Below, in pieces: positions 1 to 64,000 of a DNA stretch of 64,000 nt. The stretch is from a virus, in IMG/VR virus record IMGVR_UViG_3300045988_176028. One strand, written 5' to 3'. The notes beneath the pieces were generated by a model. The model saw only the letters and a list, made by a program, of their open reading frames with translations. It ran no database searches and was not told where the DNA came from. A program made the translations under genes and the position numbers. How positions within the stretch are numbered: the stretch's first letter is position 1; every line of letters begins with the position of its first letter.

Positions 1-172
1 TTTATCAGGTGGGCTAAAAGCTCATAAAAACCTCTTTTCAGAAGAAATCAACCTTATACTCCCCTAAGATGAGGTTGTAATACTAAAAAAGATTGTTCTC
101 CATATATTGGAGAACCACTTAAAAAGAGAAGACGCGACCCTCCTCTATCTCAACGCAAGGAGCGAAACAAAA

Positions 173-664
173 ATGACAATGCCGCAACAGCCTCAAGTCA
201 ACGTGAACATTAATCAACCGTCCATACCGCAACAGCCTATGGCTCAACCCCAAAACCCAATCCGGCAGAACAGTCTCCGAACCAAACGTGGACTGCTTAA
301 ATATCTTCTGCTTGGACTCGTCACCTTCGGCATTTACGACATTTGGCAAATGAGCGAAGTCGGCACCACGTTGAATCTCATCGCCACGCGACGTGACGGC
401 AAACGCACCATGCATTATTGTCTCATGTTCTTCCTGCTCGGCTGGCTGACCCTTGGCATCGGCTGGCTTGTCTGGTATCACAAGCTCAGCTCCCGTATCG
501 GCACAGAACAGGCCGCTCGTGGACTGCCGGTCACGGTCACTGCCGCAACCTACTGGCTGTGGAACATTCTCGGCTCTCTCATCATCGTCGGCCCATTCAT
601 TTACACGTACAAGCTTCTGCACGCCATGAACGACCTGTGCGCCGACTACAACGCGCGAGGCTGA
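173..664 (+). CDS. DUF4234-like multi-pass membrane protein with Q/P-rich N-terminus
   Basis: ORF 107..664. AAGGAG at 157-162 favours ATG 173. The LGLVTFGIYDIWQM motif plus several hydrophobic helices resemble DUF4234 proteins. Confidence 0.55.
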   Translation: MTMPQQPQVNVNINQPSIPQQPMAQPQNPIRQNSLRTKRGLLKYLLLGLVTFGIYDIWQMSEVGTTLNLIATRRDGKRTMHYCLMFFLLGWLTLGIGWLVWYHKLSSRIGTEQAARGLPVTVTAATYWLWNILGSLIIVGPFIYTYKLLHAMNDLCADYNARG

Positions 665-671
665 TACATAC

Positions 672-690
672 TAAACTGGATTTGTCCACA
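672..690 (+). promoter_or_regulatory. conserved promoter/leader motif copy (TAAACT-N6-GTCCACA)
   Basis: TAAACTGGATTTGTCCACA lies 19 nt upstream of ATG 709. It matches the window-wide motif TATAsT-GGnnnn-GTyCACA, but the -10 is weak. Confidence 0.45.
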
Positions 691-708
691 TAAGCAGAAA
701 GAAAAACG

Positions 709-861
709 ATGGCATCATTCATCATTGGACTTTTAGTCGGAGTGTTCATCGGCATGACTGTCATGAGCATGTGCGTAATTTCGAAGCAATCCGACAACAA
801 GCGTATCATCGACACCCACGCCGACAGTACAGAGGATTCCATTCCCATGGGGAAGGATTAA
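709..861 (+). CDS. small single-pass membrane protein (50 aa)
   Basis: ATG 709 to TAA 861, below the ORF-track cutoff. Sequence MASFIIGLLVGVFIGMTVMSMCV is a hydrophobic helix. The stop lies 2 nt before the next start. Confidence 0.4.
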   Translation: MASFIIGLLVGVFIGMTVMSMCVISKQSDNKRIIDTHADSTEDSIPMGKD

Positions 862-863
862 GC

Positions 864-1802
864 ATGTCCTGCTTGCGGAAAAACATCGGACAAGGCATCC
901 GACTGGTCATCCCCAGCATCCTCGTATTGTCGCTTCTGACCGTCGGCACGCCCGCATCCGCGAATCCGGCCACAGGAAGCATCCCCGTCGGACAGTCAGC
1001 CACACAAGTGTTGGACACGCTCACCGTCGGAGTGAAATCCAATGCGTCTTCCGACCGCAAGTCCCACCAGTGGAACAAGGTCGTTGGCAAAACCGGCAAT
1101 TACACGACCCGCGATTTGGTGTTGGAACGCGACATGGATAACGTGACCTACACGAGTCGAGGCAACGTGAACACCGGCATCCTATTGGAACCATACACGG
1201 GCAAGACCATCCACTTCCAACGCGGCACGTCGAACAAGACCGAGGGTGGAAGCGCGTCCAACCGTGACGGCGGCATCCAAATCGACCATGTGGTCGCCTA
1301 TGCGGAAGCGTATCGTTCCGGCTTGGACAAGCTCGACTTCGCCCAGCGAGACGCCTACTACAACGACCCCGACGTACTGCTCGCATCCCAAGCGGAAGCC
1401 AACAATGTGAAAAAGGACGGCACCATAGCCGAATGGGAACCTTCCAACCAAACGTTCCAATGCGATTACGCGAGCCTGCAAATCGGCATCAAAGCCAAAT
1501 ATGGGCTGATGGTAGACCAGAAGGAACATGATAAGCTGGCGCAAGTGTTGGCTTCCTGTCCGGCTGAAACCATTATTTCGACCAGTCAAGTGAAACAACG
1601 GTTAACCAGTGGGACATCAGAGGGGAACAATACAGGCACCGCTAACAATAATACGACCGGTGGCAACAGTCAGAACAGCCAATATAACGGTTCCACCAAC
1701 AGTAAGAACAATTCGCATACAACGAACAAACACCACACCACCACAACTAAGAAGAACTGGGTCAAAAACCTATTCAACGGACTCCTAAAACAATTCTTCT
1801 AG
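864..1802 (+). CDS. secreted DUF1524/HNH (His-Me finger) nuclease-like protein with N/T-rich tail
   Basis: In-frame ATG 864 of ORF 771..1802 gives signal peptide MSCLRKNIGQGIRLVIPSILVLSLLTVGTPASA. The core GGIQIDHVVAYAEAYRSG...EANNVKKDG resembles the DUF1524 nuclease domain. Confidence 0.6.
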   Translation: MSCLRKNIGQGIRLVIPSILVLSLLTVGTPASANPATGSIPVGQSATQVLDTLTVGVKSNASSDRKSHQWNKVVGKTGNYTTRDLVLERDMDNVTYTSRGNVNTGILLEPYTGKTIHFQRGTSNKTEGGSASNRDGGIQIDHVVAYAEAYRSGLDKLDFAQRDAYYNDPDVLLASQAEANNVKKDGTIAEWEPSNQTFQCDYASLQIGIKAKYGLMVDQKEHDKLAQVLASCPAETIISTSQVKQRLTSGTSEGNNTGTANNNTTGGNSQNSQYNGSTNSKNNSHTTNKHHTTTTKKNWVKNLFNGLLKQFF

Positions 1803-1818
1803 AACAGCCGTAACACAA

Positions 1819-1854
1819 GTAGTCCCGCCATTCACTTTCGGATGGTGGGACTAC
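1819..1854. terminator. hairpin between convergent genes
   Basis: GTAGTCCCGCCAT-N10-ATGGTGGGACTAC forms a 13 bp stem with one G-U. There is no clear U-tract. Confidence 0.35.
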
Positions 1855-1969
1855 TCATATATCAACTATGTTCTTCGTCCCATTTGTCCAAGGTTTCCAA
1901 CAGGTTAGGCAAGCCGAAATAGTCGTATGATTGCCCGTATTGTTTCCCACCTTTGGTCTCATATATAAT

Positions 1970-2005
1970 GTTGACTTCCTCACGGGGTTGAAATCCCGTG
2001 ATTCC
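1970..2005 (-). ncRNA. 3' terminal hairpin of predicted omega-RNA (reRNA) of TnpB copy 1
   Basis: Minus strand reads GGAATC-ACGGG-ATTTCAA-CCCCGT-GAGGAAGTCAAC, about 75 nt downstream of the tnpB stop. The same architecture recurs at 8846, 40841 and 55686. The 5' limit of the RNA is unknown. Confidence 0.45.
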
Positions 2006-2080
2006 TGTTGCCGGTTGGACGTGTCTTTCTTAATGTTTTTAATGGAAGAGATTCCGACCGGTATTGCAGGGGTTTGAGTT

Positions 2081-3499
2081 TCATCGACGTTGCTCCCCAC
2101 TGGTTTTCACCAGTGTGGAAGCTTGTTGTCTCCACTCTTCGGCATCGTCCATGCCGTTCGTTCCTAACGCGCGGTCGAGAATGTTCTTGGACGCGTTCAC
2201 GTCGGCGTTCGTCTCATGCCCGCAATTGTGGCAGTGGAACACCGCTTGGCTTTCACGGTTGTTCTTGCCGCAGTATCCGCAGACGTTGCAAATGCGTGAC
2301 GTGTCATAGGCGGGTACCTGAACGAGTCGGGTTCCCGCAAGCTTGGTTTTGTATTCGAGACAATGCAGGATGCCAGTCCAACGGTTGGCGAGGACGCTAC
2401 GGTTCAAACCGCTTTTCCTCTTCCGCCCGTTGTGCAGATAATGTCCCGGATTGTCGGGGTCTGGTTTCGGCCGGACGCTTCGGCTCATGGCCTTCACGTT
2501 CAACCGTTCCATGGCGATGAAATCGTATTCCCGGACGAGCGTGGTGGTCGTCTTGGCTATCCAATCGTCCTTGCGATTGTCTATCCGACGTTGGATGCGC
2601 CGCATGGCTTGGAGGGTGCGCTTGCGGCTTTTGGACGTGAATTTGGCGTTCCTGCCGCCACGCTTCTCGTTCGTCCTGTCCTGTCGGGCAAGCTTGCGTT
2701 GCAGACGCTTATACTCGTCCATCTCTTTGACGGACGGTTGGGGAATGTCGAGGAAAATGTTATCGGAGGTGGCGAGGGTATGCACGCAACCCCTATCCAA
2801 GCCGACCATCATGCCCGTATCGGTTCGGCTGATGGGGAGTGGACTATTGGTGAACACGAGTGTCCTGTTAGTCCAGTTCACCGCCACACTCGTATATTCA
2901 CGAACGGGTTGACTCACCCGCACATGAATGGCGATACGCCAACGAGCCTCGTTCTCACCCTCACGACGATACTGTCTCGGCACACTGCCAGTGATGACGA
3001 CCACACCGGTACGCTTGCCCGTCCGACGATACAAGGCGTTACCGGTCTTCGACTGGTTACGCCAGCACACGAAATACTGAGGAGCCTTATGGCGGGAACG
3101 GAACCCCGGAACCCGACCACCATTGGTCTTCTTCCGTTTCAATCCGGCGAACCAACCCGTGTTCTCGACACGTTCACATGAGGAGAGGATAGGCGAGGGA
3201 ATGCACGCCAGCCAAAGACAATCCAATCGCGCCTGACTGTCCTTGACGGCGGGCTTCACATCCGCGCCACCCAAAGGCACATCCACCCAAATACGCTCAC
3301 GGGTTTCAACATCCTCCACAAGCCTACGCTGGGGACGATGCGCCCGATGCTGGTTGTACCGGCTTCTCCACCCGTCGCACAGCCAGTCCATGATACGTTC
3401 CGGATTACGAGTCCACATACGATTCCCGTAAGAGTCCAAGCCGAGGAACACGCTGCACCCCGTATGCCGGACTTTCAGGATTCGTACTTTCTGACTCAT
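2081..3499 (-). CDS. tnpB: TnpB-like RNA-guided nuclease (IS605 OrfB family) with atypical N-terminus
   Basis: 472 aa. RuvC-like residues in GLDRG, AMERL and NADVNASKN. Zinc finger CNVCGYCG...CHNCGH. Paralogue of 7363..8820. Confidence 0.85.
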   Translation of the reverse strand: MSQKVRILKVRHTGCSVFLGLDSYGNRMWTRNPERIMDWLCDGWRSRYNQHRAHRPQRRLVEDVETRERIWVDVPLGGADVKPAVKDSQARLDCLWLACIPSPILSSCERVENTGWFAGLKRKKTNGGRVPGFRSRHKAPQYFVCWRNQSKTGNALYRRTGKRTGVVVITGSVPRQYRREGENEARWRIAIHVRVSQPVREYTSVAVNWTNRTLVFTNSPLPISRTDTGMMVGLDRGCVHTLATSDNIFLDIPQPSVKEMDEYKRLQRKLARQDRTNEKRGGRNAKFTSKSRKRTLQAMRRIQRRIDNRKDDWIAKTTTTLVREYDFIAMERLNVKAMSRSVRPKPDPDNPGHYLHNGRKRKSGLNRSVLANRWTGILHCLEYKTKLAGTRLVQVPAYDTSRICNVCGYCGKNNRESQAVFHCHNCGHETNADVNASKNILDRALGTNGMDDAEEWRQQASTLVKTSGEQRR

Positions 3500-3536
3500 G
3501 CCTATAATGATACCATATTATTGAGTAATCAACAAT

Positions 3537-3791
3537 ATGAGAAGGCGTGCAGACCCGGCATTGAAATACCGGGCTTACACGCCAAAAATCAGTCAACAAG
3601 AGGAACTATTGGCTATCCGGCACGGTGACTTCGACCCCAAACAGTACGATTTGAAGCTTCTGGACGCCAAGTCCCGGTTCGAGGAAGCCGCCGAACACAC
3701 CCGGCTCCCCCAGCCTGTAAGCGATACGGAATTGCAGGATATGGTATTGCCTATCATCCACGAATATACTGAACGCCTGTTCAAGGAGTGA
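3537..3791 (+). CDS. hypothetical protein (84 aa)
   Basis: The ORF has protein-like composition but no clear RBS. It lies just outside the IS left end. Confidence 0.35.
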   Translation: MRRRADPALKYRAYTPKISQQEELLAIRHGDFDPKQYDLKLLDAKSRFEEAAEHTRLPQPVSDTELQDMVLPIIHEYTERLFKE

Positions 3792-4059
3792 GAACATCAG
3801 CCCACAACAAGCCTGAAAAACGAAGGTTGATAGCGTGAAACCCCAATGATTCCAACGGTTTCGACACGCATACAGGTTTGACCAAACAGCCGTATCCCGT
3901 ATACTTGATGTTGCGTTCAGCCGGTGGGTTGAACGCCTCATAATTTGGCGACTAAGTTCAAAAAGACTTTTGGTCTTTTTCTCCTTTTGGTCTGGCTTTT
4001 TATGTGTGGACATTCGAAGGCCCCGCCACTGTGCGGGGTCTTCGTTTAACTAAAATCGG

Positions 4060-4965
4060 TCAGAACGGGTTGCCGTCCGGCTTGCCGCTGGTCTTGGTCG
4101 GCTGAGTCGGGGACTCCAGCATCGGAACCCCGCCAATAGCGCGTTGCTTCGATTCCAACGACTTCCGGCACGGATACACCTTCAGCCCCTCATCGACGGC
4201 CTCTACATGCAGTTCCGGCCAATTCTGCCGAACCATTTCCAACGCTTTCTTGAAACGTTCCTTGAATCTGCGGAGTGGAGTGTTCGACGCGTCGAACTGT
4301 ATTTGCAATCCGTTCCAAGGTATGAGAACCGGTTTAGAGATGTAATATGTTCTGCGGGCGAGCCACTGGTAGATGTCCAACGCTCTGGATGATTTCCCGA
4401 GATTCATCACTATCTCTCGGTTTAAAGGAACGGGATTCTCGTTGAGGATTCCCCACATAAGTTCGGAGAATCGAATATACGAACCTTCCTTGTATTCGTC
4501 GGAATTTCTGTCGAAGCAGATGTGAGTGCGGTCGGCCACCAGAACATTGATGGCATCATGGACAGTTCTGCCCTGTTCGTCCTTGAACCAATTGGTCACT
4601 TGAAAGACAGTGCTCCCCAGATTCTCCAACATGCGGGTCACCTGCTCCCGTTGTCCATTGGCCGCGATTCCCGTGTTCTTGCAGAACGAATTAAATGTTT
4701 CGTCCAAATGGATTGTCCTGTTTTCGAAATCAACCATCGGGGACACCTCTTTTATGAGGGTTTGGGCATACAGAAGGAATAGACGGGGGATTTTTCCGTA
4801 AGCCCACTGCCCTTTCCTCGGGGTCGTCGTTATGGACACGATTCCGTTGCTCCGGTTCAGATAAGGTACATCAGGCTCCTCCACTGGAAGCAGGGAGACC
4901 ACTGATGAGAGGGTGGCCGCATAGGTTATTGTCTTCTTGCTGGGGTTGATGATATCCTTGTTCAT
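4060..4965 (-). CDS. repA: plasmid replication initiator, RepA_C (PF04796)-like
   Basis: 301 aa. WAYGKIPRLFLLYAQTLI matches the family hallmark (Y)G.(Y/I)PRLLL.W. Later motif ALDIYQWLARRTYY. Iterons lie directly upstream of the start. Confidence 0.7.
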   Translation of the reverse strand: MNKDIINPSKKTITYAATLSSVVSLLPVEEPDVPYLNRSNGIVSITTTPRKGQWAYGKIPRLFLLYAQTLIKEVSPMVDFENRTIHLDETFNSFCKNTGIAANGQREQVTRMLENLGSTVFQVTNWFKDEQGRTVHDAINVLVADRTHICFDRNSDEYKEGSYIRFSELMWGILNENPVPLNREIVMNLGKSSRALDIYQWLARRTYYISKPVLIPWNGLQIQFDASNTPLRRFKERFKKALEMVRQNWPELHVEAVDEGLKVYPCRKSLESKQRAIGGVPMLESPTQPTKTSGKPDGNPF

Positions 4966-5103
4966 GTTATCGGGATTCCTTTACTGTTGACTGATACTAA
5001 CCTCATCTCGGTACATACGGGATGAGGTTTTTATTTTTATCCTAATGGGTTTTTGGAATATTTTTTTATAAATCAGATTTTTCTGTTCACATTCTCAGTC
5101 AAG

Positions 5104-5166
5104 AGTCTTACATTCTCGGGCAGAAGTCTTACATTCTCAGGCAGAAGTCTTACATTCTCAGGCACT
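5104..5166. repeat. three tandem 21-bp iterons (candidate oriV-1)
   Basis: AGTCTTACATTCTCrGGCAGA repeated three times at 5104, 5125 and 5146, plus a half-site GTTCACATTCTCAG at 5087. An AT-rich stretch (5030-5085) with the DnaA-box-like TTATCCTAA precedes them. Confidence 0.75.
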
Positions 5167-5370
5167 TGGATGCTCTAATCCCTTGTGGGAGTAGGTCTAA
5201 GAGCACTGGTAATAGTATACAATAGATACAATAGTATACATAAGTATTTGTGGTACCGAATTTCTAAATGCTCTAAAAAACGAAAAATCGTTTGATTCAA
5301 AAAACATGGAATGATTTTTTACGATTTTTCTCCGACGCGTCTCAATGCTTTCGAAACCAGATACTTCGTA

Positions 5371-5392
5371 TGCTATAGTGGAATAGTTTACA
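5371..5392 (+). promoter_or_regulatory. conserved promoter/leader motif copy
   Basis: TGCTATAGT-GGAATA-GTTTACA, with an extended -10 followed by the conserved downstream box. Confidence 0.6.
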
Positions 5393-5511
5393 CAAGAAAA
5401 AGAGCTTTTCGCCAAACCATAAAAAACGGTTTCGCTCAAAGTCCTCACCCCAAAAAACCAGCTAAACTGGATATGTCCGCAACGAACCAAAACTGTCAAA
5501 GGAACGAAAGC

Positions 5512-6699
5512 ATGGAAAACGGCTCCCCGAACAGGCTGCCCGACTGGACTGAAATCATCGACGGGAAACCCCCAAAACCCGACAATGGTCCCAACCATGT
5601 AGGCAGACACAGCAAAGGAAGCCACGCCCGACACGGAAGCCAACCAGCCAACACAACGTCCACTGGCGAACATGTCCTCCAATGCTCCATCGGAATCATA
5701 TTCACCGTCGTCATAATCCTCATCGCCCAAATCGGTTGGATGTTCTTCGGACATGACTTGGATTCCATCCACACTCAGGTCGCAAACTCGAAAAGGGTCA
5801 GCCTGAACCAGAACATCGACTTGGATACGACCCGCATAGCCAAACCACAGTCGGGCGAAGTGCCGGTAGATGGCACGCCCACCCACATGCAGGTAATCGG
5901 ATGGATGTACATTCCTAAAATCGAATCCGGTTGGAAGCGTGCAATCCAACAGGGAACCGACCAAATCGTGTTGGACAATCAGGGCATAGGCCATTACGAG
6001 CAGACCGTCATGCCCGGTGCCGTAGGCAACAGCGCCTATGCCGGGCATCGCACCGGCGGCGACTTGGGTTACATCGACCGGTTGCAGACGGGTGACGCCA
6101 TCGTCATCCAAACTGCCGAACACTGGTACGTGTACAAGATGACCGAAGGTTGGGTCACTACTCCGACCGACGTGAGCGTGTTGAACAATGACGGCGCGAA
6201 CCCGGACTCCCGCGAATTGACGTTGACGACCTGCCATCCTATGAGCGTATGGGCAGACCAGAGCATCAAACACAGGTATATCGTCCGAGCGCAATTCTCC
6301 TATTGGGCGAACGTTTCCGACGGTATTCCGGCTGAGTTGAGCACCGCCAACGGGAACGTCGTCCAGAAGACCGCATACAAGTGGCAGAAGACCGTCCGAA
6401 CCGTCAGCGCCTACGCTCCCGCGAGCATGATGTTCGCCGTGATTCTGCTTGTCGCGTGGATGGTCATGAACGGACTGTGCTGGCTGTTGTGGCGTGGGGA
6501 GCGGGAACGCAAGCCGGTGTCTTGGAACGTGCTCGTATTGTCTTGGCGTCTGCAACAGGGCGTCCTGCCGTTGCGCCTGTTGAACATGCTGTTGTTCTGG
6601 GGTGGTTTGGTTCTGCTGTTCTGGTGGTCTGTCAGCCCGCATTTCGACAGTTGGTTCCCGTTCCTGCAATCGGTGGGATTGCCGAACGTCACGTTCTGA
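5512..6699 (+). CDS. class E-type sortase (transpeptidase)
   Basis: AAAGGA RBS precedes ATG 5512 inside ORF 5311..6699. There is an N-terminal TM helix. Catalytic order is H (YAGHRTGG), C (LTLTTCHP), R (HRYIVRAQF). C-terminal TM helices are present. Confidence 0.75.
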   Translation: MENGSPNRLPDWTEIIDGKPPKPDNGPNHVGRHSKGSHARHGSQPANTTSTGEHVLQCSIGIIFTVVIILIAQIGWMFFGHDLDSIHTQVANSKRVSLNQNIDLDTTRIAKPQSGEVPVDGTPTHMQVIGWMYIPKIESGWKRAIQQGTDQIVLDNQGIGHYEQTVMPGAVGNSAYAGHRTGGDLGYIDRLQTGDAIVIQTAEHWYVYKMTEGWVTTPTDVSVLNNDGANPDSRELTLTTCHPMSVWADQSIKHRYIVRAQFSYWANVSDGIPAELSTANGNVVQKTAYKWQKTVRTVSAYAPASMMFAVILLVAWMVMNGLCWLLWRGERERKPVSWNVLVLSWRLQQGVLPLRLLNMLLFWGGLVLLFWWSVSPHFDSWFPFLQSVGLPNVTF

Positions 6700-6746
6700 C
6701 CCATTCCCTGAAACATATTTTCCGCAAAAACTAGGAGGTAGCCGTC

Positions 6747-7256
6747 ATGCGGCAAACATATCTGACCAGCGACAATCCGACCGTGGTGAACCGACTGCGC
6801 AAGGACTGCCGTGAATACGCGCGTCAACGCGAACTGGAGGAATGGTTCGAAAACATCCACCATGTCCGTCTGGCGTGGAAGGAGGACGCGGATGGCAAGC
6901 GAACCGTCGAAGGAGTTGAAGCCGTCATGTCCAAGGAGACCCTGACCATCCAAGGCAAAGGTGATTTGAAAGGCTACTGGCTCATGCCCATGAACGGCAT
7001 ATACAAGCCATGCAAGAACAATGTTGAAGTATGGAGGATGCTCCGCCAATTCGAATGGCGTCCCGACCCTCTGCCGGGCATCGTCAGCTCATACACGTAT
7101 ACGCCATACGTGGACATGTTTATCGAAGACGACAAAGCATATCTTTCCATGCCGGTGGAAAGCTGGGATGACTCTTTGTGGCATAAGAGCACGAAGGGGA
7201 CATTCCGTAAGGCCGAGGAACGTTTCAACGACGGCGCTTCGGGAGATGACCGTTGA
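6747..7256 (+). CDS. hypothetical protein (169 aa)
   Basis: AGGAGG RBS 7 nt upstream of the ATG, with protein-like composition. Confidence 0.6.
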   Translation: MRQTYLTSDNPTVVNRLRKDCREYARQRELEEWFENIHHVRLAWKEDADGKRTVEGVEAVMSKETLTIQGKGDLKGYWLMPMNGIYKPCKNNVEVWRMLRQFEWRPDPLPGIVSSYTYTPYVDMFIEDDKAYLSMPVESWDDSLWHKSTKGTFRKAEERFNDGASGDDR

Positions 7257-7331
7257 TGCTTCATGTCTTGACCGTATTGGCGGCGCAAGCCCTGTTTTTT
7301 TAAGACTGGGGTGAGTCGCCACTTCTTTGAT

Positions 7332-8882
7332 TAATCACTGTTTCCGTGGTAAGGTTTTCAGTATGAGCCAGAAGGTACGAATCATCAAAGTCAGGCATGC
7401 GGGCGCATCCGTGTACCTTGGCGACGATTCATGCCGCAACCACTGCTGGACGCGCAATCCCGAACGCATCATGGACTGGCTGTGCGACGGGTGGAGAAGC
7501 CGTTTCAACCAACATCGGGAGCATAGGACAATCCGCCGCTACATGGAGGACATGGAATCCCATGAACGCATGTGGGTGGACGTCCCGTTGGGCGGCGCGA
7601 CCGTCGGGGAACCTTTCAAGGACAGCGAGGCTCGAATCCGGTGTTCTTGGCTCGCATGCATCCCCTCCGCTATTCTCGCCAGTCCCATGCGCGTGGAGAA
7701 TTCGGAATGGTATGCCGCGTTGAAGCGCAAGAAAATCAATGGCGGTCGTGTCCCGGGATTCAAGTCCCGCAAACGCAGCCCCCAGTATTTCGTATGCTGG
7801 CGCAACCAGAACAAGACCGGCAACGCCATCTACCATCAGGTGTCACGCAAGCGCGGCGTGGTCGTCATCACCGGAACCGTGAAAAAGGAATTCCGCAAGC
7901 CGGACGAAACGGGATGCCGTTGGACGCTCTCCATCCACGTGCGCGTCAGCCAACCCATCAGGGATTATACGAGTGTGGCGGTGAATTGGACGGAACGTAC
8001 TCTGGCGTTCACCAACGAACCGTCGCCCATCCGACGGAATACCACCGGCAAGCAGACCGGTATCGACCGTGGCTGCGTCCACACGTTGGCCTTGTCGAAT
8101 GGAACCATGCTAGACATGCCGCAACCGTCCGAACGGGAGAGAAAAGAGTATCTGCGATTGCAACGCAAACTCTCCCGACAGGACAGAACCAACGAGAAGC
8201 GTGGCGGCAAAACCGCGAAATTCCAGTCGAAACGGCGTATGCTCACGTTGAAGCGTATGAACTCGTTACGTCGCCGTATCAACAATCGTAAGGACGATTG
8301 GGTGGCGAAAACCACGACACAGCTTGTCGAAGACTACGACCTTATAGCCTTGGAAGCGTTGAAGACCCGGCAGATGACGCGTAGGCCAAAGCCGAAGCAG
8401 GACCCCAACCATCAGGGGTGCTACCTGCATAATAGTGCAACATCCAAAGCCGGATTGAACCGTAGCATCCTCAACAACCGTTGGACGGATATTCAGAACA
8501 AACTCGAATACAAGACCCGACTCGCCGGAACCCAGCTCATACTGGTTGACCCGGCCTACACGTCCCAAACCTGCAACCGTTGCGGCCATGTCGCATTGGA
8601 GAACCGTGAGAGTCAAGCGGTCTTCCAATGCGTTAACTGCGGGAACAAGGATAATGCGGACGTGAACGCGGCTAAGAACATTCTCAACCGCGCGATACAT
8701 ACAACCGGCATGGACGATGCCGAGGGCGTGGAGGAACACGCATCCTATGGAACCCATGTTCCACAGGAGAGTTCCGGTGAAACGCCAACCCCTGCTACAC
8801 GTATGGGAAGACTTCTCTAATGGGAAGCATGTCTCATATGCGACAGGAATCCCCCGGCTTCAGCCGTGGGGAGGAATTCAAA
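7332..8882 (+). mobile_element. tnpB-only IS200/IS605-family element, copy 2
   Basis: TTGAT at 7327..7331 is followed by TAATCA, the same left-end junction as copy 1. The right-end hairpin ends near 8882. Confidence 0.6.
7363..8820 (+). CDS. tnpB: TnpB-like RNA-guided nuclease, paralogue of 2081..3499
   Basis: ATG 7363 (MSQKVRIIKVRH) aligns with the copy 1 N-terminus. Motifs GIDRG, ALEAL, CNRCGH...CVNCGN and NADVNAAKN. Confidence 0.85.
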   Translation: MSQKVRIIKVRHAGASVYLGDDSCRNHCWTRNPERIMDWLCDGWRSRFNQHREHRTIRRYMEDMESHERMWVDVPLGGATVGEPFKDSEARIRCSWLACIPSAILASPMRVENSEWYAALKRKKINGGRVPGFKSRKRSPQYFVCWRNQNKTGNAIYHQVSRKRGVVVITGTVKKEFRKPDETGCRWTLSIHVRVSQPIRDYTSVAVNWTERTLAFTNEPSPIRRNTTGKQTGIDRGCVHTLALSNGTMLDMPQPSERERKEYLRLQRKLSRQDRTNEKRGGKTAKFQSKRRMLTLKRMNSLRRRINNRKDDWVAKTTTQLVEDYDLIALEALKTRQMTRRPKPKQDPNHQGCYLHNSATSKAGLNRSILNNRWTDIQNKLEYKTRLAGTQLILVDPAYTSQTCNRCGHVALENRESQAVFQCVNCGNKDNADVNAAKNILNRAIHTTGMDDAEGVEEHASYGTHVPQESSGETPTPATRMGRLL

Positions 8883-8883
8883 G
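8846..8883 (+). ncRNA. 3' terminal hairpin of predicted omega-RNA of TnpB copy 2
   Basis: GGAATCCCCCGGC-TTCA-GCCGTGGGGAGGAATTCAAAG lies 26 nt after the tnpB stop. Confidence 0.45.
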
Positions 8884-8933
8884 CCGTCGTGGAGTTCCTT
8901 CGGTGCTTCCGGTTCGATAGCGTAAGCTCCGGC

Positions 8934-9044
8934 ATGTGCGGACTCGTTTGGATTGTCACCGCGTTAATCTGGCTGTTTCTTATCCGCTGGGATGATAAGC
9001 CCGACGGTTTGGACGGTTCCGACTTGGAAGACTCGTCGGAATGA
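8934..9044 (+). CDS. possible small membrane protein (36 aa)
   Basis: Internal ATG of ORF 8820..9044 (MCGLVWIVTALIWLFLI). ATGA overlap with the next gene. The 5' part of the ORF overlaps the omega-RNA hairpin. Confidence 0.3.
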   Translation: MCGLVWIVTALIWLFLIRWDDKPDGLDGSDLEDSSE

Positions 9045-9355
9045 GCGAGCAGGGTGTCTTCGACGTGTTGACGGCTCTGTACGTGGTTGCGTTCTTCCTG
9101 TTCGTCGTTGGGACGATAGTCTGGACGGGGAACAGAAGACGTGCCCGCAAACATCCCGGCAAAGGGTATGCTCCCCGATGGATTCGCTTGGGGACGATAG
9201 TATGCTCACTGTTGGTCGCCTTGTTGGAAATCTGCCTGTTCATAGGCAAATGGGGTTTCCTTGACGGACTGTCATGCGTATTGTGGATTGTGGTGTCGGC
9301 GTTGTGGATTGCCGAATACCGTTTGGAAAGAAGCCAAGAAAGGAAGGCGGGCTGA
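9041..9355 (+). CDS. membrane protein (104 aa, 3 TM helices)
   Basis: Hydrophobic helices. Its stop is adjacent to the next start. Confidence 0.55.
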   Translation: MSEQGVFDVLTALYVVAFFLFVVGTIVWTGNRRRARKHPGKGYAPRWIRLGTIVCSLLVALLEICLFIGKWGFLDGLSCVLWIVVSALWIAEYRLERSQERKAG

Positions 9356-9730
9356 ATGCTTCCATTCCGTAGGTTCAAAGACGACGCGAACGTGCTCGAC
9401 CAGTGCGTGACGATGATTGAGGACACCATTCACGACATTGAGGAATACGTCAACAAGGACGAGCGTAAGACCGAGTCCTTGACGGAGACGCTTTCTTACT
9501 TGATGGACGTGTATAGCGAGATGTTGGACGTGTTGGAAGACGATGACATGACCGTGAATCCGCGACTGCACTATCGCATGTATCCAACGGTTCGCGCCTA
9601 TATTCGGGACTCATGCAACCGTTGCCAGTCGGCAGTGGGACGGTTGGCGCAGTTGGCGAGCGTTCAGGGCGAGTTGGATGGCATCGAATGTTATGCGAAC
9701 GGTGAATTGGATTTCGGTGGTGATTTCTGA
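9356..9730 (+). CDS. hypothetical acidic protein (124 aa)
   Basis: The ATG directly follows the upstream TGA. Confidence 0.5.
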   Translation: MLPFRRFKDDANVLDQCVTMIEDTIHDIEEYVNKDERKTESLTETLSYLMDVYSEMLDVLEDDDMTVNPRLHYRMYPTVRAYIRDSCNRCQSAVGRLAQLASVQGELDGIECYANGELDFGGDF

Positions 9731-9744
9731 AACAAAATCACCGA

Positions 9745-9766
9745 TGTTATACTGAGATTGTTCACA
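9745..9766 (+). promoter_or_regulatory. conserved promoter/leader motif copy
   Basis: TGTTATACT-GAGATT-GTTCACA, 29 nt upstream of ATG 9795. Confidence 0.65.
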
Positions 9767-9794
9767 TAAAAAGTTTTGGAGGAAGGAAGACGAT

Positions 9795-10169
9795 ATGGGC
9801 GCACCATGCGTCATCGCCATGCGAAACGGCGAAGACTTGTACCGTTGGATATTCAGCCCTTACGACGGGAATATCCAATCCGCGGGACGTATGCTTTTCG
9901 ACCATTACGACACTAGAGAGAAAGTAGAACGATTGCTGGATAACGGCGACATCGACCTGCTTGCCCCCGCCGTCGAGGAATGCGAGCCGTTAAGCGAACG
10001 AAGCCCCTACTATTCCGGCGGGCAAGGTTCCACGGACGAACTTCCGATGTTCGGTGAACTGCACACGTACATCTGGCGCGACGGATACGGGTGGGGTTGC
10101 AAACCTATGCTGTGGGAGGCTGTAATGCCCTTGAATCTGTTGCTGGGTGTGGAGAACCCTTGGGTCTGA
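9795..10169 (+). CDS. hypothetical protein (124 aa)
   Basis: GGAGGAAGGAAG RBS. Bounded by motif promoters on both sides. Confidence 0.6.
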   Translation: MGAPCVIAMRNGEDLYRWIFSPYDGNIQSAGRMLFDHYDTREKVERLLDNGDIDLLAPAVEECEPLSERSPYYSGGQGSTDELPMFGELHTYIWRDGYGWGCKPMLWEAVMPLNLLLGVENPWV

Positions 10170-10180
10170 CAGCCAGATTA

Positions 10181-10202
10181 TGCTATAGTGGGCATGTTCA
10201 CA
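10181..10202 (+). promoter_or_regulatory. conserved promoter/leader motif copy
   Basis: TGCTATAGT-GGGCAT-GTTCACA, 21 nt upstream of ATG 10223. Confidence 0.65.
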
Positions 10203-10222
10203 TATTTTGAAAGGCCAAAAAC

Positions 10223-11200
10223 ATGCTCAATTTCGAATCCGTCAACTGTGACGGCAAGCACATCAATTGGGAGTTCAACACGCCCAACGAAGTACATCGA
10301 TTGTTCTGGTCGGATACCTGTCCACTTCCATCCAATGACGACCCAATCGTTCATGCCGAACTAGACGGCAAACCACTGCCGCAATGCAAAGCGTTCCTCG
10401 ACCTTTTACACATGCTTGGATTGGACGAGGAACAATATCCGCCCGAAAAAGGGAAAACCCATAAGCTTATCGCCATCGACTTGGACAACACTCTCGTAGA
10501 CTATACGACAGCGTTCAAGGATTGCATCAGCCAATTACAGAAGAAACCGTTCAACGCTCCCGAACCAACCGACTACGGTTTCGCCTGTGAAGGCTGGTTC
10601 GAAACCCATGCGGAATTCCGTGAATGGCATCATTGGTCGGTGAACGCGGGACTCTATTTACGTGAACACATGTATCCACATGCTATGGAAGCGTTGGTGA
10701 AGCTAATCGGCATGTCGGAAGACAATCGTCTCCTATTCGTCACCTCCCGTGACGACGACCGTGATGATACACGCCGGTGGATGATAGCCATGAATTTCGA
10801 CACAAGCCAGAACCATAACCTGTGTCCCCGCCGTAATCCGGACGACCTGCGACGCACGGAAGGTGACGCCGTATTCGCCTCGGACATCAGGCGAATGGCC
10901 GAAAAAGACTGGTATGAGAAAGACCCCATTACCAGCATCGGATACACTTACACGCCGTCACATCGAGATATCCCTTACTGTCATCTCAAGCAGAAGAACC
11001 TGCTCAAAGCCGACCTGTACATTGAGGACAATCCCATAATGTTGGACACTCTCATACGAGAAGGACTCCCCGTCTTGGCGAAACGCCACGGCTACAACGT
11101 GGAACAGTGCGAACGATTGGAGCATGAGGGCGGTGGAGCTGTGTTCGACTCGTGGAGCGAAGTGCCCGAACTGGTTGACCGGATTTTGGGAAAGGAATGA
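10223..11200 (+). CDS. HAD-superfamily hydrolase, 5'(3')-deoxyribonucleotidase-like, with ~80 aa N-terminal extension
   Basis: HAD motif I IAIDLDNTLVD (DxDxT), motif II FVTSRDD, and a distal K...DLYIEDN. Confidence 0.55.
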   Translation: MLNFESVNCDGKHINWEFNTPNEVHRLFWSDTCPLPSNDDPIVHAELDGKPLPQCKAFLDLLHMLGLDEEQYPPEKGKTHKLIAIDLDNTLVDYTTAFKDCISQLQKKPFNAPEPTDYGFACEGWFETHAEFREWHHWSVNAGLYLREHMYPHAMEALVKLIGMSEDNRLLFVTSRDDDRDDTRRWMIAMNFDTSQNHNLCPRRNPDDLRRTEGDAVFASDIRRMAEKDWYEKDPITSIGYTYTPSHRDIPYCHLKQKNLLKADLYIEDNPIMLDTLIREGLPVLAKRHGYNVEQCERLEHEGGGAVFDSWSEVPELVDRILGKE

Positions 11201-11700
11201 CGTTGAGAAAAAGAAAACCCGTGGTATACGGTTTCAGAGACCCCGCATTAAGCCTACTGCCGTTGGGTGCATGCCCGTACTGTGGAGGAAAAGTCACGTT
11301 CGACTTAGTGCAAGTGACATCCGACTCCAAGCTGTTCTCCCGCCCAGAGGGTTTTATCGTTTGGTGTGTGAAGTGCGAGAACGCGTGCGACTTGGAGCAT
11401 TTCGTCAGGCTTCACGGCGAATGGGATAGCCCATACAAGGATGATGCGGTCGGGATACTCCGCGAAGAATGGGCCGGAGCGTGCTCCAAGTTGAAGAATC
11501 TCAAACCCTGCGGTAGATGCGGAGTCAAACCGGTTTGGAGAATTCAACCCGACTCAGCCCGCGTGGAGTGTCCCAAATGTGGCAACGGATTCTCGGACGA
11601 CTCGGAATACTACGAGATAGGACGTCTGGCTCTGAAGTGGACCATGAGCCAGTCCGGACAGGGCGACGCGTACCGTTTGGAATCGATGCTGAACGGCTGA
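11197..11700 (+). CDS. double zinc-ribbon protein (Lar-like CPxCG modules)
   Basis: CPYCGGKV...CVKCENAC and CGRCGVKP...CPKCGNGF. ATGA overlap with the upstream gene. Confidence 0.5.
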   Translation: MTLRKRKPVVYGFRDPALSLLPLGACPYCGGKVTFDLVQVTSDSKLFSRPEGFIVWCVKCENACDLEHFVRLHGEWDSPYKDDAVGILREEWAGACSKLKNLKPCGRCGVKPVWRIQPDSARVECPKCGNGFSDDSEYYEIGRLALKWTMSQSGQGDAYRLESMLNG

Positions 11701-11730
11701 ATATCCTACTCAAGGGAAAGGACCGGGGGA

Positions 11731-12150
11731 ATGATAGAACAGGACAAGAAGCCCGTCATCAAGGCCGTGGCCTACGAGGTGAGGCATGAGCCGGAGGATG
11801 AATACGATTTCGGATATTCTGAAACCCGCTACCGGCTCGTGAACATGGACACGGGTGAGATTGTGGATGACGCGCAAGGCTACGGGTACAAGACCGCCGC
11901 CGGGGCGCATCGCGCGTACGGATACAAGAGCATGCCGAAGAGTCGGAAGAGGAAAATCGCTTCCGTCAAGGAACGTGCGCGCCGCTTCCGCGAGGACAAT
12001 CCGAGTTTCGTGGACGACTTGGAGTACGGCATGCTGAACGCGTGCAAGGAAGGCGTCGAATACACGTTCGAGGATTTCAAGGAACTGCTGGACGAGGAGA
12101 AGCCTGACTTGAAAGGACTGACGGCGGAGCAGTTGTTTCGATACATCTGA
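11731..12150 (+). CDS. hypothetical protein (139 aa)
   Basis: An ORF with a GGAAAGGACCGGGGGA purine-rich leader and charged composition. Confidence 0.5.
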   Translation: MIEQDKKPVIKAVAYEVRHEPEDEYDFGYSETRYRLVNMDTGEIVDDAQGYGYKTAAGAHRAYGYKSMPKSRKRKIASVKERARRFREDNPSFVDDLEYGMLNACKEGVEYTFEDFKELLDEEKPDLKGLTAEQLFRYI

Positions 12151-12180
12151 TTCTTCTTCGATTTTCTATTACGGTTAAAT

Positions 12181-12221
12181 GGGGTGTCTAAGAATATCTT
12201 TTTCAGGCACCCTTTGCTTTT
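12181..12221 (+). terminator. rho-independent terminator
   Basis: GGGTG...CACCC stem followed by TTTGCTTTT. Confidence 0.5.
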
Positions 12222-12243
12222 GATTGACTAGCGTCCTCTTTCT

Positions 12244-12265
12244 TGTTATACTGGTAGTGTCCACA
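12244..12265 (+). promoter_or_regulatory. conserved promoter/leader motif copy
   Basis: TGTTATACT-GGTAGT-GTCCACA ends 1 nt before ATG 12267, giving a near-leaderless arrangement. Confidence 0.6.
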
Positions 12266-12266
12266 T

Positions 12267-12848
12267 ATGGGCGTGGTTGGCCAACCGCCAATCCCGCCCC
12301 ACATCAATTACAACCAGAAGGAAACACCTGCATTGGGTATCGAAATCTACGAACAGGACAAGTACGCAACCCATGTCGTCACCAGCAAAGGTGAAATCAA
12401 ATACGAGTGCAGTGCCCGCAACGTGGCCGAAGCCATCGTCAAAGAACACAACAAGCACAACGACGGGGAACCGTGGCATGTCGGTACCACCGTCACCTTG
12501 GTCAGCGCCAAAAACATCACATGGCGTGCCGAAGCGCTCATCGACTGGGATAAGGTCAAGACCGGCAAGAACACTCCCAACAAGTGTGTGAAGGTCACTG
12601 CTTCGGAAACCCAGACGAACTTGCAGGAAAGCAAGCCGAAGGTCAGCGCCACCTATCTGTTGTCCGACGGTGACAAGCCGGAAAACTACATGCGTTGGCA
12701 TGCCACGGCGTCCGATAAGGATGTAGCCATGGTGTTGGCGAAACAGGCGGCTGTCAAGGCTTTGGAAGCCTATCTTGAGAAGATTGGCAAGACCGTCAAG
12801 ACTTCGGTCAAGCCGACCGTAAAGCCGTCCGGGAAGGTTGCTAAATGA
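12267..12848 (+). CDS. hypothetical protein (193 aa)
   Basis: ORF-track frame. Alternative TTG start at 12333 with a GAAGGAAA RBS. Confidence 0.5.
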   Translation: MGVVGQPPIPPHINYNQKETPALGIEIYEQDKYATHVVTSKGEIKYECSARNVAEAIVKEHNKHNDGEPWHVGTTVTLVSAKNITWRAEALIDWDKVKTGKNTPNKCVKVTASETQTNLQESKPKVSATYLLSDGDKPENYMRWHATASDKDVAMVLAKQAAVKALEAYLEKIGKTVKTSVKPTVKPSGKVAK

Positions 12849-13402
12849 GCGACCGGAACAAAGCTGACGAGAATCCGGATGACGAGTATTTGTTGGACGC
12901 GCTTCGAGACTTAGACCCCACGCCAATCGAGGAGCTTATCGACAAGTCCAACATGGATGACGGGTCGAAGAAACGGTTCCATGAATCACTGCGAGCGCAT
13001 GACTCCAATATCGCACGGGAACAGTCGGTGAAGATTGCCGTCGGTGAGGCGTTGCGGGAATTGGACAGGTTGAGTGAACGGTTGGATGAAATCAGCGCGT
13101 TGACCGTGTGGGATTCCAGCCGTCCGTTGTCCGATGCTATTCCTTCCGTCGAGGCAATCCGCGTCATCCTCAAGCAGATACGCGGACATGACAATGGTTG
13201 TGTGGATTCCGATTCTCGAATCCGTTATCGTCTGGTGTGTGATGTGGACGGTGGTGTCCTGCCGTTGCTCGGTCAAATGTCGGACGGGGCTGATGGGTTG
13301 GTGTATCTGAAGAACGTGCTTGACGCTTGCAAGTCTGCCAATATCGAGGGGAATCCGCGTATTCAGTACGCGTATGTGACCGGTTGGAGGGACTTGAACT
13401 GA
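12845..13402 (+). CDS. hypothetical protein (185 aa)
   Basis: ATGA overlap with the upstream gene. Confidence 0.55.
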   Translation: MSDRNKADENPDDEYLLDALRDLDPTPIEELIDKSNMDDGSKKRFHESLRAHDSNIAREQSVKIAVGEALRELDRLSERLDEISALTVWDSSRPLSDAIPSVEAIRVILKQIRGHDNGCVDSDSRIRYRLVCDVDGGVLPLLGQMSDGADGLVYLKNVLDACKSANIEGNPRIQYAYVTGWRDLN

Positions 13403-13403
13403 A

Positions 13404-14375
13404 ATGTCCAAGTTCGACAAGACGGCCGTGTATGGGAGGGAGAATCCGTTCATTCCCTCCCCTGAGACCATGGACGCTTTAAAGGACGCGCTCATCGAGG
13501 AGGCGGATGAACGTTCCGACATGCTTATCGGCATGACCACCGCGCCTGATGGGAGGAAGGTTCTTCGCCGTCAGAGCGCGGGACGCAACACCGGATGGCG
13601 TTCCCTTATCGGCTTGCGTTACCGTATCCAAACCAAGGAGGAGGCCGACGAACTCCGTTTGGATTATCGTCGTTTCTTCGAGGGGTACGTGGAGCGAACC
13701 GACAGAAGCGAGCGCCGCAACCTGTTGGATTTGGAGCATAAGACCGTGGACGGCACGTACCGTTACACGGTCGAGGGTCTGGTGGCCGACTGTGACGAGA
13801 GCAGTGTGTCGAACGGGTATGTGTCGCGCCTGTGTCTGATGTTTCCTCATGTGGTGAATTCGGATGGTTCGCAGACGCTTATCGACTCGCATATTTGGCT
13901 TGCCACGTTCGTGAAGAACACTATTATCCGTCCCGACCGTATCGAACCTCATAATGGTTCCGCCGACCGGCTGATGACGATTCGGTTGGGTGACACGTTG
14001 CGTGTGGACGCCGGATTGTGCGCGTACACGGATAAGCGTGGCCGTCACCGTTTCGGCTTGGCGGATTGGACTCCGTTGGACTCGCATTTGAGGTATCTGC
14101 AACTCCGTTCGGATGGTACCACCACTCCGCGTGTGGTCAGCGAGCGCCTGTGTGGGCGTGAGTATGATATCTGCTGGTTGGAGCGGGATGGTAGGCCGGG
14201 TTTCCGTTCGGTGATGTTGGATGGGTTGAATGCTCGCGTGAAGGCGGGTTGGAGTTCGTATGATTGGCGTCATCGTCCGTTTCTGTCGGATGGTGATGGG
14301 TTCCCGTCCGTTTGTCTTGACCAGTATTTGACGCTTGACCCGTATAAGGGTGAGGCTCACGTGGTGTCCCGGTAG
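13404..14375 (+). CDS. hypothetical protein (323 aa)
   Basis: Starts 2 nt after the upstream stop. No family recognised. Confidence 0.6.
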   Translation: MSKFDKTAVYGRENPFIPSPETMDALKDALIEEADERSDMLIGMTTAPDGRKVLRRQSAGRNTGWRSLIGLRYRIQTKEEADELRLDYRRFFEGYVERTDRSERRNLLDLEHKTVDGTYRYTVEGLVADCDESSVSNGYVSRLCLMFPHVVNSDGSQTLIDSHIWLATFVKNTIIRPDRIEPHNGSADRLMTIRLGDTLRVDAGLCAYTDKRGRHRFGLADWTPLDSHLRYLQLRSDGTTTPRVVSERLCGREYDICWLERDGRPGFRSVMLDGLNARVKAGWSSYDWRHRPFLSDGDGFPSVCLDQYLTLDPYKGEAHVVSR

Positions 14376-14394
14376 TTGGATTGAGAGGATTTTT

Positions 14395-15039
14395 GTGTTG
14401 AGGAATTGTCTTAAAAAGGGTTTCCGTCCGGTGGCCGTGCTGGTTGTGGCGGTTCTGATGTGTTCGCTCGGCGGATGTTCGGATAGTGAGTCGGGTTGGT
14501 TGGAGGGCAGAGCGTTCACCATGAACGCGTATAGCAACACCGGTGAGCTGACGTTGACGAGTCATGCCGAGAAAATCGGGTTGGACGGCAATGTGACCAC
14601 CGACTCCCGTTACTACGGCATCGGCACCAATGGTTCGGTTTCCTCCGGCTCGACCGATTCCCTGTCTTCGGTCATTACCGTGACCCTTGACGGCAGGGAG
14701 TTGGATTCCTGTGGGGATACGCTCATCTTCACCGAGGATGGGTTGGAACCGGTCAAGGATTTCGCCGCCGACGCTCTCAAATCTCAGGACACGGAGAAGA
14801 CGACCGGTACCGGTTCAACGTCGCAATTGTTGAACCGGTATAAGGATTCTTTTGCCAAGAAGCATGTCGTGGTCATCAAAAGCCAGATGGGAACGCCGAT
14901 TGAAGTGTTCAACGGTGACACCATCAAATGGGATATAGACGACAATCTGCCTAAAACAACAAGGCTCATGGTCGATGGTAAAACGCTATACATTCATCGG
15001 GCGAACTTCCAAATCTTGGACAAGGATTCGTTGCAGTGA
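14395..15039 (+). CDS. lipoprotein (214 aa)
   Basis: GTG 14395 gives MLRNCLKKGFRPVAVLVVAVLMCSLGGC, with lipobox LGGC. Confidence 0.6.
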   Translation: MLRNCLKKGFRPVAVLVVAVLMCSLGGCSDSESGWLEGRAFTMNAYSNTGELTLTSHAEKIGLDGNVTTDSRYYGIGTNGSVSSGSTDSLSSVITVTLDGRELDSCGDTLIFTEDGLEPVKDFAADALKSQDTEKTTGTGSTSQLLNRYKDSFAKKHVVVIKSQMGTPIEVFNGDTIKWDIDDNLPKTTRLMVDGKTLYIHRANFQILDKDSLQ

Positions 15040-15410
15040 GCCACGATACCGAACCGGAGGAGGTCAAGTTGGTCAGCATCGTAGAGAGGGAGGCCGAGGA
15101 AGCGTATCCCGTCCAATACTGGGATGGTTCCGACATCAAGAAAACGTTCGAGGCCGACAGTGACTATTTGCAGGAAGCCTATATGAACGGGCGTCTCCAC
15201 CCCGCTTGCGGGGAGGAGGTGGAGGCCGTGGCGAAACATCTCATGTGGGCTGACGAAATCCCGCGATGGGAGAAGACCTACGGCGAGGCTCCCGATGAGG
15301 ATTTCTTCTGGAAGCGGGCCGAAACGGTCGGCGCACGCGACGGATATCTGACTCTAGCCAAGGAGCTTCTGGAAATCGCGCGGAAGAAAGTCGAGGAGGG
15401 ACTACTGTGA
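15036..15410 (+). CDS. hypothetical acidic protein (124 aa)
   Basis: Overlaps the upstream stop. Confidence 0.55.
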   Translation: MSHDTEPEEVKLVSIVEREAEEAYPVQYWDGSDIKKTFEADSDYLQEAYMNGRLHPACGEEVEAVAKHLMWADEIPRWEKTYGEAPDEDFFWKRAETVGARDGYLTLAKELLEIARKKVEEGLL

Positions 15411-15492
15411 TTCGACTGGCCGAGACACGGGGAAAACTCATCGCCGTCTACCGTGGAACGGAACCCAATGCGAACGGGCCGGACAATCCGAT

Positions 15493-15654
15493 ATGCGAGC
15501 CGCCATGGTCTTGTACCGATGCGAGAACGATTGGCCCGACGGCAAGCCCGACGACCGTGGACTCCTGTTGCGGTGGAATGGGATGTCCGAGGATGAGCGC
15601 GACGAGTATACGAATCGTGTCCTTCCGGTGTTGGAGGCTTTTCTGGACTACTAG
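15493..15654 (+). CDS. possible small protein (53 aa); frame uncertain
   Basis: MRAAMVLYRCENDWPDGKPDDRGLLLRWNGMSEDERDEYTNRVLPVLEAFLDY ends before the next promoter. The competing ORF 15407..15691 runs through that promoter. Confidence 0.3.
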   Translation: MRAAMVLYRCENDWPDGKPDDRGLLLRWNGMSEDERDEYTNRVLPVLEAFLDY

Positions 15655-15664
15655 ACGCAAACTA

Positions 15665-15686
15665 TGCTATAGTGGATGTGTTCACA
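15665..15686 (+). promoter_or_regulatory. conserved promoter/leader motif copy
   Basis: TGCTATAGT-GGATGT-GTTCACA, 36 nt upstream of ATG 15722. Confidence 0.65.
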
Positions 15687-15721
15687 CATAAAGAGTTTTC
15701 AGGCAAAGAAGGAAATAAACC

Positions 15722-16237
15722 ATGGACACGTCCGCCACCTTGAAGGAACAGATACAGGCTTTGATGGACTCGCTGGCCGACACCGCACTATCCGCCGCCG
15801 AGTCGCGCCATCAAAGTCAGGCCGGAGAAGCCCACCTGCTGTATGCGCTTTACCGGAACGATGGACTCGTAGGCTCGATGCTCCGGGGACACGGGTTGGA
15901 ATCCTCGGAAATCCGGCTCCTCATGTCCGATATTCCGAACCGTCCATTGAAAATGGGAGAAGACCCGGTATTGTCCGCTTCCAGCCGTCACATACTGCAC
16001 GACGCCCACGACGCGGTGGAAGTGTTACGCCAAGTGCAACGTGATAGTCATGTCGAACTCCTGCTCCGCGCCCATGGCATCGAACTGCCCGAACGTCAAC
16101 CCACTCGGGAGCAGGTCGAGGCGGCGTCAAGAACCGGCGTCAACCTAGCCCAGACCGTCAGCCCCAACCGTGGACGTCAGGTCGGTGTGGACTATCTCTC
16201 CTACACTCGGCTCATGCTCGAAGCCGCGTTGAACTGA
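15722..16237 (+). CDS. Clp_N (Clp R-domain)-like protein
   Basis: AGEAHLLYALYRNDGLVGSMLRGHGL resembles a Clp N-terminal repeat. The C-terminus RLMLEAALN is shared with 16646..17206. Confidence 0.5.
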   Translation: MDTSATLKEQIQALMDSLADTALSAAESRHQSQAGEAHLLYALYRNDGLVGSMLRGHGLESSEIRLLMSDIPNRPLKMGEDPVLSASSRHILHDAHDAVEVLRQVQRDSHVELLLRAHGIELPERQPTREQVEAASRTGVNLAQTVSPNRGRQVGVDYLSYTRLMLEAALN

Positions 16238-16262
16238 ACGAAACCAGCCGGAAGGAATACCC

Positions 16263-16649
16263 ATGGAAAACACTGAGATGAAAAACGGGGAGACGGACGC
16301 CGTGGATGCAATCATCGCATGGTTGGACGAGTGGATAGACAGGACGGAAAAGACCATGTCCGCCGGTGAGGACGATTTTTCATGGCTTGCCGACCGTGAA
16401 TACCTGCAAGCCTACCGAAACGCCCGCTCGCACATGACAGCCCTGCGCGGCACGGACGAATGCACGGTGCGGCATCTGGCCGAATGGTGCGGGATTCGTA
16501 AGAGGGAGGCGAAGAACAGTCTGCAACGACTGTTGAAATCGAACATCCCGTATGGAGATGATTCCATCACCTGCGCCGATTCGAGAAGGTTCGCCTACCA
16601 ACTGATAATCGACCGTTGCGAAGAAGAAGACAAGGAGGTTCGGAAGTGA
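16263..16649 (+). CDS. hypothetical protein (128 aa)
   Basis: GGAAGGAATACCC RBS. GTGA overlap with the next gene. Confidence 0.5.
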   Translation: MENTEMKNGETDAVDAIIAWLDEWIDRTEKTMSAGEDDFSWLADREYLQAYRNARSHMTALRGTDECTVRHLAEWCGIRKREAKNSLQRLLKSNIPYGDDSITCADSRRFAYQLIIDRCEEEDKEVRK

Positions 16650-17206
16650 CCAATACGACAATCAGCGACATCGTCCGGTACGCGGACAAGACCGCCCGCG
16701 AACGGAACGTGAAGTGGATGGACACGACCATCCTGCTCAAGTCCCTCCTCTGGTCGGCCAGTGAAGCCTATCGCATTCTCCAACGTGGCGGACTGGGATA
16801 TTCGGAAGACAACCCCGACTATCTGGCGAGATTCGACCGAGAGCTGGTGAGATTCGACAACGAACCGTTGGAGGAAGGCGAGAAGCCACGGTTCACTCCG
16901 GTCGCCTTACGGTTGGTCGAGCATGCGAACAGTCCACTCGCACTGTTGAGGGCGATGCAACACACCGACTGCGAGGGCAATCTGATTCTCAAAGAACATT
17001 GGATATGGCCCCCCGAACATGAGCCGACGGACGAGCAGGTGGAACGCGCCGCCGAAGCCGGATACTTCCTTTCCGCCCGCTCCTACTTCTCCTACGGAAA
17101 CCTGAAACCATGGGGCAAGGTGAAGCAAACGTCCAAGGAGAAGTGGCGGGAATGGGCGCGGCTCATGCTCGAAGCCACACTCAACGGAACGGAAGAACCA
17201 TGTTGA
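16646..17206 (+). CDS. Clp_N-like protein, paralogue of 15722..16237
   Basis: AAGGAGG RBS precedes GTG 16646. The C-terminal EQVERAAEAG...RLMLEATLNG parallels the paralogue. Confidence 0.5.
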   Translation: MTNTTISDIVRYADKTARERNVKWMDTTILLKSLLWSASEAYRILQRGGLGYSEDNPDYLARFDRELVRFDNEPLEEGEKPRFTPVALRLVEHANSPLALLRAMQHTDCEGNLILKEHWIWPPEHEPTDEQVERAAEAGYFLSARSYFSYGNLKPWGKVKQTSKEKWREWARLMLEATLNGTEEPC

Positions 17207-17802
17207 ACATCAACGGCGTGAATATCGAATACCAGTACGACGGCGCTCACGACGCGCGTCCAACCGAACATACGTTGCACGGCTTGGACGGGTTGAATCT
17301 GTCAGGCTTGGATTGGATGCGCCTGTCACACGTATGTCGTCTCATGGCCGCACGCGACCGTAAGCCGGAGCGGACGTTCGTACGCGTATCCGGTTGGACG
17401 GCGGACAGGCCGAACATGAGGCTCATCATGGACGTGATTCAAGACGACGACGGTACGGACAGCGTGCCACTGCCGCTCACATCCGACTGTCTACTGGTTG
17501 ATTCCGCCGAATGCGACAACCGATGCCAATACGGATGGTTGAGCGTGCTGGAACAGCTGCCCGAACATGTGGACTACGGTCGGTTGGACGAGACCGGCAT
17601 GCAGGTCGTGGACTGGCTGAACGGCATGGCCGACCCGTCACCGGAAATCTTCGAGGATTGGGAGGCCATCAGCCTTATACGACAGAACGTCTATGAGGAC
17701 GAACCGACCGAACTGGCGGACCTATTGCGTTCCACCACCCGGACGGAACGCGACGAATGCTTCGAAATGCTGGAACAGGTGGAAACGGGGAGGCCATTGT
17801 GA
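17200..17802 (+). CDS. hypothetical protein (200 aa)
   Basis: ATG 17200 within ORF 17110..17802. Overlaps the upstream stop. Confidence 0.5.
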   Translation: MLNINGVNIEYQYDGAHDARPTEHTLHGLDGLNLSGLDWMRLSHVCRLMAARDRKPERTFVRVSGWTADRPNMRLIMDVIQDDDGTDSVPLPLTSDCLLVDSAECDNRCQYGWLSVLEQLPEHVDYGRLDETGMQVVDWLNGMADPSPEIFEDWEAISLIRQNVYEDEPTELADLLRSTTRTERDECFEMLEQVETGRPL

Positions 17803-18164
17803 TGAACGACTGGCTGCGCGTCAAAACCATTGGCGGCGACGACTACGAATGCCGCATGACCATTCTGAAAACGGACGATACGACCATCACCGTCACCCGC
17901 CCTTGGCATCACCATTGGACGGACGGCTGGGATTGGAAGACCATCATCCGCCAATGGCTGTCCGACGCGCCGGAAACATTCGAACCATACGACGGATTGG
18001 CTGAATGGCTCAGCGACGCGGATTCGGAACGTATCGACTGCTGGCAGTGCCTGAGTTGGCTCGCCAACCGACGGCGGTCGGCCGTCGAATTCCTATCGGA
18101 TGAGGAAAAGAAACGGCTTGCGTCCAGATTGGGTTTCGAGCGGATTGCGGGGCAGGAACGTTGA
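17802..18164 (+). CDS. hypothetical protein (120 aa)
   Basis: TGATG start/stop overlap. Trp-rich. Confidence 0.5.
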   Translation: MNDWLRVKTIGGDDYECRMTILKTDDTTITVTRPWHHHWTDGWDWKTIIRQWLSDAPETFEPYDGLAEWLSDADSERIDCWQCLSWLANRRRSAVEFLSDEEKKRLASRLGFERIAGQER

Positions 18165-18826
18165 GCGGTTTTCGCAAGAGATTGCTGATATTCTTGTCCG
18201 CATTGCCAGCCCTCGTGTTGCTCATTGTCTTGACGGGCAGTTGGCGAATACTGTTGACGCCAGCCGTGATAGCGTTCCTGAAGGATGTGATACGCACGCT
18301 GTGGTGTGGGCTGCTCTTCGGCGTGGGGATGTCCGTATTTCTTTTCGTGGCGTCCACCATGTTCGACCATGCGAAGGATTCGCTTGAATCATGGAAGTGC
18401 GTCCCCTACCTGACCGTGAGCCTCCTGCTGCCGGTCGTCGGCTTGTGGGCTGCGTGCAGGCTTGCGGACCAGCCTTCGTCGGGTAATGGTGTCGGCCTGC
18501 TACTGGGCGTCGTGCTGGGTGTGCTGTTGTTTGAGCAGGTGTGGCCTTGGCTATCGCCCGCATGGGTGTCCAATTACCTGACGTTAGAGGAACGGTATTC
18601 GGAACCGTCCGACTGGAAACCCAAGGACGGACTACTTCCTCCCTACTGGATGCGCGCATACAAAATCGCCTATCCGACCGTCCAAGGCACGAACGACACC
18701 CGCCCGCACCCGGAATGGGTCGAACAGCACGCTGACGACCTGCGGTTCCTACACGACCATCATGCGGATATGTACTGGAAGCTCGAAGATGCGATTTGGT
18801 GGATTGAAAAGGCGGACAAATCGTAA
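18161..18826 (+). CDS. multi-pass membrane protein (221 aa)
   Basis: TTG start overlapping the upstream stop. At least 4 hydrophobic helices. Confidence 0.55.
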   Translation: MSGFRKRLLIFLSALPALVLLIVLTGSWRILLTPAVIAFLKDVIRTLWCGLLFGVGMSVFLFVASTMFDHAKDSLESWKCVPYLTVSLLLPVVGLWAACRLADQPSSGNGVGLLLGVVLGVLLFEQVWPWLSPAWVSNYLTLEERYSEPSDWKPKDGLLPPYWMRAYKIAYPTVQGTNDTRPHPEWVEQHADDLRFLHDHHADMYWKLEDAIWWIEKADKS

Positions 18827-18935
18827 CCGACCCGTATGTTCGCCGCGCCAACGGCATCAGACCGAAGCGCATGTGGCGACCGTACTGGCGCAACGGCTTC
18901 GTCGAACCCGAAGAATCGAAAGGAAAAGATAACCA

Positions 18936-19388
18936 ATGAACAAGCAACCGACCATTGGTGAAGTCTATAAACGGCCTGAATATTTTGACGCAGTGTGGTC
19001 AGAAAGCATTGAATGTTACGGCGTGACCAAGCAGAGCATCGTCTGCATGGAGGAGTGCGCCGAGCTTATCGAAGCATACGATGTCCGACGGCGTGACGGG
19101 CTGACGGACGGGACACACTCCCACATAGTTGAGGAGATGGCGGACGTACTCATCTGCCTATGGCTACTCGAACACATGTACGACATCAAAGGACGCGACA
19201 AACGCAAGCGCCACCCGTCTCCGGTCGGAGCGTGCGCAGCGCTCATCAAAGCGGTCAGCAAAATCCTGCGCTACGGCACCGAAAAGGAGCGTCTGGATGG
19301 GCTTGCCGACGCGGTGGAGGACGTGCGACGCTGGGTGATGCGGCTCGAAAAAGAAAACGGCATCATGGACGAGGAACTAGGCGAATAG
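18936..19388 (+). CDS. MazG-like nucleotide pyrophosphohydrolase
   Basis: CMEECAELIEA...HIVEEMADVLICLWLL fits the EExxE...ExxD metal-binding helices of MazG/NTP-PPase proteins. Confidence 0.6.
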   Translation: MNKQPTIGEVYKRPEYFDAVWSESIECYGVTKQSIVCMEECAELIEAYDVRRRDGLTDGTHSHIVEEMADVLICLWLLEHMYDIKGRDKRKRHPSPVGACAALIKAVSKILRYGTEKERLDGLADAVEDVRRWVMRLEKENGIMDEELGE

Positions 19389-19435
19389 GTGGAACGCAAG
19401 ACAGTCAGACAACAGCGGCGAAATGAGGACGACAA

Positions 19436-19651
19436 GTGAGCGTGCGAAGCGAAACATTGGGCGAGGTCATTGAATGGCTCGGAGACGAGGCGGACAGGGA
19501 ATGGGAGCGCGCCAAAGACGGCCTGAGCGACGGATACGACGGGTTCGACGCCTACACGCGGGCAATCCAGCACTGTCAGGACATGCTCATGGACGATACG
19601 GCGGAACACGGAAAGCCCGATGAAGGTGGAAAAAATGAACAAGCAGAATGA
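19436..19651 (+). CDS. hypothetical acidic protein (71 aa)
   Basis: GTG start with a GAGGACGACAA leader. Confidence 0.45.
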   Translation: MSVRSETLGEVIEWLGDEADREWERAKDGLSDGYDGFDAYTRAIQHCQDMLMDDTAEHGKPDEGGKNEQAE

Positions 19652-19823
19652 GACCGTTCTATTGGAACACTTGGCCGACACGTTCGAAACCAAGCTCCGC
19701 GAGGCCGACCGGTCTATCGGAACCGACATTCCGAACCAGTACCGGGAGGGATGGATGGACGCGTTCGGATGGGCGGCCACCTACTGCCGCCTATTGGCGG
19801 AACGGAAGTGGACCCATGCTTGA
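19635..19823 (+). CDS. hypothetical protein (62 aa)
   Basis: GAAGGTGGA RBS precedes ATG 19635 within ORF 19620..19823. Confidence 0.45.
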   Translation: MNKQNETVLLEHLADTFETKLREADRSIGTDIPNQYREGWMDAFGWAATYCRLLAERKWTHA

Positions 19824-20343
19824 CTTCTCCAAATGGGAGGCAATGTGGGACGCCTACAACCGGATGGGCGAAGCCGTGTCCGGCAGTCCCGCAAGCATAT
19901 GCCAAGACATCGGCGTGACATTGATGATGGTCTTCGGTTTCGTCGGGCTCATCGCGGTGGCCGTCATCAGTGGCGTGGGCGACGACCCCGAGAAAAGCCC
20001 GTTCTTCCGCTTGACCACGGCGATAGCCGTCATAGGCGGTGTGCTGGCGCTCACATCGTTCGTCATGCCATCTCACAACGACGCCCACGTATCCGAACCA
20101 CCCGCGCTCTCCACGCAAATCGAGAGAACGTGGGGGCTGGACGAAATGGGCGATTGCAAAAACACGAGCCACGGGCTTACCGACAGCCCAAGCCTACCCA
20201 AGTCGAGCCTTGACGACGGCGACTGGAAGTGCGTCGCCTACACCGACAGTCAACGCACCGAACTGACCGTCCACATCAAAGGAAACAAGGTCGGCCTGTA
20301 CAAGGCAGACGGCAAGGCGTTGAAACTAGTAGGAAAGGACTAG
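19816..20343 (+). CDS. 2-TM paralogue family member A (DFSxW...GLY..DGK.LK)
   Basis: MLDFSKWEAMW, two TM helices, conserved Cys pair, C-terminal KVGLYKADGKALK. Confidence 0.6.
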   Translation: MLDFSKWEAMWDAYNRMGEAVSGSPASICQDIGVTLMMVFGFVGLIAVAVISGVGDDPEKSPFFRLTTAIAVIGGVLALTSFVMPSHNDAHVSEPPALSTQIERTWGLDEMGDCKNTSHGLTDSPSLPKSSLDDGDWKCVAYTDSQRTELTVHIKGNKVGLYKADGKALKLVGKD

Positions 20344-20802
20344 ATGGTGAAGGACTTCTCTGCTTGGGCCAATGCGTGGAACGACTACAGCAGGTCGGAT
20401 GTCAATTATCTCGTTTTCGTCGTGGGTGGCACGGCGGCTCTCGTCGTCCTTGCTCTTTCCCTCTTATTGGAAAGCAACGGCACCGTTCTGACCTTTTTCT
20501 GCGGTTTAGCCGTCATCGTAACCCTAGCTGGCATATGGGTTGTGAACTTCTACCCGATTTGGATGGAGGATTCCCCTGAGCCAGCCGTCTTCACCACTCA
20601 GGTCGAGAAGGAGTTCGGCGTGCATGATTTCTCGTGCCCACCCGACGTCATGTCCGTCAAGGACGCTCTGCCCGATGCGGGCGCCTACCAGTGCACCATC
20701 ACCGACGGCAAGGACGATTCGACAGTAAGGGACGTGAGGCTCATCGTGACGGCGGACAACAAGGTCGGACTCTACGACGCTGACGGAAAGGCATTGAAAT
20801 GA
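20344..20802 (+). CDS. 2-TM paralogue family member B
   Basis: MVKDFSAWANAW...NKVGLYDADGKALK. Confidence 0.6.
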   Translation: MVKDFSAWANAWNDYSRSDVNYLVFVVGGTAALVVLALSLLLESNGTVLTFFCGLAVIVTLAGIWVVNFYPIWMEDSPEPAVFTTQVEKEFGVHDFSCPPDVMSVKDALPDAGAYQCTITDGKDDSTVRDVRLIVTADNKVGLYDADGKALK

Positions 20803-21284
20803 TAGACATGAGCGAATGGGCCTCCAATCACCACGGTCTGTCGGACTGCATATACATGGCGGCATTGTCCACGGTGCTGGTTTTCGCCGTGCTGGGCGTC
20901 GTCTGGCGGGCGGGCAGACGCTTGGTGCTTCGCGCGACGCATCGTATCCCACGGGACGCCCAGCCATTGCTGGAGGACACCAAATTCGTCATATGTCTGG
21001 CCCTTGTGGGCGGCTTCGGACTGCTCCTGACGTTGAACCCCGGTCTTCTCGTTCTCCCGAAGGACACCACGTTCACCGAACAGGTGGCACGACAGGCCGG
21101 ATTGGAGGCGTTGTCTTGCCCGACCATCCCTGATTCCAAGTACATGCCCGGTCAGGGCAGGTACGAGTGCGAATACGTGGACGCGAAAGGAAAGGCCCAC
21201 GACCTGAGCCTGCTGGTCGCATCCGGCGACAGGGTATGGCTTTACGACCACAACGGCAAGCCGATGAAGGTGACGACGAAATGA
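20799..21284 (+). CDS. 2-TM paralogue family member C
   Basis: MIDMSEWASNHH...DRVWLYDHNGKPMK. Confidence 0.6.
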   Translation: MIDMSEWASNHHGLSDCIYMAALSTVLVFAVLGVVWRAGRRLVLRATHRIPRDAQPLLEDTKFVICLALVGGFGLLLTLNPGLLVLPKDTTFTEQVARQAGLEALSCPTIPDSKYMPGQGRYECEYVDAKGKAHDLSLLVASGDRVWLYDHNGKPMKVTTK

Positions 21285-21487
21285 ACCCAGAAGACAATCC
21301 GATGCCGCTCGTCTCCGAATGTAATCCGGTGGATGCGGTCGAATGCCCATGCTGCTTGACCGTGTTCCGCGTGCGCACGCTCATGACCGACGGGAACGGG
21401 CAGCTCATGGGCGACGGATACGAGGCCATCCCCATGTTCTGCCCCATGTGTGGCGGACGGCTCGAACAGTCGGAAAGAAAGGAATAG
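21281..21487 (+). CDS. zinc-ribbon protein (68 aa)
   Basis: ATGA overlap. Motif CPCC...CPMCGG. Confidence 0.5.
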   Translation: MNPEDNPMPLVSECNPVDAVECPCCLTVFRVRTLMTDGNGQLMGDGYEAIPMFCPMCGGRLEQSERKE

Positions 21488-21491
21488 GATA

Positions 21492-21758
21492 ATGGCCGAC
21501 CCGAAGTACATGAGGAAAATACAGGACATGTGCCGCTGTCAGGATTGCGGTCTCATGGCCGACAATGCGGACATCGACGTGGAATTGGATTGTGACGAAA
21601 TCGTGTTTGAGTGGAGCGACGCGGACGACAGCCAGACATGTAACCTACCGCCCTGCTACGGCGGACACAGGCTTCAGACCGATATGACCGCCTACGACCT
21701 GTTGCTGGAGCTTGGCGTCATAGACGACCCCTACGCGCGAAACAAGGAGCGAGATTGA
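21492..21758 (+). CDS. hypothetical Cys-containing protein (88 aa)
   Basis: MADPKYMRKIQDMCRCQDCG. A truncated paralogue lies at 62250..62363 (-). Confidence 0.5.
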   Translation: MADPKYMRKIQDMCRCQDCGLMADNADIDVELDCDEIVFEWSDADDSQTCNLPPCYGGHRLQTDMTAYDLLLELGVIDDPYARNKERD

Positions 21759-22054
21759 GAAGACTATTGGCATTACTGCTGGTACCCATGTGCCTGATGT
21801 GCGCCGGATGCGACGAAGTGGCCGACGAATCGGAACAGGAAACGGACACCACACCGGCATCCCAGTCGGAGAAGACCGTCACCGGCTGCGCCGACTACGA
21901 CACCAGAAACTCCGCCGTTGATAGTGGCGGTATCGGTGAATGCGAACTCACGCTGCACGACGGGCGGCACGTCACATGCGCGGTAATGTCCGACTATAGG
22001 AAAGGCGGACTGTCCTGCGACTGGGCAAACGCCGCCAAGGAGGCGTCCAATTGA
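21755..22054 (+). CDS. lipoprotein (99 aa)
   Basis: MRRLLALLLVPMCLMCAGC, with a lipobox. Confidence 0.55.
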   Translation: MRRLLALLLVPMCLMCAGCDEVADESEQETDTTPASQSEKTVTGCADYDTRNSAVDSGGIGECELTLHDGRHVTCAVMSDYRKGGLSCDWANAAKEASN

Positions 22055-23028
22055 CTCAACACATCGAACTCAAAACCCCATGCCCGGACTGCCGGGGTCG
22101 GCTGACACTGTCAGTACGTCACACGCCGCTATTGGGCTGGCATGCGGTGCGACTGGCATGCGAGAACGGTTGCGACCTCCACTGGTACTACTACGACCTG
22201 CCGAACGGGCGGGCATGGTTTTCGACCGTCGAACAATGCGCCGACTATCACGACGGCGTCATCCGCAGGGAGGGGGAGGAGAACGAACGGATACTGGCGT
22301 TCGAATGCCCAAACTGCGGGGAGTGCCCGCACGTGTCAAGCAAAAGCATCGGACGCCAGACGTTCCCCACCGCCACATGCCGGTGCGCATCCTGTTGGGA
22401 CGTGGACCTGCACTCAGCGCTCTGCGAATGGCTGACGGAGACCAAGAACAAGAAGAACGCGGACATCCTCGAAAAAATCGGCCGTTCCACGACGTTTCAG
22501 GCGGAACCCGATTGCCCGTTCTGCGGCGGGCCGGTGTTTGTCCGCATCATCGAGACCGGCGATGACCGACGCTGGGGCTTCACCGTACACCATGCCAGTC
22601 CATGCAATCTCGAACCATTGCTACAGGGGCTACGCCCATGCGACAGAGCGCAGGAGATGGCGGACGACTTCGACAGGCACTGGCGCAAGACCGTGGCCGC
22701 CGTCAAGGACACGCCCGACTGTCCACACTGCGGCAGGCCGCCCGAATGCGCATGGGACCATACGTCCGGCCTATGGTCCGTCGGCTGCGGAAAATGCGAC
22801 AAACCGAACAACGGCGTATCCGACGACATCTTGACTGCGATGGCATCATGGCGTGAACATACGGACGCCTACCGACGCAACCACGACGGCGAAGGATTGC
22901 AAAACCAACTGACCGAATACTGGAGAAAAACAAGACAGGTGACAGCCTACCCCTCCCTTACGGAAGGGGATTGCGGCCTAAAATCCGTTCGACCGACTTT
23001 CCGCAAAACTTGTCGCAACCTCAACTAA
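22051..23028 (+). CDS. protein with four tandem zinc-ribbon (Lar-like) modules
   Basis: CPDCRG...CENGC, CPNCGEC...CASC, CPFCGG...SPC and CPHCGR...CGKC. Confidence 0.6.
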   Translation: MTQHIELKTPCPDCRGRLTLSVRHTPLLGWHAVRLACENGCDLHWYYYDLPNGRAWFSTVEQCADYHDGVIRREGEENERILAFECPNCGECPHVSSKSIGRQTFPTATCRCASCWDVDLHSALCEWLTETKNKKNADILEKIGRSTTFQAEPDCPFCGGPVFVRIIETGDDRRWGFTVHHASPCNLEPLLQGLRPCDRAQEMADDFDRHWRKTVAAVKDTPDCPHCGRPPECAWDHTSGLWSVGCGKCDKPNNGVSDDILTAMASWREHTDAYRRNHDGEGLQNQLTEYWRKTRQVTAYPSLTEGDCGLKSVRPTFRKTCRNLN

Positions 23029-23109
23029 ACCCCTTACCATGAAGGTAACAACCTCAAACAAATCCGGTTGCAAACTCGAAGCATCCATCCCAAAAAAAGG
23101 GGAAACAAC

Positions 23110-23745
23110 ATGGTCGAAGCGGAAACCCAGTCCATATACGATTTAGAACACCTGCCCGGGCATAGGGAAATCCGAAGACCAAAATATGCGGTGAAATATT
23201 GGCCACAATCGGAAACCTGCCAACGCAATCCCCGCAAATACGTGCTTGTCGCCAAATCTGACAGCCAACGGACAATCCGTAACATCATGCGTCGTATCGA
23301 CACGCAGGACGGCAATCATCAATACTCCTCGTTCCGCGTCCGCTCACTGGTCGATTCGGACGAATATCCGGAGGGCGTTTTCTCGACTGAAATCCGTCAG
23401 GATGATGACGGTAATTTTCTCCTCTACGTCGCATACATTCCCGCCGAAGACGAGCCGGAACCGAACCCGCGCAACGAGGATGTGGTGAAGACAATCCGCT
23501 ACGGTGCGGAATGCACTCTCGCAGGTGACATGAAAGCGGCACTGCGAGGCAACGGCAACAAGCCAAAAGACATCGTCCAAGTGACCGGAACAGTGGAACA
23601 GTGGAAATGCCGGTTCGATGACCCGAACGTGGCATTCCATTCCGAACAGCTCCACCTGTGGACGGAAGACCGCGTGTACGGGTTCATGCAGTCGGACGGG
23701 TGCGCCGTGGTTGTAGACATGCCGAGAAATCCAGCCTCGGATTAG
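23110..23745 (+). CDS. hypothetical protein (211 aa)
   Basis: AAAGGGGAAAC RBS precedes ATG 23110 within ORF 23068..23745. Confidence 0.6.
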   Translation: MVEAETQSIYDLEHLPGHREIRRPKYAVKYWPQSETCQRNPRKYVLVAKSDSQRTIRNIMRRIDTQDGNHQYSSFRVRSLVDSDEYPEGVFSTEIRQDDDGNFLLYVAYIPAEDEPEPNPRNEDVVKTIRYGAECTLAGDMKAALRGNGNKPKDIVQVTGTVEQWKCRFDDPNVAFHSEQLHLWTEDRVYGFMQSDGCAVVVDMPRNPASD

Positions 23746-23837
23746 CTTCCTCCAAGCCGGTCGATGTGCGAAAAACGGATTGCCTCCGGCTTTAGATGTC
23801 GAAAGCAATCCGATAACCCTCTTCCTATCGGGAAGGA

Positions 23838-26800
23838 TTAATGCTTCCTACCCGTCTTTTGCGGCCTCAACAAGACGAGGCCGACAACAAGCGACAGACT
23901 GGAGATGGCGGCAAGAACCAACAACAATCGGCCTCCCGTAAACGGCATGGATGCTATGGGAGTTTCCAAGTACGGCATCACAACGCGGATGATGCCGCAA
24001 TTCTCGTACACATCCTCATATACCGGGCTTGCCATCTGAGAGGGTGATGGGAAGTCGTTCAGATTGATATAAGCGCCTTTCATGCCGGAAGTATCCGAAA
24101 TCGGGTCTGCGGCACTGTTGGTCGCTTTTGTCGAGCCTTTGGCGTTCTTGGCCGTGACCTTCAATTTCAACCAAGAATCTCTTCTGCCGGGAGAGAACCG
24201 AACCTGATATCCGCTACCGGCGGGAATGCCGACGATACGGTAGGTTCCGTCTTTGCCCGTCGTGTCGGCCAATGGTTTTCCATCGTATCCCAAAACGGGG
24301 GTTCCGTTGGAATCGGTCAGAGTGACGGTCACATTGGAGGCGAGCGCGTCGGTATCCTCGCGGATGCCGTTTCCGTCCTTGTCGTACCATACGATGCCTG
24401 AAACGACTCGTTGGACTACGGTGACGTCGGCGTCGGTTTTGTTGTATCCGTCTCCCCAACGGATGCTGTACAGGTCGGCGGGACGGTTGTTGGAAGGTTG
24501 GATGGTGATGTCGAACATGAGGCTTGAGCCTCCCGGCAGTGGTTTGTCTCCCACCCATGCCCAAGCTGTTGGATGCAGGTTTTGCGGGATGGCGGCTATG
24601 CCTGTCGTACTGTCGAACGGTAGTGTCTTCCAATCTTTTACGTCAGTGGTTTTGATGTTGCTTGGGTCTGTGGTCAGGTATTTGCTGTCGGTGGAGTAGA
24701 CAAGATGCCCGTCTCCAAGTTGGGAGCCGTTTCGGGGGCTAATGTGGATGCCTGCCAAAACCCAGTCGCCATGATAGGAGCTGAGTGTGTTGGCGGTGTT
24801 CGGCATGATGGCCGTGGCTATCGGATTGGACAACGGTGTTTCGAGATTGTTGGTTTTGATACTCTTCCAATGCAATGCCGAGTTGACCTCATTTACCAAC
24901 GGGTCAGCCTTGATAGCCAAAGTGGTCAGTTCCAAACGACTGATTTTGATGGTGTACTCGGAATGTGTCAAATCCATTTTCGGTCTGACTGGAGAACGAT
25001 AAGTGGAAACGGAAACCTTGTTCGTCAACTGTTCCGCGTTAACCACATCATTGTCCGGGTCGGTTGCGTCACCGATGCTGGTCGAATAGTGGATTGTATA
25101 CTGTTTGGACGTGTCGATATTGTCCAAATGCCAGACAAGAGTGGTGGTTCCGTCTGCGTTGAGTGTGGCGTTCGGTTCGATTCTCGTGCCATTGGCTACG
25201 CTTCCCTGACTTGGAGTGTTCTCCTTGTAGTCTCCGCCCAAATATGCGGTCGATGGAAGATAATGGAGTTTTGACGGGAGTGTGTCGGTGACCGTCATAT
25301 CCGTTTTGGTATCGACGGTATCCCGCCCATACAGGTTGGATGCCATGTTTAAATCCAGTTTCCAGTCCACGTAGCGTTGTCCGTTGTCGATGTCGTAGGT
25401 TTGTTTGGAGCCTTTGTTCCCGTCGCTTTGGTCTGTGCTTTTGGAGACTTGGGCGATTTCCGCCACGATGTGGAGGCTGTCACCGTAATGCCTGTCGGCT
25501 GTGTCTCCGCCCACATATCCTTGGACGTCATCCCATTTTGCCTTCTGATATGGGGTGCTGTCCACTCGTCCGGTCGGAGCGACTTGTTTGACGAGTTCTG
25601 CCGGGTCAAGTTTGTTTTTGCTAATCCAATTGGCCCAATCCTTATTGGATGCGTTGTCGGCGTCGAGACCGGCTTTTGCGGCCAAGTCTTTACGTGTCCA
25701 CATGAGGCTTTGCACAGTATATTGGGCGGTCTTGTTGATGATTTCACGTCCGGTTTTGACTTGGACGTCCAGTCCGAAAAAATCACGTCCAATACCTTCG
25801 TTGCCTTCCATCCAAGACGAGTTATATGGTGCGGCATTGTATGACGTGGCGAGAATGGCTACGATTTCGCCGTGTTTCTTTGCCTCGCTGATGGAATTGT
25901 AATAGTTCAGGTAGCCGATTCCAGCTTTTGCCTGTTCAGTGTCGGAAGACCATGCTTTCCCGTCTTTTTTGACACCATAAGCCAAGGTGCTTTCGGAGAA
26001 GATGTTCTTTCCATCACCCAAACTCGCACGATTCCATGTGGAAGCATTCTCATAGGGTTCAAGCACTGTTGAATCGATTTTCATGAGTCGGGTTCTGATG
26101 ACGGGCAGATTGGTTTTGTTTTGAGTGTAGCTTATGCGGGAGGCCAGCATGACTTTTTGGCCGCGCACGGCAATGTCGGAACCATCGTGAACACTGGAAC
26201 CTTTTTGCTGGAACAGTATACAGGAGGAATCCCTTGTCTGAGTGTCCTGCCATTCCCATCCGGCGCACCCATACTCTATACCTTGATTATATTCGGAGGC
26301 CATTCCGGACACGTAAAGAGGAATACTCACCCCAGTCTCATCATCTGAGATTATCGACTGATTGGAAGAGTCCGACGGCGCCGATTTGGCTTTAATGCCA
26401 CTGACACTGGATGCTTGAAGGTTCATATCCCAAACATCCTGTTGAAGGTTCAGGTCGCTTCCGTACTGGTCGGCCAGATTCTTATTGTTGATTTTAGTGG
26501 GATTCACGAGGTCGATGCCTGCGGACGCCCAATTGAGGATGCCGTTCTGCTGGTCTTTGTTGTTGGGGTTGTAATATTGGTCTAGATGGGATACGGTGAG
26601 ATGCAGGATGATGTAGCCGTTTTTGGTTTCCTGCGTCATTTTCCATTCGCTGGCATTGTCGTTTTTCTTTCGGGAGTTGAAAGTTTCGGCTTCTTTCGTA
26701 TTGCTTCTGTCCGACGGGTATTTGTGGAATATTGCCATCCAGCTGTTGCTGCCGTTGGCGATGCTCCAAGCTAATGGCTGCAAAGAATTCGGCTGGTTGG

Positions 26801-27572
26801 CTATAGGCGTGGAAGCGCCTTGCCTCCTCCACTGGTTTGAGATTTTAACGTCGAACGTGACCGGCTCATTAGTGGCCTCCAAGCCTTTGACGCCTTTTGC
26901 ATGGTCGGTGGAGGTGTTCGCCACGTTGATGGTCAGATGGGAGAGGACTCCGGTCACTTTGCCCGCTGTCTTGTTTATCGCATCATCATCCTTGGATTCT
27001 CCGAAATCGTAGGTGCCGGATTGGATTCGTTTCAAGCTCGCCAATTCGATGTTCCATCGTGGCGCGGCGCTAACGGTGACGGTTTCCAACTGTTTGGTGA
27101 CTGCCTCGCTATCAGTATTGTGTTCCATACTGGCTTGGACAGTCGGATGAATCTTGGTTCCATTAGGTGCGCCATACACGTTGATGGGCAGATTGACGGT
27201 AGCCGCGCCCGGAACGACGGTCGGATTATCCTTTGTCCCATTGATGTGACGCCAGCATGTCAACGTCTGGTATTTAGCACCTTTGACATCCTCATATCCT
27301 ACCTTGTATCCGTATCCTGCGGCTGTGTCCATCCAAAGCATTTCCTTGGTGGAGAACTCAGCCACGCTTGTATTGAATGTCATGGAGAATTTGAATTTGA
27401 TTCTGGCGTCCTTGTAGTAATCTTTACTGTTCTTTGACGCCATGGTGTAGGAGATGGTGTAGTTCAAGGAATCGTAGGAGCGGACGATGCTGTTATCGAT
27501 GCTTGAATCGTCTCCGGGATTGTCGTCTTTGTCGAATGGTGCTGTTCCCGTGGTCTTCGAGACTGTGGACAC
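23838..27572 (-). CDS. large cell-wall-anchored adhesin-like protein (main reading frame)
   Basis: 1244 aa. SdrD/Cna-B-type fold near the C-terminus (VSGIVWYDKDGNGIRED...TYRIVGIPAGSGY). Sorting signal MPFTGG, then a TM helix and RKH tail. The frame stays open upstream to the G-tract at 27709. Confidence 0.8.
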   Translation of the reverse strand: MSTVSKTTGTAPFDKDDNPGDDSSIDNSIVRSYDSLNYTISYTMASKNSKDYYKDARIKFKFSMTFNTSVAEFSTKEMLWMDTAAGYGYKVGYEDVKGAKYQTLTCWRHINGTKDNPTVVPGAATVNLPINVYGAPNGTKIHPTVQASMEHNTDSEAVTKQLETVTVSAAPRWNIELASLKRIQSGTYDFGESKDDDAINKTAGKVTGVLSHLTINVANTSTDHAKGVKGLEATNEPVTFDVKISNQWRRQGASTPIANQPNSLQPLAWSIANGSNSWMAIFHKYPSDRSNTKEAETFNSRKKNDNASEWKMTQETKNGYIILHLTVSHLDQYYNPNNKDQQNGILNWASAGIDLVNPTKINNKNLADQYGSDLNLQQDVWDMNLQASSVSGIKAKSAPSDSSNQSIISDDETGVSIPLYVSGMASEYNQGIEYGCAGWEWQDTQTRDSSCILFQQKGSSVHDGSDIAVRGQKVMLASRISYTQNKTNLPVIRTRLMKIDSTVLEPYENASTWNRASLGDGKNIFSESTLAYGVKKDGKAWSSDTEQAKAGIGYLNYYNSISEAKKHGEIVAILATSYNAAPYNSSWMEGNEGIGRDFFGLDVQVKTGREIINKTAQYTVQSLMWTRKDLAAKAGLDADNASNKDWANWISKNKLDPAELVKQVAPTGRVDSTPYQKAKWDDVQGYVGGDTADRHYGDSLHIVAEIAQVSKSTDQSDGNKGSKQTYDIDNGQRYVDWKLDLNMASNLYGRDTVDTKTDMTVTDTLPSKLHYLPSTAYLGGDYKENTPSQGSVANGTRIEPNATLNADGTTTLVWHLDNIDTSKQYTIHYSTSIGDATDPDNDVVNAEQLTNKVSVSTYRSPVRPKMDLTHSEYTIKISRLELTTLAIKADPLVNEVNSALHWKSIKTNNLETPLSNPIATAIMPNTANTLSSYHGDWVLAGIHISPRNGSQLGDGHLVYSTDSKYLTTDPSNIKTTDVKDWKTLPFDSTTGIAAIPQNLHPTAWAWVGDKPLPGGSSLMFDITIQPSNNRPADLYSIRWGDGYNKTDADVTVVQRVVSGIVWYDKDGNGIREDTDALASNVTVTLTDSNGTPVLGYDGKPLADTTGKDGTYRIVGIPAGSGYQVRFSPGRRDSWLKLKVTAKNAKGSTKATNSAADPISDTSGMKGAYINLNDFPSPSQMASPVYEDVYENCGIIRVVMPYLETPIASMPFTGGRLLLVLAAISSLSLVVGLVLLRPQKTGRKH

Positions 27573-27657
27573 GTCGGCGATTTTCGCATCATCGCCTGTA
27601 AGCGAATCATGTATGGTCGCGTCGCTTGGCGGGTTCCAGCTTTGCTGGGAAACCCCA

Positions 27658-27783
27658 TTATCGGTAGATTGTGTGGCGGGGGTTTCTTCGGCATTGGCCG
27701 AGGAGACACCCCCCCCCCGCTAGGATTAGCGTTGCGGCGATAAAGGCGGACAGCGTTGCTCCCGCTCTATGAAGCATTCTCAT
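27658..27783 (-). pseudogene. 5' fragment of the adhesin gene (RBS, start, signal peptide), out of frame with the main ORF
   Basis: GGAG RBS and ATG 27783 give MRMLHRAGATLSAFIAATLILAGGG. The frame is +1 relative to 23838..27572 after the G10 tract and stops at 27658. Confidence 0.6.
27709..27718 (-). repeat. homopolymeric G10 tract (C10 on the + strand) at the signal-peptide/mature junction
   Basis: Counted directly as ten C at 27709..27718. G9 or G12 would fuse the two frames. Confidence 0.9.
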
Positions 27784-27996
27784 ACCACTTACTCCAATCG
27801 GATTCCTTAGATGTTTCCTTTCCTAAAATACCTTGAAATGTCAGTTAAAAACCGTTCTGCGGGGATTTTGGGACAGGAAACCGAAAGACCCGAATGCAGT
27901 GGTGCGGCATTCTTCCCCGTCCGATAGAGGCGGGCGAACCTCGGCAAAATCAGCTGAAAATCCCATCCACGGCGTCGAAGACGCCGGAGACGCGCG

Positions 27997-28854
27997 TCAG
28001 ACGGCTACGGGAGCTTTGATTGACGGCCACGGGGTGTAGTCGATGAGATGGAACATGTCCGGCTTGTAGTCGAACAGGCTATCCGCCTTGTCGATTTCCA
28101 TATGCGGCCACGGGCGTGGCTCGCGCGACAATTGTTCGCACACTTGTTCCAGATGGTTCAAATACACGTGCGTGTCGCCGCCGACCCAAATGAACCGTCC
28201 CGGCTCCAATCCGGCCTGTTGGGACATCATCATGGTCAGCAGCGAGTAGGACGCGATGTTGAACGGCACGCCCAAGAACATGTCCGCCGAACGCTGATAC
28301 AGTTGGCAGTCCAAAAACTTGTTGCCGCGCACGTGGAATTGGAACAGGGCGTGGCATGGCGGTAATGCCATTTCGTCCAATTCTCCCGCGTTCCATGCGG
28401 ATACGATGATTCGACGGCTGGACGGGTTATGTCGGATAAGGTCGAGCGCGTTCGACAATTGGTCTACCGTGGTGCCGTCGGTTTTATGCCATGAACGCCA
28501 TTGGACGGGATACCCTTTGCCAATTGTTCCGTCCGGCAACACCCATTCATCCCAAATGTGGACGTTCTGCTTTTGCAGAGTGTTGACCTTGTTGTCTCCG
28601 GCAATGAACCACAACAGTTCCGCGATGATGCCACGCAGGAACACTTTTTTCGTGGTCACGAGCGGGAAACCGTCTTGCAGGTTGAATTCCATACGCGTGC
28701 CAAACATGGACAACGTTCCCACTCCGGTACGGTCGTGAGTCAGCTCGCCTTCCAGTACGACTTGTCGTAACAGTCTCTCATATGGCTGGTCGCGTTCCAA
28801 TGTTCCGGCAACATAATTTTTGGCTTCTTCAGGTGTCATACGTTTTCCTTTCAT
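27997..28854 (-). CDS. thyA: thymidylate synthase ThyA
   Basis: [25 protein letters not shown], active-site [11 protein letters not shown], and [22 protein letters not shown]. Confidence 0.92.
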
Positions 28855-29159
28855 CAGCCCATTAAATGGGTCAAGTCTTGGTCGGTTTCTATTTTCAGAT
28901 TATCGTTCCGTTCTTTGCGACGACGATTATGAGTGCCCTCCAACCGGTCGGCTTTCTCCCGGCAATACCATTGGCCGAGAGGGAGAAGAACACTCACGAG
29001 CAGAGCCGCGATAAGCGCCAAACATTCCCAAGCACATGCCGTTCCCATAGAATCCCTATTGGCAGCGGAAGTATGTAACTCCAACCTAATATCGTGTTGG
29101 CCTTGTCCAGTCGGCTTATCTTTTTTCTGACTGTCGGGCGATGATTCTTTTTCAACCAA
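28854..29159 (-). CDS. small membrane protein (101 aa)
   Basis: TTG start, one TM helix ([16 protein letters not shown]). Its stop overlaps the thyA start. Confidence 0.4.
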
Positions 29160-29190
29160 TCTTGTTAAGCCCTCCGAATCGGTAGGAGAA

Positions 29191-30894
29191 CTACAGCATA
29201 CATCCTCGACTCAGCAAGTCACCGACATACTCCATGTCCACTCCACGCTCATTGAACGCCTTACGAGTGTAGACAAGACGATTCATGTTCGCATGGGACA
29301 GAACCCAACGTGCCAGCTCCGCACGTTCTGAATGGTCATTGTCGGCAATCGGCTTGTTACGTAACACAGCACGCTCCAACAGGTTGCGAAGACTCTTGAC
29401 CTCAAGGTAATAGTCCGACTTCAACTTGAACATGTAGCCGTCAGCGTCATAAACCACCACACCCTCACGGTCAGACCAGCGGCGTTCCTCGTCCAACATA
29501 TGCCACAGGCTATCCCGCTGTTCCTCAGTCGAAAAAACAGCCAGAACCTCGGGGCGGGTGAAGAATCTGTCAGTATCAATCAAATCGTCGGCGTCATAGT
29601 CGATATGGAAGTCGGCGGTGTTTTTGATGGCGTGCAGGAACACAAGCCGTGACGTATCATACCTGATGATATGACGGTCGGAATCTTGGTCGATGACTTC
29701 GAAAGCCAAGGTGACGTTAGCGTCATGGGCGATGTTCCACAACGCTTCCTCCTGACCGATGTCCAACGTTTGTTTGAAAAGACGTTGGATAAGATACGAA
29801 TAGTCGGTCTGGCCGCTCTTCGACCAGAAACGCCAAGAACCGTCCTCACGCGCGGACACCAAGCCGAGGAAACCGTTCTCCTTGCGTTCCACGCGCACTG
29901 GAAACTTGAGACGCCTATCAATGTTCTCACGAGTGGTCTGCTCGTTCTCCCCAAGGTTGAAGAACTTCTCGAAACCTCGTGCGACAACCTTACCGTTCCC
30001 GTCAAGGAACAGTCCGCGAGCCTTGCTGGAATACTTGTCCCAACGCTGGTTTTTGAAAGCGTCACGGCTGAAATTGCAAGCGTATACGTCGTTCTCGCCC
30101 TTGACTGGGCGGACGTTCACGTTGTCGGAGTCGCGCATGAGTTCGAGCAGGTTCCTTCCATCCGTGGAGAAGTCGGCAAACCCGTCATTGGCCTTATGCG
30201 CACCCTGCTCCAACCACTTCGAGTAACGGTCGAGAGTCCACTTCCTACCATCTCTGAGCGGCGGCATATCCAACTGGATGGCACCGGTCAAATCACGTCC
30301 CTTTGCCGGTACGGCGGTATAACCGAACTCGGCATTGTCGGGAACACGGGTCTTGTCGTTCCACAGCAATCCCACGTCCACCAGTGCGAGGTCTCCGGAC
30401 GGATTCATATGGTAGGTTCCGTCAACCTTCCTTACATGGATGTTGACCCAACGGCTTTCATGGTCAAGATTCTCATGACAAGTCTCATACTGGGTGCGCA
30501 GATACTCCTCCGGCACACGGTCGTTTTCCGGACGGGTCTGGTTGCGTTCCAGTAGAACGTCCAATGACGTGTTGAACGTCATGGTTTCCACATGTGCCTT
30601 ATGACGGACGGCAATCTGCACCTCGTTCACGCAGAAACGCGGGTTGACGTGCTGGGAGTCGCTGATGACGTTCACACCCTTGGCAAGCAGGTCGCTGATG
30701 ATGGTATGCGCCTGACGGACGAGAATCCTGTTCAACTGTGGATTCATGGTTTCATGCCATGCCTGACGACCTCCCGCCATCATTTCACGCAAACCGTCCA
30801 AGCTGACGATTACCGTATTGGAATCGACATGCTTACGTGCCCAAGTGCTCTTTCCTGAGCCGGGCAATCCTCTGAGAATGGTCAAAGTAGTCAT
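29191..30894 (-). CDS. polynucleotide 5'-kinase (P-loop) fused to Rnl1-like RNA ligase
   Basis: N-terminal LRGLPGSGKSTWARK P-loop. The central VERKENGFLG resembles the T4 Rnl1 KxDG adenylylation motif. 567 aa. Confidence 0.65.
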   Translation of the reverse strand: MTTLTILRGLPGSGKSTWARKHVDSNTVIVSLDGLREMMAGGRQAWHETMNPQLNRILVRQAHTIISDLLAKGVNVISDSQHVNPRFCVNEVQIAVRHKAHVETMTFNTSLDVLLERNQTRPENDRVPEEYLRTQYETCHENLDHESRWVNIHVRKVDGTYHMNPSGDLALVDVGLLWNDKTRVPDNAEFGYTAVPAKGRDLTGAIQLDMPPLRDGRKWTLDRYSKWLEQGAHKANDGFADFSTDGRNLLELMRDSDNVNVRPVKGENDVYACNFSRDAFKNQRWDKYSSKARGLFLDGNGKVVARGFEKFFNLGENEQTTRENIDRRLKFPVRVERKENGFLGLVSAREDGSWRFWSKSGQTDYSYLIQRLFKQTLDIGQEEALWNIAHDANVTLAFEVIDQDSDRHIIRYDTSRLVFLHAIKNTADFHIDYDADDLIDTDRFFTRPEVLAVFSTEEQRDSLWHMLDEERRWSDREGVVVYDADGYMFKLKSDYYLEVKSLRNLLERAVLRNKPIADNDHSERAELARWVLSHANMNRLVYTRKAFNERGVDMEYVGDLLSRGCML

Positions 30895-30926
30895 TATCTT
30901 TTTTTCTTTCGTTTCGTCTGTTTAAA

Positions 30927-31217
30927 TTATTGAACCTGAACGTCGTACAGTTTTTCCAGTATTTCTTCGGTGGATTCTTCCCCACGGTATTCAGTCCGGT
31001 CTGACGTGTAGATGCCGTCCATAATCTCGTAAAGGGAGACTATGGTTTCGTCGGTCAGATTGGAGAGACGGCCTTCGATGTACGCTTTTTTCATGGCGGC
31101 TCTCGTTTTTCCGTCGGACACCTTCTGCTGGTCGAGCCATTCGTCGGCGTCTTTTTTCGTCTTGCGGACAATCGCCATGCGTAAGGCGTTTGCGTATTGC
31201 TTCTGGTAGCTATTCAT
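30927..31217 (-). CDS. hypothetical protein (96 aa)
   Basis: AAGGAG RBS. First gene after the promoter at 31249. Confidence 0.55.
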   Translation of the reverse strand: MNSYQKQYANALRMAIVRKTKKDADEWLDQQKVSDGKTRAAMKKAYIEGRLSNLTDETIVSLYEIMDGIYTSDRTEYRGEESTEEILEKLYDVQVQ

Positions 31218-31248
31218 TTTTTTCTCCTTATGGTTTAAGACTTGTTTG

Positions 31249-31267
31249 TGTGAACAGTTCCAGTATA
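31249..31267 (-). promoter_or_regulatory. conserved promoter/leader motif copy
   Basis: Minus strand reads TATACT-GGAACT-GTTCACA. Confidence 0.65.
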
Positions 31268-31362
31268 GCTATTGTTTGGACAAAAAGCAAACCATGACGC
31301 AAACCAAAAAACGCCCGCCAATCCAACAAGGAAAAAGACGGACGTTTCAAAAACGCTCAGAC

Positions 31363-32058
31363 TCAACCCTCACGGAACATGCGAACCAGTTCAACCTCGG
31401 AAACTGGTCTCATATCCCAAGCGTCCAAGCCCACGTTGATTTCATTACGATTCTCAAACTCGCGTGGCATGTTCGCATGAGTGTGTCCGTGCAACAATCG
31501 CATGTTCTCCCCCACTTGCGGGATGGCATATGGGCGAAGCTCCGGCTTCGCCCAAGCTGCCACCCCATCCAAAGCGGGAAGGTCGAAGTCCTCACGCCAT
31601 TGGAAGTGGCAGAGGAACACGGGCATGACGGTTTCGCCATCCGTAATGTCAGTCATACCGATACGCCCGATTTCCCCGAACGCTTCGGTCAAATCCTTGA
31701 AGCCCTTGCTCTTACCGTACAGCACGTCATCATGGTTCCCGAGAATCAAATGCCGGTTATTACGAGGGCAACGCAGACCCTTAATATGCATAAGCGCCTG
31801 ATGAAGACTCCAAGCACCGCCACTGCACAAGTCCCCGAGAATGTAGAGTTCATCATTCGGCCCTACGATTTCGTTGATACGGTCAGTCACGTCCATATCA
31901 TGCCGATACCAGTTGACGCAGTCCTTGACCTGCATGTGGGCTTCGTTCGCCTGTTGCTTGATGGTATTGTCCGAAGTGAAACCGGGCTTCGCATATCCCC
32001 GTAATGCGGCCACAAACGGGTGGGCGAAGTGAGTGTCAGAAGTAAAGTATTTGGTCAT
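31363..32058 (-). CDS. calcineurin-like metallophosphoesterase
   Basis: SDTHFAH, ILGDLCSGG, LGNHD and HGHTH motifs. Confidence 0.75.
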   Translation of the reverse strand: MTKYFTSDTHFAHPFVAALRGYAKPGFTSDNTIKQQANEAHMQVKDCVNWYRHDMDVTDRINEIVGPNDELYILGDLCSGGAWSLHQALMHIKGLRCPRNNRHLILGNHDDVLYGKSKGFKDLTEAFGEIGRIGMTDITDGETVMPVFLCHFQWREDFDLPALDGVAAWAKPELRPYAIPQVGENMRLLHGHTHANMPREFENRNEINVGLDAWDMRPVSEVELVRMFREG

Positions 32059-32118
32059 TGTCTTTTCCTTAAAAAAGATAAGGAGATAGGATTGGCCCCT
32101 ATCCCCTAGAATTACGAA

Positions 32119-32532
32119 CTACTTGATGGGAACAGGAACAGCCAACAGCTCATTATTGGCGTTCTGCACGAGAATTTCCGGCGAGTGGAACCGCTTTGCC
32201 CAGTGGTCGAACTGTTCCTCTGTAAGACCGGTGTCCTCTCCGCTTTCGGGGTCGAACCCTGAGATGAAGAACGTGCCCGCCATCATTTCCACGATTTGCG
32301 AACCGGCCCTGTTATCGAGGTCGTATGCCCTGATTGCACGGTTGAGGCTCCAACTGCCGAGTTTGCCTTCCTCGTTGCAGTAGATGGTGGCTCCGTTTTT
32401 GAGGCCGTATGGTTCGATGTAACCGCCTACCTCATGCTGTTTCGCTTCGAGGGTGTTGGGGATGGTTTTGCGAATGGGTTTATCGTCCTGCTTGATGACG
32501 AGGATTTCGATGGTTTCCTGCCTGTCGCTCAT
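32119..32532 (-). CDS. DUF3846-like protein
   Basis: AGGAG RBS precedes ATG 32532 (the ORF track starts at GTG 32538). VGGYIEPY...IYCNEEGKLGSWSLNRA fits DUF3846, a family common on conjugative elements. Confidence 0.55.
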   Translation of the reverse strand: MSDRQETIEILVIKQDDKPIRKTIPNTLEAKQHEVGGYIEPYGLKNGATIYCNEEGKLGSWSLNRAIRAYDLDNRAGSQIVEMMAGTFFISGFDPESGEDTGLTEEQFDHWAKRFHSPEILVQNANNELLAVPVPIK

Positions 32533-32552
32533 TTTCACTCCTAGCTTGTTTG

Positions 32553-32574
32553 TGTGAACGATTCCACTATATCA
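32553..32574 (-). promoter_or_regulatory. conserved promoter/leader motif copy
   Basis: Minus strand reads TGATATAGT-GGAATC-GTTCACA. Confidence 0.65.
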
Positions 32575-32847
32575 CATCGTGAGAAAGAAGCAAAATCCCG
32601 CAAAACCATAAAACACAAACGCCCCTCAATGCCGTGGAAAATACAAAAACCTCCAACAAACGAAAGGGGCAAAACGTTGAAAACCAAAGAATTCAAGGAA
32701 GTAACCGTCTGCGAGGACGAAAGCGAAGCATACGAATACTGAAACCACCATTCCGACCCGAACCCATACGATTGTTGCAACCTACACAAAACAGGTGTCC
32801 CGCCATTAGGTGACAGTAATAGATTTAGAAAGACAGAAGCCAACTGA

Positions 32848-32903
32848 CAAAAAGAAAGAGTCCGGCTGGTGCTCAAAATCCGCAAAACACCTACCGGACT
32901 CTT
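32848..32903 (-). terminator. rho-independent terminator
   Basis: Minus strand AGAGTCCGG-N29-CCGGACTCT followed by TTCTTTTTGTC. Confidence 0.55.
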
Positions 32904-33010
32904 CTTAGAGGGTAATCTATTCCAAGGTTCGATACTTATATGTGGGACTAACTGTTCCAAGAGTTAGAACCGGCGAACATGGCAATCATTACCGCCATTC
33001 GTTTCCTTGT

Positions 33011-34102
33011 TCAGCTTATCTTCGTGATACCGACAAGATGATTGCCATTCCCGTTGCAAGTCTGCATCCAGTCACCGGAGTCGGGAGCATACTGGGCACC
33101 CTGAACGCTCTGTCCGTTAACCCGATAGGTGGAGCCGTTCATGGTGAACGTCTGACCCGCTTGCAGATTGTTAATCCACGCGCCACCCGTATTGTTGTGT
33201 TGCGCATACACGTGGCCGTTGCCATAGTTCAAGTCCACGATGCCGCCGCCGTCAACCGCGCCTTGGCAGTGGTCTGCGGCAGAAGTCAAATTGCAGGACA
33301 TGGAACTGTAGTAGCCGCGCGGAGTGGACTGGATTGGAGTGTAGGAACCATAGTTGGAACGGGTAGTCGCATAGTTTCCGTTCGTAGTGTCGGACGCCTG
33401 AGAATAGGACGCCGCCACTACGCTCTGCTGACGTTCCTGTCCGATACGGGACTGACGTGCGTTCATATCGTCGGACACCTTGTTAATCAGCTTGTCCAAT
33501 TCGGACACGTCCACGCTCATGGTTTTCACGTCCGTGGATTCCATCAGATACTTGGCCTTCTCCAACAGGTCAGACAGTTTATCGCGATTGTTTTCATCGT
33601 CCACGTTGCCGTTGGATGATTCCAAAATTCTCTTACCCTTATCAACCATATCGGCAAGCTTCTTCCTCATATCATTAAGCTTGTGGGAGGCGATGGCGGT
33701 ATCCACAGATTTGGCCGTCCGGTCGATGGAACGGATAAGAGAGTGAATGCGATTATTGGACTCGACCGTCTTGTCGGTCAGGGATGAAACGGTGAAGACA
33801 GTAGCCTTCTCTTTTTGCGACATGTGGATTTTAGTCGCTTCCGTTAATTGGGATTGCAATGCCTCACGGGCAATACGGGTAGCGTCATCATCGTCACGAG
33901 TGACAATGGTCTTGTTTTGAACGTTTTCCGTATCCTGTTTCAAACGTGCAGTCAGAGTGACTGTATGGTTCAATGCCGTCTCATATTCTTTCCGATTCTG
34001 CATGAACTCATTGGCGGTAGCCGTGTTGGCGGGAATAAGAACCATTGCGATAACCAGTGAGATGAACATGATGGTTCTCATGGTCTTGGTGTTGGTTTTC
34101 AA
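33011..34102 (-). CDS. secreted coiled-coil protein with C-terminal His/Cys domain
   Basis: Signal peptide MKTNTKTMRTIMFISLVIAMVLIPANTATA. The C-terminus HVYAQHNNTGG...STYRV...WMQTCNG has a sortase-like H...TC order, but no family is assigned. Confidence 0.55.
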   Translation of the reverse strand: MKTNTKTMRTIMFISLVIAMVLIPANTATANEFMQNRKEYETALNHTVTLTARLKQDTENVQNKTIVTRDDDDATRIAREALQSQLTEATKIHMSQKEKATVFTVSSLTDKTVESNNRIHSLIRSIDRTAKSVDTAIASHKLNDMRKKLADMVDKGKRILESSNGNVDDENNRDKLSDLLEKAKYLMESTDVKTMSVDVSELDKLINKVSDDMNARQSRIGQERQQSVVAASYSQASDTTNGNYATTRSNYGSYTPIQSTPRGYYSSMSCNLTSAADHCQGAVDGGGIVDLNYGNGHVYAQHNNTGGAWINNLQAGQTFTMNGSTYRVNGQSVQGAQYAPDSGDWMQTCNGNGNHLVGITKIS

Positions 34103-34162
34103 TTTTTTGCTTTCTTTTTCTTTTTGATTTGGTTTCTTTTTGTGGAATATGTTTTTAAGGCT

Positions 34163-34417
34163 TTAACCTAGGAAAGCCATTTCGTCGGCTAGTTCGTCTT
34201 CGCCTTTTTCTCTGAGTAGGTTTGCCACACCATATCGTTGATTCCAACAACGCACTATGGTGTCCGCTTTTATGTTGGGCGCTCCCCAGACGGTTGGTAG
34301 GATGGAACATTCGTCCGGCTTGTGGCTGATGCCGTAGCATGTTCCGTTTACGGTATTGTCATAGACGAGTCGAACCGGCTTACCGCAGAATGGGCATGGG
34401 GCTAGATGGAAACTCAA
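34163..34417 (-). CDS. Lar-family restriction-alleviation-like zinc-ribbon protein
   Basis: MSFHLAPCPFCGKPV...DECS...VRCWNQRY fits the Lar pattern (CPFCG ... WN.R). Confidence 0.5.
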   Translation of the reverse strand: MSFHLAPCPFCGKPVRLVYDNTVNGTCYGISHKPDECSILPTVWGAPNIKADTIVRCWNQRYGVANLLREKGEDELADEMAFLG

Positions 34418-34508
34418 AGAAGCTCTCCTAATATCTCTTCGATTGGGATGTCTTCTTCCACGTCGATAGTCTTATACAAGGAACGTAGAAATAAGGCAGT
34501 ATTCCAAT

Positions 34509-34727
34509 TTAGGTTTCTTTCGTGTGGACACTTCTAGTATAACACGTCTTTGGTTTAGTTTTACCGCACCTAGTTCCACTCTGCCGTTGCATGTCGATTA
34601 GTCGAAATACTTCCTCCTCATCCAAATCGACCCAACGCCCGTCGAACGGACTTTGATAGAACTCGTTTTGCGGCAGTGGACGAATCTCACCATCTTTCAA
34701 ACGGATTCCTCCCTCTGTTTTCGACAT
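34509..34727 (-). CDS. hypothetical protein (72 aa)
   Basis: The ORF overlaps the upstream gene by 31 nt and its 3' end covers the next promoter. Confidence 0.3.
   Translation of the reverse strand: MSKTEGGIRLKDGEIRPLPQNEFYQSPFDGRWVDLDEEEVFRLIDMQRQSGTRCGKTKPKTCYTRSVHTKET
34523..34544 (-). promoter_or_regulatory. conserved promoter/leader motif copy
   Basis: Minus strand reads TGTTATACT-AGAAGT-GTCCACA. Confidence 0.6.
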
Positions 34728-35287
34728 TCACGGAAGACGCGCAGAAGAATCCGCGTAGCCGCCTGTTCCGGAGTCAAACCCTTCAAGTCCAATACCGGAA
34801 TAATGGTGGAACCAACATTCACATGCAGTCCGCCGATAATGCCGTAACAGTAGTCATTATAGGTTCTTAATTCGGCATGGACTCCACGGTACGGCATGGA
34901 AATGTTTTCCACGTCCCCGTTGCAATCCCAGTGGGACCCGCCATGCCGTTCTATCAAATCCAACAATGCGTCTTTGACCTGCGAGCCGAACGTGGAAGCC
35001 GAATATGTGATTTTAGGCGTCACATAGTTCATGCATCCGCAGTTCGGACAAGGATACGGCTGCTGTTGCCCGATTGTTCCACCGTACAGCCGGGTGATAG
35101 GAGTGGAACAGTATCCGCAATCCAGCCTGCCGTTGATAACCATTTTGATACTAACTCCTCTATTCGGTTCCATATTTTTTTTGACGGCTTCACTCGGCGG
35201 CATTCCCGCATATTCGAATACAGGAAGCCCCTCATGGTTGACGTTCACATGCAATCCGTCAGTCCTTCTTCTGTAATCTTTTTGCAC
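34697..35287 (-). CDS. hypothetical protein with CxxC...CPNCGC zinc ribbon (196 aa)
   Basis: ORF-track frame, within the operon. Confidence 0.5.
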   Translation of the reverse strand: MQKDYRRRTDGLHVNVNHEGLPVFEYAGMPPSEAVKKNMEPNRGVSIKMVINGRLDCGYCSTPITRLYGGTIGQQQPYPCPNCGCMNYVTPKITYSASTFGSQVKDALLDLIERHGGSHWDCNGDVENISMPYRGVHAELRTYNDYCYGIIGGLHVNVGSTIIPVLDLKGLTPEQAATRILLRVFRECRKQREESV

Positions 35288-35849
35288 GTCGTTCTTCGGG
35301 AGTGCCGAAACGCTTGTAGTAGCATTCCTTGGAGCAGATGTCGTAGGCTTTCATGCCGGAATAGTAGGGGTATTTTCGACCGCATTCGGCACATGTTCTG
35401 GTGGCCGTAGCCATCATGTTTTTGGCGAAGGCGATGCCCTCCGGAGTTCCAGTTGCGATATACTTGTCACCGCGCTTGACGTAGGTGACGCACCCGTAGT
35501 GGCGGAGCCGTTCCATGCTGGCTTTGGCTGTAGGCTGGGAGACGTAGTTCCAGCCGTATCCTTTGCGGGAGATTTCCTCAAGAATGTTGAACATGTCGTA
35601 TTGGAGGTACTTGCGTTCAGGCTTGTACTGTCCGACATGTGTTTCAACGAACTCGCTGATAGCATCCATGTCGGGGATGAACCAGTCTCCGATGGTGGAG
35701 TAGTGTTCGATTCTTCCGAAGTCTTTCCGGACTAGGGATTCGAGGATTTTCTTGGTTTGCTCCAAGAGGATTCGACTGTTGTCTTCCCGCTTGTCGCGGG
35801 ATGAAATGAATTCCAAGAGACTGTATTCGTCTGCTGTGATGTTGTTCAT
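35259..35849 (-). CDS. hypothetical protein, C-terminal CxxC...C..C zinc motif (196 aa)
   Basis: AAGGAG RBS precedes ATG 35849. The longer track ORF (to 35969) would run through its own promoter. Confidence 0.55.
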   Translation of the reverse strand: MNNITADEYSLLEFISSRDKREDNSRILLEQTKKILESLVRKDFGRIEHYSTIGDWFIPDMDAISEFVETHVGQYKPERKYLQYDMFNILEEISRKGYGWNYVSQPTAKASMERLRHYGCVTYVKRGDKYIATGTPEGIAFAKNMMATATRTCAECGRKYPYYSGMKAYDICSKECYYKRFGTPEERRAKRLQKKD

Positions 35850-35875
35850 GTTCGTCTCCTTTATGAAAGATTTTG

Positions 35876-35894
35876 TGTGAACAGTTCCAGTATA
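35876..35894 (-). promoter_or_regulatory. conserved promoter/leader motif copy
   Basis: Minus strand reads TATACT-GGAACT-GTTCACA. Confidence 0.65.
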
Positions 35895-35913
35895 GTGCAT
35901 GTTGGCTGAAATG

Positions 35914-35962
35914 CAAAAAACAAAAAGCCCCAACCCTCCTATCAGGAAGGTCAGGGCTTCTA
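35914..35962 (-). terminator. rho-independent terminator
   Basis: Minus strand AGCCCTGACC...GGTTGGGGCT followed by TTTTTGTTTTTT. Confidence 0.65.
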
Positions 35963-36084
35963 ATCTCAAAGAGATATCAGTCGTCGTTGCGGCGGACAGA
36001 ACGCTTCACTCCAATGAAACCGACACCCATCATTCACAGCCTTCGCCGCCGCCAATCGTCTTATCGACACACGCACGAACGCTT

Positions 36085-37842
36085 TTACAGGGCGAGTATG
36101 GTGACACGCGGATACGGCCTTGCCTTCAACGCGCCGCGGTCGCCCGCGTTGAACCGTTTCATCATCTCCCCGTACCGGTCGGACAGCGCACCCCTCACCG
36201 GCATGTCCACGTGCTCAAGGGAGACGCAGTTGGAGAACATGGCCGGCCCCCTGTCGTCCATCTCTACGTCGGAGGGAAGCTCCAGATTGGAGATGTCCAG
36301 CCTGCGAAGCCGCTCGCAATGCATGAACATGCGATTGATGTCCTTGACCTGCGGCAGCCGCAGTTCCGACAGGTCCAGTTCGGTAATCCGATTCCCCCAC
36401 GAGGCGAACATCTCACGGGCGACCTCCGCGCCGCTCACATCCAATCCGGGCACCTTCAGGCTCGTCACGTCGGGGCCAAGTCGGAACAGACGCTCGCAGT
36501 CCTTCGCGTCCGGGGCCTTCAGGTTGACGATTTCAACGTCCCCGAAGCCCGAATTGTTGAACATCCATGCCAGACTGACGGTCTTCGACATGTCCAGATT
36601 CGTGAAGTCCACCCGGCGCAATGCCCACATGTCCTCGAAGAAGACGCTCATGTCCTCCGGTGCCTTGGAACCCGGCACGAAGCGGATTCCCTCAATCCTG
36701 TTACGGTTGCCTATGTCCGCCCATTTCGGATTGTGGGCAAGCGTGCGCGGTTCGGGGCATCCGTCGCGCCAGTCGAAGGTAAGCACGTAGGTAAGAGCAC
36801 CCGGACGATAGTTCAGCTTCCAGCCGTCCCCTTGGGCTATGAGACTGTTGTCACGATAATGGTTGACGAACCCTCCGGGAAGAGTGCTCCCCTTTGTCTT
36901 CGTGTTCTCGAAGAACATGCTCCCCGCCCCGTAGGCTTGACCGAAATCCACTCGACGGACATTGCTATTATGGGAACGGAGACTCTGCACGCTCGCTCCG
37001 CTTACTGTCGCGTCGGACATCACCGTCTTGTTCAGGAATGCCCTGTCCATCGTCGCGCCGGTCAGATTCACCTTCCGCAGGTCGATGCCTCCCATGTTGG
37101 CTCCGGTCAAATCGGCTCCGGCAAGGTTCACGCGCTCCATGTTCGTGCATTCGAAGACGGCGTTTCGTAGTATCGCATCCGACATGTCTGCCCCGTTGAA
37201 TTGGAACCAGCTTACCTTGGCACGGCTGAAGTCGGCTTCGCGCAGGTCGGCGTTCTCCAGATAGACGGGACGCCCCGCTTTCAGCGTCCCAAGGAACCTC
37301 ATGCGCCGCATGTCGGCGTCGCGGAAAACGGTGTGGCCTAGAGGGGTGCCTGAGTCGATTAGCGAACCCCTCAAATCAGCCCCCGACATGTCTACGTCGC
37401 AAAGGTCAACGCCGGAGAAGTCGAGGTATCGCAGGTCAAGCCCACTCAGGTCACGGCCGCGAAGAACGTTCCCCAAGCGGTAAAGCTCGGTTTCCACGAC
37501 GACGCCCGGACTCGGCCTGCCGACGCGCATGTATCGCGTCAGCCTGATGTCTTCCGGCAGGCCGCGTCCATCGTCCCGGATGTCGGGTGCGTACAGGCGG
37601 ATACCAAGCCCCAGCTTCGTCCCATCGGGGATGCGGCCAATGACCTTGTCGGCGTTCTTTCCGTCGTTCGCAAAAAGTTCCACCAGACGTTGTGCCGTCC
37701 GTCGCACGTTTTCCACGATGCCGGGGGTTTCCGCCCATTCGACCAGCGAAGGCAGTGTTTGGTCGGTGATTTCCCTGTCGGAGAGGTCTCCGTATTCTCT
37801 CACGGAGACTTCCATCGTCTCCGTTCCGTCTGTGATTCTCAT
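36085..37842 (-). CDS. pentapeptide-repeat protein fused to BspA/DUF285-type leucine-rich repeats, no signal peptide
   Basis: AAAGGAG RBS precedes ATG 37842. Runs of A(D/N)LxG pentapeptides (GADLTGANMGGIDLRKVNLTGATM). C-terminus has MFxxC...L..LD(L/I)S repeats. Confidence 0.7.
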   Translation of the reverse strand: MRITDGTETMEVSVREYGDLSDREITDQTLPSLVEWAETPGIVENVRRTAQRLVELFANDGKNADKVIGRIPDGTKLGLGIRLYAPDIRDDGRGLPEDIRLTRYMRVGRPSPGVVVETELYRLGNVLRGRDLSGLDLRYLDFSGVDLCDVDMSGADLRGSLIDSGTPLGHTVFRDADMRRMRFLGTLKAGRPVYLENADLREADFSRAKVSWFQFNGADMSDAILRNAVFECTNMERVNLAGADLTGANMGGIDLRKVNLTGATMDRAFLNKTVMSDATVSGASVQSLRSHNSNVRRVDFGQAYGAGSMFFENTKTKGSTLPGGFVNHYRDNSLIAQGDGWKLNYRPGALTYVLTFDWRDGCPEPRTLAHNPKWADIGNRNRIEGIRFVPGSKAPEDMSVFFEDMWALRRVDFTNLDMSKTVSLAWMFNNSGFGDVEIVNLKAPDAKDCERLFRLGPDVTSLKVPGLDVSGAEVAREMFASWGNRITELDLSELRLPQVKDINRMFMHCERLRRLDISNLELPSDVEMDDRGPAMFSNCVSLEHVDMPVRGALSDRYGEMMKRFNAGDRGALKARPYPRVTILAL

Positions 37843-37920
37843 GTTCTCTCCTTTTAGCGTTTCTCTAGCACGTCCGGTAAGCCGTCCGAGCAGGATGGGT
37901 TTGCCGACTGATTGATTTTG

Positions 37921-37939
37921 TGTAGACAATCCCAGTATA
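37921..37939 (-). promoter_or_regulatory. conserved promoter/leader motif copy (GTCTACA variant)
   Basis: Minus strand reads TATACT-GGGATT-GTCTACA. Confidence 0.6.
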
Positions 37940-37989
37940 GATGTTTTTGGAAGAATCGTCAAAAACTATAACGCCAAGCAGACTACAGA

Positions 37990-38037
37990 TACAGAAACCC
38001 CGGCCAACTAATCAAAAGAAAGGAAGGCCGGGGTCTC
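37990..38037 (-). terminator. terminator hairpin
   Basis: Minus strand GAGACCCCGGCC-N20-GGCCGGGGTTTC forms a 12 bp stem. The U-tail is weak. Confidence 0.5.
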
Positions 38038-38053
38038 TAAGGTCAAAAGCCCA

Positions 38054-40717
38054 TCAGGCGTCATTCCGACTGATGGAACGCTCCACTCCAACGAAGCCAA
38101 CACCCATCATCAGAGCGACGATGGACACTGCGGCGATACCCGCCACATCCACGCCGGTGGCGGCAAGATTATCCTCGCCAGTGGCCGTGACGGTCTTATT
38201 GTCGGCGTCCACCTTATATGTGGTGGTCTTATGAGCCTTCTTATCGGCGGTCTCGACCTTGGACTCGTTCTTCTTCGCGGAAATGGTAGCGACCGTCTGC
38301 GAGGAACCATTATCCTTGCCGGTATCGGTCTTGCCAGTGTCCCCCTTGGAAGTTCCAGTGGATGTCGAACCGTTTGGCTTGTCCGAATCATCCGGAGTGG
38401 AAGGCTTGGAAGAATCATCATCGACCGAGAAACCGGGGTCGACGATATCACCCTCGCCCGGCTTGGTGGCGATGCCGTCAAGAGCGTTCTTCGCATCCGT
38501 CAGAGCGGCCTCGGTCTGCTTCTTGTCGGCCTTGGCCTTGTCCAGCTTCGCGTTCGCGTCGGCCAGCGTCTTGTCGGCGTCGGCCTTAGCGGCCTTGGCC
38601 TTGCCCAAGTTGGCTTGAGCGGTCTTCTGCTCGTCCTGCGCCTTGGACAACGTCTTCTCCGCTTCCGTCAGCTTCTTCTGGGCTTCGGCCAGCTTCGCGT
38701 TCGCGTCGGTGTATCCGTCCAGCTTGGCTTGGGCTTCCTTGACCTGCTTCTTGGCTTCGTCCACTGCGGCCTGAGCCTTGTCCACGTTCGACTGGGCGGT
38801 CTTCACCTGCTGGTTCGCGGAGTCGAATTCGCTCTGGGCTTTCTTGGTAGTGGACTGCTTCTGCTCGTACACGGTCTGCTTCGCGTCGGCCTCGTCCTTC
38901 GCCTGAGCGTAGGTGCTATCGGCGGTCTTACCGGCCTTGACTGCGGCATTGTATGCGTCGAGAGCCTTCTGGTAGGCTTCGTCCTTGGCCTTGGCGGTCT
39001 TGGCCGCTTCGCCGGCGGTCTGCTGTGCGGACTGCGCGCGTTCCTGTAGTTCGGCAAGCTCCTGCTGGGCCTGTTGCGCGGCCTTCTTCGCCTCGTTCGC
39101 CTTGTCGAGAGCCTTCTGGTACGTGTCGGCGGCGGAGTCCAGCGCGTTCTTGTAGGAGAGAATCTGCTGACGGTACTCGTCCACGGAAACGCCACTGGTG
39201 TACAGGTATTTCTGGCTGAAGTTCTGTGCGGCGGTCAGCGAACCTGTGATTGCGAAACCGGTGGTGTCGCAATCCGGGTCGATGATGTTCAGATAGTGTC
39301 CGGTCTGCTCGTAGATGTCCGGATACTTCATGTAGATTTCCACGGCGGTCATGTTGCGCAGTTCAGGATTCTTCTCCGCATACTGGTCGAACACGGCCTT
39401 CTCTTCCGTATACCAGCCGTCATACGGGTTCTCGTAACCCCAAGCGAGGTTCTGGGAGGTTCCAGTGAACACGTGCCCAGTATTCTGAGAATACGTATTG
39501 TAGTCGGCGGCAAGCTGCGCGTCGGCGGTGTCCGCATCGTTGACCGTCCACTCCCGCAGTCCGAGGCTACGGCGAATCTCATTGCCCTTGTCAATCATGT
39601 CGAGAGCATCGAGCATGTTCTGCAAGCTGGTTGCGGAGTTTTCCTCACCAATCTTCACCCAATCCTCGTTCTGATACTTGACGAGCTGGTCGAGGGCGAA
39701 CTGGGTGTCCTCGTTCTTGTAACTGGAGGCAAGCTTCCACTGGTAGAAGCCGATGGAGCCGGACGCCAGCTGCTTGTCCGCGTTGTCGGCGGCGGCTTTC
39801 TTCGAATCCGCGTCGGCTTGAGCGGTGTTGGCGGCCGTGTTCTTCGCGTCCGCGTCCTTCTGCTTCTCGCTGATGCCGTTCTTCGCGTCCGAAGCGTTCT
39901 TGTCGGCGGTGGTCTGCGCGGTGTCGGCGTCGTTCTTCGCGGCTAACGCGGCTTCGAGTTCGGCCTTGAGCTGGCTGATGGTCTTCTGGGATTCGTCGGA
40001 CTTGGCCTTGGCGTCCGAAGCGTTCTTGTCGGCCTTGTCCTTGTCGGATTTGGCGGCGGCTTCGTCCTTCTGAGCGGCGGTCAGACTATCGGCCTTCTTC
40101 TGGGCTTCCTGCTGGGCCTTCTTAACCTGCTGGTTGGCGGATTCCAACTGCTTGGTGGTCTGGTCGAGCTGGCTGTTCGCGTCGGAGAGCGCCTGTTGGG
40201 CTTTCTTCTGGTTTTCCGGATTGGTGGCTTCGCTGGCGTTCTGCCGTGCCTGATTCAGATTCGTCTGAGCCTGATTGACGGTGGTCTGCGCGTTCTGAAC
40301 CTGCTGATTGGCGGCGTCCAGAGTGGTCTGGGCGTTGTCCACCTGAGTCTGGGTCTGGTTGACGGTGGTCTGCGCGCTGTCAACGTTGGTCTGTGCCTGA
40401 TTCAGGTTTGTCTGTGCCTGATTGTCGTTGGCTTGGGCTTCGTCCACCTTGGCCTGTCCGTCGGACACGGGGTCTGACTGTGCGGGGGTCGTGGTGGCCG
40501 TAATGGTATTGTCCGGCGTAGTGGCGGTCTGGGAGGTTGCCTGTGTGGCCTGTGCCACGGTGTCCTGAGTCTGGGATACCGCGTTCTGCGCCTGTTCGAT
40601 AGCGCCGTTCACGTCCGGCTGGATATTGTTGCCGTCATCCGCGAACGCGGTGGCCGGTGCGGCGAGTGTCGCAACCGCCACGGTCGTGGCGATGAGCGTC
40701 TTCTTGACGTTTGCCAA
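38054..40717 (-). CDS. LAXTG-anchored coiled-coil surface protein with central CAP/SCP (PR-1-like) domain
   Basis: TTG start with AAAGGAG RBS. Signal peptide ...ATLAAPATAFA. AQTN/AQTT heptad-like repeats. CAP-like region ending GHYLNIIDPDC. C-terminal LAATG, TM helix and charged tail. Confidence 0.8.
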   Translation of the reverse strand: MANVKKTLIATTVAVATLAAPATAFADDGNNIQPDVNGAIEQAQNAVSQTQDTVAQATQATSQTATTPDNTITATTTPAQSDPVSDGQAKVDEAQANDNQAQTNLNQAQTNVDSAQTTVNQTQTQVDNAQTTLDAANQQVQNAQTTVNQAQTNLNQARQNASEATNPENQKKAQQALSDANSQLDQTTKQLESANQQVKKAQQEAQKKADSLTAAQKDEAAAKSDKDKADKNASDAKAKSDESQKTISQLKAELEAALAAKNDADTAQTTADKNASDAKNGISEKQKDADAKNTAANTAQADADSKKAAADNADKQLASGSIGFYQWKLASSYKNEDTQFALDQLVKYQNEDWVKIGEENSATSLQNMLDALDMIDKGNEIRRSLGLREWTVNDADTADAQLAADYNTYSQNTGHVFTGTSQNLAWGYENPYDGWYTEEKAVFDQYAEKNPELRNMTAVEIYMKYPDIYEQTGHYLNIIDPDCDTTGFAITGSLTAAQNFSQKYLYTSGVSVDEYRQQILSYKNALDSAADTYQKALDKANEAKKAAQQAQQELAELQERAQSAQQTAGEAAKTAKAKDEAYQKALDAYNAAVKAGKTADSTYAQAKDEADAKQTVYEQKQSTTKKAQSEFDSANQQVKTAQSNVDKAQAAVDEAKKQVKEAQAKLDGYTDANAKLAEAQKKLTEAEKTLSKAQDEQKTAQANLGKAKAAKADADKTLADANAKLDKAKADKKQTEAALTDAKNALDGIATKPGEGDIVDPGFSVDDDSSKPSTPDDSDKPNGSTSTGTSKGDTGKTDTGKDNGSSQTVATISAKKNESKVETADKKAHKTTTYKVDADNKTVTATGEDNLAATGVDVAGIAAVSIVALMMGVGFVGVERSISRNDA

Positions 40718-40840
40718 GATTATCTCCTTTGTTTGGTTTCTTTTCCACGTGTGGGGTGGACATTATATTATTTTATATTATCCCCCTTATTGAGGGTTCA
40801 TCCAACTCGCAAGGAAAACCCAAACGAGAGGAAAAGCGCC

Positions 40841-40878
40841 GTGACATTCTCCCCCCGCCTGTGGAGGCGGGGGCTTCC
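40841..40878 (-). ncRNA. 3' terminal hairpin of predicted omega-RNA of TnpB copy 3
   Basis: Minus strand reads GGAAGCCCCCGCC-TCCACA-GGCGGGGGGAGAATGTCAC. Confidence 0.45.
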
Positions 40879-40956
40879 TGCTCAAGAACCCCAGTGGGTT
40901 CAGTATCGACAGGCTATCCCCACATGCCCTGTGGTTCGCACGATTTATGAGTCGTG

Positions 40957-42126
40957 CTACTCGATGATTCTCATTGCCTCATCCCGAATGTTTCGGGCGG
41001 CGTTCACGTCACGGTCATGCAACACTCCGCATGATGGGCACGCCCATTCGCGGATACTTAAATCCTTGACCAGAGGATTCTTGCAACCGCAGTCGTGGCA
41101 TAGTTGGCTGGATGGATACCATTTGTCCACATGAACCAACTGTTTGCCTTGACGGGCGAGCTTGTATTCCAACATGGTGCAGAACATGCCATACCCGTTG
41201 TCCGACGTGCTTTTAGCCAAACCTTTTCTGGCTTTGCGACCATTGGGGAGATAATGTCCCGGATGTTCGTAGTCTGGTTTCGGCTTGGGTTTCTTCATCA
41301 TGCTTTTCATGTTCAGAGTCTCCACGCCGACCATATCGTATGATGCGACAATCCTGTTGGCTTTCTTACGCTGGTAGTCGCGTCTCTGATTGGAGGTCTT
41401 CTCATACAGTCGGCCGACCCGCTTGCACTGTTTACGCCAGTTGGCGGAACCTTTGACCATATGGGAGAGCTTGCGTTGCTCTCTGGCGAGCTTGTCCTGC
41501 ATTTTCCGATAGTATCCCGGATATTCGGCGTGCTCCCCGTCACTGGAAACATACAGGCCGTGAGACGCGTAGTCCAATCCGACAGTCTTCACCGGCTTCA
41601 CTTTTTCGGGTATTTGGGTCTCGTACTCGAAAAGGATTGTCGCGGTGTATCTTCCGGAAGGGCAATGCTCCACGGTGACGGATTTCAGTTTCCAATCGTC
41701 GGGGATGTGCTTGTGTTGGCGTACCGCCAACCATCCGAGCTTGGGTAGTTTCAACCTCCTTGTCTTGTCATCCAATCTGATGTTGCCGTGGGACAGATTC
41801 GTCGTGTATGTCTTCCTGCCCCGACGTTTCGACTTGTATTTCGGAAAACCTGTTTTCCTGTCCTCGAAGAACCTCTTGTACGCCTTCTCCAATGCGAGTT
41901 GCGCGTTGCAAAGAGCGAAGCCATCCACCTCGCGCAGGAACGGATACGTGTCCTTGTACAAGGCTGGGGTGGGATAGCATGACTCCCAAGTGGTCTGATA
42001 GTGGGCGATGCGGGTTTCGAGCATGAGGTTGTATACGAACCTGACGCAACCGATGGTACGGTTTATCCGCCGTGCCTGTTCTTCGGTGGGGTAGGCGCGG
42101 AATCTGACCGCCGTATGGGCTTTCAT
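40957..42126 (-). CDS. tnpB: TnpB (IS605 OrfB family) RNA-guided nuclease
   Basis: 389 aa. RFRAYPTEEQARRINRTIGCVRFVYN N-terminus, VGLDYAS, VGVETLN, CHDCGC...CPSCGV, DRDVNAARNI. Confidence 0.9.
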   Translation of the reverse strand: MKAHTAVRFRAYPTEEQARRINRTIGCVRFVYNLMLETRIAHYQTTWESCYPTPALYKDTYPFLREVDGFALCNAQLALEKAYKRFFEDRKTGFPKYKSKRRGRKTYTTNLSHGNIRLDDKTRRLKLPKLGWLAVRQHKHIPDDWKLKSVTVEHCPSGRYTATILFEYETQIPEKVKPVKTVGLDYASHGLYVSSDGEHAEYPGYYRKMQDKLAREQRKLSHMVKGSANWRKQCKRVGRLYEKTSNQRRDYQRKKANRIVASYDMVGVETLNMKSMMKKPKPKPDYEHPGHYLPNGRKARKGLAKSTSDNGYGMFCTMLEYKLARQGKQLVHVDKWYPSSQLCHDCGCKNPLVKDLSIREWACPSCGVLHDRDVNAARNIRDEAMRIIE

Positions 42127-42156
42127 ACTTATGCCAGTCCTTTCTCGCTTTGGCTT

Positions 42157-42615
42157 TCAGAAGATATCCTCAACCAAAGAAGTCAACGACTTGCTTGTCT
42201 GGTTCAACTCCCAGAAGCCACGTTCAAATTTCTTGGCCAATTCCATGACCTGTTCGACCTTGTCGAGAAGTATCTTGGCGGACTTGTCAACAGCCTTGAA
42301 AGTGGTGATAGGCACACCATCCCGATACATGGGGATTCGGGCAGTCTCCGTGGGGATTCCAGCCGCGCTTCCATTGTCTCCAGCGTATTGCAGTGAGAGA
42401 TTGTAAGTGAGAGAGAAAGTAGCCTCCTTGACGTATCCTTCTTCGCCCCACATGCATAAGGTCATCTTCCAAGAGCGAGAGAAGGAACGTTCGGGATTGC
42501 AGACATGGCTTTTCGTCCAAACGTACTTGCCTTCCTTGGTGTTCCTTTGAAGGTAGGAAAGGTTTTCTCGGTCATTCCTTTTTTCGAACTCTTCGAGAGT
42601 GGTCTGCTTGTTCAT
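42157..42615 (-). CDS. hypothetical protein (152 aa)
   Basis: AAAGGAG RBS. First gene after the promoter at 42647. Confidence 0.55.
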   Translation of the reverse strand: MNKQTTLEEFEKRNDRENLSYLQRNTKEGKYVWTKSHVCNPERSFSRSWKMTLCMWGEEGYVKEATFSLTYNLSLQYAGDNGSAAGIPTETARIPMYRDGVPITTFKAVDKSAKILLDKVEQVMELAKKFERGFWELNQTSKSLTSLVEDIF

Positions 42616-42646
42616 GGGTTTGCTCCTTTTTGATTTTCTGTTTTTG

Positions 42647-42668
42647 TGTGAACGATTTCAGTATAGCA
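42647..42668 (-). promoter_or_regulatory. conserved promoter/leader motif copy
   Basis: Minus strand reads TGCTATACT-GAAATC-GTTCACA. Confidence 0.65.
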
Positions 42669-42685
42669 TAAAACCTTGGAGCAAA

Positions 42686-43363
42686 TCAACCCAAAGAAGC
42701 CAACTCCACCTCAATCCCTGCCAACTCCTCCAACAAACGCTTACGACGAGCCAACAACAGTCGTTTCCTGCGGACGCCATCGAAAACAGGCTGACCGGAA
42801 GCCACATCATGGGAGTTCACCATATTCCTGCCGGTGGGACTCCCATCTCGATTGTTCCCCAACATGGTCAAATCAGCCACGGTCAGCGAACCATTCCGAA
42901 AACTGAACCCGTTCTCGAACATCACATGTTCAAGCCGTGCGATGTTCAACGCTCCGAACTGGGGAACCGTGGTTCCACTACCGTATTTGATACGACGGGA
43001 TTCACGCAGTCGGGCAAGATAATGCAGAAACTGGGCCAAAGTCAGTTTGGTTAGTTTAGCCAACGAGCCGACGCCAATCGAATACAGTCGAATACGGAAA
43101 TCGGCATCCACTACTCCCTCACGATATAAGACGGAATCCTCCACCGGTCGAAAATCCATTTCGTTCTTCCGTAGACGGTTTCCGACGATACGGGCGCTGT
43201 CGGAGCCAAAGGAACCGACGAACTGCTCTTCGGTCAACGAGGTAATATCCCCGATGATGCGGAGTTTCCTTTTCATCTTGTTGACTCGGAACTTGTCACA
43301 GATTTGACCCCGCGCGTTGGTGAAGAGTTTTTCTATCGGGTCTAGGACGGTTAGCTCGCTCAT
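42686..43363 (-). CDS. hypothetical protein (225 aa)
   Basis: Second gene of the leftward operon from the promoter at 44072. No family recognised. Confidence 0.55.
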   Translation of the reverse strand: MSELTVLDPIEKLFTNARGQICDKFRVNKMKRKLRIIGDITSLTEEQFVGSFGSDSARIVGNRLRKNEMDFRPVEDSVLYREGVVDADFRIRLYSIGVGSLAKLTKLTLAQFLHYLARLRESRRIKYGSGTTVPQFGALNIARLEHVMFENGFSFRNGSLTVADLTMLGNNRDGSPTGRNMVNSHDVASGQPVFDGVRRKRLLLARRKRLLEELAGIEVELASLG

Positions 43364-43432
43364 GGTTCTTCTTCTCTCGTTTTTTGCATGCGGTAGAGGG
43401 TTCCAAGATTGCGGCCGGAATCCTCTTTAATA

Positions 43433-44032
43433 TCACAGATTCGCACTGTCGATGTTGTCGGCAAGGCAATCAGACAATCGGGCGTTTCCGCCTTGGGTCA
43501 GACGATAATGCTTGAGGAATCTGATTGCATCGTTGACTGTTACCAGTTGAGATGGCTTTGCGTAGTCCTTGTCCAGCGTGCGTTCCAATTCGCAGGTCTT
43601 GCATTCTCCTGCATCTCCAAGGCAGTCCTTGCAGAGTGTGCTACCACAGGTGTCGCACGTGTGCCTACAGGTTTTGTCGATGTATTTGCCGCAGTGTTCG
43701 CAACGTTTCCAGCAGTGGGCGCATTCCAAGGTGCCCTCGCAGTCTTCGCAGCTTGCGGCGTCATCGTCGCAGCAGTATGCGTCGCACTTGTCGCAGGAGT
43801 TCAGGCAATCTTTGCAGAACGTGTTGCCGCAGATGTTGCATCGTTCCGCGTATTTGTCGCAGACGATGTTGTCGCACTTGTAGCACAGGTGGCAGTGGTC
43901 GCAGCAGAAGACGCCTTCGCAGTTGGAGCACTGGTATAGGCAGTCTTCGCAATAGTTTTTGTGGCAGTGGTCGCAGGTGCCGTTGGCTATTGGATTGTTG
44001 AGGACGCAGTAGGAGCATTCGCAGTTGCTCAT
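43433..44032 (-). CDS. extremely cysteine-rich (CxxC-array) protein, 199 aa
   Basis: AAGGAG RBS precedes ATG 44032. More than 40 Cys in the first 150 aa form repeated C-x2-C/C-x2-H pairs. The C-terminal ~45 aa are Cys-poor. Confidence 0.6.
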   Translation of the reverse strand: MSNCECSYCVLNNPIANGTCDHCHKNYCEDCLYQCSNCEGVFCCDHCHLCYKCDNIVCDKYAERCNICGNTFCKDCLNSCDKCDAYCCDDDAASCEDCEGTLECAHCWKRCEHCGKYIDKTCRHTCDTCGSTLCKDCLGDAGECKTCELERTLDKDYAKPSQLVTVNDAIRFLKHYRLTQGGNARLSDCLADNIDSANL

Positions 44033-44071
44033 TTTTTCTCCTTGTTGGGTGTGGATTTCGACCCTTGTTTG

Positions 44072-44093
44072 TGTGGACGATTCCAGCATACCA
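44072..44093 (-). promoter_or_regulatory. conserved promoter/leader motif copy (TATGCT -10)
   Basis: Minus strand reads TGGTATGCT-GGAATC-GTCCACA. Confidence 0.6.
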
Positions 44094-44138
44094 CATAAAT
44101 AAGAGAATTAAGACAGCATGCCAAACAAGTCCCATCAA

Positions 44139-44162
44139 TGATATATATTGGACATGTCCACA
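44139..44162 (+). promoter_or_regulatory. conserved promoter/leader motif copy upstream of tracrRNA/cas9
   Basis: TGATATATATT-GGACAT-GTCCACA. Confidence 0.55.
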
Positions 44163-44228
44163 AATAAAAAACCAAGCGCTGTTCGAAAAACGGAAACGAC
44201 ACGCCGGGGTTGCCAGAAGAACACTGTG

Positions 44229-44237
44229 TGTTATAGT
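44229..44237 (+). promoter_or_regulatory. extended -10 promoter of predicted tracrRNA
   Basis: TGTTATAGT followed by GGG, as in the motif promoters. The downstream box is replaced by the anti-repeat. Confidence 0.55.
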
Positions 44238-44243
44238 GGGAAC

Positions 44244-44331
44244 CACGGCATATAGTTTAAACAAGTCCGGTGACAGACCGGAATTGACCGTAGAGCGGCG
44301 ATAGGACGCAAGTCCCAATCGCCGCTTTTTT
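44244..44331 (+). ncRNA. tracrRNA: predicted tracrRNA
   Basis: Anti-repeat CACGGCATATAGTTTAAAC (44244..44262) pairs over 17 bp, with one bulge, to GTTTGAATATATGTCGT of the minus-strand repeat. AAG and hairpin TCCGG-TGACAGA-CCGGA follow. Terminator GCGGCGAT-N15-ATCGCCGC plus T6 ends at 44331. The 5' end is inferred. Confidence 0.6.
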
Positions 44332-44360
44332 AATGCAGTGCGGAAAGAGAACAACAGACC

Positions 44361-47300
44361 TTGACCGCAAAAACCAATATCCGCTATCGCGTGGGAGCTG
44401 ACGTAGGACTCAACAGTCTAGGATTCTCGGCAATCCAACTCGACGCCAACGGCAACCCAATCACACTACTCAAAACCCTCAGCTACATTCACGACGGCGG
44501 AGTAGACCCAACCCAAAACAAGTCCGGCACCACCCGCAAGGCCATGGCCGGAATCGCCCGACGTACCCGCAACATGCGCAAACGCCGCCGCCACCGTCTC
44601 AACCAACTCGACCGTCAGCTCTACCAACTGGGATATCCGGTGGACGAAGTGCCGGAAAGCGAACACGGACTCTACGAATACTGGAACGTCCGTTCCGCAT
44701 TGGCGACCGCCTACGTCCCCGACAAGGACAAGCGTGACCGGATGATGGTCATGGCTATCCGACATATCGCACGCCATCGCGGTTGGCGCAACTCCTATAG
44801 TCGGGTCGAAACCCTGTTCGAGGACGTGGAGCCGTCCGACCAGTACAAGGATTTGAAACAGCGAGTGGAGACCCGTCTTGGAATGAAACTAGACGAGGAT
44901 ATGACCCCGGCGCAACTCGTCGCATTGACGCTTTCAGACCGTGATGAGAACTTCATGAGGGTTCGTACCAGCACAAAATACGGTGAGGGTGTTCTGCCAA
45001 GCCGTCTCATGCAGTCCGACAATGCGCGTGAACTCCGACGCATCTTCACCGTCCAGCAAGTGCCCGAGGACGTTTGGAAGCCCATCCTGCGTACCGTGTT
45101 CCACTGCGCATCCCCCAAGGGTTCCGCAGAGAAGCATGTCGGAACAGACCCGCTCGACCAGACCCAGAAGAGAGCGTTGAAGGCCAGCATCGCCTTCCAG
45201 AAGTACCGTATCCTCAACGTCATCACCAACCTGCGTATCCGACGCAAAGGCGAAGCATCCCGACCGTTGACCGTCAACGAGAAACAGGATGTATACGAAC
45301 TGCTCACCACCGCCAAGGAAGACTTGGAATGGTTGGACGTGTGCGCCGTGCTTGACATCGAACGCAACGAACTCAAAGGCGTCGGCACCCTCACCCATGA
45401 CGGGGAGGAAAGAATCGGTAACAAGCCACCCGTCTTGGACACTGTCATCCGACTCCACGGCATCAAAAACACCAAGCTCCGCAAGATGATGGACGCATGG
45501 TGGAACACGGCCACCGAGACCGAACAGGCCGCGATGATTCGACTCCTGTCCAACACGGTTGACTTGGACAAGGTGCGCGACCTCATCGAATACGCCTCCC
45601 CCATCGAATTCATCGACGGGTTGGACGAAGACCTGCTCACCCCGTTGGACTCCATCAGTCTTCCAGTCGGACGTGCCGCCTACTCCGAAAAAACCCTCAC
45701 CCGACTGTCCAAACGCATGTTGGAAACGGAAGATGATTTGCATTATGCGATTCGCCACGAGTTCAACGTGCCCGCAGACTGGAAGCTTCCGGTTCCACCT
45801 GTTCAGGAGCCGACCGGCAATCCTGCCGTTGACCGAGTGTTGAAAGCGTTCAACCGTTTCCTCAGCCAGTGCGAACAACAGTATGGCATTCCGGAAAGCA
45901 TCGCCATCGAAACCACGAAGGAATCGTTCTCGTCCATCGCGTTCGGACGCACGCTCGACTATGAGCGCCGTCAACGTCGGGACAAGGACAATCAGACGCG
46001 TGCCGCAATCCGTGAGGATATGAGGAAGCAACTGTCCAACGGCGGAAGCTTCAAAGTCCACGACTACGACATTCGCCGTTGGGAAATCGTCCAATCGCAG
46101 AACAACACATGCCTGTACTGTGGTGCGACCAGTCCACGATTCAGTTTCGATAAGTCGGAACTCGACCATATCGTTCCCCGTCGTGGTGTCGGTTCGGACA
46201 GCAAACGCACCAACATGGCCGCAGTATGCCCCGAATGCAATGCCAACAAGTCGAACATTCCGTTCGCCGTCTGGGTGCATTCCGACTATGCGAAAGCGCA
46301 CGGCATCACCATGAATGATGTCATCGCACGAGTGAACCAGCTGATGTTCCCACCATCCATGAACCGCAAGCAGGTCAGTCAGGTGAAAAAGGCCATCATC
46401 AGCCGACTCAAGCAGACCGAACAGGACGAGCCGTTGGACAATCGTTCCATCGAATCCGTGGGCTGGATGGCCGACGAACTCCACCGCCGACTCGATGGAC
46501 GATACGCCAACAAAACGGTGAAAGTGTCCACGTTCCCCGGCTCCATCACCTATGAGGCGCGACGCGCTTCCGGCATCGACGGGCAAATCCACTTCATCGG
46601 CGCACAGTGGAAGACCCGACTCGACCGCCGACACCATGCGGTTGACGCTTCGGTCATCGCCATGATGAACCAGAGTGTCGCTCTCCGTCTTGCCGAACGC
46701 CACTATCTACGCGAATCCCAACGCCTGTGCGGGACCCCGTTCGGACAGGCGGACTGGAAGCAGTATCCGAATGAGAACACTCCCGGCTACGACCAATACC
46801 AGCAATGGAGCGGACAGATGAAGAATCTGCTCCACCTGTTGAACAAGGGTTTGGACGAGGACACCATTCCGGTCGTTCGGAGCCGCCGCCTCCGCTTGGG
46901 CAACAGCACGGCGCATGATGCGACGGTGAAACCGTTGCAATACGTGCGACTGGGAGACGCCATGCCGACCAGTCTCATCGACCATGCGCTCACCCCGCAA
47001 GTGTGGAAGGCATTGACCGGATTGTCGGATTATGACCCTCAGAATGGTCTGCCCGCTAATCCGAAACGTGTCATCACAGCCTTGGGTGAAGTATGCCATG
47101 CGAAGGATGAAATCGGTTTCCTTCCGGGCAACAATGCCCAATTGTTCGTCAACGGTGGAGCCGCCGATATTGGCGGAACCATCCATCATGCCCGTATCTA
47201 CCGTTGCGAACAGGTGTTGAAGAACGGGAAACGCAAGACGTTCTATGGCATGGTGCGCGTGTTCCAATGCGATTTGATGAAACGCAGGAAGAACACCGAC

Positions 47301-47687
47301 CTGTTCCGAACCCCGTTACATCCCGCCGACGTGTCCATCCGGTATGCGGACGGCAAGGTCAGGGACGCCATCCGACAGGGACACGCAACCTGCATCGCAC
47401 GACTCACCGTCAACGATGAAATCAAGTTGACACCTGAGATGATGAGGGACATGTGTCCTGAATATGCGAACATGTTCCACACAGATTCCGGCGTCGAACG
47501 ACGATTCATCGTGGCCGGCTTCCCCTCCCCTATCCAGTTCAGACTAGTTCCCTCCGTCATTGCAGAAGAAGGATTAAGTAAGATGGTTGAACAAGGTTTG
47601 GAGGTTCCCCCCAAGGTCGAGAAGATGTTCAAACTGCACACCTTCGTTCCAGTGGTCAATAAGATTGGACATGTTTTAGAGCAGTAA
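44361..47687 (+). CDS. cas9: Cas9, compact type II-C-like (1108 aa)
   Basis: RuvC-I VGADVGLNSLGF, Arg-rich bridge RRTRNMRKRRRHRL, HNH ELDHIVPRRG...CPECNANKSN, RuvC-III RRHHAVDASVIAM. TTG start. Confidence 0.92.
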   Translation: MTAKTNIRYRVGADVGLNSLGFSAIQLDANGNPITLLKTLSYIHDGGVDPTQNKSGTTRKAMAGIARRTRNMRKRRRHRLNQLDRQLYQLGYPVDEVPESEHGLYEYWNVRSALATAYVPDKDKRDRMMVMAIRHIARHRGWRNSYSRVETLFEDVEPSDQYKDLKQRVETRLGMKLDEDMTPAQLVALTLSDRDENFMRVRTSTKYGEGVLPSRLMQSDNARELRRIFTVQQVPEDVWKPILRTVFHCASPKGSAEKHVGTDPLDQTQKRALKASIAFQKYRILNVITNLRIRRKGEASRPLTVNEKQDVYELLTTAKEDLEWLDVCAVLDIERNELKGVGTLTHDGEERIGNKPPVLDTVIRLHGIKNTKLRKMMDAWWNTATETEQAAMIRLLSNTVDLDKVRDLIEYASPIEFIDGLDEDLLTPLDSISLPVGRAAYSEKTLTRLSKRMLETEDDLHYAIRHEFNVPADWKLPVPPVQEPTGNPAVDRVLKAFNRFLSQCEQQYGIPESIAIETTKESFSSIAFGRTLDYERRQRRDKDNQTRAAIREDMRKQLSNGGSFKVHDYDIRRWEIVQSQNNTCLYCGATSPRFSFDKSELDHIVPRRGVGSDSKRTNMAAVCPECNANKSNIPFAVWVHSDYAKAHGITMNDVIARVNQLMFPPSMNRKQVSQVKKAIISRLKQTEQDEPLDNRSIESVGWMADELHRRLDGRYANKTVKVSTFPGSITYEARRASGIDGQIHFIGAQWKTRLDRRHHAVDASVIAMMNQSVALRLAERHYLRESQRLCGTPFGQADWKQYPNENTPGYDQYQQWSGQMKNLLHLLNKGLDEDTIPVVRSRRLRLGNSTAHDATVKPLQYVRLGDAMPTSLIDHALTPQVWKALTGLSDYDPQNGLPANPKRVITALGEVCHAKDEIGFLPGNNAQLFVNGGAADIGGTIHHARIYRCEQVLKNGKRKTFYGMVRVFQCDLMKRRKNTDLFRTPLHPADVSIRYADGKVRDAIRQGHATCIARLTVNDEIKLTPEMMRDMCPEYANMFHTDSGVERRFIVAGFPSPIQFRLVPSVIAEEGLSKMVEQGLEVPPKVEKMFKLHTFVPVVNKIGHVLEQ

Positions 47688-47708
47688 CCACCGCTTCTAA
47701 TCGTTTCT

Positions 47709-47766
47709 AAAAAGGAAAGGGTCTACCAAAAACCATCTAAGGTTATCAGTAGACCCTTTCCTTTTT
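47709..47766 (+). terminator. 18-bp perfect inverted repeat (bidirectional terminator/attenuator) between cas9 and cas1
   Basis: AAAAAGGAAAGGGTCTAC-N22-GTAGACCCTTTCCTTTTT, immediately followed by AGGAGG and the cas1 ATG. Confidence 0.7.
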
Positions 47767-47777
47767 AGGAGGTTGAT

Positions 47778-48668
47778 ATGGCAAAAGGGTGGCGAGTCAT
47801 CGACTGCACCGCAATGACCGGCAGACTGACCTACAAGCGCGGACAACTCGTCGTGGAACACCACGATACGGAGACGCGGATACCGTTGGCCGATACGGCG
47901 GTGCTGCTGCTCGGTATACAAACAACCGTCTCCACAGCACTATTGCAGCAATTGGCGGTCTTCGACGTGGAAGTGCTCATCTGCCAATGGAATCAGACAC
48001 CAATCGCGGCAATGCAATCATGGAACAAACCCAACACCCGTTCCGCCGCCCGTCAGAACGCACAACAGGAAATGAGCCTACCGGCAAGAAAAGCCGCATG
48101 GCAGAAAATCATACGAGCGAAAATACTAGGACAATCCCACGTACTCGACAAACTCAACTTGGACGGAGGGGAACTCTTAAGAAGTCTAGCCGTCCAAGTC
48201 CACTCCGGCGACCCGAACAACATCGAAGGACAGGCGGCACGCGAATACTGGCATCACATGTTCTCTGAAGAACAATTCCGCCGATTCCCCGGATATGGCG
48301 AAGGGCACAACGCTCAACTCGATTACGCGTACACGGTACTGCGTGGATTCCTGATTAAGTCCATCTGCACAGCGGGACTCTCCCCCACCATCGGCATACA
48401 TCACCATTCAGCCAGCAACTATTTCTGTCTGGCAGACGATTTGATAGAACCGTTCCGACCGGCCATCGACTACCAGATAAGCCAACTACCGGACGGACCG
48501 TTGGACTCGGAAATGAAACAGCAGATAGTGCTGTCCGTCAACAGCCAATTCAACCCAAAAGAACTAACCATCCCATCACTGGTGGACGAATTTTGTGGAC
48601 AATACGCGCAATACTGCGAAGGCTGGCTGGACAAACTACCCGTCCCCGTCTTCGGAAAAAGGCGCTAA
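47778..48668 (+). CDS. cas1: Cas1 integrase (type II)
   Basis: 296 aa in the position after cas9. The N-terminal beta-domain and C-terminal helical domain pattern is typical of Cas1. AGGAGG RBS. Confidence 0.88.
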   Translation: MAKGWRVIDCTAMTGRLTYKRGQLVVEHHDTETRIPLADTAVLLLGIQTTVSTALLQQLAVFDVEVLICQWNQTPIAAMQSWNKPNTRSAARQNAQQEMSLPARKAAWQKIIRAKILGQSHVLDKLNLDGGELLRSLAVQVHSGDPNNIEGQAAREYWHHMFSEEQFRRFPGYGEGHNAQLDYAYTVLRGFLIKSICTAGLSPTIGIHHHSASNYFCLADDLIEPFRPAIDYQISQLPDGPLDSEMKQQIVLSVNSQFNPKELTIPSLVDEFCGQYAQYCEGWLDKLPVPVFGKRR

Positions 48669-48670
48669 AA

Positions 48671-49012
48671 ATGAAGAGAGATAAGGATAACGGCATGTGG
48701 ACGCTGGTCATGTACGACCTACCCATTACAACGAGAGAGGATGCGGGAGCCGCGAACAGATTCAACCATCTACTCTCTGATTTAGGTTTCGTTCGAGTGC
48801 AATATTCCGTCTATGCAAGATATACCCCCACCCAATCAGGCGGTCGTTCTGCGTTAAAGTATATTCAAGCCGGACTACCTCCCCACGGCAACGTGCGAGT
48901 ACTCTGCGTAACGGACAATCAATGGTCTGATTCACTGAAGTACATCGATAAAAAACAGCAGACCACAGACGAACAGCCGGGGTTACTGACGCTTTTTGAC
49001 GACGAAGAATAG
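48671..49012 (+). CDS. cas2: Cas2
   Basis: ATG 48671 lies 3 nt after the cas1 stop. MWTLVMYDLPITT...VQYSVYAR is the ferredoxin-like Cas2 core. Confidence 0.85.
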   Translation: MKRDKDNGMWTLVMYDLPITTREDAGAANRFNHLLSDLGFVRVQYSVYARYTPTQSGGRSALKYIQAGLPPHGNVRVLCVTDNQWSDSLKYIDKKQQTTDEQPGLLTLFDDEE

Positions 49013-49051
49013 TTTAAAAACGTTGATATGAAGCCTTTTGCCCAAACTCGT

Positions 49052-49716
49052 AGTTTGAGCAAAAGGTAATACGACATATATTCAAACCTGTTCGCCATAT
49101 GCTATCGTAAGAGTGAGTTTGAGCAAAAGGTAATACGACATATATTCAAACTGATGTCGCACGCGGATTAACGCTCTGGAGTTTGAGCAAAAGGTAATAC
49201 GACATATATTCAAACCACAAGCACACTGAATGTACGTCGTTGAAGTTTGAGCAAAAGGTAATACGACATATATTCAAACTTCAAAAATGGCTATTTTCCA
49301 ACGTTTTAGTTTGAGCAAAAGGTAATACGACATATATTCAAACTGTCCAGTGATTTCCCTCTCCTCACCGGAGTTTGAGCAAAAGGTAATACGACATATA
49401 TTCAAACTAAAAATGAAAGGATTGAAGAAAACATAAGTTTGATTAAAAGGCAATACAACATATATTCAAACCAAAACGGGAACAGGCATTGAACGGTGGG
49501 AGTTTGGGCAAAAGGTAATACGACATACATTCAAACTGCGAGTTTCCCTTCAGTGTGATTAAAAGGCAATACGACATATATTCAAACTGAAGCATTCAGT
49601 GCTTACGCGTCCGAAAAGTTTGAGCAAAAGGCAATACGACATATATTCAAATCAGGCTGCATATTTTCGTCAAAATCGACAAGTATAAATAAGGAAAATA
49701 CGACATATATTCAAAC
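49052..49716. CRISPR. CRISPR array: 10 full 36-bp repeats plus 1 degenerate terminal repeat, 10 spacers
   Basis: The + strand repeat is AGTTTGAGCAAAAGGTAATACGACATATATTCAAAC, starting at 49052, 49116, 49180, 49244, 49308, 49372, 49436, 49501, 49552, 49617 and ~49680. Spacers are 28-29 bp except one of 15 bp (49537..49551). Repeats 1-6 are identical and 7-11 are progressively mutated. The anti-repeat suggests minus-strand crRNA. Confidence 0.95.
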
Positions 49717-49797
49717 AAAAATTCAAACAAAATACCTAACAAAGAATAAGCCGGTGTTTCGCCACTCCCACCGGCGAGGAGCTGTTCACACAAAGAC

Positions 49798-49847
49798 GCG
49801 GAGTAGGAGAAGGGTGGAGAGAAAAACACCCGTAGACTCCGCTTTTT
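49798..49847 (+). terminator. rho-independent terminator separating the array from the tRNA block
   Basis: GCGGAGT...(inner GGGTG/CACCC)...ACTCCGC followed by TTTTTGTTT. Confidence 0.6.
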
Positions 49848-50053
49848 GTTTGGCGTTTGACATGGCTTGGTTGTTTCCCATCAGTGAGTTCATGTCGTGA
49901 ACACTGGCATGTATGCGTGAGTCAAGAGGGTGCAAGGCATACGGCTTGCTGACAGTCCTTCATGGATTTCAGGATTGTCGTCCATCGCGCATGTGAGAGT
50001 CATGCCATGGATTGTCCCACGAGCTTTAGGGGTATAAAAAGTGTGGGACTTTG

Positions 50054-50125
50054 TGCGGGAGACGAGATTCGAACTCGCGATACTTGCTTGGAGGGCAAGG
50101 GTGATGACCTTTTCACTACTCCCGC
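50054..50125 (-). tRNA. tRNA-Gly(UCC)-like, atypical C33
   Basis: Hand-folded cloverleaf, 72 nt. Acceptor GCGGGAG/CTCCCGC, T-loop TTCGAAT, anticodon loop CCTCCAA. No encoded CCA. Confidence 0.7.
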
Positions 50126-50244
50126 AATAGGAGGGGATGGATTGTGTTTGCGGGCTGGAAAGCACTACATGCAGAGAAAAAATGTTTACGACCATTCCAA
50201 ACTATTATGGGATGGAAGACTCGCAATCAGAAACCCATTCCCAG

Positions 50245-50332
50245 CGGAGTCGGAGGGATTCGAACCCTCGAACCGTATGAAACGGTTAACACCTTAGCAG
50301 GGTGCCCCTATCGGCCACTCAGGCACGACTCC
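50245..50332 (-). tRNA. tRNA-Ser(GCU)
   Basis: 88 nt with a long variable arm AACCG-TTTCATA-CGGTT. Anticodon loop CTGCTAA, T-arm GAGGG-TTCGAAT-CCCTC. Confidence 0.8.
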
Positions 50333-50371
50333 GAAGTTTCGACACGCCAAAAACAGCCGGTCGAAACTTAG

Positions 50372-50442
50372 CTCCCCATGATGGACTCGAACCACCTCTA
50401 AAGGTTCCAAAGACCCGTGTGCTGCCATTACACTAATGGGGA
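50372..50442 (-). tRNA. tRNA-Gln(UUG)
   Basis: 71 nt. U1-A72 and G73, anticodon loop CTTTGGA, T-loop TTCGAGT. One mismatch at the 27-43 pair. Confidence 0.65.
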
Positions 50443-50474
50443 ATGTGCAGACCGTTTTGACGGCCCGCGAATAA

Positions 50475-51320
50475 TTATTTGGATTTTGAAATCAGCTTGT
50501 CAATGTCCGCGCCCAACTGCCTTAACTGGGCGAAAGAGTTGGCGACGTTGTTTTGCGCCGTTTCCTCTCTCTGCTGAGCGGCTTCCATCAGCTTCTTGCT
50601 GTTCGCATCCAATTCGGCGGCATGCTGTTCAGCCTTCTTGGTTCGGAGGTCGATTTCCTGTGACGCCTTGTCCAAACGGTTGACTGCGTCAGCTTCCGCC
50701 TTGCTGATAATCTGTTCGGCTTGTTTCTTGGCCGCGTCCAACTGGATGGCAACCTTATCGTCGGTTTCCTTTTTCAGTTTGGCGCATTCCTGTTCAAGCT
50801 TCTGCTTCTTATCCTGTGCGGCGGTCATCATCTGTCTGGTGGTTTCCGTCGCGGAGTCGAGCCGCTTCTGGGATTCATCCTTGGCCTGTTGGAGAATCTG
50901 TTCGGCTTGCGTGCGGGCCTGTTCCAGCTCCTCACGTTTCTTCGACTCGTAAGTGTTTTTCAACGTTTGGAATTCTTTGCCGAGGCTGGTGCCTAATTCC
51001 TGCATCGGGTTTTCCGACGCTTGACGGGCGTCCTGCAAGTCGGCGTTCAACCGTTCAATCTGCTGGCGGAGGGATTCAGCTTCCTGCTCCCGTTTGCCGA
51101 GTTCGGATTGACGCTTGTCCAAGACCATGTTTTTTTCCGTTAACTGGCGTTGCAGATTCCAAATCTGTGTTTCCAACCCGTTCACGTACTGTTCAACGGA
51201 ATCCTTGCGATAACCGTTGAATCCGGTGGGGAGGTTGAGTGGTTGTACCTGTGGCTGGGTCATTCCTTCCACGGTGAGAGCGTGGGAGGAGATGACCCGT
51301 GTTTCATCAGACATGGTCAT
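50475..51320 (-). CDS. DivIVA-domain coiled-coil protein (281 aa)
   Basis: GAAGGA RBS precedes ATG 51320 (the track ORF extends spuriously over tRNAs). FNGYRKDSVEQYVNGLETQIWNL resembles the DivIVA N-terminal motif. The rest is K/E/Q-rich coiled coil. Confidence 0.65.
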   Translation of the reverse strand: MTMSDETRVISSHALTVEGMTQPQVQPLNLPTGFNGYRKDSVEQYVNGLETQIWNLQRQLTEKNMVLDKRQSELGKREQEAESLRQQIERLNADLQDARQASENPMQELGTSLGKEFQTLKNTYESKKREELEQARTQAEQILQQAKDESQKRLDSATETTRQMMTAAQDKKQKLEQECAKLKKETDDKVAIQLDAAKKQAEQIISKAEADAVNRLDKASQEIDLRTKKAEQHAAELDANSKKLMEAAQQREETAQNNVANSFAQLRQLGADIDKLISKSK

Positions 51321-51355
51321 TTTGAGTTCCTTCTTTTCTGGTTGAAAAACACGAG

Positions 51356-51428
51356 AGCCTAGAGCGGGGGTCGAACCCGCGACCTTCTGTTCCGGAGACA
51401 GACGCTCTATCCACTGAGCTATCAAGGC
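51356..51428 (-). tRNA. tRNA-Arg(CCG)
   Basis: 73 nt. D-arm GCTC-AGTGGATA-GAGC, anticodon loop CTCCGGA, T-arm GCGGG-TTCGACC-CCCGC. One U-U mismatch in the acceptor stem. Confidence 0.75.
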
Positions 51429-51485
51429 GATGGGGCGAAACCTATGGGGAATCGCCACTGTAAAGGAAGAACCATTCATGGTTCG

Positions 51486-51568
51486 TGCTTCGGGAGGGAA
51501 TCGAACCCTCACGTCAATATGACAAAGCTTTTTGAGAGCTTCGCGTTTACCTGTTTCGCCACCGAAGC
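51486..51568 (-). tRNA. tRNA-Leu(CAA)
   Basis: 83 nt with a long variable arm. Anticodon loop CTCAAAA, T-arm GAGGG-TTCGATT-CCCTC. Confidence 0.8.
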
Positions 51569-51686
51569 GGGATGAGCCTCCGCAGAGGCTCAGCAGACCG
51601 TTCCCGCGACTGGGCGGGTCGGCTGAAAACTGGAACCGCCATGAGACGGCTCCGAAGCCTTCTCGAACAACCTGTAAGAGAAGTAG

Positions 51687-51757
51687 TATGTCACGCTGGA
51701 ATCGAACCAACATCTACGGTTTTGGAGACCGTGGCTCTACCGTTGAGCTAGTGACAT
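51687..51757 (-). tRNA. tRNA-Trp(CCA)
   Basis: 71 nt. A1-U72, anticodon loop CTCCAAA, T-loop TTCGATT. Confidence 0.75.
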
Positions 51758-52022
51758 ATGGGGTGGGCTACCAACGTAGACGCCACCCTCTCGTTGTCCT
51801 GTAGTTAGCGTCCAAGTCCAACTCGATAGACGCGGCATGGCGGGTTGGATTTTACCGCCAACGGCAAGGTCGTGGGCTGCTAAGTACCCCGTTTCACCGT
51901 TCTTCCCCTTCGGTCATCAACCACCTGATTAAGGCAGGGAAACTCTTATCCTCCACAAGACCATGTAGGATTATTCGAGCAATGCCATCAGTTTCACGGA
52001 CAGCTACCTCCATGAAACCTAG

Positions 52023-52096
52023 CACCCAAGGTTGGAGTCGAACCAACGACGTCCGGTTTAGGAAACCGGCGCTCTATTCCGCTGAGCTACAAGGGT
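52023..52096 (-). tRNA. tRNA-Arg(CCU)-like with two U-U mismatches in the acceptor stem
   Basis: 74 nt. TAGCTCAGCGGAATAGAGC D-arm, anticodon loop TTCCTAA, T-arm GTTGG-TTCGACT-CCAAC. Acceptor ACCCTTG/CTTGGGT. Confidence 0.6.
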
Positions 52097-52316
52097 GTAT
52101 GTCTCCGTTCCGCGAGGACACCCGCAACGCGTCTTCCGGATTGGAGTCATTCACATCAGCCGTTCGCTACTTACCATTGTTGCGGGGCAATGGCTTTCTC
52201 TAATGGGATGATGGTGTTTTACGCGCATTCCACGCGGACGCTTTTAATTGCCCATCCAATACGACGAGCCACAGGATTACACTCCCGATTTCCCGCAGTT
52301 ACGCCAACTGCGGTCG

Positions 52317-52389
52317 TGCCCCCCGTGGGATTCGAACCCACAACCCACGACTTAAAAGGACGCTGCTCTAACCATTGAGCTAGAGGGGC
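52317..52389 (-). tRNA. tRNA-Lys(UUU)
   Basis: 73 nt. Anticodon loop CTTTTAA, T-arm GTGGG-TTCGAAT-CCCAC, acceptor GCCCCTC/GGGGGGC. Confidence 0.75.
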
Positions 52390-52459
52390 GGAACAGGAGG
52401 TGAAGGAACGAAAACCCACCTCCCGCTTGGATTAGTTAAAGGAGAACCATCAAGGTTCG

Positions 52460-52543
52460 TGCTCCGAGAGAGATTTGAACTCTCACACCTTTTCAGGTAA
52501 AGCATTTTGGGTGCTTCGCGTCTACCGATTTCGCCATCAGAGC
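52460..52543 (-). tRNA. tRNA-Leu(CAA)-like, atypical C33
   Basis: 84 nt with a long variable arm. Anticodon loop CCCAAAA, T-loop TTCAAAT. It has the same 3' flank, CGAACC, as the other Leu tRNA. Confidence 0.65.
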
Positions 52544-52808
52544 GTCGCGCGATTGAGGGACGTGCGTTTTCGTTCTTACAGAACGACCCATTGATTTTCG
52601 TACCACCCTCCCCGCTTACAAATCAACAAAAGTCAGAGATTGGAGGAAACTGATTTTTTGTTTACAAAGTTTTTCCTTCAAGTTTGGAGAGTCTGTTTTG
52701 CAGGAGTCGCTTAGCACGCACATCAGTTTCCTCTATTTAGAGTTTGGATAAAAGCCCGTAAGGCAATTATCCAAACATTGTTTTGAATACGGTATGCATT
52801 CAAAATCG

Positions 52809-53177
52809 TGGAGCCGGAGGGAATCGAACCCTCGTCCTTGAAAACGTTGATGATGTTTTCTACATGTTTAGCCATCTCATTTATATATGTTGAAAGTTCC
52901 AGTCGAAGAGGCACCCCGGAACAGTTTTGCAACTCAGTCATGAAACGATGAACAGTTGCCGTTCACCGAGTTTTTGCTGTCCTTTCTTTTTCAGAATCGC
53001 CTTACAGCAAATCAGTGACCCTGTTCTTCCTTCACCGTGTTTCAGGCGGCGAGCTGGAAGTTACGCGAAGAATTCGTCTTGGCGTTTATTGTTTGACATG
53101 GATTGATGACGGTTGTCCACGTCAGCCTCCGACATGCTTGCATTATCTTGATTTTCAAGTCGAAACCTGTCGGCCCC
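52809..53177 (-). ncRNA. ssrA: tmRNA (SsrA), tag AKTNSSRNFQLAA
   Basis: 5' end GGGGCCGACAGGTTTCGAC. 3' end GAGGG-TTCGATT-CCCTC-CGGCTCC-A. The acceptor stem has a G3-U70 pair. Internal frame GCC AAG ACG AAT TCT TCG CGT AAC TTC CAG CTC GCC GCC TGA lies at 53083..53042. Confidence 0.85.
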
Positions 53178-53228
53178 AAAATGCCGTCTTCCTTCCGGTT
53201 TTCCGTCCGAGCTTCCCATAGGTGTGGT

Positions 53229-53318
53229 TCAGAACCAATAGAATGGTTGGCTGGGATTTCCAGCCGGAAGGTTGACAGCGGTTTTGCCTGTCATGGTTTT
53301 GTCTTCAAGCGTTTTCAT
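53229..53318 (-). CDS. possible 29-aa micro-ORF upstream of the tmRNA
   Basis: AGGAGAAGC RBS and ATG 53318 give MKTLEDKTMTGKTAVNLPAGNPSQPFYWF. No other support. Confidence 0.25.
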   Translation of the reverse strand: MKTLEDKTMTGKTAVNLPAGNPSQPFYWF

Positions 53319-53624
53319 GCTTCTCCTAGAACTTCCAATTGAACTGGTTTTCTGGTTTTGGATAGGCGTGATAGTTCCTGAAGATTCGACCATGATGGGC
53401 AAGTCTTCATATCGAACATGATTTGATGGGCTTTAAGTCCTATCGAACCATGTTTCCTTATCTCTATTCATTTTTCAAACGGGCGGCAACATTCAGGGAG
53501 TGTTCCTTACTGGGTAAGGTCTTTACCCCGGTTGCCTTGGTGACTGTTCCAGTAGCGGGCTGGATATGAGAAGCGGTCTTCTCACAGTCTGTTCGCGCGT
53601 GATGTTTTTATTGAACCTCGTTTG

Positions 53625-53646
53625 TGTGAACACTGCCAGTATAGCA
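53625..53646 (-). promoter_or_regulatory. conserved promoter/leader motif copy facing the tmRNA/tRNA block
   Basis: Minus strand reads TGCTATACT-GGCAGT-GTTCACA. A degenerate second copy lies at 53541..53557. Confidence 0.6.
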
Positions 53647-53773
53647 GTTCTAGGAAACGTGTCAAATCAGAAACGAAAAACAAGGTTTTCCAAGGCGTGT
53701 CGCCCTCAAAAACCTTCCACACCAGCCTTGGAAACTTGGACAACAACGTCGCTCACAGGCTACACTCCCCTAC

Positions 53774-54046
53774 ATGCAGTCCAAGCAAATACGAGAAGCA
53801 ACCACAGTCGCATATATAGAAGACCAGCTCAAGTCGGAAGACCCCACTCTCATACAGTCGGCCACGGGGAATCTAGCCAGACTGTATGGAATGACCACGC
53901 TCTCCCAACTGACCGGTTTGGCGAGGCCATCCCTCTACCGAAGCCTATGCGGTCAAGGAAACCCATCCTTCCAAACCATGTGCAGGGTATTGGACGCCAT
54001 GGGGTACACAGTCACGGTGAAGCGTAAGGAGACGGAACATGAGTGA
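53774..54046 (+). CDS. HigA-family HTH 'addiction module antidote' protein (TIGR02684-like), no adjacent toxin
   Basis: ARLYGMTTLSQLTGLARPSLYRSLCGQGNPSFQTMCRVLDAMGYTV closely follows the family signature (...GLSRESLYKALSGEGNPSFDT...). It overlaps the repA start by 8 nt. Confidence 0.7.
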   Translation: MQSKQIREATTVAYIEDQLKSEDPTLIQSATGNLARLYGMTTLSQLTGLARPSLYRSLCGQGNPSFQTMCRVLDAMGYTVTVKRKETEHE

Positions 54047-55094
54047 CAGGCAAGTGGAACAGAACGCTCTAGACATTGACATACCCGGCATGGAGTTGGA
54101 TGTTCGACGGGTCAACCTGTTGGACGATATAGAAGCCCGCGAGCCGAACAGTATGGAAATATGGTATGGGCATTCCATTCTCACCGCCACACTGTTTCCA
54201 CCAGCCCAACCGTCCGATGATGTGGATTTCGTCAGCAAGTCGAACGGACGGTTGGAATACATGCTTGAAGCTGGCGTGACGGGTGATGGGGATGATAGGA
54301 AACGCCGGTTCCCGTTCGGCAAATATCCGAGACTGTTGATGGCTTGGATGGCTAAGCAGATTCGTGCGGCGAAAGGCCATAAGACGAGGAATGTTGACCC
54401 GGAGACGAAGACCATCACCATTCCAAGCATCTACCAGTTGTGTGAGGAAATGGGATTGCCGCATGGCGGGCGTACCGCGAAGAGCGTGCAGGAACAGTTG
54501 GAACTGTTGTTGGCTTGCCGTATCAGTATTCGCGCGTCCGGCACGGGCAAGGGGTTGAATGTGAGGGATACGGCCTATCTGCCTATCGTTCAGGCCGTGC
54601 GCATTATCAATGATGAGAAGAATGTGGGCTATTCCGGTGCCACGTTCCGTCTGACCGATGAAGTGTATGAACGGTTGAGTCGTGAGTCGGCTCCGTTCGA
54701 TACGAGAGTGTCCACTTACCTTTTGAAAGGCAGGTCGGTCATGCCTTACGACATTTACATTTGGCTGACTGGCAGTATGAAGAATCTTCGCCGTGACCTT
54801 CCGGTGAGTTGGGATTGGCTGTATGAACGGTTCGGAGACCAGATTGCGGTCAAGAAGTCTTTTCGGCGCATGTTCCGTCAATCGTTGGAGAAGGTCAAGA
54901 AGGTGTATCCGGGGTTGAATGTTGAGTGTCCAACGTATGAGGATTACATTATTCTGCATCCGAGTCCCACGTCGGTTCCTACCCGTGCTGTCCGTGAGGT
55001 TGAGGTGGGTGCTAATGGGGATGTGTTCGAGGTGGCTTTGCATTCGTTGCAATCGGTTCAACGGAAAGGTGTACGAAAGGCCACGTCAGATTGA
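54039..55094 (+). CDS. repA: plasmid replication initiator, RepA_C (PF04796)-like, second copy
   Basis: 351 aa. FPFGKYPRLLMAWMAKQI hallmark and later PYDIYIWLTGSM. Iterons lie immediately downstream. Confidence 0.7.
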   Translation: MSDRQVEQNALDIDIPGMELDVRRVNLLDDIEAREPNSMEIWYGHSILTATLFPPAQPSDDVDFVSKSNGRLEYMLEAGVTGDGDDRKRRFPFGKYPRLLMAWMAKQIRAAKGHKTRNVDPETKTITIPSIYQLCEEMGLPHGGRTAKSVQEQLELLLACRISIRASGTGKGLNVRDTAYLPIVQAVRIINDEKNVGYSGATFRLTDEVYERLSRESAPFDTRVSTYLLKGRSVMPYDIYIWLTGSMKNLRRDLPVSWDWLYERFGDQIAVKKSFRRMFRQSLEKVKKVYPGLNVECPTYEDYIILHPSPTSVPTRAVREVEVGANGDVFEVALHSLQSVQRKGVRKATSD

Positions 55095-55101
55095 GTTGAC
55101 C

Positions 55102-55519
55102 GTGGCCTTTCGGACACCTTGGAGAGTATTGGTGTCTGAAAGGCCATGTGTGGGCGGGTGTCTGCGTGGCTTTTCGGACACCTTTCGCATGGCTTTTCAA
55201 ACACCTCCCAACGGGTTGAACGGTTTCTCGACGTGGCCTTTCACGCACCCTCGTATACGCTACGGATTGCACGCGCCTTTCCAGCTTTAATTTATCCACT
55301 AGTTTTTCGTTGGAATTTCAACCATTCCACACGCTTATCCACATTTCCACAGGCAGAACGTCAAACATTCCGTGGACTAACAGGCACCTTTAGTGGCGTT
55401 TCAAACACCATGACGATTATGAATCATGCCGGACATGGACTATCAAACACCATCAGCATGGACTATCGAACACCCTTTTATGGGGTTTCCGACACCTTTC
55501 CGTGGACTAACAGGCACCT
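55102..55519. repeat. iteron field of candidate oriV-2
   Basis: At least 9 copies of rTGG(c/a)yTTTCrrACACC, for example at 55102, 55131 (inverted), 55165, 55188, 55232, 55393, 55434, 55457 and 55481. CGTGGACTAACAGGCACCT occurs twice (55371 and 55501). Confidence 0.7.
55292..55343. promoter_or_regulatory. two DnaA-box-like sites in the AT-rich core between iteron clusters
   Basis: TTATCCACT at 55292..55300 and consensus TTATCCACA at 55335..55343. Confidence 0.55.
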
Positions 55520-55606
55520 CGCATGGTAGAAAAACCGTTACGGGAGTAAGGCTCAACCGGCATGGTTATATATTATATGCTCATAGTTTCTTATAGTTTC
55601 TTATCA

Positions 55607-55723
55607 GGGGACCCTCGAACCGCCGAAGCGACACTTCGGTAGGCGGGGAACAAGTCCCTTCAGGAAACCCTTGCCGCGAGACAAGGGAATCCCCCGGCTT
55701 CGGCCGTGGGGAGGAAGTCAAAG
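55607..55723 (+). ncRNA. orphan omega-RNA-like element (no adjacent tnpB)
   Basis: GGGGACCC...CCGCCGAAG-CGACA-CTTCGGTAGGCGG...GTCCC stems are followed by GGAATCCCCCGGC-TTCG-GCCGTGGGGAGGAAGTCAAAG, nearly identical to 8846..8883. Confidence 0.45.
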
Positions 55724-55771
55724 TTCCGGTTTTCCGAGCCAAGGAATCAACCGGTGCGAAATACTGGAAAC

Positions 55772-56281
55772 ATGAGACTCCTATACAAAATCACAAGCTT
55801 ATATCGCAAAGCCCGTTGGCTCATGTGGCTGGCTGGAATGTTGCCCACCACGCTCATTCCCCTGCTGGGTTACGGAATGCACGCTTTGAACATCGCAAAG
55901 GATAGGCAGGAGTTGGCGACAGATAATCCGGAGCTTGCTTCGGAGGAGACGACTGGCTCCCTATTTGATTGGATGACCGGCGAGACGGTGGGAAGAATCA
56001 TTGGAATCATTACGATTCTTGGCATTATTTTCATCCTACTGTTGATTATATTGCAAATCTTCTCGTTCATTGGTGCCCGAACGTCAGTATCCGGAACAGA
56101 CCATGACACGGCCACCAAGGAGGCCAACCGTAGGCAAGCAGACTTGGGCGAAATGGACGTGGAGCCGAATGATGGGGACGTGGCCTTTCAAACACCTTCC
56201 CAATCGAAGCCAAAAAGGAAAGGCAAGCCGAAACCGGCTCCCGCCACTGAGGGCAACGAGGATGACTGGTTCATCGACTAG
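55772..56281 (+). CDS. membrane protein with K/P-rich C-terminus (169 aa)
   Basis: ATG 55772 within ORF 55706..56281. Three TM helices. Confidence 0.5.
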   Translation: MRLLYKITSLYRKARWLMWLAGMLPTTLIPLLGYGMHALNIAKDRQELATDNPELASEETTGSLFDWMTGETVGRIIGIITILGIIFILLLIILQIFSFIGARTSVSGTDHDTATKEANRRQADLGEMDVEPNDGDVAFQTPSQSKPKRKGKPKPAPATEGNEDDWFID

Positions 56282-56326
56282 TCTGAATGGTGTTTAAAAA
56301 GCCACGCGCCGACCGGCTCGTGCGGA

Positions 56327-56869
56327 CTATTTTCCTAGTTCGCTGAGCTTGGTCGGCGCTTTCTTATGTTTGAGCGGCAACGGTTTCCCGTCCGTCTGAT
56401 TATAGACGCAGTAGTTGCCGTTGTCGGTTTTGTGGATTACCACGTTGACCTGCCGGTTGTCCTTCGTGTAGACGGAGCATTCGGCGTCCACACCGTTCTC
56501 GATGTCCTTCATTGAGTCCACGGTGTATTCGCCCCGTCTCGCGGAATGTATTATCCCTTTGGTTGTTGGGATACTACTGTCTGTATCGGAGTACTCCTTG
56601 TGTGTGCAGTTGATGCTGGACAGTCCGTACACGTATTCCAAGCTTTGGTTGAGGGACGGGGCTTTCGGCATTTTCACCGTGGTCGCGGTGACGAACGAGA
56701 GGAAGAACACGAGAACGGAAACAGTCGAAACCAGTGTCCGACCCTTGTTCACAGCGAAAGCGCCGACAACAAGAGCAATGACACTAACGATAATGAGAGA
56801 ACTGATAATAAAATCGCCCGTACTCGCTTGGTCGGCAACCTCCTGCCAAGCGGAGAAATCCGCTGTCAC
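56327..56869 (-). CDS. 2-TM paralogue family member D
   Basis: MTADFSAWQEV, two TM helices, conserved Cys pair, NYCVYNQTDGKPLPLK. Confidence 0.6.
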   Translation of the reverse strand: MTADFSAWQEVADQASTGDFIISSLIIVSVIALVVGAFAVNKGRTLVSTVSVLVFFLSFVTATTVKMPKAPSLNQSLEYVYGLSSINCTHKEYSDTDSSIPTTKGIIHSARRGEYTVDSMKDIENGVDAECSVYTKDNRQVNVVIHKTDNGNYCVYNQTDGKPLPLKHKKAPTKLSELGK

Positions 56870-57645
56870 TTCTGAACCTTTTCCAGTCGGGTGGACAGTT
56901 CCGCCAATCCGTCGATGATTTTATTCTCCTCCACGGTTTTCCTCCCACCGGCTCGACCGTCACGGAAGCGTTTCTCGCACTCGCCCATACCCCTGCGGAT
57001 ATCCTCATTGGTGATGCCATAGGCGATAGCGAACGTTCCCAACGCTTCCACCACGTCGCAATACTCTTCGACCAACCGACTGTAAATCCGCTTGTCGGAA
57101 GTGCCGTCGGCAACCCAATCCATTCCCACTGCGGCGAGTTCAGCAGACTCCTCCAACAGTTTCCGCCCCTGCCGGTCGGATGGTTCCGCATATTCCGGAG
57201 CGAATGTTCTGACGGTGCCAAGACTAGCCAACCCGTGTTCAGTCATTTCCACGCCACGCCCGATGAACTTGTAGCCGGGATTCTGTTCGCAATAGTCGCG
57301 CACGTCACGCAACCATTGGATAGCATTGGGGATACTCCCCCAGCGGATGACCTTCCCCGTGTTGTCGAGGAAGTATTTCTGTTCCAATTCGTTGATGGAT
57401 TTTTTTTCGATTTCATCCAACGCTTCGTCAATAATGTCCTTGACCACGATGGCGGACTTGCCGTGCAGGTCTGTGGTGGGGCGCACATGGAACGCTTGGA
57501 AGAAATCGGAATAGTTGAAGGTCGGATTACAGGAAGTGCCTACCATATCCAAATTTTCCAGTCCACGGTCTTGCCAATCGCAAGCGACCATGAACACCAT
57601 ATCGTCCGGAATGTCGGAACGGACTATCGCAATATCGTAACTCAA
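56866..57645 (-). CDS. hypothetical protein with C-terminal MazG-like helices (259 aa)
   Basis: LLEESAELAAV...LVEEYCDVVEAL. Confidence 0.55.
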   Translation of the reverse strand: MSYDIAIVRSDIPDDMVFMVACDWQDRGLENLDMVGTSCNPTFNYSDFFQAFHVRPTTDLHGKSAIVVKDIIDEALDEIEKKSINELEQKYFLDNTGKVIRWGSIPNAIQWLRDVRDYCEQNPGYKFIGRGVEMTEHGLASLGTVRTFAPEYAEPSDRQGRKLLEESAELAAVGMDWVADGTSDKRIYSRLVEEYCDVVEALGTFAIAYGITNEDIRRGMGECEKRFRDGRAGGRKTVEENKIIDGLAELSTRLEKVQK

Positions 57646-57941
57646 ATCGCACCTATTCTTTCAAAGAGTGCCCAACAGAACATGATAAAAAGGATTGTCG
57701 CCATGATGATGAACGCCACCATCAGGGCGACGGCCAAATGATAAAGGAACCGCCAGCCGTAGATTCGTACTCCCAGCCAACGTTTCTGCCCCGAAGTGTA
57801 GGAGTGTTCCAAAAACGCTTTTTCCAAGAGCGTGACGGAACGGTCGAACAATACCGCCATCGTGTGCGACATGAGCACACCGGCTATACAACCTATGCTC
57901 AATACCAGTCGGACGAGTATGCCAGCCATGATTCCATTCAT
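57642..57941 (-). CDS. membrane protein (99 aa)
   Basis: ATG 57941 in an ATGA overlap with the upstream stop. Three TM helices. Confidence 0.45.
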   Translation of the reverse strand: MNGIMAGILVRLVLSIGCIAGVLMSHTMAVLFDRSVTLLEKAFLEHSYTSGQKRWLGVRIYGWRFLYHLAVALMVAFIIMATILFIMFCWALFERIGAI

Positions 57942-58204
57942 TCCTCTAAGTTCAGTACCGCCAGCTCGCAATCCAATCGTCGGGCAATGTCCAGTTTGGT
58001 ACCGGAGAGTCGGAATTGCGTGCCGACGGCGGTTCCGTTTCGATACTTTTGGGCGACCATATTCGACTGGATGTGAATGATGTTCCGTGCATGCTTGTAA
58101 CGCCACACGTTGCCTCCACCATCACTGTCGAGGTTCATTCTCATGTTACGGTAGAAGTCCACGTTGTCGTACAGGTCTCGGGGGGTTAACGGGTCAGTCT
58201 GCAT
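57938..58204 (-). CDS. hypothetical protein (88 aa)
   Basis: Operon context with overlapping stops and starts. Confidence 0.45.
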   Translation of the reverse strand: MQTDPLTPRDLYDNVDFYRNMRMNLDSDGGGNVWRYKHARNIIHIQSNMVAQKYRNGTAVGTQFRLSGTKLDIARRLDCELAVLNLEE

Positions 58205-58391
58205 CGAGCATTTCCTTCCACTTTTCCAATTCGTTCAAATCGATAGAGAATTGTTTATGTTCGGTGCAGTCGGAAAAGTCGATGGTCAGATACGGTTTTC
58301 CACGGAAAGTGTCACTGGACACGATGACGGTGTCACTGCCCAGTCCGCCCTTCTCATGTAACAGTTTGTAATATTTTTTATCCGGAACCAT
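58194..58391 (-). CDS. hypothetical protein (65 aa)
   Basis: Operon context. Confidence 0.45.
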   Translation of the reverse strand: MVPDKKYYKLLHEKGGLGSDTVIVSSDTFRGKPYLTIDFSDCTEHKQFSIDLNELEKWKEMLDAD

Positions 58392-58415
58392 CGGCTTTCC
58401 CTTTCTAATATCAGG

Positions 58416-58646
58416 TCAGGAGAGTTTGACCAGAATTCCGTAAGCGATGATGAGAACGAACCAGACGACAGCCGCCACTACCGTCCAACGGTTCAGGTTC
58501 TTTTCCGCCACGCCCGAGCTTCCCGCCGAACCTGTCAACGATTCAGCGAAATTCGAGAAACCGCCTCCCTCGCCTTTGTGCATGAGAATGAGGGGAACGA
58601 GCATGAGACTCAACACGGCGATGAATCCAAGAAGGATATGTTTCAT
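58416..58646 (-). CDS. secG: SecG-like preprotein translocase subunit (76 aa)
   Basis: AAAGGAG RBS precedes ATG 58646. LMLVPLILMHKGEGGGFS...GVAEKNLNRWTVVAAVVWFVL parallels actinobacterial SecG (..LLH..KGGGLS...EKNLDR.T..). Confidence 0.7.
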   Translation of the reverse strand: MKHILLGFIAVLSLMLVPLILMHKGEGGGFSNFAESLTGSAGSSGVAEKNLNRWTVVAAVVWFVLIIAYGILVKLS

Positions 58647-58648
58647 AA

Positions 58649-59065
58649 TTACTGCTCCTTTGTTTTGTTGTAGAAGACCAGACTTTTCCATCCGCTCGCA
58701 AGCCGCCAATGTTCGCCCGGCAACCGCATAAGCAACGGTTGCAGGATGCCTTCGACGATGAGCTGGTCTAGTGACCCGTGTACGGCGACCGTCCGTCCTC
58801 GCACGATGGTGCCGTCCACGGTGACGGCCTTGACCATGCGGCTGTCCAAAACCTTCGGTTCGACGTTCTCCCAGTCGAGGTCGGCGGGCTGGTCTTCCTG
58901 CGAGTCCAAGGCGGCTTTAGCGAGACGGCGGAACGAGTCATGTATCGCGTCCATCTGCCCGTCCCACAAGTCTCGTATCTGTTCTTCGCTCGGATTGAAG
59001 TCGGCCCAGTTGGTTTGCGCGGCGAAGACCGCAATTGCGGTTTTTTCGATGCGTTCATCCGGCAT
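58649..59065 (-). CDS. hypothetical protein (138 aa)
   Basis: Lies between the SecE-like and SecG-like genes. Confidence 0.5.
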   Translation of the reverse strand: MPDERIEKTAIAVFAAQTNWADFNPSEEQIRDLWDGQMDAIHDSFRRLAKAALDSQEDQPADLDWENVEPKVLDSRMVKAVTVDGTIVRGRTVAVHGSLDQLIVEGILQPLLMRLPGEHWRLASGWKSLVFYNKTKEQ

Positions 59066-59327
59066 AGAATTTTCCTTCCTTACTGCAATCCAACACCTGC
59101 AATGCGCTCACATGGTCGGCTTCCTCCAATAGGCCGGACGGGGCTTTCATGATGATGGGCACCATGACTCCCATGTAGACGCCTATCGCCCCACCGGGAG
59201 CTATGATGATGGTTCCGTCCACGACGGTGCCGTTGTCGAATCGGGCGATGACGCGTTGCCCTTCGAGTTCGGTCGTTGTGGCATGCCGCCAGTCCACGGG
59301 ATTGTAGACGATGCCTTCGCCGCCCAT
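59055..59327 (-). CDS. hypothetical protein (90 aa)
   Basis: ATG 59327 in a TGATG junction with the SecE-like stop. Confidence 0.45.
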   Translation of the reverse strand: MGGEGIVYNPVDWRHATTTELEGQRVIARFDNGTVVDGTIIIAPGGAIGVYMGVMVPIIMKAPSGLLEEADHVSALQVLDCSKEGKFYAG

Positions 59328-59578
59328 CAGCCGAACACCCACAATGTCAGCTTGCCCAGTCCGAAGTCCATTCCTGAGACAAGCGCCATGAGCAGCAGCA
59401 CGAAGATTCCGGACGCGACGCACCAGCCCGCCCATTCGCGGACGGTGGGCGTGACTACCTTGCGGATTTCGGCCACAACCTGTTTGACGAAACGGATGAC
59501 GCCGAGGAATCCTTGACCGATTCTGACGAACGGATTGTTTTTCCCATCGGCAATGACGGGCGTGGCTTTCTCAACCAT
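59327..59578 (-). CDS. secE: SecE-like preprotein translocase subunit (83 aa)
   Basis: GGAAGGA RBS. VVAEIRKVVTPTVREWAGWCVASGIFVLLLMALVSGMDFGLGKLTLWVFG parallels actinobacterial SecE (..ELRKV.WP.R.E......VV........D......LWVFG). Confidence 0.7.
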   Translation of the reverse strand: MVEKATPVIADGKNNPFVRIGQGFLGVIRFVKQVVAEIRKVVTPTVREWAGWCVASGIFVLLLMALVSGMDFGLGKLTLWVFG

Positions 59579-59789
59579 AGATTTCCTTCCATTGAATCAG
59601 ACCGTCGATAATTTTCGCGGCGGTTCGATTGTCCAAATATTTCTTATTCAAGTCTTCCTTATAGCGGACTACGGGAGGGCAGTTTTCGAGGTTTTTCACG
59701 TTATTAAGGTCGGACTGGTCGGTGAGTTTGAGAATTAGTCGAATCTGAGCTTCCGTGGCCTTGCGTTTCTGTCCCGCGTAAATCATCAT
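59571..59789 (-). CDS. hypothetical protein (72 aa)
   Basis: Operon context. Confidence 0.45.
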   Translation of the reverse strand: MMIYAGQKRKATEAQIRLILKLTDQSDLNNVKNLENCPPVVRYKEDLNKKYLDNRTAAKIIDGLIQWKEIYG

Positions 59790-60271
59790 TGCTCTCCCCG
59801 GCCAGAGTGGTGGACGTTTGTCGTTCGGAAGTGTTCCGATAACAGGTCTTTCGTGTTTTTTCTTAATTGGGCTGACGCGAGTTCCTGCACTTGAGAGACC
59901 GCTATCACATAGTCGGTCAGCTGGCTGGCGAATTCCTTATCATGATGGCGTCGAGCCAGTTCGCAGACAGCGTCGATTGCCGAAGTGTGGAAAATGTCCG
60001 ATACTGGTTCGATGTAGTCACCGTCTGCCATGAGGGCACGGTATTCGAATCGGTTTCCGCAGTTGATTTCCCGAACCATGCCGTAGTCCTTACCGTCAAC
60101 CACGACTTGATAGTCTTTAGTTTTGCTGGAGGATTGCGTGTAGCAGGGGAAGTTGATGGCAGACAGTGTTGCCGAATACTGGTCTTGTACCATCGCCAGT
60201 TCTTCGTCCACCCAGCCGAGTGAACGTAGTTGGATGGGGTTTGCCGGTTTTTTGGGGTTTTGTTTTTCCAA
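59786..60271 (-). CDS. hypothetical protein (161 aa)
   Basis: TTG start with GGGAGGAAAGC RBS. First gene after the promoter at 60297. Confidence 0.55.
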   Translation of the reverse strand: MEKQNPKKPANPIQLRSLGWVDEELAMVQDQYSATLSAINFPCYTQSSSKTKDYQVVVDGKDYGMVREINCGNRFEYRALMADGDYIEPVSDIFHTSAIDAVCELARRHHDKEFASQLTDYVIAVSQVQELASAQLRKNTKDLLSEHFRTTNVHHSGRGEQ

Positions 60272-60296
60272 GCTTTCCTCCCAAAGACTGCTTATG

Positions 60297-60318
60297 TGTG
60301 GACTTATCCAGTATAGCA
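60297..60318 (-). promoter_or_regulatory. conserved promoter/leader motif copy
   Basis: Minus strand reads TGCTATACT-GGATAA-GTCCACA. Confidence 0.65.
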
Positions 60319-60346
60319 GAGTTTTCTTCGGAAGGAAAGCCGACGT

Positions 60347-60610
60347 TCAGGCGAGAATGTTCAACGACTTGAAAAGCGTGTCCGCCAGATGATTGCCTCC
60401 ACCGTTGAGGCAAACCACCACATATTGGGGCAGGTTCACGAAATTCAGGCTTTCCACACGTAGACCATCCTCGGTCTTTTCCATACGGTATTCCAATTCG
60501 CCGTCGATGGTGGTTCCGCTTACGGTGATGGCGATAGCCCTTTTACCGGCCAGTTCCTCGATAGGCTTGTCCATCCAATCGGAAATGGTCTCGTGTACGT
60601 CAGTATGCAT
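60347..60610 (-). CDS. hypothetical protein (87 aa)
   Basis: GGAGG RBS precedes ATG 60610 within ORF 60347..60670. Confidence 0.5.
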   Translation of the reverse strand: MHTDVHETISDWMDKPIEELAGKRAIAITVSGTTIDGELEYRMEKTEDGLRVESLNFVNLPQYVVVCLNGGGNHLADTLFKSLNILA

Positions 60611-60626
60611 ATAATCCTCCAAGACT

Positions 60627-61184
60627 CTACTTATTACTCGCGTCCGCGAACAGTATGGCACTGCCTTCATTATGAAGCTTGTCCGCTTGGCGTTTGATAT
60701 CGCTCGTCGTATACCAGAAAGTGAATTCGGTCGGGTCGGTTCCGGTAATCAATTCCTCAACCATGTTGATTCCCCAAGATGGAATGGTGTCGTATACGCG
60801 GTACAAGTCAAGTTTCTTCACATCCTTGTCCACGATGCCGCCGACGTGGATGCCGTGGGGCGCATCCCCCAACGGATGATAGTCAGCGAGCACGCTGATG
60901 GCGTGTGCGACTTCGTCCCGAATCTCCTCAAGGGTTTCCAATTTCAGTGGACATTCCTCGCTGAACAGTGGAAGGTAATGTTCTTGGGCGAGCCAGAATG
61001 GGAACTCCTCCAAATCGTACTTGTCCATGTCGTGACGACTCAACGGCTTCTCATAGTCGATGATTGCGGTGAGCTTGCCGGTCGGGTCAGCCAGTGGACG
61101 CTCGTGAATGGAGATGAGTTTTTCGTCGGGATACTGATGGTCGTATAGCGACTTGGTGTAGGCGTATGAGTATTTTTTGGTCAA
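60627..61184 (-). CDS. hypothetical protein (185 aa)
   Basis: TTG start with GAAGGA RBS. First gene after the promoter at 61209. Confidence 0.55.
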   Translation of the reverse strand: MTKKYSYAYTKSLYDHQYPDEKLISIHERPLADPTGKLTAIIDYEKPLSRHDMDKYDLEEFPFWLAQEHYLPLFSEECPLKLETLEEIRDEVAHAISVLADYHPLGDAPHGIHVGGIVDKDVKKLDLYRVYDTIPSWGINMVEELITGTDPTEFTFWYTTSDIKRQADKLHNEGSAILFADASNK

Positions 61185-61208
61185 CGATTGTCCTTCACTC
61201 TTGTATGA

Positions 61209-61230
61209 TGTGAATGTTTCCAGTATAGCA
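61209..61230 (-). promoter_or_regulatory. conserved promoter/leader motif copy (ATTCACA variant)
   Basis: Minus strand reads TGCTATACT-GGAAAC-ATTCACA. Confidence 0.6.
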
Positions 61231-61247
61231 GAGGGAACGGTGAAACG

Positions 61248-61529
61248 TCAGCGGTCAGTGACCTTGACTTTGTTATACGCAAGAATCGACTCGAACAGTC
61301 GGAGTGGATTGCGGGAGTCCAGCTTGTACTGATGGTGATTCCTCGCGGTTTCCGTTTCGAGGAATCGTCCGCTCTCGGACGGCTCTTCCACAATCATGGG
61401 AACCCAACGCCATTTCTCACGGCCTTTGCTGTTCTCCCAGACGATTTCCCCGTTTTCCAATACCCGCTTGTAGGCGGTCTTGTCGGGGAATGACGAGTCT
61501 ATTCGTGCGACTAGATTCAATCGGCTCAT
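61248..61529 (-). CDS. hypothetical protein (93 aa)
   Basis: ATGA overlap with the upstream zinc-ribbon ORF. Confidence 0.5.
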   Translation of the reverse strand: MSRLNLVARIDSSFPDKTAYKRVLENGEIVWENSKGREKWRWVPMIVEEPSESGRFLETETARNHHQYKLDSRNPLRLFESILAYNKVKVTDR

Positions 61530-61681
61530 GGTTTAATTCCTTCTTCTCTCAGTTCTTCATAGTCTTGCGGCGTGAGGAAAAGCCAAGCTCCACAGTAGGG
61601 ACACTTGACCCTATTGGCATCGACGGTGTTCTTGCAATACCAGCAGGTGACGTACCATCCGTTTACATATCGGTTTTGCAT
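61526..61681 (-). CDS. zinc-ribbon protein (51 aa)
   Basis: MQNRYVNGWYVTCWYCKNTVDANRVKCPYCGAW. Below the track cutoff. Confidence 0.4.
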   Translation of the reverse strand: MQNRYVNGWYVTCWYCKNTVDANRVKCPYCGAWLFLTPQDYEELREEGIKP

Positions 61682-61842
61682 TGTTGCTCCTTTTTCTTGA
61701 AATCAGAAGACAGTGGTCTTCTAATTTTCGCAAAGAAGTCGATGACTTCGATAAGATAGAGGAACATTTCAAGCAGGACAAAGAAAACGAATCCCAGTAC
61801 GTCAAAAGTCCAGTTTTTCAGTTTTTTGAATATGTTGGACAT
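61663..61842 (-). CDS. small membrane protein (59 aa)
   Basis: AAGGAGAGCA RBS precedes ATG 61842. The longer track ORF would include its own promoter. Confidence 0.4.
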   Translation of the reverse strand: MSNIFKKLKNWTFDVLGFVFFVLLEMFLYLIEVIDFFAKIRRPLSSDFKKKEQQCKTDM

Positions 61843-61866
61843 TGCTCTCCTTGTCTTAATAGATTG

Positions 61867-61885
61867 TGTGAACAACCCCAGTATA
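61867..61885 (-). promoter_or_regulatory. conserved promoter/leader motif copy
   Basis: Minus strand reads TATACT-GGGGTT-GTTCACA. Confidence 0.65.
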
Positions 61886-61958
61886 ACCAAAAAAAGCAAG
61901 ACTGGCAATCACGCCAAAAACCGGAAAACAAACAGGCTAATCGTATCTTCAGGCAACA

Positions 61959-62189
61959 TCAGCGGATTACTTTCTCGCTCTGATTTGGCACTTCCAACGG
62001 CATAGAACCCGAATATCCCAACTGTTCCTCGCAGTGTGCGATGACGGCTTGCAACGCGAACCGTTCCCCTACAAGAAAATTCTCGTCCGAAGCGGTGGGA
62101 ATCATCTCGTTGATTCGGGCTATCTGTTCCTTGCACCAGTCTATGGTGTCATGCAGGGTTTTGTCTTTCTGAGTGACGTTCACCGCCAT
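61959..62189 (-). CDS. hypothetical protein (76 aa)
   Basis: GAAAGGAAAACAAG leader before the ATG. Confidence 0.5.
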   Translation of the reverse strand: MAVNVTQKDKTLHDTIDWCKEQIARINEMIPTASDENFLVGERFALQAVIAHCEEQLGYSGSMPLEVPNQSEKVIR

Positions 62190-62249
62190 CTTGTTTTCCT
62201 TTCTTCTGTTAACGGGGCTAAAATCGACTTTTTGTTGAAAATGACCCCG

Positions 62250-62363
62250 TTAACTTTCATTTTTCTGACGATAGGGGTCAATGTCGGCGTTTTCGACCAT
62301 GCGTCCGTAGTCTTGACAACGGCACATGGATTGGATTTTTCGCATGTACTTTGGGTCTGCCAT
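62250..62363 (-). CDS. truncated paralogue (37 aa) of 21492..21758
   Basis: MADPKYMRKIQSMCRCQDYGRMVENADID matches MADPKYMRKIQDMCRCQDCGLMADNADID. Confidence 0.35.
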   Translation of the reverse strand: MADPKYMRKIQSMCRCQDYGRMVENADIDPYRQKNES

Positions 62364-62367
62364 TGAT

Positions 62368-62811
62368 TCAGTCCTTCTTGGACGGGGCTTTCGTCAAGAC
62401 CGGCTTGACCAGATTCCCTTGAGAATCGTACACTCTGACGGTGTTCTTCTCCGAGTCGCCTACCACGGTGATGACCTGCCTCTTACGACCATGATTGGAG
62501 TAAGCCACGCACGGGGTGTCTCCGTCCCGCACGTCACCAACCCCTTTGCATTGTACGGATTCGTACCCGTAGGATGTAGCCAATGCTTCCTCGAAGGTCG
62601 GGTGCTGGGTCTTCTCCGCTCCCAGCGTCATAATCAACGCCACTACACTGATAATGCATCCTACTTCTAACAGTCCGCCTACGATTTTCTTAATCTTTTT
62701 ATCGTTAAATAAAAAGATAATTCCGGAAATGAAGGTCACTGTTATAACCAAGGTAAGAAACGCCGCAAAAAGAGCGAAAGGGTCTTGACTCCACTCGTTG
62801 AAATCTACCAT
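62368..62811 (-). CDS. 2-TM paralogue family member E
   Basis: MVDFNEWSQDP, two TM helices, conserved Cys pair, VRVYDSQGNLVK. Confidence 0.6.
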   Translation of the reverse strand: MVDFNEWSQDPFALFAAFLTLVITVTFISGIIFLFNDKKIKKIVGGLLEVGCIISVVALIMTLGAEKTQHPTFEEALATSYGYESVQCKGVGDVRDGDTPCVAYSNHGRKRQVITVVGDSEKNTVRVYDSQGNLVKPVLTKAPSKKD

Positions 62812-62817
62812 GTTTTA

Positions 62818-63198
62818 CTACTCCTTCTGATTTTGGTTTTGTTGAGGTGGAACCACTTCCAATCGGAAGGTTCTCTTGACGTTTGCCTTAATCTTGTATC
62901 TGCCGTTCTTGTCGGTGACGCTTCTGGCGGGATTGCCGACACTATCTTTGTAGGGAGTGCCATCGTCATGGACGACCGTGACCGTCACGTTGGGAACGGG
63001 ATTGCCCTGCCAGTCGGTGACGGTGGCCTCTAAGGTGATTGACCGTCCCCAGATTTCGGTTTTCAACCGATTGAGTCCATTTGTCAATGGTGGTGCGACG
63101 ATTAGTCCGATAACGCTTAATGCCACGACCAGTTGAGCTAGGCTCAAAACCAGTCGTGTCCAGAGTAGGATACCGTCGGTTCTATCATTTTCGTTCAC
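62818..63198 (-). CDS. TM-anchored protein with carboxypeptidase-regulatory/Cna-B-like Ig fold (126 aa)
   Basis: One TM helix, then VTDWQGNPVPNVTVTVVHDDGTPY...TDKNGRYKI. Confidence 0.5.
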   Translation of the reverse strand: MNENDRTDGILLWTRLVLSLAQLVVALSVIGLIVAPPLTNGLNRLKTEIWGRSITLEATVTDWQGNPVPNVTVTVVHDDGTPYKDSVGNPARSVTDKNGRYKIKANVKRTFRLEVVPPQQNQNQKE

Positions 63199-63683
63199 TT
63201 CCGGCCTGTCCTGCTCAACTCGAAACCGTCGAGATACAACTGGAACAGGCTCACATATTGGCCGTCTTCTATATCATCCTCCGGTTTTGCGTACAGTTGA
63301 GTGTTCAGAACCGCGACCGGCAGACCGGTATGCTCCTCCTGTTCGATGTGGAAGGGTATTTCCTCCTGACCGTGAGCGTTCTCGCGGACTGCCACACCGT
63401 AATCACCCACCTGTGGTTGGGTGGATGAACTGCTATCGTCAATATCCTCATAGGTGAGATAGAACGGCAGAAGCAGTGGATTGGGAACATTCTTCAACGG
63501 GATAAATTCTATACCGGCCTGTTGGGAGTGCTGTTGGCAGACGCCACTGTAACTGTCCCCTTCACCGTAATCCGGCCAGTGGCGGATTGCCACGATGGGT
63601 TTACTGCACGGGTATATTTGACCGTCCGAGTCAACCATGGTTTGGGCGCAACCTACGTCAATGAGTTCCTTAAGATTCAACAT
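63195..63683 (-). CDS. hypothetical protein (162 aa)
   Basis: Overlapping stop/start with both neighbours. Confidence 0.55.
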   Translation of the reverse strand: MLNLKELIDVGCAQTMVDSDGQIYPCSKPIVAIRHWPDYGEGDSYSGVCQQHSQQAGIEFIPLKNVPNPLLLPFYLTYEDIDDSSSSTQPQVGDYGVAVRENAHGQEEIPFHIEQEEHTGLPVAVLNTQLYAKPEDDIEDGQYVSLFQLYLDGFELSRTGRK

Positions 63684-64000
63684 GATTCGTCTTCTTCCAA
63701 GAGTTTTTCGCAGATGTGAATTATGTCGCCGTAGGAATTGTGGCCTCCTTGTTCGTCGGGTGACGGTGACTCGTCTGGGGAGGTGAGGTTCCGTATCATA
63801 CGGTTGTAGCGGAGTTCTTTTTTCTTCTTGTTCGCATAGTCGATGATTTCCATGAGTGCGGCTGTCCGACTGTCTGTGGTCGGTTGGACTCCATACTGTT
63901 TGACGCGGGCGATGGTGAATTCGTAGGCTGTGGTGAGGCCGTCGTAGAAAGTGTATTTTTCCAGCAGTTCCCCGTCCGGGGTTTCGGAATCTTTGACGGC
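63677..64000 (-). CDS. hypothetical protein, 5'-truncated by the window edge
   Basis: Open minus-strand frame ending ...ICEKLLEEDESC-TGA. Its stop (63677..63679) overlaps the next ATG in an ATGTTGA junction. Confidence 0.4.
   Translation of the reverse strand, partial: AVKDSETPDGELLEKYTFYDGLTTAYEFTIARVKQYGVQPTTDSRTAALMEIIDYANKKKKELRYNRMIRNLTSPDESPSPDEQGGHNSYGDIIHICEKLLEEDESC

Follow-up and report, generated by a model that had tools for sequence, protein, structure and literature searches.

In the Bifidobacterium megaplasmid pMP7017, a 34-bp motif, AWAYATGYTATACTGAATATGTCCACATAAAAWA, overlaps the -10 region of highly expressed genes (PMC10832533, Microb Biotechnol 2024;17:e14405). This motif came to light by RNA-seq, in promoters of genes that plasmid-carrying cells transcribe strongly; a predicted 24% of the coding capacity is driven by its 19 copies, and in its pMP form it was reported to be absent from bifidobacterial chromosomes (PMC10832533). 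The window (the whole 64-kb stretch of DNA that was analysed) carries a repeated motif which, judged by its sequence, is the sister-lineage version of this published plasmid-specific promoter motif; the motif was already known, having been published in 2024, of which the sequence-only reading of this DNA was unaware. Both replicons possess two RepA_C initiators: RepA at 54039-55094 had its best matches in pMP7017 (56% identity) and the B. longum megaplasmids (53%), and the second RepA_C gene of the window showed 36% identity to its pMP7017-family counterpart. The window and the B. longum megaplasmid also have in common the order tRNA array, tmRNA, motif (directed towards these RNA genes) and repA (transcribed in the opposite direction). 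As no nucleotide-level relative apart from IS copies was found among 72,556 plasmid records, the window is assigned to an uncultured sister lineage of the pMP7017 family rather than to the same plasmid. It carries type II Cas9 in place of type I-E Cas.

Searching the window with TATANTGGNNNNGTYCACA, allowing ≤1 mismatch, returned 18 matches, 7 on the plus strand and 11 on the minus strand; 100 dinucleotide-preserving shuffles contained 0.02 on average and never more than 1. The roughly 18 motif-headed transcription units proposed from the letters alone are thus real, and every copy listed at that time was recovered by this search (Table 1). A PWM scan added one weak tandem copy, 89 nt 3′ of the copy at 5371 and still 5′ of the sortase start. 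The plus-strand numbers of the earlier list begin at TGy, 3 nt ahead of TATA.

Table 1. Motif copies in the window, their PWM scores and the units that they head, with the tracrRNA promoter (44229..44248) for comparison.
Position	Strand	PWM score	Sequence or feature	Unit headed
669..695	+	24.0	TACTAAACTGGATTTGTCCACATAAGC; predicted +1 G684	50-aa ORF, DUF1524/GmrSD_C nuclease gene (864-1802)
5371..5397	+	30.9	TGCTATAGTGGAATAGTTTACACAAGA	sortase gene (ORF 5311-6699; likely start 5513), 6747-7256
5460..5486	+	11.7	AGCTAAACTGGATATGTCCGCAACGAA; weak tandem copy, absent from the earlier list	
9745..9771	+	38.4	TGTTATACTGAGATTGTTCACATAAAA	124-aa ORF (9795-10169)
10181..10207	+	24.0		10223-11200, Lar-like restriction-alleviation gene (11203-11700), 11731-12150
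12244..12270	+	27.4	good -35 TTGACT, 17-nt spacer	genes 12267 to ~15691, DUF5052 gene among them
15665..15691	+	34.4		~8 kb operon, mostly ORFans (15722-23745)
31244..31270	-	39.9		96-aa ORF, RNA ligase/kinase gene (29191-30894), 28854-29159, thymidylate synthase (27997-28839)
32548..32574	-	40.3		DUF3846 gene (32119-32532), then metallophosphoesterase gene (31363-32058)
34518..34544	-	32.8		34163-34417, 33011-34069
35871..35897	-	36.0		35259-35849, 34697-35143
37916..37942	-	32.8	GTCTACA variant	pentapeptide-repeat protein gene (36085-37842)
42642..42668	-	40.7		42157-42615, then IS605 tnpB (40957-42126), 887-aa ORF (38054-40717)
44067..44093	-	36.4	divergent pair with 44141..44167	43433-44032, 42686-43363
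44141..44167	+	22.8	divergent pair with 44067..44093; contains TGGACATGTCCA	directed into tracrRNA promoter and cas9-cas1-cas2 (44361-49012)
44229..44248	+		TGTTATAGTGGGAACCACGG; tracrRNA promoter, extended -10 and GGG	
53620..53646	-	39.7	TTGACA -35	non-coding: tmRNA (52808-53177), 9 tRNA genes (50053-52543)
60292..60318	-	31.1		59786-60271, minus-strand genes to ~56327
61204..61230	-	27.3	ATTCACA variant	60627-61184, 60347-60610
61862..61888	-	34.0		small ORF from ~61825, 61248-61529

That the copies are promoters is supported by their sigma-70-type extended -10, the weak TTG -35 (17-nt spacer), their orientation and the 5′UTR of ~25-125 nt; downstream of every copy, in the same orientation, lies a ribosome-binding site with a start codon, or an RNA gene. 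The G of GTyCACA, or a neighbouring base, would be the transcription start; the start sites of pMP7017 are termed 'presumed' (PMC10832533). Most copies had been described as directly following a terminator, which was overstated: a convincing hairpin with a T-run lies 5′ of only ~7-8 of the 18 (12247, 31249, 32553, 35876, 37921 and 53625, perhaps also 61867 and 5374). The hairpin at 35961-35923, just 5′ of the copy at 35871..35897, is the strongest terminator in the scanned interval 27000-46000. Homology breakpoints lay ≤60 bp from the motif in 5 of 75 cases, with 2.5 ± 1.5 expected, which is no significant concentration.

The -10 and GTyCACA, described earlier as constantly spaced, stand 6 nt apart in 18/18 window copies, and among ~173 unique copies of the lineage the distance was N6 in 170, N7 in two and N5 in none. 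The logo of 196 unique copies has the consensus TTG-N14-T-r-TG-n-TATAcT-GG-AAtT-GTyCACA-cAAAa. Upstream of the hexamer, the frequencies are 0.68 for T and 0.78 for G at -3/-2 and 0.70 for T at -5; in the TATAcT hexamer, T/A/T/A/T each reach ≥0.97 and C 0.81, and the GG opening the discriminator is conserved at 0.95/0.92. The conserved block has a sharp onset at -5 and ends at ~+12, with the -35/spacer and the UTR variable. Information content at +1 to +7 is 1.0-1.8 bits per position, which exceeds what RNA polymerase is known to read at these positions. TATASTGG is followed exactly 6 nt on by GTYCACA (≤1 mismatch) in 155/169 unique instances, and 16 of the 39 GTYCACA in the window fall within motif copies, the 23 outside equalling the second-order Markov expectation of 23.0. 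The -10 block and GTYCACA are one composite unit. Inspection of the consensus for symmetry found neither a dyad nor a direct repeat; a palindrome (TGGACATGTCCA, 44149-44160) is present within a single copy.

Scanning the complete B. longum pMP7017-type plasmid NZ_CP143940.1 with the window-lineage PWM gave 22 copies with the consensus TGTTATACTGAATatGTCCACATAaAA. The lineage consensus is TGyTATAcTGGAAtTGTtCACAcAAA for the window and TGTTATACTGAATATGTCCACATAAAA for the pMP7017 family. The window motif and the published consensus have the core TGYTATACTG-N5-GTYCACAYA-A in common and differ at 4-5 positions (GG/GA, AAtT/ATAT, T/C, C/T), and the upstream part of the latter, AWAYA, is weakly conserved in the window lineage (T 0.70 at -5). 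TATACTG is followed by G in 16/18 window copies and in 9/9 to 18/19 copies of other window-lineage contigs but by A in 22/22 copies of the pMP lineage; GTtCACAc of the window lineage corresponds to GTCCACAT in the pMP lineage, where the discriminator GAATAT is nearly invariant. Such concerted differences across ~20 promoters per element suggest a lineage-specific reader, although gene conversion among copies could also produce lineage-specific states. Both motifs consist of a TGY extended -10, TATACT, a discriminator of 6 nt whose first base is G, GTYCACA at the predicted start and an A-rich tail, and 20-60 nt further lie a ribosome-binding site and a start codon; both are multi-copy, found on both strands and restricted to their plasmid family; and both head the tmRNA-tRNA array, a DnaQ-like exonuclease gene, a sortase gene and the CRISPR-Cas module of their own lineage. 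They differ in density (22 per 184 kb in the pMP7017 lineage and 18 per 64 kb in the window, ~2x), in the extent of the motif-headed units (24% of coding capacity in pMP7017 versus up to ~70% of the window) and in the leader, as the pMP7017 lineage reuses the whole UTR whereas the window 5′UTR is not conserved beyond +12. In both lineages the motif has been retained at orthologous first genes, although the flanks are unalignable (DnaQ-like exonuclease, 57-62% amino acid identity; 175-aa ORFan, 35%; tmRNA unit), which, together with the sharp conservation limits, argues for selection and not recent copying.

The proposal that the motif is element-specific and no generic host promoter is supported by its distribution. 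The strict form generated 6 isolated single matches in 185,579 species genomes, none of them in Bifidobacterium; over all these genomes ~17 would be expected by chance (own calculation, 18 specified bases). Large related contigs, in contrast, gave >53 loci with multiple copies, and IMG/VR contigs of 111-205 kb contain the motif many times per contig. As the strict form is at chance level in genomes and multi-copy in relatives, the motif is not, in this form, equally frequent on host chromosomes, one of the outcomes named by the sequence-only reading as speaking against its proposal.

In the 'central control' of IncP-1 plasmids (RK2), the KorA operator overlaps the -10, and KorB operators are also present. 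There, as in the window, numerous promoters of both strands carry a plasmid-private motif in a constant place relative to the -10; the promoters are intrinsically strong, and many plasmid functions are coordinated through them, as they may be in the window. However, the KorA/KorB sites are palindromes bound by dimers, whereas the window motif is without dyad symmetry, and no KorA/KorB homologue was seen. A KorA/KorB-type palindromic operator system is not supported, with neither dyad symmetry nor a conserved regulator found; this outcome lowers Kor-type identity, not Kor-like working. The stoperators of Cluster A mycobacteriophages (L5 gp71) are asymmetric 13-bp sites co-oriented with transcription and resemble the window motif in being asymmetric, element-private, multi-copy and co-oriented on an actinobacterial mobile element. 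Stoperators, however, block elongation from sites spread over genes and intergenic regions, and just one of them overlaps a promoter, whereas the downstream block of the window motif never occurs alone above chance and always stands 6 nt from the -10. The strong early promoters of phages T5/T7 are likewise host-polymerase promoters sharing sequence beyond -10/-35, transcribed bases included, and the promoter-stem-loops (PeSL) of T4-type phages are likewise terminator-promoter cassettes flanking small gene modules, but conservation of the window motif is far more base-specific than in either. The window motif differs further in that terminators lie 5′ of under half of its copies and that homology breakpoints between relatives do not cluster significantly around it.

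The reading we favour, with about even confidence, combines two elements: a sigma-A extended -10 promoter and, joined to it in fixed geometry, the site of a putative plasmid-encoded DNA-binding factor. Each copy would be a host sigma-A-type promoter with an optional TTG -35 (17-nt spacer), a TGn extended -10 and TATAcT, in which the hexamer, the 6-nt discriminator GGAAtT and the first ~12 transcribed bp (GTyCACAcAAAa) would form one ~27-bp unit, the part beyond the -10 being most likely read as DNA by the putative element-encoded protein. Since this site overlaps -10/+1, the factor would probably act as a repressor that tunes promoters of high intrinsic strength, as in plasmid 'central control' circuits; the existence and nature of this trans-acting factor, and the sign of regulation, are what we infer. 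If true, up to ~70% of the window would be under one coordinated control, covering defence/anti-restriction, nucleotide/RNA repair, pilus/sortase, CRISPR-Cas9 and the tmRNA-tRNA array. The absence of dyad or direct-repeat symmetry is unusual for a repressor operator and counts against this reading, and repression would be at most partial, since the motif was discovered among highly expressed pMP7017 genes in carrying cells. Further against it, the only HTH protein detected in the window is a HigA-like antidote homologue (53774-54046), and 536 kb of window-lineage DNA contains no homologue of the HTH/WhiB regulators annotated on the B. longum plasmid. The only HTH found conserved in both lineages belongs to a 121-aa HTH_Tnp_2 protein encoded 5′ of dnaB, a weak candidate for the motif reader.

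The main rival, though we consider it rather unlikely, is that each copy would be an intrinsic 'super-promoter' cassette that needs no element-encoded factor. The extended -10, the G-start/AT-rich discriminator and the initial transcribed sequence would then be jointly optimised for host RNA polymerase, with open-complex stability, start-site choice and promoter escape as the targets and an A-rich unstructured leader next, and the cassette would be reused where strong expression is needed. The near-consensus extended -10 with a -35 dispensable in some copies, the A-rich (49% A), largely unpaired leader, the reuse of the entire 5′UTR to the ribosome-binding site in the pMP lineage and the absence of a regulator from our search of the window and the 536 kb of window-lineage DNA are all consistent with such a cassette. 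T5/N25-type promoters, in which transcribed-region sequence affects strength, offer a precedent; in phage T5 early promoters, conserved sequence of this region can matter without a phage factor. But two lineages, apparently of the same host genus, hold different, internally homogeneous versions, which is not predicted by a single optimum for one polymerase, and the known sequence preferences of polymerase do not extend to near-invariant bases at +1 to +7 or to the unusual fixed C/G at hexamer position 5. A cassette would also fit the discovery of the motif at those pMP7017 genes that are transcribed most strongly (PMC10832533); against it, strongly expressed chromosomal genes do not use the motif, as judged by the strict-form search and PMC10832533.

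It is improbable, in our judgement, that the motif defines a private promoter class whose extended -10, discriminator and start region are read within the promoter complex by a putative element-encoded RNA-polymerase-associated factor, either a divergent sigma-like subunit or an open-complex/non-template-strand binder, acting in activation or specificity and not repression. Such a factor could account for the fixed C/G at hexamer position 5, which housekeeping sigma is not known to require, for the strictly invariant spacing, for the occurrence of the two blocks only together and for an asymmetric site exactly where polymerase melts and holds DNA. The high expression in plasmid-carrying cells (PMC10832533) would fit as well. 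If true, most megaplasmid genes would follow an orthogonal transcription programme, with the factor-site pair co-evolved separately in each lineage. However, judging by their TGn, TATAcT and TTG (17 nt), housekeeping sigma should be fully able to use these promoters, and the complete B. longum plasmid annotation contains no sigma factor and no polymerase subunit. No polymerase domain was found among the window proteins scanned with Pfam or in the annotated B. longum plasmid, and a crude tblastn with an approximate ECF sigma query, a weak test, generated nothing significant. Promoters of T7-like single-subunit RNA polymerases are asymmetric, 20-23 bp long and devoid of sigma-70 elements; this class was rejected, with sigma-70-type -35, TGn and -10 present and no polymerase found. 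Highly unlikely is an RNA-level signal, in which an RNA-binding protein or ribonuclease, of the plasmid or of the host, would bind the common 5′ end GUUCACACAAA(A) of all transcripts and thereby control stability, processing or translation. If transcripts start at the G, the first ~12 nt would be identical in all units, the fixed distance to the -10 would fix this 5′ end, and the leader is predicted to be single-stranded; however, it is no more unpaired than a shuffled leader (0.74 vs 0.74), conservation already sets in at the discriminator, which lies 5′ of the predicted start and is untranscribed, and the motif-headed tmRNA/tRNA array and tracrRNA-directed unit have 5′ leaders that are processed away. 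Nor does the tmRNA contain a TGTGRAC complement, or the heptamer occur in excess outside promoters. As one copy heads the tmRNA-tRNA array, the motif would act at transcription rather than translation; among the regulator, sigma factor or RNA-level signal originally suggested, the conserved discriminator, this copy and the leader as unstructured as its shuffled form make a role in RNA or translation less likely.

The heptamer had also been noticed in a half-iteron, a likeness that is due to chance: GTYCACA outside the motif is at its expected number (23 vs 23.0), the iteron heptamer is created only by the first iteron unit, at its junction, and the window iteron unit ACATTCTCAGGCAGAAGTCTT has only ACA in common with the motif. 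The motif as a Rep-binding site was rejected, with the heptamer at chance frequency and the published pMP7017 RepA binding site (RGYGTCARWATTCTA) and critical bases of RepB (GGnCnAnnR) unrelated to it (PMC8313286). The tracrRNA promoter has the -10/GGG half only, as previously described, and, with the GTYCACA block missing, is a comparison promoter rather than a member of the set.

Scanning the window with TATANTGGNNNNGTYCACA at a threshold of one mismatch or fewer gave 18 matches in 64 kb, 7 on the plus strand and 11 on the minus strand, while dinucleotide-preserving shuffles gave a mean of 0.02. The scan recovered the motif coordinates of the sequence-only reading, which had taken the repeated sequence for a promoter; that interpretation was right, and the repeat is genuine and far from random. 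Alignment of the flanks placed either a purine-rich ribosome-binding site and a start codon at 25-125 nt, or an RNA gene, downstream of each copy. The same 18 window copies were returned by a family-derived position weight matrix, which added a weak tandem copy at 5460-5486. The distance from the -10 hexamer to GTYCACA, said earlier to be always 6 nt, was borne out in every window copy, and in the wider lineage it was 6 nt in 170 unique copies, 7 nt in two and 5 nt in none.

A logo of 196 unique copies contained a weak -35 element (TTG at 0.70/0.66/0.43), a 17-nt spacer, an extended -10 of the form T-r-TG-n and the hexamer TATAcT, in which position 5 is fixed as C/G, an unusual feature. The hexamer is followed by GG (0.95/0.92), A-A-t-T, GTyCACA, cAAA and an A-rich tail. 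Conservation sets in sharply 5 nt before the hexamer (-5) and is gradually lost past about +12. When copies were ascertained by the first block alone (TATASTGG, 169 unique instances), GTYCACA with at most one mismatch was present at the fixed distance in 155 of them, and the downstream block still carried 1.0-1.8 bits per position. On its own the heptamer is unremarkable: of its 39 occurrences in the window, 16 belong to copies of the motif, which leaves 23, just the number that a Markov model predicts (23.0). Thus, the TATASTGG and GTYCACA blocks form one composite unit. Standard promoter geometry would place the transcription start at the G of GTyCACA; the starts of the motif genes of the Bifidobacterium breve megaplasmid pMP7017 were also termed 'presumed' (PMC10832533).

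As one copy heads the tmRNA and tRNA genes and another is directed towards the tracrRNA/cas9 unit, the motif cannot act on translation alone. A signal in the transcript is very improbable: the discriminator, which is not transcribed, is conserved as well, the predicted unpaired fraction of the first 12 nt of the leader is 74%, no different from a shuffled leader, and searches found neither an Rfam family at the motif copies nor a complement of the heptamer in the tmRNA. A structured RNA leader or an antisense partner was rejected on the last three of these grounds, and together the observations suggest that the motif acts on DNA or on initiation.

A motif of the same architecture has been reported from a transcriptome analysis of pMP7017, where it came to light in six genes with high expression, was then located at 13 further sites, and was predicted to drive 56 genes, or 24% of the coding capacity (PMC10832533). 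Its authors suggested that a transcription factor probably binds it, and noted that pMP7017 homologues carry the motif and that bifidobacterial chromosomes lack it. Our matrix scan of a complete B. longum plasmid of this family (NZ_CP143940.1) gave 22 copies with the consensus TGTTATACTGAATatGTCCACATAaAA, which differs from the window motif by a few consistent bases. The base after TATACTG is A in 22/22 copies on the B. longum plasmid, whereas it is G in 16/18 window copies and in 75-100% (mostly >85%) of copies in sixteen other window-lineage contigs. Likewise, the B. longum plasmid has GTCCACAT (C in 20/22, T in 22/22) where the window lineage has GTtCACAc, so that the window-lineage allele reads GG..GTTCACAC and the pMP-lineage allele GA..GTCCACAT. 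By sequence comparison, the window motif is a sister-lineage member, with its own sequence variant, of the motif family published in 2024. Although the flanks are unalignable, three orthologous units are motif-headed in both lineages: a DnaQ-like exonuclease (57-62% amino-acid identity, same 34-nt UTR length), an ORFan of 175/177 aa (35% identity) and the tmRNA unit. In the window a motif copy also heads the sortase gene and the element's own CRISPR-Cas module, and the pMP7017 regulon table lists the same for that plasmid (PMC10832533).

The window itself comes from an uncultured lineage that is a sister to the pMP7017 megaplasmid family, judging from protein-level relatedness. Its plus-strand RepA_C initiator matches that of B. 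breve pMP7017 at 56% and those of B. longum megaplasmids at 53%, with the next matches at 31% or less; proteins shared at 30-57% include the second RepA, a DUF1524 nuclease, a surface protein and a few others. The repeats beside the first repA resemble in layout those reported (A1-A8) from the region upstream of repA in pMP7017. In a nucleotide-level search of 72,556 plasmid records, nothing in the window's first 25 kb matched except the tnpB copies, at about 90% identity to B. longum megaplasmids; the remainder was compared at the protein level with one B. longum plasmid. All three tnpB copies, the best clue to the host, are 90-94% identical at the protein level to the B. longum megaplasmid copies, and from this insertion-sequence identity and the RepA the host is probably a Bifidobacterium. 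The window also encodes surface genes (a sortase and an SdrD-like protein), an RNA ligase/kinase, a thymidylate synthase and a Lar-like protein. No match was found among 50,697 phage records, and no phage structural domain among about 67 window proteins scanned with Pfam; as the relatives are conjugative plasmids, pMP7017 among them, a phage origin or phage promoter class was rejected. IMG/VR lists loci of the window lineage (L007-L059) and of the pMP7017 lineage (L064-L143), including isolate-genome contigs, as viral, and both plasmid lineages are evidently filed there as such.

Features of the window and of related plasmid loci
Feature	Coordinates	Strand	Remarks
RepA_C initiator	4060-4965	-	window
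RepA_C initiator	54039-55094	+	window
21-nt iterons	5089-5164		beside first repA; 3.6 copies of ACATTCTCAGGCAGAAGTCTT
Repeat AATAGTATAC	5211-5240		beside first repA; three copies
IS200/605-family tnpB	2081-3418	-	one of three copies
IS200/605-family tnpB	7363-8820	+	one of three copies
IS200/605-family tnpB	40957-42126	-	one of three copies
Motif copy heading tmRNA and nine tRNA genes	53620-53646	-
tmRNA	52808-53177	-	tag AKTNSSRNFQLAA; nine tRNA genes follow; whole array 50053-53177
Motif copy pointing into tracrRNA/cas9 unit	44141-44167
Type II CRISPR-Cas9 locus	44229-49588	+	complete
tracrRNA	about 44244-44331	+
cas9	44361-47687	+	1108 aa
cas1	47778-48668	+
cas2	48695-49012	+
CRISPR array	49052-49588	+	about 9 repeats of 36 nt
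121-aa HTH_Tnp_2 protein	NZ_CP143940.1 61465-61830 (segment L061 11465-11830)
121-aa HTH_Tnp_2 protein	L055 (window-lineage locus) about 9266

The strict window form TATACTGGNNNNGTTCACACAA, with four matches in the window, gave six isolated matches in unrelated organisms among 185,579 species genomes (one representative each), against about 17 expected by chance (18 specified bases, 596 Gb; our calculation). In IMG/VR it was present at more than 53 loci, as many as six times in one locus, and the contigs concerned are 111-205 kb long. Many of these loci align with parts of the window at 80-99.9% identity; the pMP form was present at 86 further loci, including isolate-genome contigs. The isolated, sub-chance matches in genomes as against multi-copy loci in IMG/VR show that the motif is not a generic host promoter. 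If each of the 18 motif units is taken to run through the same-strand genes of the ORF map until another copy or a change of strand is reached, the units could cover about 46 of 64 kb, an upper bound, compared with the 24% reported for pMP7017. The B. longum plasmid has one copy per 8.4 kb and the window one per 3.6 kb. Among the units that lack the motif are both repA genes, the gene for the large surface protein, the IS elements and the tracrRNA promoter.

The B. longum plasmid has its tmRNA unit laid out in the same way, divergent from repA: the motif lies at 108502 and the tmRNA at 107533-107921, and 21 tRNAs follow, one of which ARAGORN calls a suppressor-like 'tRNA-Pyl' with a CTA anticodon. 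In the window, about 450 nt (53177-53631, minus strand) lie between the predicted start of this unit and the tmRNA; the interval has no ORF of at least 80 aa and no Rfam match, and may be a long leader or an undescribed RNA. The Cas module differs in type, being type II in the window lineage and type I-E in the sister lineage, and is motif-headed in both.

As to mechanism, we place about even confidence in a composite of two parts: an extended -10 promoter for the housekeeping sigma and, joined to it at a fixed position, a site for a putative plasmid-encoded DNA-binding protein. Each promoter would be used by the housekeeping sigma via its extended -10, and the putative protein would bind the site fused to it, most simply as a tuning repressor of strong promoters, since the site spans -12 to +12. 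In IncP-1 plasmids, central control circuits tune strong promoters by repression. The concerted differences between the two alleles suggest one reader, that is, one recognising factor, per lineage, though gene conversion among copies could also generate lineage-specific versions. Against a DNA-binding protein stand the lack of symmetry in the site and the missing reader, and against a repressor in particular the association of the motif with highly expressed pMP7017 genes (PMC10832533). Among HTH proteins in the window, Pfam detected only a HigA-like antidote homologue; none of the HTH and WhiB regulators annotated on the B. longum plasmid had a homologue within 536 kb of window-lineage DNA; and Pfam searches of the first genes of motif units, the non-motif units and the proteins conserved between lineages were mostly without matches. 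The sole conserved HTH protein found, a 121-aa product encoded directly upstream of dnaB with a weak HTH_Tnp_2 match (E 4e-5), is shared by both lineages at 39% identity and is a weak candidate for the reader.

The main rival, an intrinsic strong-promoter cassette, would account for both the high expression and the missing regulator, and has a precedent in T5-type promoters, but it leaves unexplained the two lineage-specific versions and the base-specific conservation at +1 to +7; we consider it rather unlikely. A polymerase-associated specificity factor seems more doubtful still; a crude tblastn search with an approximate ECF sigma sequence as query found nothing significant. The recently described plasmid-private promoter motif is now known from two lineages, the second being one of uncultured, large, gut-associated plasmids with Cas9, tmRNA and a tRNA array, and its two natural alleles make the question of the reader experimentally tractable through lineage swaps and the search for a co-varying protein. 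The motif is also a candidate for a compact, strong and portable promoter in Bifidobacterium genetics, and a sequence tag by which the plasmid family can be recognised in metagenomes.

Several other readings were rejected. A superficially similar T7-like promoter on the opposite strand (..CCAGTATAG) would direct transcription away from the downstream genes of all 18 copies. By inspection, the consensus lacks the second half-site or correct spacing of a CRP/FNR-type site (TCACA half-site) or a LexA-type site (GAAC-N-GTTC, two copies). Avoidance of the kind seen with restriction/modification sites does not apply, the heptamer being exactly at expectation outside promoters. Homology breakpoints among relatives were not significantly concentrated at the motif (5/75 within 60 bp versus 2.5 +/- 1.5 at random), which argues against a recombination junction between gene modules. 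RepA or its iterons as reader were dismissed because the heptamer is at chance and the published pMP7017 RepA and RepB sites are unrelated to the motif; the heptamer shared with the first iteron (5085), to which possible meaning had been attached, is a junction coincidence. The statement that most copies directly follow a terminator did not hold either: by terminator scan and RNAfold inspection, a clear hairpin-plus-T lies upstream of only about 7-8 of the 18 copies, and the 29 terminators found in 27-46 kb were not above shuffles (21 +/- 5).

Individual copies showed further features. The tracrRNA/cas9 copy contains a perfect 12-bp palindrome, TGGACATGTCCA (44149-44160), covering the discriminator and predicted start and absent from all other motif copies, and may serve as an extra operator specific to this locus. 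Conservation in the pMP lineage extends through the whole 5'UTR (GTCCACATAGAAATGAAAGAGGAAA..ATG; NZ_CP143940.1, e.g. 70829, 96614, 108502, 168010), so that promoter, UTR and RBS are reused there as one complete cassette of about 60 bp, whereas window-lineage UTRs diverge past about +12. On the same plasmid, back-to-back motif promoters at 152653/152672 (segment L063, 2653-2672) have -10 boxes only 24 bp apart and no usable -35; the extended -10 part is apparently able to function without a -35.

Follow-up and report, generated by a model that had tools for sequence, protein, structure and literature searches.

A complete type II-C CRISPR-Cas9 module on a bifidobacterial megaplasmid of the pMP7017 kind, probably directed at mobile DNA

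A functional, actively adapting type II-C Cas9 system is very probably the cargo of a low-copy iteron megaplasmid of about 220 kb, of the pMP7017 kind, and appears to be directed at mobile DNA. The system was studied in a stretch of DNA of 64,000 nucleotides (the window), in which a complete module comprising a tracrRNA, cas9, cas1, cas2 and an array of 11 repeats is found at 44210-49775 (Table 1). The initial annotation had proposed such a module, and all parts were found, with the catalytic motifs of cas9 intact. It had placed the start at 44139, about 70 nt upstream of the promoter, and the end at 49847, about 70 nt past the structured end of the module.

Table 1. Features of the CRISPR-Cas9 module and of its replicon, in window coordinates.
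Feature	Position	Strand	Remarks
Protospacer in plasmid gene	23347..23374	+	28/28 to a spacer in sister arrays L020 and L027
tracrRNA promoter, sigma-70-like	44210..44237	+	TTGCCA, 16 nt, TG-TATAGT
tracrRNA, ~88 nt	~44244..44331	+	Anti-repeat, nexus-like hairpin CCGGT/ACCGG, terminator hairpin
cas9	44361..47687	+	TTG start, 1108 aa, AnaCas9/CdCas9-like II-C clade
Long hairpin with U-run	47698..47775	+	28-nt arms, -39.8 kcal/mol, between cas9 and cas1
cas1	47778..48668	+	296 aa, PF01867 (E=1.5e-24)
cas2	48695..49012	+	105 aa by the gene calls of public assemblies, PF09827
Leader, acquisition end	49013..49051	+	Invariant AACGTTGATATGAAG and inverted repeat copy
CRISPR array	49052..49716	- (strand inferred)	11 repeats, 10 spacers; repeat AGTTTGAGCAAAAGGTAATACGACATATATTCAAAC on the + strand
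Hairpin GCCGGTG..CACCGGC	49750..49775	-	Followed by a U-rich run on the minus strand
tRNA/tmRNA island	50053..53177	-	Nine tRNA genes and tmRNA; hallmark of the replicon family
RepB-type initiator	54039-55094	+	56% identity to the pMP7017 rep gene beside tmRNA
Replication module	54039..56307	+	Initiator plus 20-mer iterons

The Cas9 protein contains the Pfam domains Cas9_a, RuvC_III, Cas9_b_hairpin, Cas9_Topo, HNH and Cas9_C, an arginine-rich bridge helix (residues 67-79) and intact catalytic motifs (D14, E517, D602/H603, N627, H759/D761). From these intact sites, RNA-guided, PAM-dependent DNA cleavage is predicted. Matches in the PDB are AnaCas9 (4OGC, E=6e-210), CdCas9 (6JOO) and AceCas9 (8D2K); the alignment is full-length to AnaCas9 and AceCas9 and is limited to two stretches for the CdCas9 entry. 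Near-identity to a characterised orthologue had been raised as a concern, and these three enzymes, the nearest that have been characterised, were found to be distant. The closest named cellular Cas9s, from Bifidobacterium species, are about 48-49% identical. The exact protein occurs on four public contigs and belongs to a clade of its own, with members 81-99% identical, which is found only on this plasmid family. A peptide scan of GTDB representative genomes revealed no relative, and this Cas9 was not found on PLSDB megaplasmids. The earlier description of a compact nuclease of practical interest was overstated, as 1108 aa is ordinary for II-C; Nme Cas9 has 1082 aa and AnaCas9 1101 aa.

The initial annotation reported csn2 and cas4 as missing, and neither turned up in the neighbouring genes or in the window's 70 ORFs. 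Between cas9 and cas1, the sister loci L007 and L013 also have a hairpin plus U-run in the same position but of different sequence, and this element is likely an attenuator or terminator which sets cas9 apart from the adaptation genes. A longer cas2 ORF of 139 aa, starting at 48593, would overlap cas1.

The tracrRNA, until now only a prediction, has been located just upstream of cas9. It is considered real on the basis of covariation, and it is presumably expressed. Its promoter, which agrees with the consensus at 10 of 12 positions and has an extended -10, is kept in the sister loci, and the 5' end of the RNA was placed from the promoter position. The anti-repeat lies at 44245-44262 and the terminator hairpin is GCGGCGAT..ATCGCCGC followed by T6; the fold has a z-score of -5.46. 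The duplex of the anti-repeat with the minus-strand repeat reaches a dG of -19.6 to -24.1 in three variants, compared with -8.3 to -10.7 for the plus strand. Moreover, the 7-bp lower stem, two pairs of which show compensatory changes, is unbroken in all six distinct repeat/anti-repeat combinations, and the anti-repeat co-varies with four differing repeat variants of sister elements. This covariation places the crRNAs on the minus strand, the arrangement also seen in Neisseria II-C systems.

A plus-strand crRNA model had been prompted by a sigma-70-like TTGAGC-16-TATATT motif in every window repeat, and by right flanks that at first resembled the PAM of CdCas9, which is NNRHHHY. It was rejected because anti-repeat pairing was poor, covariation favoured the minus strand and NNRHHHY failed to fit the eight protospacers. 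The plus-strand motif was found not to be conserved in other repeat variants. On the minus strand, no convincing promoter was found within the repeats and no conserved -10 element could be defined. In several sister arrays the conserved terminator hairpin abuts the last repeat, leaving no space for an external promoter.

The array is built of 36-nt repeats with a period of 64 nt, and its spacers are 28 nt long except for one truncated to 15 nt. Six perfect repeats are proximal to cas2 and five degenerate ones are distal. Repeat 1 has its first 15 nt copied in inverted orientation in the leader, at 49034-49048, and in sister loci the sequence of this copy changes together with the repeat variant. 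At the other end, every sister array retains the GCCGGTG..CACCGGC hairpin immediately behind its last repeat; it is likely a terminator that shields the array from the tRNA genes that lie upstream on the minus strand. Comparison of 14 arrays, with 155 unique spacers, revealed that the old ends are common and the cas2-proximal ends unique, from which it follows that acquisition is active. The leader-proximal repeats of the window likewise carry spacers unique among these 14 arrays. Three similar spacers beginning with CCCCA (L007, L024) were considered as repeated acquisitions; an old duplication of a three-unit, 192-nt segment of the array fits better.

Evidence that the carrier is an extrachromosomal, pMP7017-type bifidobacterial megaplasmid of 203-231 kb is strong. 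The parent contig is 221,124 bp long, and in contigs of 203-231 kb from independent assemblies the same genes recur at permuted offsets, consistent with a circle. The backbone genes are present in hundreds to thousands of public assemblies. Five look-ups, one spanning 2833 blocks, found none on a contig larger than 1 Mb. Together with a pMP7017-like RepB, iterons and synteny, this argues strongly for the extrachromosomal replicon of the initial annotation and against a chromosomal island; a point on the other side is one RepA variant, located on a 615-kb contig. The surroundings described there were also recovered: repeats or iterons accompany both RepA_C genes, and three tnpB genes, nine tRNA genes and a tmRNA are present. 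Its statement that housekeeping genes are absent holds as well, with thyA, secE/secG-like and RNA-repair genes counted as plasmid cargo.

The 20-mer iterons are present in at least nine direct and three inverted copies, at 55068-55520 and 56179-56307. The rep gene beside the tmRNA of pMP7017 is RepB, an initiator proven by experiment, and has a comparable iteron field (PMC8313286, PMC10832533). Across the pMP7017 family, known from B. breve and B. longum, the RepB-type initiator is 53-56% identical to that of the window and is also accompanied by 20-mer iterons. As in pMP7017, the tRNAs and tmRNA lie directly upstream of the initiator, within the shared order tRNA array, tmRNA, rep and secE/secG (PMC10832533, PMC8313286). 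A second RepA_C gene with promoter repeats, RNA ligase, metallophosphoesterase, Lar and TnpB insertion sequences are further common features (PMC8313286, PMC10832533, PMC5758520); thyA is absent from the stretch of pMP7017 that was read. In contrast to the pMP7017 family, whose members measure 169-198 kb, the window element is larger (203-231 kb), is similar in nucleotide sequence in patches only, bears a B. adolescentis host name, and carries a II-C Cas9 instead of two type I-E systems. No type I CRISPR genes were found in the 84 kb inspected (window plus flanks); type I-E CRISPR, typical of the described pMP7017-type members, is cargo rather than a backbone character. The 20 kb of flanks encode CHAP and NlpC/P60 hydrolases, SSB, sortase and giant surface proteins. 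The hydrolases, SSB and sortase resemble typical Gram-positive conjugation accessories and are signs of a putative conjugative transfer; no FtsK-type transfer gene turned up in the same 84 kb.

The host is probably a Bifidobacterium, and B. adolescentis according to RefSeq protein names. This name is attached to two of the window's own proteins, WP_254883520.1 (RepA) and WP_217730464.1, and to the Cas9 WP_217730526.1, which falls in the 90%-identity cluster of a sister protein (P0007) that is 91% identical to the window Cas9. B. adolescentis is a dominant bifidobacterium of the adult gut.

Targets were identified for 8 of the 155 spacers, and all eight are non-viral or unclassified mobile elements. 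Six of them match one 7-kb integrative element with a PstI-type restriction-modification system. Spacer 2 of the window (49152-49179) matches it at 28/28 positions in 11 gut metagenome contigs, where the layout is int-REase-MTase-Rep-FtsK-like, and five further spacers, from four other arrays, match the same element. Its integrase has the exact sequence of a multispecies chromosomal integrase of Bifidobacterium. Another spacer targets a Bifidobacterium mobile element, in a DarB-like gene. The last of the eight, found in sister arrays, matches a gene of the sister plasmids, including the protospacer at 23347-23374 in the window's own plasmid gene. The sister plasmid that bears this spacer has its own allele of the gene with two mismatches, which are PAM-distal under the minus-strand model and would be a weak protection against self-cleavage. 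No further self-family protospacers were found in the 20 kb flanking the window.

Searches of reference collections returned little else. The window array gave chance matches only against PLSDB and INPHARED; the full set of 155 spacers gave no match in PLSDB and a single one among phages (27/28), which is the DarB-like sequence. Large collections were scanned with a handful of spacers only. IMG/VR was scanned for exact matches to window spacers 1-3 and to two recurrent spacer cores (five spacers, four full-length and one as a degenerate core pattern), which returned nothing or only the arrays themselves, and window spacer 1 was not found in JGI metagenomes. No significant PAM emerged from the eight protospacers. 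A purine occupies position 3 in all eight, which is not significant after correction for multiple testing; it is the sole PAM feature possibly shared with CdCas9.

The proposal of the initial annotation that the system serves inter-element competition has direct but thin support. Every identified target is a non-viral or unclassified mobile element, but 147 of the 155 spacers are without an identified target. This majority leaves room for a system that mainly provides antiviral defence of the host cell, with the plasmid as a mere vehicle and the mobile-element matches as a minority by-product. Collections are poor in Bifidobacterium phages, the exact IMG/VR scan took in just the five spacers above, and plasmid-borne antiviral CRISPR is an established idea (PMC10805597). 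Nevertheless, this explanation is rather unlikely. None of the eight identified targets is a recognisable phage, the lone GenBank phage match is an unverified virome contig whose sequence is also found in a Bifidobacterium MAG, and arrays on plasmids generally show a preference for targets on plasmids (66% vs 27%; PMC9071438).

Two other explanations concern the carrier and the state of the module. It is improbable that the carrier is a jumbo phage or phage-plasmid and Cas9 a viral weapon against competing elements, even though IMG/VR lists eleven family contigs of up to 204.7 kb, most ORFs lack a Pfam family, and the size of about 220 kb, the tRNA/tmRNA island, thymidylate synthase and T4-type RNA ligase/kinase would suit a phage. 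No capsid, portal, terminase or tail gene was found in the 70 window ORFs (PHROGs and Pfam) or the 20 kb of flanks, a tape-measure match (E=5e-4) being the only hint, and the flanks carry the conjugation accessories described above. Moreover, pMP7017, to which the replicon is matched, was shown by experiment to be a conjugative one-copy plasmid, also with tRNAs, tmRNA and RNA ligase (PMC10832533). There is similarly little reason to regard the window copy as a decaying remnant, inactive in interference or adaptation. Five of the 11 repeats are degenerate, one spacer is truncated, Cas9 fragments of about 650 aa occur in some family members, and pMP7017, a relative, has a transcriptionally silent type I-E system (PMC10832533). 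However, every gene and catalytic residue is intact, and variants that are 81-99% identical retain a full-length 1108-aa Cas9, as does a cluster of 2006 sequences. The six perfect repeats carry unique spacers, one of which matches a circulating element at 28/28 positions. Degenerate distal repeats are normal at the old end of an array.

Comparison with known systems places the module among the II-C systems of Actinomycetota (AnaCas9, CdCas9, AceCas9 and chromosomal Bifidobacterium II-C), with which it shares the Cas9 domain set of Cas9_a, beta-hairpin, Topo-homology and C-terminal domains and the cas9-cas1-cas2 order without csn2 or cas4. Its tracrRNA, located upstream of cas9, has the parts known from B. 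longum and B. pseudolongum (PMC7284854), with a lower stem, a bulge and an upper stem as well as a nexus and terminal hairpins. In contrast to these systems, that of the window is plasmid-borne, its Cas9 is only about 48-49% identical to the nearest named cellular ones, and its close relatives display four co-varying repeat/anti-repeat variants. In Neisseria meningitidis the II-C array is likewise antisense to the cas operon and read in the direction of the leader, beside cas2, where new spacers are added; the leader is at the transcription-downstream end and promoters are embedded in the repeats (PMC12477760). Both systems have 36-nt repeats, with 28-nt spacers in the window. However, Nme Cas9 is a distant relative (E ~1e-17), and the extended -10 at the end of the Nme repeat is not evident in the window repeats. 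CampyICE1, a Campylobacter ICE with a II-C Cas9, and plasmid CRISPR systems are also element-borne, with spacers against competing elements (PMC8743540, PMC9071438). Cas9 stands alone in CampyICE1, without cas1 and cas2, whereas the adaptation module of the window is complete and evidently active; moreover, CampyICE1 targets unrelated plasmids, while the targets of the window family include sister plasmids and the integrative restriction-modification element. Both II-C Cas9 and plasmid-borne CRISPR against mobile elements are kinds already known.

In the mechanism favoured here, the tracrRNA would be made from its own promoter upstream of cas9. crRNAs would be transcribed opposite to cas9, toward the cas2-adjacent leader in a Neisseria-type layout, on the strand indicated by covariation and from presumed promoter sites. 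The first ~17 nt of each minus-strand repeat would form a 7-bp lower stem, a bulge and an upper stem with the anti-repeat, and Cas9, with RuvC and HNH intact, would then cut matching DNA adjacent to a PAM. As the array comparison shows, 28-nt spacers enter at the cas2-proximal end, inserted by Cas1-Cas2. The identifiable spacers appear to be aimed at other bifidobacterial mobile elements, mainly the small PstI-type restriction-modification integrative element but also sister megaplasmids. Most likely, the plasmid uses Cas9 to exclude rival or harmful mobile DNA from its cell. A bolder idea, which is speculative and probably wrong, holds that sister megaplasmids competing for the same Bifidobacterium cells fight via Cas9, and that their repeat/anti-repeat pairs have diverged into at least four mutually incompatible guide-RNA 'dialects', so that the resident tracrRNA could not process a rival's crRNAs or decoy repeats; the co-varying leader-repeat hairpin would belong to the same specificity system, for spacer integration. 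The four repeat/anti-repeat variants do coexist with Cas9s that are 81-99% identical.

With its tracrRNA and crRNA orientation defined, this Cas9, native to Bifidobacterium, could aid genome editing in a genus that is difficult to transform. In a literature search, the only megaplasmids described were those of the pMP7017 type from B. breve and B. longum, with type I-E CRISPR. The present analysis documents a widespread sister lineage of pMP7017, whose readable memories are those of plasmid against sister plasmid and of plasmid against a restriction-modification integrative element.

A complete type II-C-like CRISPR-Cas9 module had been claimed in the initial annotation. The module layout is that of type II-C, and the claim was confirmed by the cas9-cas1-cas2 order, the intact Cas9 motifs, the array and the lack of csn2 and cas4, neither of which was found with Pfam among the neighbouring genes and window ORFs. 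In Cas9 the motif residues D14, E517, D602-H603, N627 and H759/D761 are all present, and an arginine-rich bridge helix lies at residues 67-79. The six repeats adjoining cas2 are identical, the five distal ones carry 2-10 mismatches each, and one distal spacer is shortened to 15 nt.

Features of the CRISPR-Cas9 module and the protospacer matched by a sister plasmid (window positions)
Feature	Position	Strand	Description
tracrRNA promoter	44210-44237	+	sigma-70-like, extended -10
tracrRNA anti-repeat	44245-44262	+	ACGGCATATAGTTTAAAC; 3' of promoter
cas9	44361-47687	+	TTG start, 1108 aa; Pfam Cas9_a, RuvC_III, beta-hairpin, Topo-homology, HNH and C-terminal domains
cas1	47778-48668	+	296 aa; Pfam Cas1
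cas2	48695-49012	+	105 aa; Pfam Cas2
CRISPR array	49052-49716		downstream of cas2; 11 repeats of 36 nt, period 64 nt
Sister-spacer protospacer	23347-23374		inside window gene 23068-23745; 28/28

The gap between cas9 and cas1 (47698-47775) holds a strong hairpin followed by a U-run, as do two loci from sister contigs of the same megaplasmid family (L007:13328-13393 and L013:13328-13388). The hairpin energies are -39.8 (window), -26.4 (L007) and -31.5 kcal/mol (L013), the sequences differ among these three variants, and the hairpin probably uncouples cas1-cas2 from cas9 expression. Directly upstream of the tracrRNA (43433-44089, minus strand) lies a gene for a 199-218-aa protein rich in cysteine and with numerous CxxC pairs, for which no Pfam or PHROG family was found; at this position L007 has a protein of similar size and L013 a different protein. 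Just 5' of the tracrRNA promoter, a 34-nt stretch (44095-44128) shares 71% identity with the last, degenerate repeat and its flank (49685-49718). The two sequences bracket the entire module, an arrangement not kept in L013, and could be a relic of module insertion or a chance similarity.

The exact Cas9 was found on a 221,124-bp ENA contig (ERZ27229434 k115_155710), of which the window covers roughly 68.6-132.6 kb. Four other window proteins were found on many independent contigs of 203-231 kb, which share these genes at widely differing offsets and in different orientations, and no contig above 1 Mb carried these proteins in five look-ups, one of them spanning 2833 collection blocks. Such permutation and contig sizes are expected of a circular replicon of about 220 kb, not of a chromosomal island. 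Together with a pMP7017-type initiator, they strongly support the extrachromosomal replicon proposed earlier. The RepA_C protein encoded at 54039-55094 is 53-56% identical to the tmRNA-adjoining rep of pMP7017, the conjugative megaplasmid of Bifidobacterium breve, and of B. longum megaplasmids. In pMP7017 this gene is RepB, an experimentally shown initiator with a 20-mer iteron array and about one copy per chromosome (PMC8313286). Immediately 3' of the window gene, a 20-mer occurs in at least nine direct and three inverted copies. The window also has a second, distant RepA_C gene (4060-4965) with promoter repeats of 21 bp, which parallels the repA of pMP7017. Window and pMP7017 further agree in gene order, from the RNA ligase block through the tRNA array and tmRNA to rep and secE/secG (PMC10832533). 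Judged by sequence, the carrier's backbone fits the pMP7017 kind of megaplasmid, with a different CRISPR cargo.

No virion or packaging families were found among the 70 window ORFs. The 10-kb flanks encode CHAP and NlpC/P60 hydrolases, SSB, a sortase, giant LPXTG-type surface proteins and a YafQ toxin, genes that would fit a Gram-positive conjugative plasmid. IMG/VR catalogues 11 contigs of this megaplasmid family as viral (UViGs of up to 204.7 kb, behind loci L017-L027). Judged from the window and its 10-kb flanks, this label is probably a misclassification of a plasmid rich in tRNA genes and in ORFs of unknown function.

B. adolescentis is the name on the RefSeq/GenBank proteins that share clusters with window or sister proteins. 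These are WP_254883520.1, identical to the window RepA, WP_217730464.1, identical to a 323-aa backbone protein, and the Cas9 WP_217730526.1, which falls in the 90%-identity cluster of a sister Cas9 (P0007) that is itself 91% identical to the window Cas9. The nearest cellular Cas9s, also from Bifidobacterium, show 48-49% identity, and the window Cas9 was found in neither PLSDB plasmids nor GenBank phages. A Bifidobacterium host would agree with this kinship and with the DNA identity of two cargo segments to B. longum megaplasmids. One is the third of three TnpB (OrfB_IS605/Cas12f-like) genes (2081-3499, minus; 7363-8820, plus; 40957-42126, minus); it lies 2.1 kb 5' of the tracrRNA, is 96% identical to the B. 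longum copy, and has no tnpB counterpart at its position in L007 and L013. The other, at 84% identity, is the RNA-ligase/phosphoesterase part of a region (27997-32058) that encodes thymidylate synthase, a 567-aa fusion of an AAA_33 kinase with a T4-type RNA ligase, a metallophosphoesterase and DUF3846. It looks like an RNA (tRNA) repair module, about 20 kb from a tRNA/tmRNA island on the same plasmid. The island (50053-53177) comprises nine tRNAs, including two tRNA-Leu(CAA), and a tmRNA with the tag AKTNSSRNFQLAA, unlike that of pMP7017 (ANTVSSSRFTLAA). An ORF at 50475-51713 overlaps tRNA genes; the real gene encodes a 281-aa coiled-coil protein (50475-51320). Pfam matches among the window ORFs further include GmrSD_C (DNA-modification-dependent restriction) and Lar (restriction alleviation), which, from genes called in sister contigs, probably belong to 771-1802 and 11197-11700, both on the plus strand. 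These matches point to more defence and counter-defence cargo.

Downstream of the anti-repeat, the tracrRNA continues into a short hairpin and then a strong terminator hairpin with T6 ending at 44331, and the stretch folds much better than shuffled sequence (z = -5.46). Four CRISPR repeat variants (R1 to R4) were found among the sister elements, and the anti-repeats vary in step with them while the remaining tracrRNA is nearly invariant (alignment A1 of the sister loci). In RNAduplex, the anti-repeat pairs with the minus-strand repeat at -19.6, -19.9 and -24.1 kcal/mol; pairing with the plus-strand repeat is weaker (-8.3 to -10.7 kcal/mol). When crRNA(-)::tracrRNA chimeras of six distinct variants were given to RNAalifold, all seven lower-stem pairs were kept, two with changes on both sides and two with a change on one, and the 6-bp upper stem was likewise kept. 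These duplex energies and the covariation of repeat and anti-repeat argue that the tracrRNA is real and that crRNAs must derive from the strand opposite to cas9. A single guide RNA would join GTTTGAATATATGTCGT... on the crRNA side through a tetraloop to ACGGCATATAGTTTAAAC... on the tracrRNA side.

An array reading opposite to cas9 matches the published layout of Neisseria II-C systems, in which promoters lie within the repeats themselves and the leader comes last in the direction of transcription (PMC12477760). A conserved hairpin with a minus-strand U-rich tail (window 49750-49775) adjoins the last repeat in several sister arrays and leaves no space for an external crRNA promoter, so promoters inside the repeats seem likely; no conserved -10 element could be defined in the repeats. 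On the plus strand, a sigma-70-like motif, TTGAGC-16-TATATT (9/12), occurs within 8 of the 11 window repeats (49055-49647). The other repeat variants lack this motif, which is thus probably fortuitous; antisense transcripts of the window array are possible.

At the leader end, 49034-49048 is an inverted copy (15 nt here) of part of the first repeat (49052-49066), adjoined by the invariant AACGTTGATATGAAG. Such a copy was also found just 5' of repeat 1 in L007, L013 and L018-L027. Since it changes with the repeat in each of the four variants, the leader-repeat hairpin is conserved by covariation, and it may act as a signal for integration or provide the newest crRNA with a 3' end. The 14 arrays of the sister contigs have 7-30 repeats each and 155 unique spacers in all. 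Arrays of the same repeat type have cas2-distal spacers in common and differ in the cas2-proximal ones (for example L020 vs L027, window vs L026 and L007 vs L024), which shows acquisition in nature to be polarised and ongoing. A 192-nt periodicity in L007:14987-15532 and the old end of the L024 array reflects three repeat-spacer units that were duplicated and then diverged; the resulting families of similar spacers can be mistaken for repeated acquisition.

Targets were found for 8 of the 155 spacers (5%). Eleven contigs from human-gut metagenomes contain a 28/28 match to window spacer 2, and the same 3.5 kb is also matched by sister spacers (locus_spacer number) L024_10 and L027_4 (both 28/28), L025_8 (26-27/28), L026_24 and L024_18 (both 25/28). 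The target is an integrative element of about 7.3 kb, located between housekeeping genes of Bifidobacterium chromosomes, with genes for a tyrosine integrase, a BsuBI/PstI-type restriction enzyme and its methyltransferase, a Rep_OBD protein, an HTH regulator and an FtsK/AAA_22-like protein. The identical integrase is on record as a multispecies Bifidobacterium protein, carried among others by B. longum subsp. infantis ATCC 15697 and a B. adolescentis entry. On an unverified virome contig, spacer L025_1 matches 27/28 within a gene for a DarB-like methylase-helicase of 2158 aa; this target sequence is also present in a Bifidobacterium MAG. A spacer common to L020 and L027 matches 28/28 in a gene of the megaplasmid family itself; its window copy has no Pfam or PHROG match. 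The same spacer is also 28/28 in six other ENA-contig loci (L003-L005, L014, L015) and five IMG/VR contigs. Because a sister spacer matches a window gene, the window's plasmid is a potential victim of a relative's Cas9.

Under the minus-strand model, the PAM was placed in the reverse complement of the protospacer's left flank. The sole feature common to the eight protospacers is a purine at position 3 (8/8), which is not significant after multiple-testing correction. All eight matches are perfect across the 11-15 PAM-proximal bases, ignoring the extra first base of the 29-nt spacer L020_3, and mismatches lie mostly at the PAM-distal end, which weakly fits the minus-strand model. It is a puzzle that the carrier plasmid of the anti-sister spacer has an own allele with two mismatches, both PAM-distal.

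In the features that sequence can test, the system fits type II-C with a Cas9 of the actinobacterial clade. Its proteins are in RefSeq, and a mobile-element-borne Cas9 directed against other mobile elements is an established concept; no literature on B. adolescentis megaplasmids or on a Cas9-bearing bifidobacterial megaplasmid was found. From the targets of the matched spacers and the lack of any spacer match in PLSDB, the readable repertoire, which covers only 5% of spacers, points at mobile elements, siblings included. This agrees with the similar bias of plasmid-borne arrays in general (PMC9071438) and with CampyICE1, a precedent for the targeting of mobile elements (PMC8743540). Several details are worth pursuing: the way repeats and anti-repeats have diversified together in closely related elements, the covariation of the leader-repeat hairpin, the spacer directed at sister plasmids, and the spacers that repeatedly hit an integrative element bearing restriction-modification genes.

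Follow-up and report, generated by a model that had tools for sequence, protein, structure and literature searches.

Among the closest described systems are the type II-C loci of Bifidobacterium bombi, B. longum and B. pseudolongum, in which the tracrRNA is encoded 5' of cas9 on the same strand (PMC4521832, PMC7284854). In Neisseria and Campylobacter, the arrays are antisense to the cas operon (PMC3737331); in Streptococcus pyogenes the tracrRNA is divergent from cas9 and serves as a natural sgRNA that represses the cas9 promoter (bioRxiv 10.1101/2020.05.21.102756). In Corynebacterium diphtheriae, Cas9 (CdCas9) binds the base of the stem-loop 2 hairpin (PMC6488586). We found no direct report in the literature searched of read-through of a tracrRNA terminator, or of co-transcription of a tracrRNA with cas9.

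The window, that is, the whole 64,000-nucleotide stretch of DNA that was analysed (IMG/VR virus record IMGVR_UViG_3300045988_176028), contains a Bifidobacterium adolescentis type II-C CRISPR-Cas9 system, with a tracrRNA gene just 5' of cas9. Its genes and array are the following:

44361..47687, plus strand: cas9, 1108 aa, TTG start; type II-C, AnaCas9/CdCas9 clade
47778..48668, plus strand: cas1 (type II); TIGR03639, 233 bits
48671..49012, plus strand: cas2, 113 aa from ATG 48671; TIGR01573
49012..49051, no strand assigned: leader, a degenerate inverted repeat copy with conserved motif AACGTTGATATGAAGC; from sequence comparison
49052..49716, minus strand as suggested by tracrRNA pairing: CRISPR array, 11 repeats (36 nt) and 10 spacers

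Cas9 matches profile TIGR01865 (193 bits), contains the Pfam domains Cas9_a, RuvC_III, HNH, Cas9_b_hairpin, Cas9_Topo and Cas9_C, and has its best PDB matches in 4OGC and 6JOO (E 1e-194 to 1e-210). The TTG at 44361 is the earliest possible start in the 1108-aa reading frame, and it is retained in the alignment with two related loci, L004 and L005. Cas1 is identical in sequence to B. adolescentis WP_217730527.1; it was by exact protein matching that the host was identified, and the Cas9 accession for B. adolescentis with this locus is WP_217730526.1. No ORFs other than cas1 and cas2 lie between cas9 and the array, and csn2 and cas4 are absent: the gene set adjoining the array is that of type II-C. 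The sequence cluster of this Cas9 has about 2000 members. A scan of genome contigs gives a best match of 49 %, the B. adolescentis lineage itself being absent from the matches; the set of close relatives consists of 19 human-gut contigs, with Cas9 proteins 81-95 % identical.

Upstream of cas9, the plus strand carries a series of short elements. The positions originally predicted for the anti-repeat, the AAG, the hairpin, the terminator, the 29-nt gap and the TTG are all correct to the base:

44142..44159, plus strand: TATAnT box (TATATT 44144..44149) followed by palindrome GGACATGTCC; conserved in L001, L004 and L005
44198..44206, plus strand: block GACACGCCG, a possible regulator site; invariant in all aligned sequences, with diverging flanks
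44210..44237, plus strand: predicted tracrRNA promoter (sigma-70 scan), -35 TTGCCA, 16-nt spacer, extended -10 TGtTATAGT
44242..44331, plus strand: predicted tracrRNA, about 88-90 nt; 5' end placed from the -10 box, 3' end at the U-tract
44244..44262, plus strand: anti-repeat CACGGCATATAGTTTAAAC, pairing with nt 1-17 of the minus-read repeat
44263..44282, plus strand: AAG (44263..44265) and stem-loop 1, the nexus equivalent in the predicted fold
44283..44293, plus strand: single-stranded linker ATTGACCGTAG, invariant in all relatives
44294..44331, plus strand: stem-loop 2, a predicted intrinsic terminator (11-bp outer stem, 4-bp inner stem), then U6
44332..44360, plus strand: 29-nt gap from the U-tract to the TTG, with SD-like GGAAAGAG (44342..44349) and no promoter-like element

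The tracrRNA promoter is the sole plus-strand sigma-70-like site from 43300 to the array (10/12 matches, TG present). The stretch TGTTATAGTGG is invariant in relatives and the -35 region diverges; the GACACGCCG block sits just 5' of the -35 hexamer. Judging from the position of the -10 box, the RNA should begin near A44242-A44245. The extended -10 promoter TGtTATAGT (44229..44237) would thus start an RNA of about 88 nt, composed of the anti-repeat (the first 17-19 nt), the AAG, stem-loop 1, the linker and stem-loop 2, and in the predicted fold (MFE -37.2 kcal/mol, z = -5.85) these putative Cas9-binding modules come in the order of the CdCas9 sgRNA (PMC6488586). The stem-loop 1 hairpin, TCCGGTGACAGACCGGA at 44266..44282, matches in position SL1 of that sgRNA, and in a module alignment the linker ATTGACCGTAG aligns where the wider clade has its conserved GAATGCTCC linker. 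Stem-loop 2 would also act as a strong intrinsic terminator (-23.6 kcal/mol, stem from 44295, T6 at 44326..44331); both the promoter-like site and the terminator are conserved. The covariance model R1 has one strong match in the window, the tracrRNA, at 121 bits, the model having been built from that same sequence. No Rfam tracrRNA family matches, neither at the gathering threshold nor at E<=10, which says little because the Rfam tracrRNA model does not cover this clade.

The locus resembles the published Bifidobacterium II-C systems (PMC4521832, PMC7284854) in host genus, in its tracrRNA directly 5' of cas9 on the same strand, in the order cas9-cas1-cas2-array, in its 36-nt repeats and in its nexus and terminal hairpins. 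It differs from them in that its Cas9 is only about 48 % identical, its RNA is about 88 nt long compared with 108-109 nt, and its repeat (GTTTGAATATATG...), without the TGATAGACT box, and its tracrRNA are unrelated in sequence: R1 matches none of 62 related loci. Since the B. adolescentis lineage is too diverged for a joint covariance model, the clade was compared by module alignment. The gap to cas9 is 29 nt here, whereas sampled Bifidobacterium loci have about 35 to 150 nt before the start codon, and 57-172 nt from the U-tract to the RuvC-I Tyr codon. The Cas9 belongs to the same clade as those of C. diphtheriae (6JOO; PMC6488586) and Actinomyces naeslundii (4OGC), with about 40 % identity. 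As in the CdCas9 guide, a repeat:anti-repeat duplex is followed by stem-loop 1, a single-stranded linker and stem-loop 2, but stem-loop 1 has 17 nt instead of 24, and the linker is AUUGACCGUAG instead of the GAAUGCUCC of the clade. The tracrRNA terminators of Corynebacterium loci lie 10-25 nt 5' of the cas9 start.

As in Neisseria meningitidis and Campylobacter jejuni (PMC3737331, PMC12477760), the array would be antisense to the cas operon, with its leader, or acquisition, end adjoining cas2 and thus transcriptionally downstream. Unlike the repeats of those genera, which have an embedded promoter, the repeat here has lost the extended -10 box. In Neisseria, the tracrRNA is not known to lie immediately 5' of the cas9 start. 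The cis linkage of tracrRNA and cas9, upstream of cas9, recalls the tracr-L locus of S. pyogenes (bioRxiv 10.1101/2020.05.21.102756), and here too there may be two tandem promoters; in contrast to tracr-L, we found no guide-like match to the promoter region, and the proposed link is read-through of the terminator. Regulation by self-targeting, or of the scaRNA or tracr-L type, was rejected: no spacer matches the promoter region, and neither spacers nor pseudo-spacers share a stretch of >=11 nt with 44000..44400. A hypothetical long form of the tracrRNA yields no sgRNA-like predicted fold. In IscB systems, the gene for the guide scaffold, or omega-RNA, directly precedes the nuclease ORF on the same strand, and one transcription unit can yield both; the omega-RNA carries the guide itself, with no CRISPR array or separate crRNA.

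We now turn to the pairing between repeat and anti-repeat. The repeat at 49052..49087 reads GTTTGAATATATGTCGTATTACCTTTTGCTCAAACT on the minus strand. Its first 17 nt form with the anti-repeat exactly the duplex originally predicted, of 17 bp with two G-U pairs and one bulged G. RNAduplex gives -19.1 kcal/mol for the minus-read repeat versus -8.3 for the plus-read one, and co-folding in the two orientations, which had been proposed as a check, agrees (ddG -10.8 versus -1.3). The geometry is that of a tracrRNA, anti-repeat 3' end against repeat 5' end, and the pairing is orientation-specific and begins at repeat position 1. Cognate pairs span -17.9 to -24.1 when minus-read, versus -2.9 to -8.3 when plus-read.

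Complementarity by itself, however, exceeds chance only weakly. A scan of duplex energies over the whole window (RNAduplex, 45-nt windows) does not single out the anti-repeat, and chance sites reach -25 kcal/mol. Because these energies do not discriminate, we used a Smith-Waterman pairing scan combined with a check of context. The anti-repeat scores 28, as do, or better, about 7 other sites in 128 kb; the chance expectation for the 326-nt intergenic strand 5' of cas9 is about 0.02. Among the high-scoring sites, only the anti-repeat is non-coding and followed by a T-run, the leader element 49012..49048 aside.

It is the comparative evidence that is decisive for the tracrRNA. In 24 contigs there are 11 tracrRNA sequence variants; the scaffold is nearly invariant in close relatives, the tracrRNA outside the anti-repeat being 94 % identical. 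Against this constant scaffold, each of four repeat variants has its own matching anti-repeat, with compensatory changes in variants V1b, V2, V3 and V4:

repeat GTTTGAAT..GTCGT with anti-repeat ACGGCATATAGTTTAAAC
repeat GTTTGGAT..GCCGT with anti-repeat ..AGTCTAAAC
repeat GTTCGGAT..GCCGT with anti-repeat ..AGTTCGAAC
repeat GATTGGAAGACTGCCGT with anti-repeat ACGGCAAGCTTCAATC

In close relatives, the match is always to the minus-strand reading of the locus's own repeat. In L005, a G-C to A-U double change in stem-loop 1 keeps the base pair, and changes in the otherwise conserved terminator are confined to the inner stem and loop. In the population, the U-tract varies from T5 to T7. The tracrRNA call thus stands: with a conserved promoter, scaffold and terminator, and an anti-repeat that co-varies with the repeat, 44242..44331 (+) is, on comparative grounds, a real tracrRNA gene. 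From this, a guide RNA can be designed directly for an uncharacterised Cas9, one that is widespread in a commensal of the human gut: nt 1-17 of the minus-read repeat, a loop and 44244..44331, or GUUUGAAUAUAUGUCGU-GAAA-ACGGCAUAUAGUUUAAAC...UUUU, would form the single guide.

Since the anti-repeat resembles the plus-strand repeat, and pairs only with the minus-strand transcript, crRNAs would be antisense to cas9-cas1-cas2, and the array 49052..49716 transcribed on the minus strand, towards cas2. In such a crRNA, the spacer would come first, followed by GUUUGAAUAU. The same orientation is found across the Cas9 clade and in the published Bifidobacterium, Neisseria and Campylobacter loci, so that the antisense array predicted at the outset holds, as does the remark that it had been reported for several II-C loci (PMC4521832, PMC7284854, PMC3737331); for the same reason, the layout is not new. 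Among 80 related actinobacterial II-C loci, most of those with an array have a plus-strand anti-repeat 100-160 nt 5' of the RuvC-I motif, pairing with positions 1-17 of the minus-read repeat. A tracrRNA before cas9 with an antisense array is the rule across the 80 loci and already published for the three Bifidobacterium species named above, the usual layout of the actinobacterial II-C branch and no new kind of arrangement. Fixing the orientation of the array is needed both for reading spacers and for predicting the PAM.

Three other readings of these elements must be weighed against the tracrRNA with a minus-strand array. The repeats contain nine plus-strand promoter-like matches, and the promoter scan finds TTGAGC-16-TATATT on the plus strand of every repeat of the window; past the array, near 49795..49840, the plus strand has a terminator-like hairpin, and the leader arm 49034..49048 is complementary to the start of the plus-read repeat. 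The array could then be transcribed on the plus strand, from these sites or by read-through from cas2, and the element upstream of cas9 would not be a working tracrRNA. However, the plus-read repeat pairs poorly with the tracrRNA, the promoter-like pattern is missing from the repeat variants of L001, L004 and L102, the leader arm is followed by the array and by no scaffold, and the promoter embedded in 58 of 67 related arrays is on the other strand: we find a plus-strand array very unlikely. The leader copy itself, 49012..49048 on the minus strand, might be the true anti-repeat, forming with the last repeat a natural single-guide-like RNA. The original prediction left room for a better anti-repeat elsewhere on the replicon, and by score there is one, since the leader has the top pairing score of the window (35 versus 28); its minus-strand RNA is predicted to fold into a long repeat:anti-repeat hairpin, whose pairing is preserved by a compensatory change in L106. 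But no AAG, nexus or linker follows the leader, and its tail is antisense to the cas2 coding sequence; the complementarity is far shorter in L001, L004 and L005, and the co-varying conserved RNA 5' of cas9 is left unexplained, which makes such a role more improbable still. That the repeat match is due to chance, the element being nothing more than a structured cas9 5' leader or attenuator, could be argued from the several chance sites that pair equally well by score or energy. This is effectively refuted by the co-variation of anti-repeat and repeat in four independent variants, and by an architecture that is the same across the clade, with the module order of the CdCas9 sgRNA (PMC6488586); we give it almost no credence.

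The tracrRNA gene being accepted, how is cas9 expressed? The gap 44332..44360 is invariant in 20 contigs except for A/C at 44332. The original prediction saw no promoter in it, and we agree: the promoter scan finds no promoter-like site in 44263..44360, nor is there any TAnnnT hexamer in that interval. In 18 of 36 related loci, the distance from the U-tract to the RuvC-I Tyr codon is <=60 nt, and in many compact ones only an SD and a start codon separate the U-tract from cas9; in about half of the actinobacterial II-C loci the stretch from the tracrRNA terminator to cas9 can accommodate a ribosome-binding site and nothing else. Here the TTG lies 29 nt past the U-tract, with a modest Shine-Dalgarno sequence, and cas9 seems to have no promoter of its own, so the cas9-cas1-cas2 mRNA would come from polymerases that do not stop at the tracrRNA terminator. 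Termination would release the majority of transcripts as tracrRNA, the remainder extending into an mRNA with the tracrRNA as 5' leader. It is thus plausible that cas9 mRNA is made by read-through of the tracrRNA terminator, a reading that we infer from, and that agrees with, all the computed evidence: the lack of a promoter, the invariant gap and the compact related loci. Because the terminator is strong (-23.6 kcal/mol, U6), read-through may be low. To the model as a whole, a tracrRNA gene, an antisense array and cas9 mRNA by terminator read-through, we assign a probability of about 70 %.

Two other sources of cas9 mRNA have to be considered beside read-through from the tracrRNA promoter. Conserved in L001, L004 and L005 despite diverging surroundings, the TATAnT box and palindrome at 44142..44159 may form another promoter/operator, 5' of the tracrRNA promoter. 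The cas9 mRNA could then start at this separate, possibly regulated promoter (TATATT 44144..44149, GGACATGTCC) and cross the tracrRNA gene and its terminator; the tracrRNA promoter would then lie inside the 5' leader of cas9, and coupling between the two RNAs would be only loose. The L004 version of the box, CTATAGTGGAAC, is nearly identical to the tracrRNA promoter, and the invariant GACACGCCG lies between the two elements. Against it, the box has no -35 and the sigma-70 scan does not call it, and it might just as well belong to the divergent cysteine-rich gene, which lies on the minus strand. The terminator persists in the predicted fold of the long RNA; an antiterminator in such a transcript was rejected, the predicted fold pairing GACACGCCG only with the start of the anti-repeat. 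We consider the upstream promoter unlikely, though a contender to be taken seriously. The other source is a promoter of cas9 itself hidden in the tracrRNA gene or the 29-nt gap, either as a degenerate actinobacterial -10 box or as a start within the descending arm of the terminator; read-through would not be needed. Actinobacterial promoters are indeed poorly defined, the sequence TTTAAT overlaps the U-tract (44329..44334), and the Corynebacterium locus L028 has TTGAAT-17-TACATT inside the 3' part of its tracrRNA. Yet TTTAAT has no key A at position 2 and reads TTTCAT in most population variants, 44263..44360 is devoid of TAnnnT hexamers, as noted above, and the gap cannot hold both a -35/-10 pair and an SD-containing leader, all of which makes a hidden promoter improbable.

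The coupling of tracrRNA and cas9 is a weaker claim than read-through itself, because the TATAnT box at 44142..44159 could be a separate cas9 promoter, and coupling through the tracrRNA promoter would then loosen. Nor is dependence on read-through universal in the clade, since cas9 is probably driven by a promoter of its own in the Bifidobacterium relatives whose gaps are 140-170 nt long. In the compact layout, the tracrRNA:Cas9 ratio could be set by the efficiency of the terminator, a point made by no paper in the library searched; control by read-through, if confirmed, would be a tidy regulatory detail rather than a new principle. More speculatively, stem-loop 2 might be a Cas9-sensing attenuator, giving cis-acting autoregulation in compact actinobacterial II-C loci. 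Free Cas9 would load onto the nascent tracrRNA and stabilise termination or, alternatively, Cas9 would bind its own mRNA at the tracrRNA leader, 11 nt from the SD, and so prevent translation. We think this improbable; if true, the amount of unoccupied tracrRNA would determine cas9 output, and the T5-T7 polymorphism of the U-tract could tune it.

The array itself has spacers of 28-29 nt, one excepted, of 15 nt, and its repeats degenerate towards 49716, the cas2-distal end. Read on the minus strand, the repeats of 58 of 67 related arrays contain TGnTAnnnT at the 3' end; the window repeat ends in TGCTCAAACT in place of TGATAGACT, without the embedded extended -10 box of the family. This absence of the box in the B. 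adolescentis lineage is an observation that the original prediction did not contain. The sigma-70 promoter scan finds no minus-strand promoter for the array, and calls neither of two -10 sequences noticed on reading, which as pre-crRNA promoters are weak guesses:

49743..49748, minus strand: candidate -10 TATTCT, oriented into the array, in the distal flank, which is conserved
within the terminal degenerate repeat (49681..49716), minus strand: second candidate -10 TATACT

A comparison of 27 spacers with a phage collection gives no match, and IMG/VR spacer searches give one protospacer only, that of L086 spacer 2, found in L087-L090 and flanked by ccatcggcaaggcca and caagcaggtcaagga. The use of the PAM side as independent proof of orientation was dropped, a single protospacer being unable to define a PAM. 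At the other end of the array, the 15-nt leader arm CCTTTTGCCCAAACT forms a palindrome together with the beginning of repeat 1. L001 and L086 have 10 cas2-distal spacers in common and differ in their spacers at the cas2 end: this comparison shows that new spacers enter, as in Neisseria, at the cas2-proximal leader, where the pre-crRNA would have its 3' end.

The element under study is a predicted tracrRNA at 44242..44331 on the plus strand, directly 5' of cas9, in the following layout:

longest form reaching 44089, minus strand: divergent cysteine-rich ORF, followed by the non-coding region before cas9
44361..47687, plus strand: cas9, TTG start, 1108 aa
47778..48668, plus strand: cas1
48671..49012, plus strand: cas2
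49052..49716: CRISPR array, 11 repeats of 36 nt

The coordinates of the original prediction were all correct on re-check, and so was the pairing of 17 bp that it described: the first 17 nt of the minus-read repeat, GTTTGAATATATGTCGTATTACCTTTTGCTCAAACT, pair with 44246..44262, with two G-U pairs and one bulged G. When both orientations of the repeat are compared, the minus reading reaches -19.1 kcal/mol in RNAduplex versus -8.3 for the plus reading, and co-folding gives a ddG of -10.8 versus -1.3. The 92-nt RNA folds into stem-loop 1 and a composite terminator (z = -5.85); the terminator on its own has -23.6 kcal/mol, with U6 after it. Since the predicted tracrRNA starts almost at the anti-repeat, the repeat:anti-repeat duplex has just 17 bp, at the extreme 5' end of the RNA, and would be short for RNase III. 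The terminator U-tract (44326..44331) varies from T5 to T7 among the otherwise identical contigs L093, L096, L098, L107 and L109, which may be real termination tuning or low-coverage assembly noise.

Taken alone, complementarity to the repeat is statistically unremarkable. Chance sites in the 64-kb window have duplex energies below that of the tracrRNA site, and about seven window sites equal or exceed it in pairing-alignment score. All but one of these high-scoring sites lie within long reading frames, with no T-run after them; the exception is a leader element beside the array.

Comparison with related contigs used L001 to L005, encoding Cas9 proteins 91, 83 and 81 % identical, and 19 metagenome contigs having a 22-nt core in common with the candidate RNA. 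Little varies in the extended -10 box (TGTTATAGT) or the start region (GGGAACCACGGCA), and stem-loop 1, the linker (ATTGACCGTAG), the terminator, the gap to cas9 and the TTG start are likewise near-invariant; stem-loop 1 of L005 has a pair changed on both sides, from G-C to A-U, so that pairing is retained. The variable part of the RNA is the anti-repeat, and it follows the repeat of its own contig.

Repeat and anti-repeat segments in the window and in related contigs.
Window and L098: repeat (minus reading) GTTTGAATATATGTCGT; anti-repeat ACGGCATATAGTTTAAAC
L106: repeat as in the window and L098; anti-repeat ACGACATATAG...; G-U becomes A-U
L099 and L102: repeat GTTTGGATATATGCCGT; anti-repeat ...AGTCTAAAC; A-U to G-C, both sides changed
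L004: repeat (minus reading) GTTCGGATATATGCCGT; anti-repeat ...AGTTCGAAC
L001: repeat (minus reading) GATTGGAAGACTGCCGT; anti-repeat ACGGCAAGCTTCAATC

Cognate duplexes range from -17.9 to -24.1 kcal/mol in the minus reading, and from -2.9 to -8.3 in the plus reading. This co-variation, together with the duplex energies, argues strongly that the element is a tracrRNA; and, as the anti-repeat is itself similar in sequence to the repeat on the plus strand, its partner would be a minus-strand transcript of the array. As far as sequence comparison goes, a tracrRNA with an antisense array is thus borne out: the anti-repeat tracks the repeat, and pairs with its minus reading.

The same arrangement is found well beyond this lineage. 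Scanning genomes, one for each species, yielded 80 related II-C loci (Bifidobacteriaceae, Corynebacterium, Actinomycetaceae, Propionibacteriaceae and others), in which we searched for pairing sites in the 420 nt preceding the RuvC-I motif. In most array-bearing loci the best site is a plus-strand one, 100-160 nt before that motif, and its partner is nt 1-17 of the minus-read repeat. The clade RNAs have a common order of modules, namely anti-repeat, (U)AAG, stem-loop 1, linker (GAAUGCUCC in most) and terminator, which is that of the crystallised CdCas9 sgRNA (PMC6488586). An antisense array, with a co-directional tracrRNA 5' of cas9, is therefore the standard condition of the clade. The antisense orientation, originally likened to several II-C loci, is indeed a known pattern for this Cas9 clade, both it and the co-directional tracrRNA upstream of cas9 having been described in B. 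bombi, B. longum and B. pseudolongum (PMC4521832, PMC7284854), and the locus is a sequence-divergent example of an already known system type.

An extended -10 box, TGnTAnnnT (typically TGATAGACT or TGATATACT), stands at the end of the minus-read repeat in 58 of 67 arrays; two more arrays are inverted, with the box on the opposite strand. This box would be a repeat-embedded promoter of the type known in Neisseria and Campylobacter (PMC3737331, PMC12477760). The window lineage, including L001 and L004, has lost it: the corresponding sequence is TGCTCAAACT in the window, TTCTACT in L001 and CCGAAAC in L004. L001 and L004 have a mid-repeat TATACT, of which the window retains a single instance, in its terminal degenerate repeat (49681..49716); a TATTCT hexamer at 49743..49748 (minus strand), in the conserved distal flank, is oriented into the array. 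The sigma-70 scan called none of these repeat and flank candidates. On the plus strand, each well-preserved window repeat (49055..49647) contains a sigma-70-like pair TTGAGC-16-TATATT, which the repeat variants of related contigs do not keep; we take the pair to be a side effect of the repeat's sequence, which could yet yield RNA antisense to the inferred crRNAs.

The polarity of the array can be read from its spacers. Repeat degeneration increases toward 49716, and the distal flank has been kept across lineages. L001 and L086, an IMG/VR contig with the same repeat, have 10 cas2-distal spacers in common and differ at their cas2 ends, where L086 has 13 private spacers versus one in L001: new spacers therefore enter beside cas2. 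Assuming that the array is read on the minus strand, this acquisition end would be the 3' end of the pre-crRNA, where spacers likewise enter in Neisseria (PMC12477760). The sole protospacer found is that of L086 spacer 2 (1909..1936), with perfect or 26/28 matches in four IMG/VR contigs (L087 to L090), three of them from the same sample as L086; its flanks, in plus reading, are ccatcggcaaggcca on the left and caagcaggtcaagga on the right. Three spacers are mutual variants, CCCCAnnnCATsGTGTCyTTsArG (L001 10024..10429; L086 3444..3851), which suggests repeated acquisition from one site of diverging targets. The window has a 15-nt spacer, TGCGAGTTTCCCTTC, at 49537..49551, flanked by two slightly degenerate repeats and with no target of at least 11 nt in the window; L001 has a 21-nt spacer at the matching old end of its array.

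The leader element (49012..49048), overlapping the cas2 stop codon, is an inverted and degenerate version of the repeat. Its motif AACGTTGATATGAAGC is conserved in all lineages, and its 15-nt arm is palindromic with nt 1-15 of repeat 1 (49012..49066 in all), perfectly so in L098; in L106 this pairing is also compensated, a change of GAGC to GACC in repeat 1 being matched by GCTC to GGTC in the arm. In minus-strand RNA, the last repeat and the leader element fold as a long, sgRNA-like hairpin of repeat:anti-repeat type. AAG, nexus and linker are all absent after it and its tail is antisense cas2, which rules out a second tracrRNA; most likely, it belongs to the leader that serves in integrating spacers, or forms a structure at the 3' end of the pre-crRNA. 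As a better anti-repeat elsewhere, it exceeds the tracrRNA site in score alone, not in substance.

How cas9 is expressed is a separate question. The original prediction saw no promoter in the 29 nt (44332..44360) between U-tract and start codon, and we agree: from the anti-repeat to the TTG, the sigma-70 scan is empty and there are zero TAnnnT hexamers. The lone weakly -10-like string, TTTAAT over the U-tract, misses the critical A and is TTTCAT in most population variants; save for this one base, the gap is invariant. In L004, an 8-nt deletion moves GGAAAGGA nearer to the conserved TTG. Among 36 related loci with a recognisable terminator, the distance from the U-tract to the RuvC-I Tyr codon is at most 60 nt in 18, and at most 45 nt in 10. 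Compact loci have room for a Shine-Dalgarno sequence and start codon alone, such as GCAAAAGGAGCAGGCTATG in the II-C locus L028, so that they, the window's included, would transcribe cas9 through the tracrRNA terminator hairpin. There are good grounds to infer that such read-through is the expression route here and in about half of the related loci; our literature search found no paper stating it. Gaps of 140-170 nt with -10-like boxes in them occur in some Bifidobacterium relatives, which probably have cas9 promoters of their own: dependence on read-through would thus be a trait of compact loci, not of all.

It is uncertain that cas9 is strictly coupled to the tracrRNA promoter. At 44142..44159, 88 nt before the tracrRNA -10 box, a conserved TATAnT box precedes the perfect palindrome GGACATGTCC, and the interval holds an invariant GACACGCCG (44198..44206); in L004 the upstream box closely copies the tracrRNA promoter. 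These blocks may form a further promoter/operator, serving either a long transcript or the divergent gene. If the box fires on the plus strand, the cas9 mRNA could be controlled apart from the tracrRNA, with read-through still needed.

The Cas9 falls in the Actinomyces naeslundii / Corynebacterium diphtheriae branch; its top PDB matches are 4OGC and 6JOO. Exact-sequence look-up of Cas1 and the neighbouring TnpB leads to Bifidobacterium adolescentis, which also has a protein in the 90 % Cas9 cluster; beyond that cluster, the closest named Cas9 proteins, from other Bifidobacterium species, are only about 48 % identical. The locus is present in many human-gut metagenome contigs, and the chief practical use of these results is to provide the orientation of the array and a design of guide RNA for a Cas9 that a human gut commensal commonly carries.

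The TnpB (IS200/IS605 family of RNA-guided endonucleases, 389 aa; 40957..42126, minus strand) lies 2 kb upstream of cas9, and has identical proteins in B. adolescentis and B. longum. Four minus-strand ORFs at 38054..44089 (218 aa, cysteine-rich; 225 aa; 152 aa; 887 aa) match nothing in Pfam, and the 218-aa and 225-aa ORFs, the two searched against NCBIfam, have no match there either; their synteny with cas9 is kept in L001 to L003, and other genes take their place in L004 and L005. On the other side, a small minus-strand ORF (49788..49894; MNSLMGNNQAMSNAKQKAESTGVFLSTLLLLRVFV, with a hydrophobic tail) precedes a hairpin and T-rich tail (49750..49776, minus strand) right before the array, the entire stretch being kept in L001 and L004. 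Nine tRNA genes and a tmRNA gene are clustered directly downstream of the array, at 50054..53177 on the minus strand.
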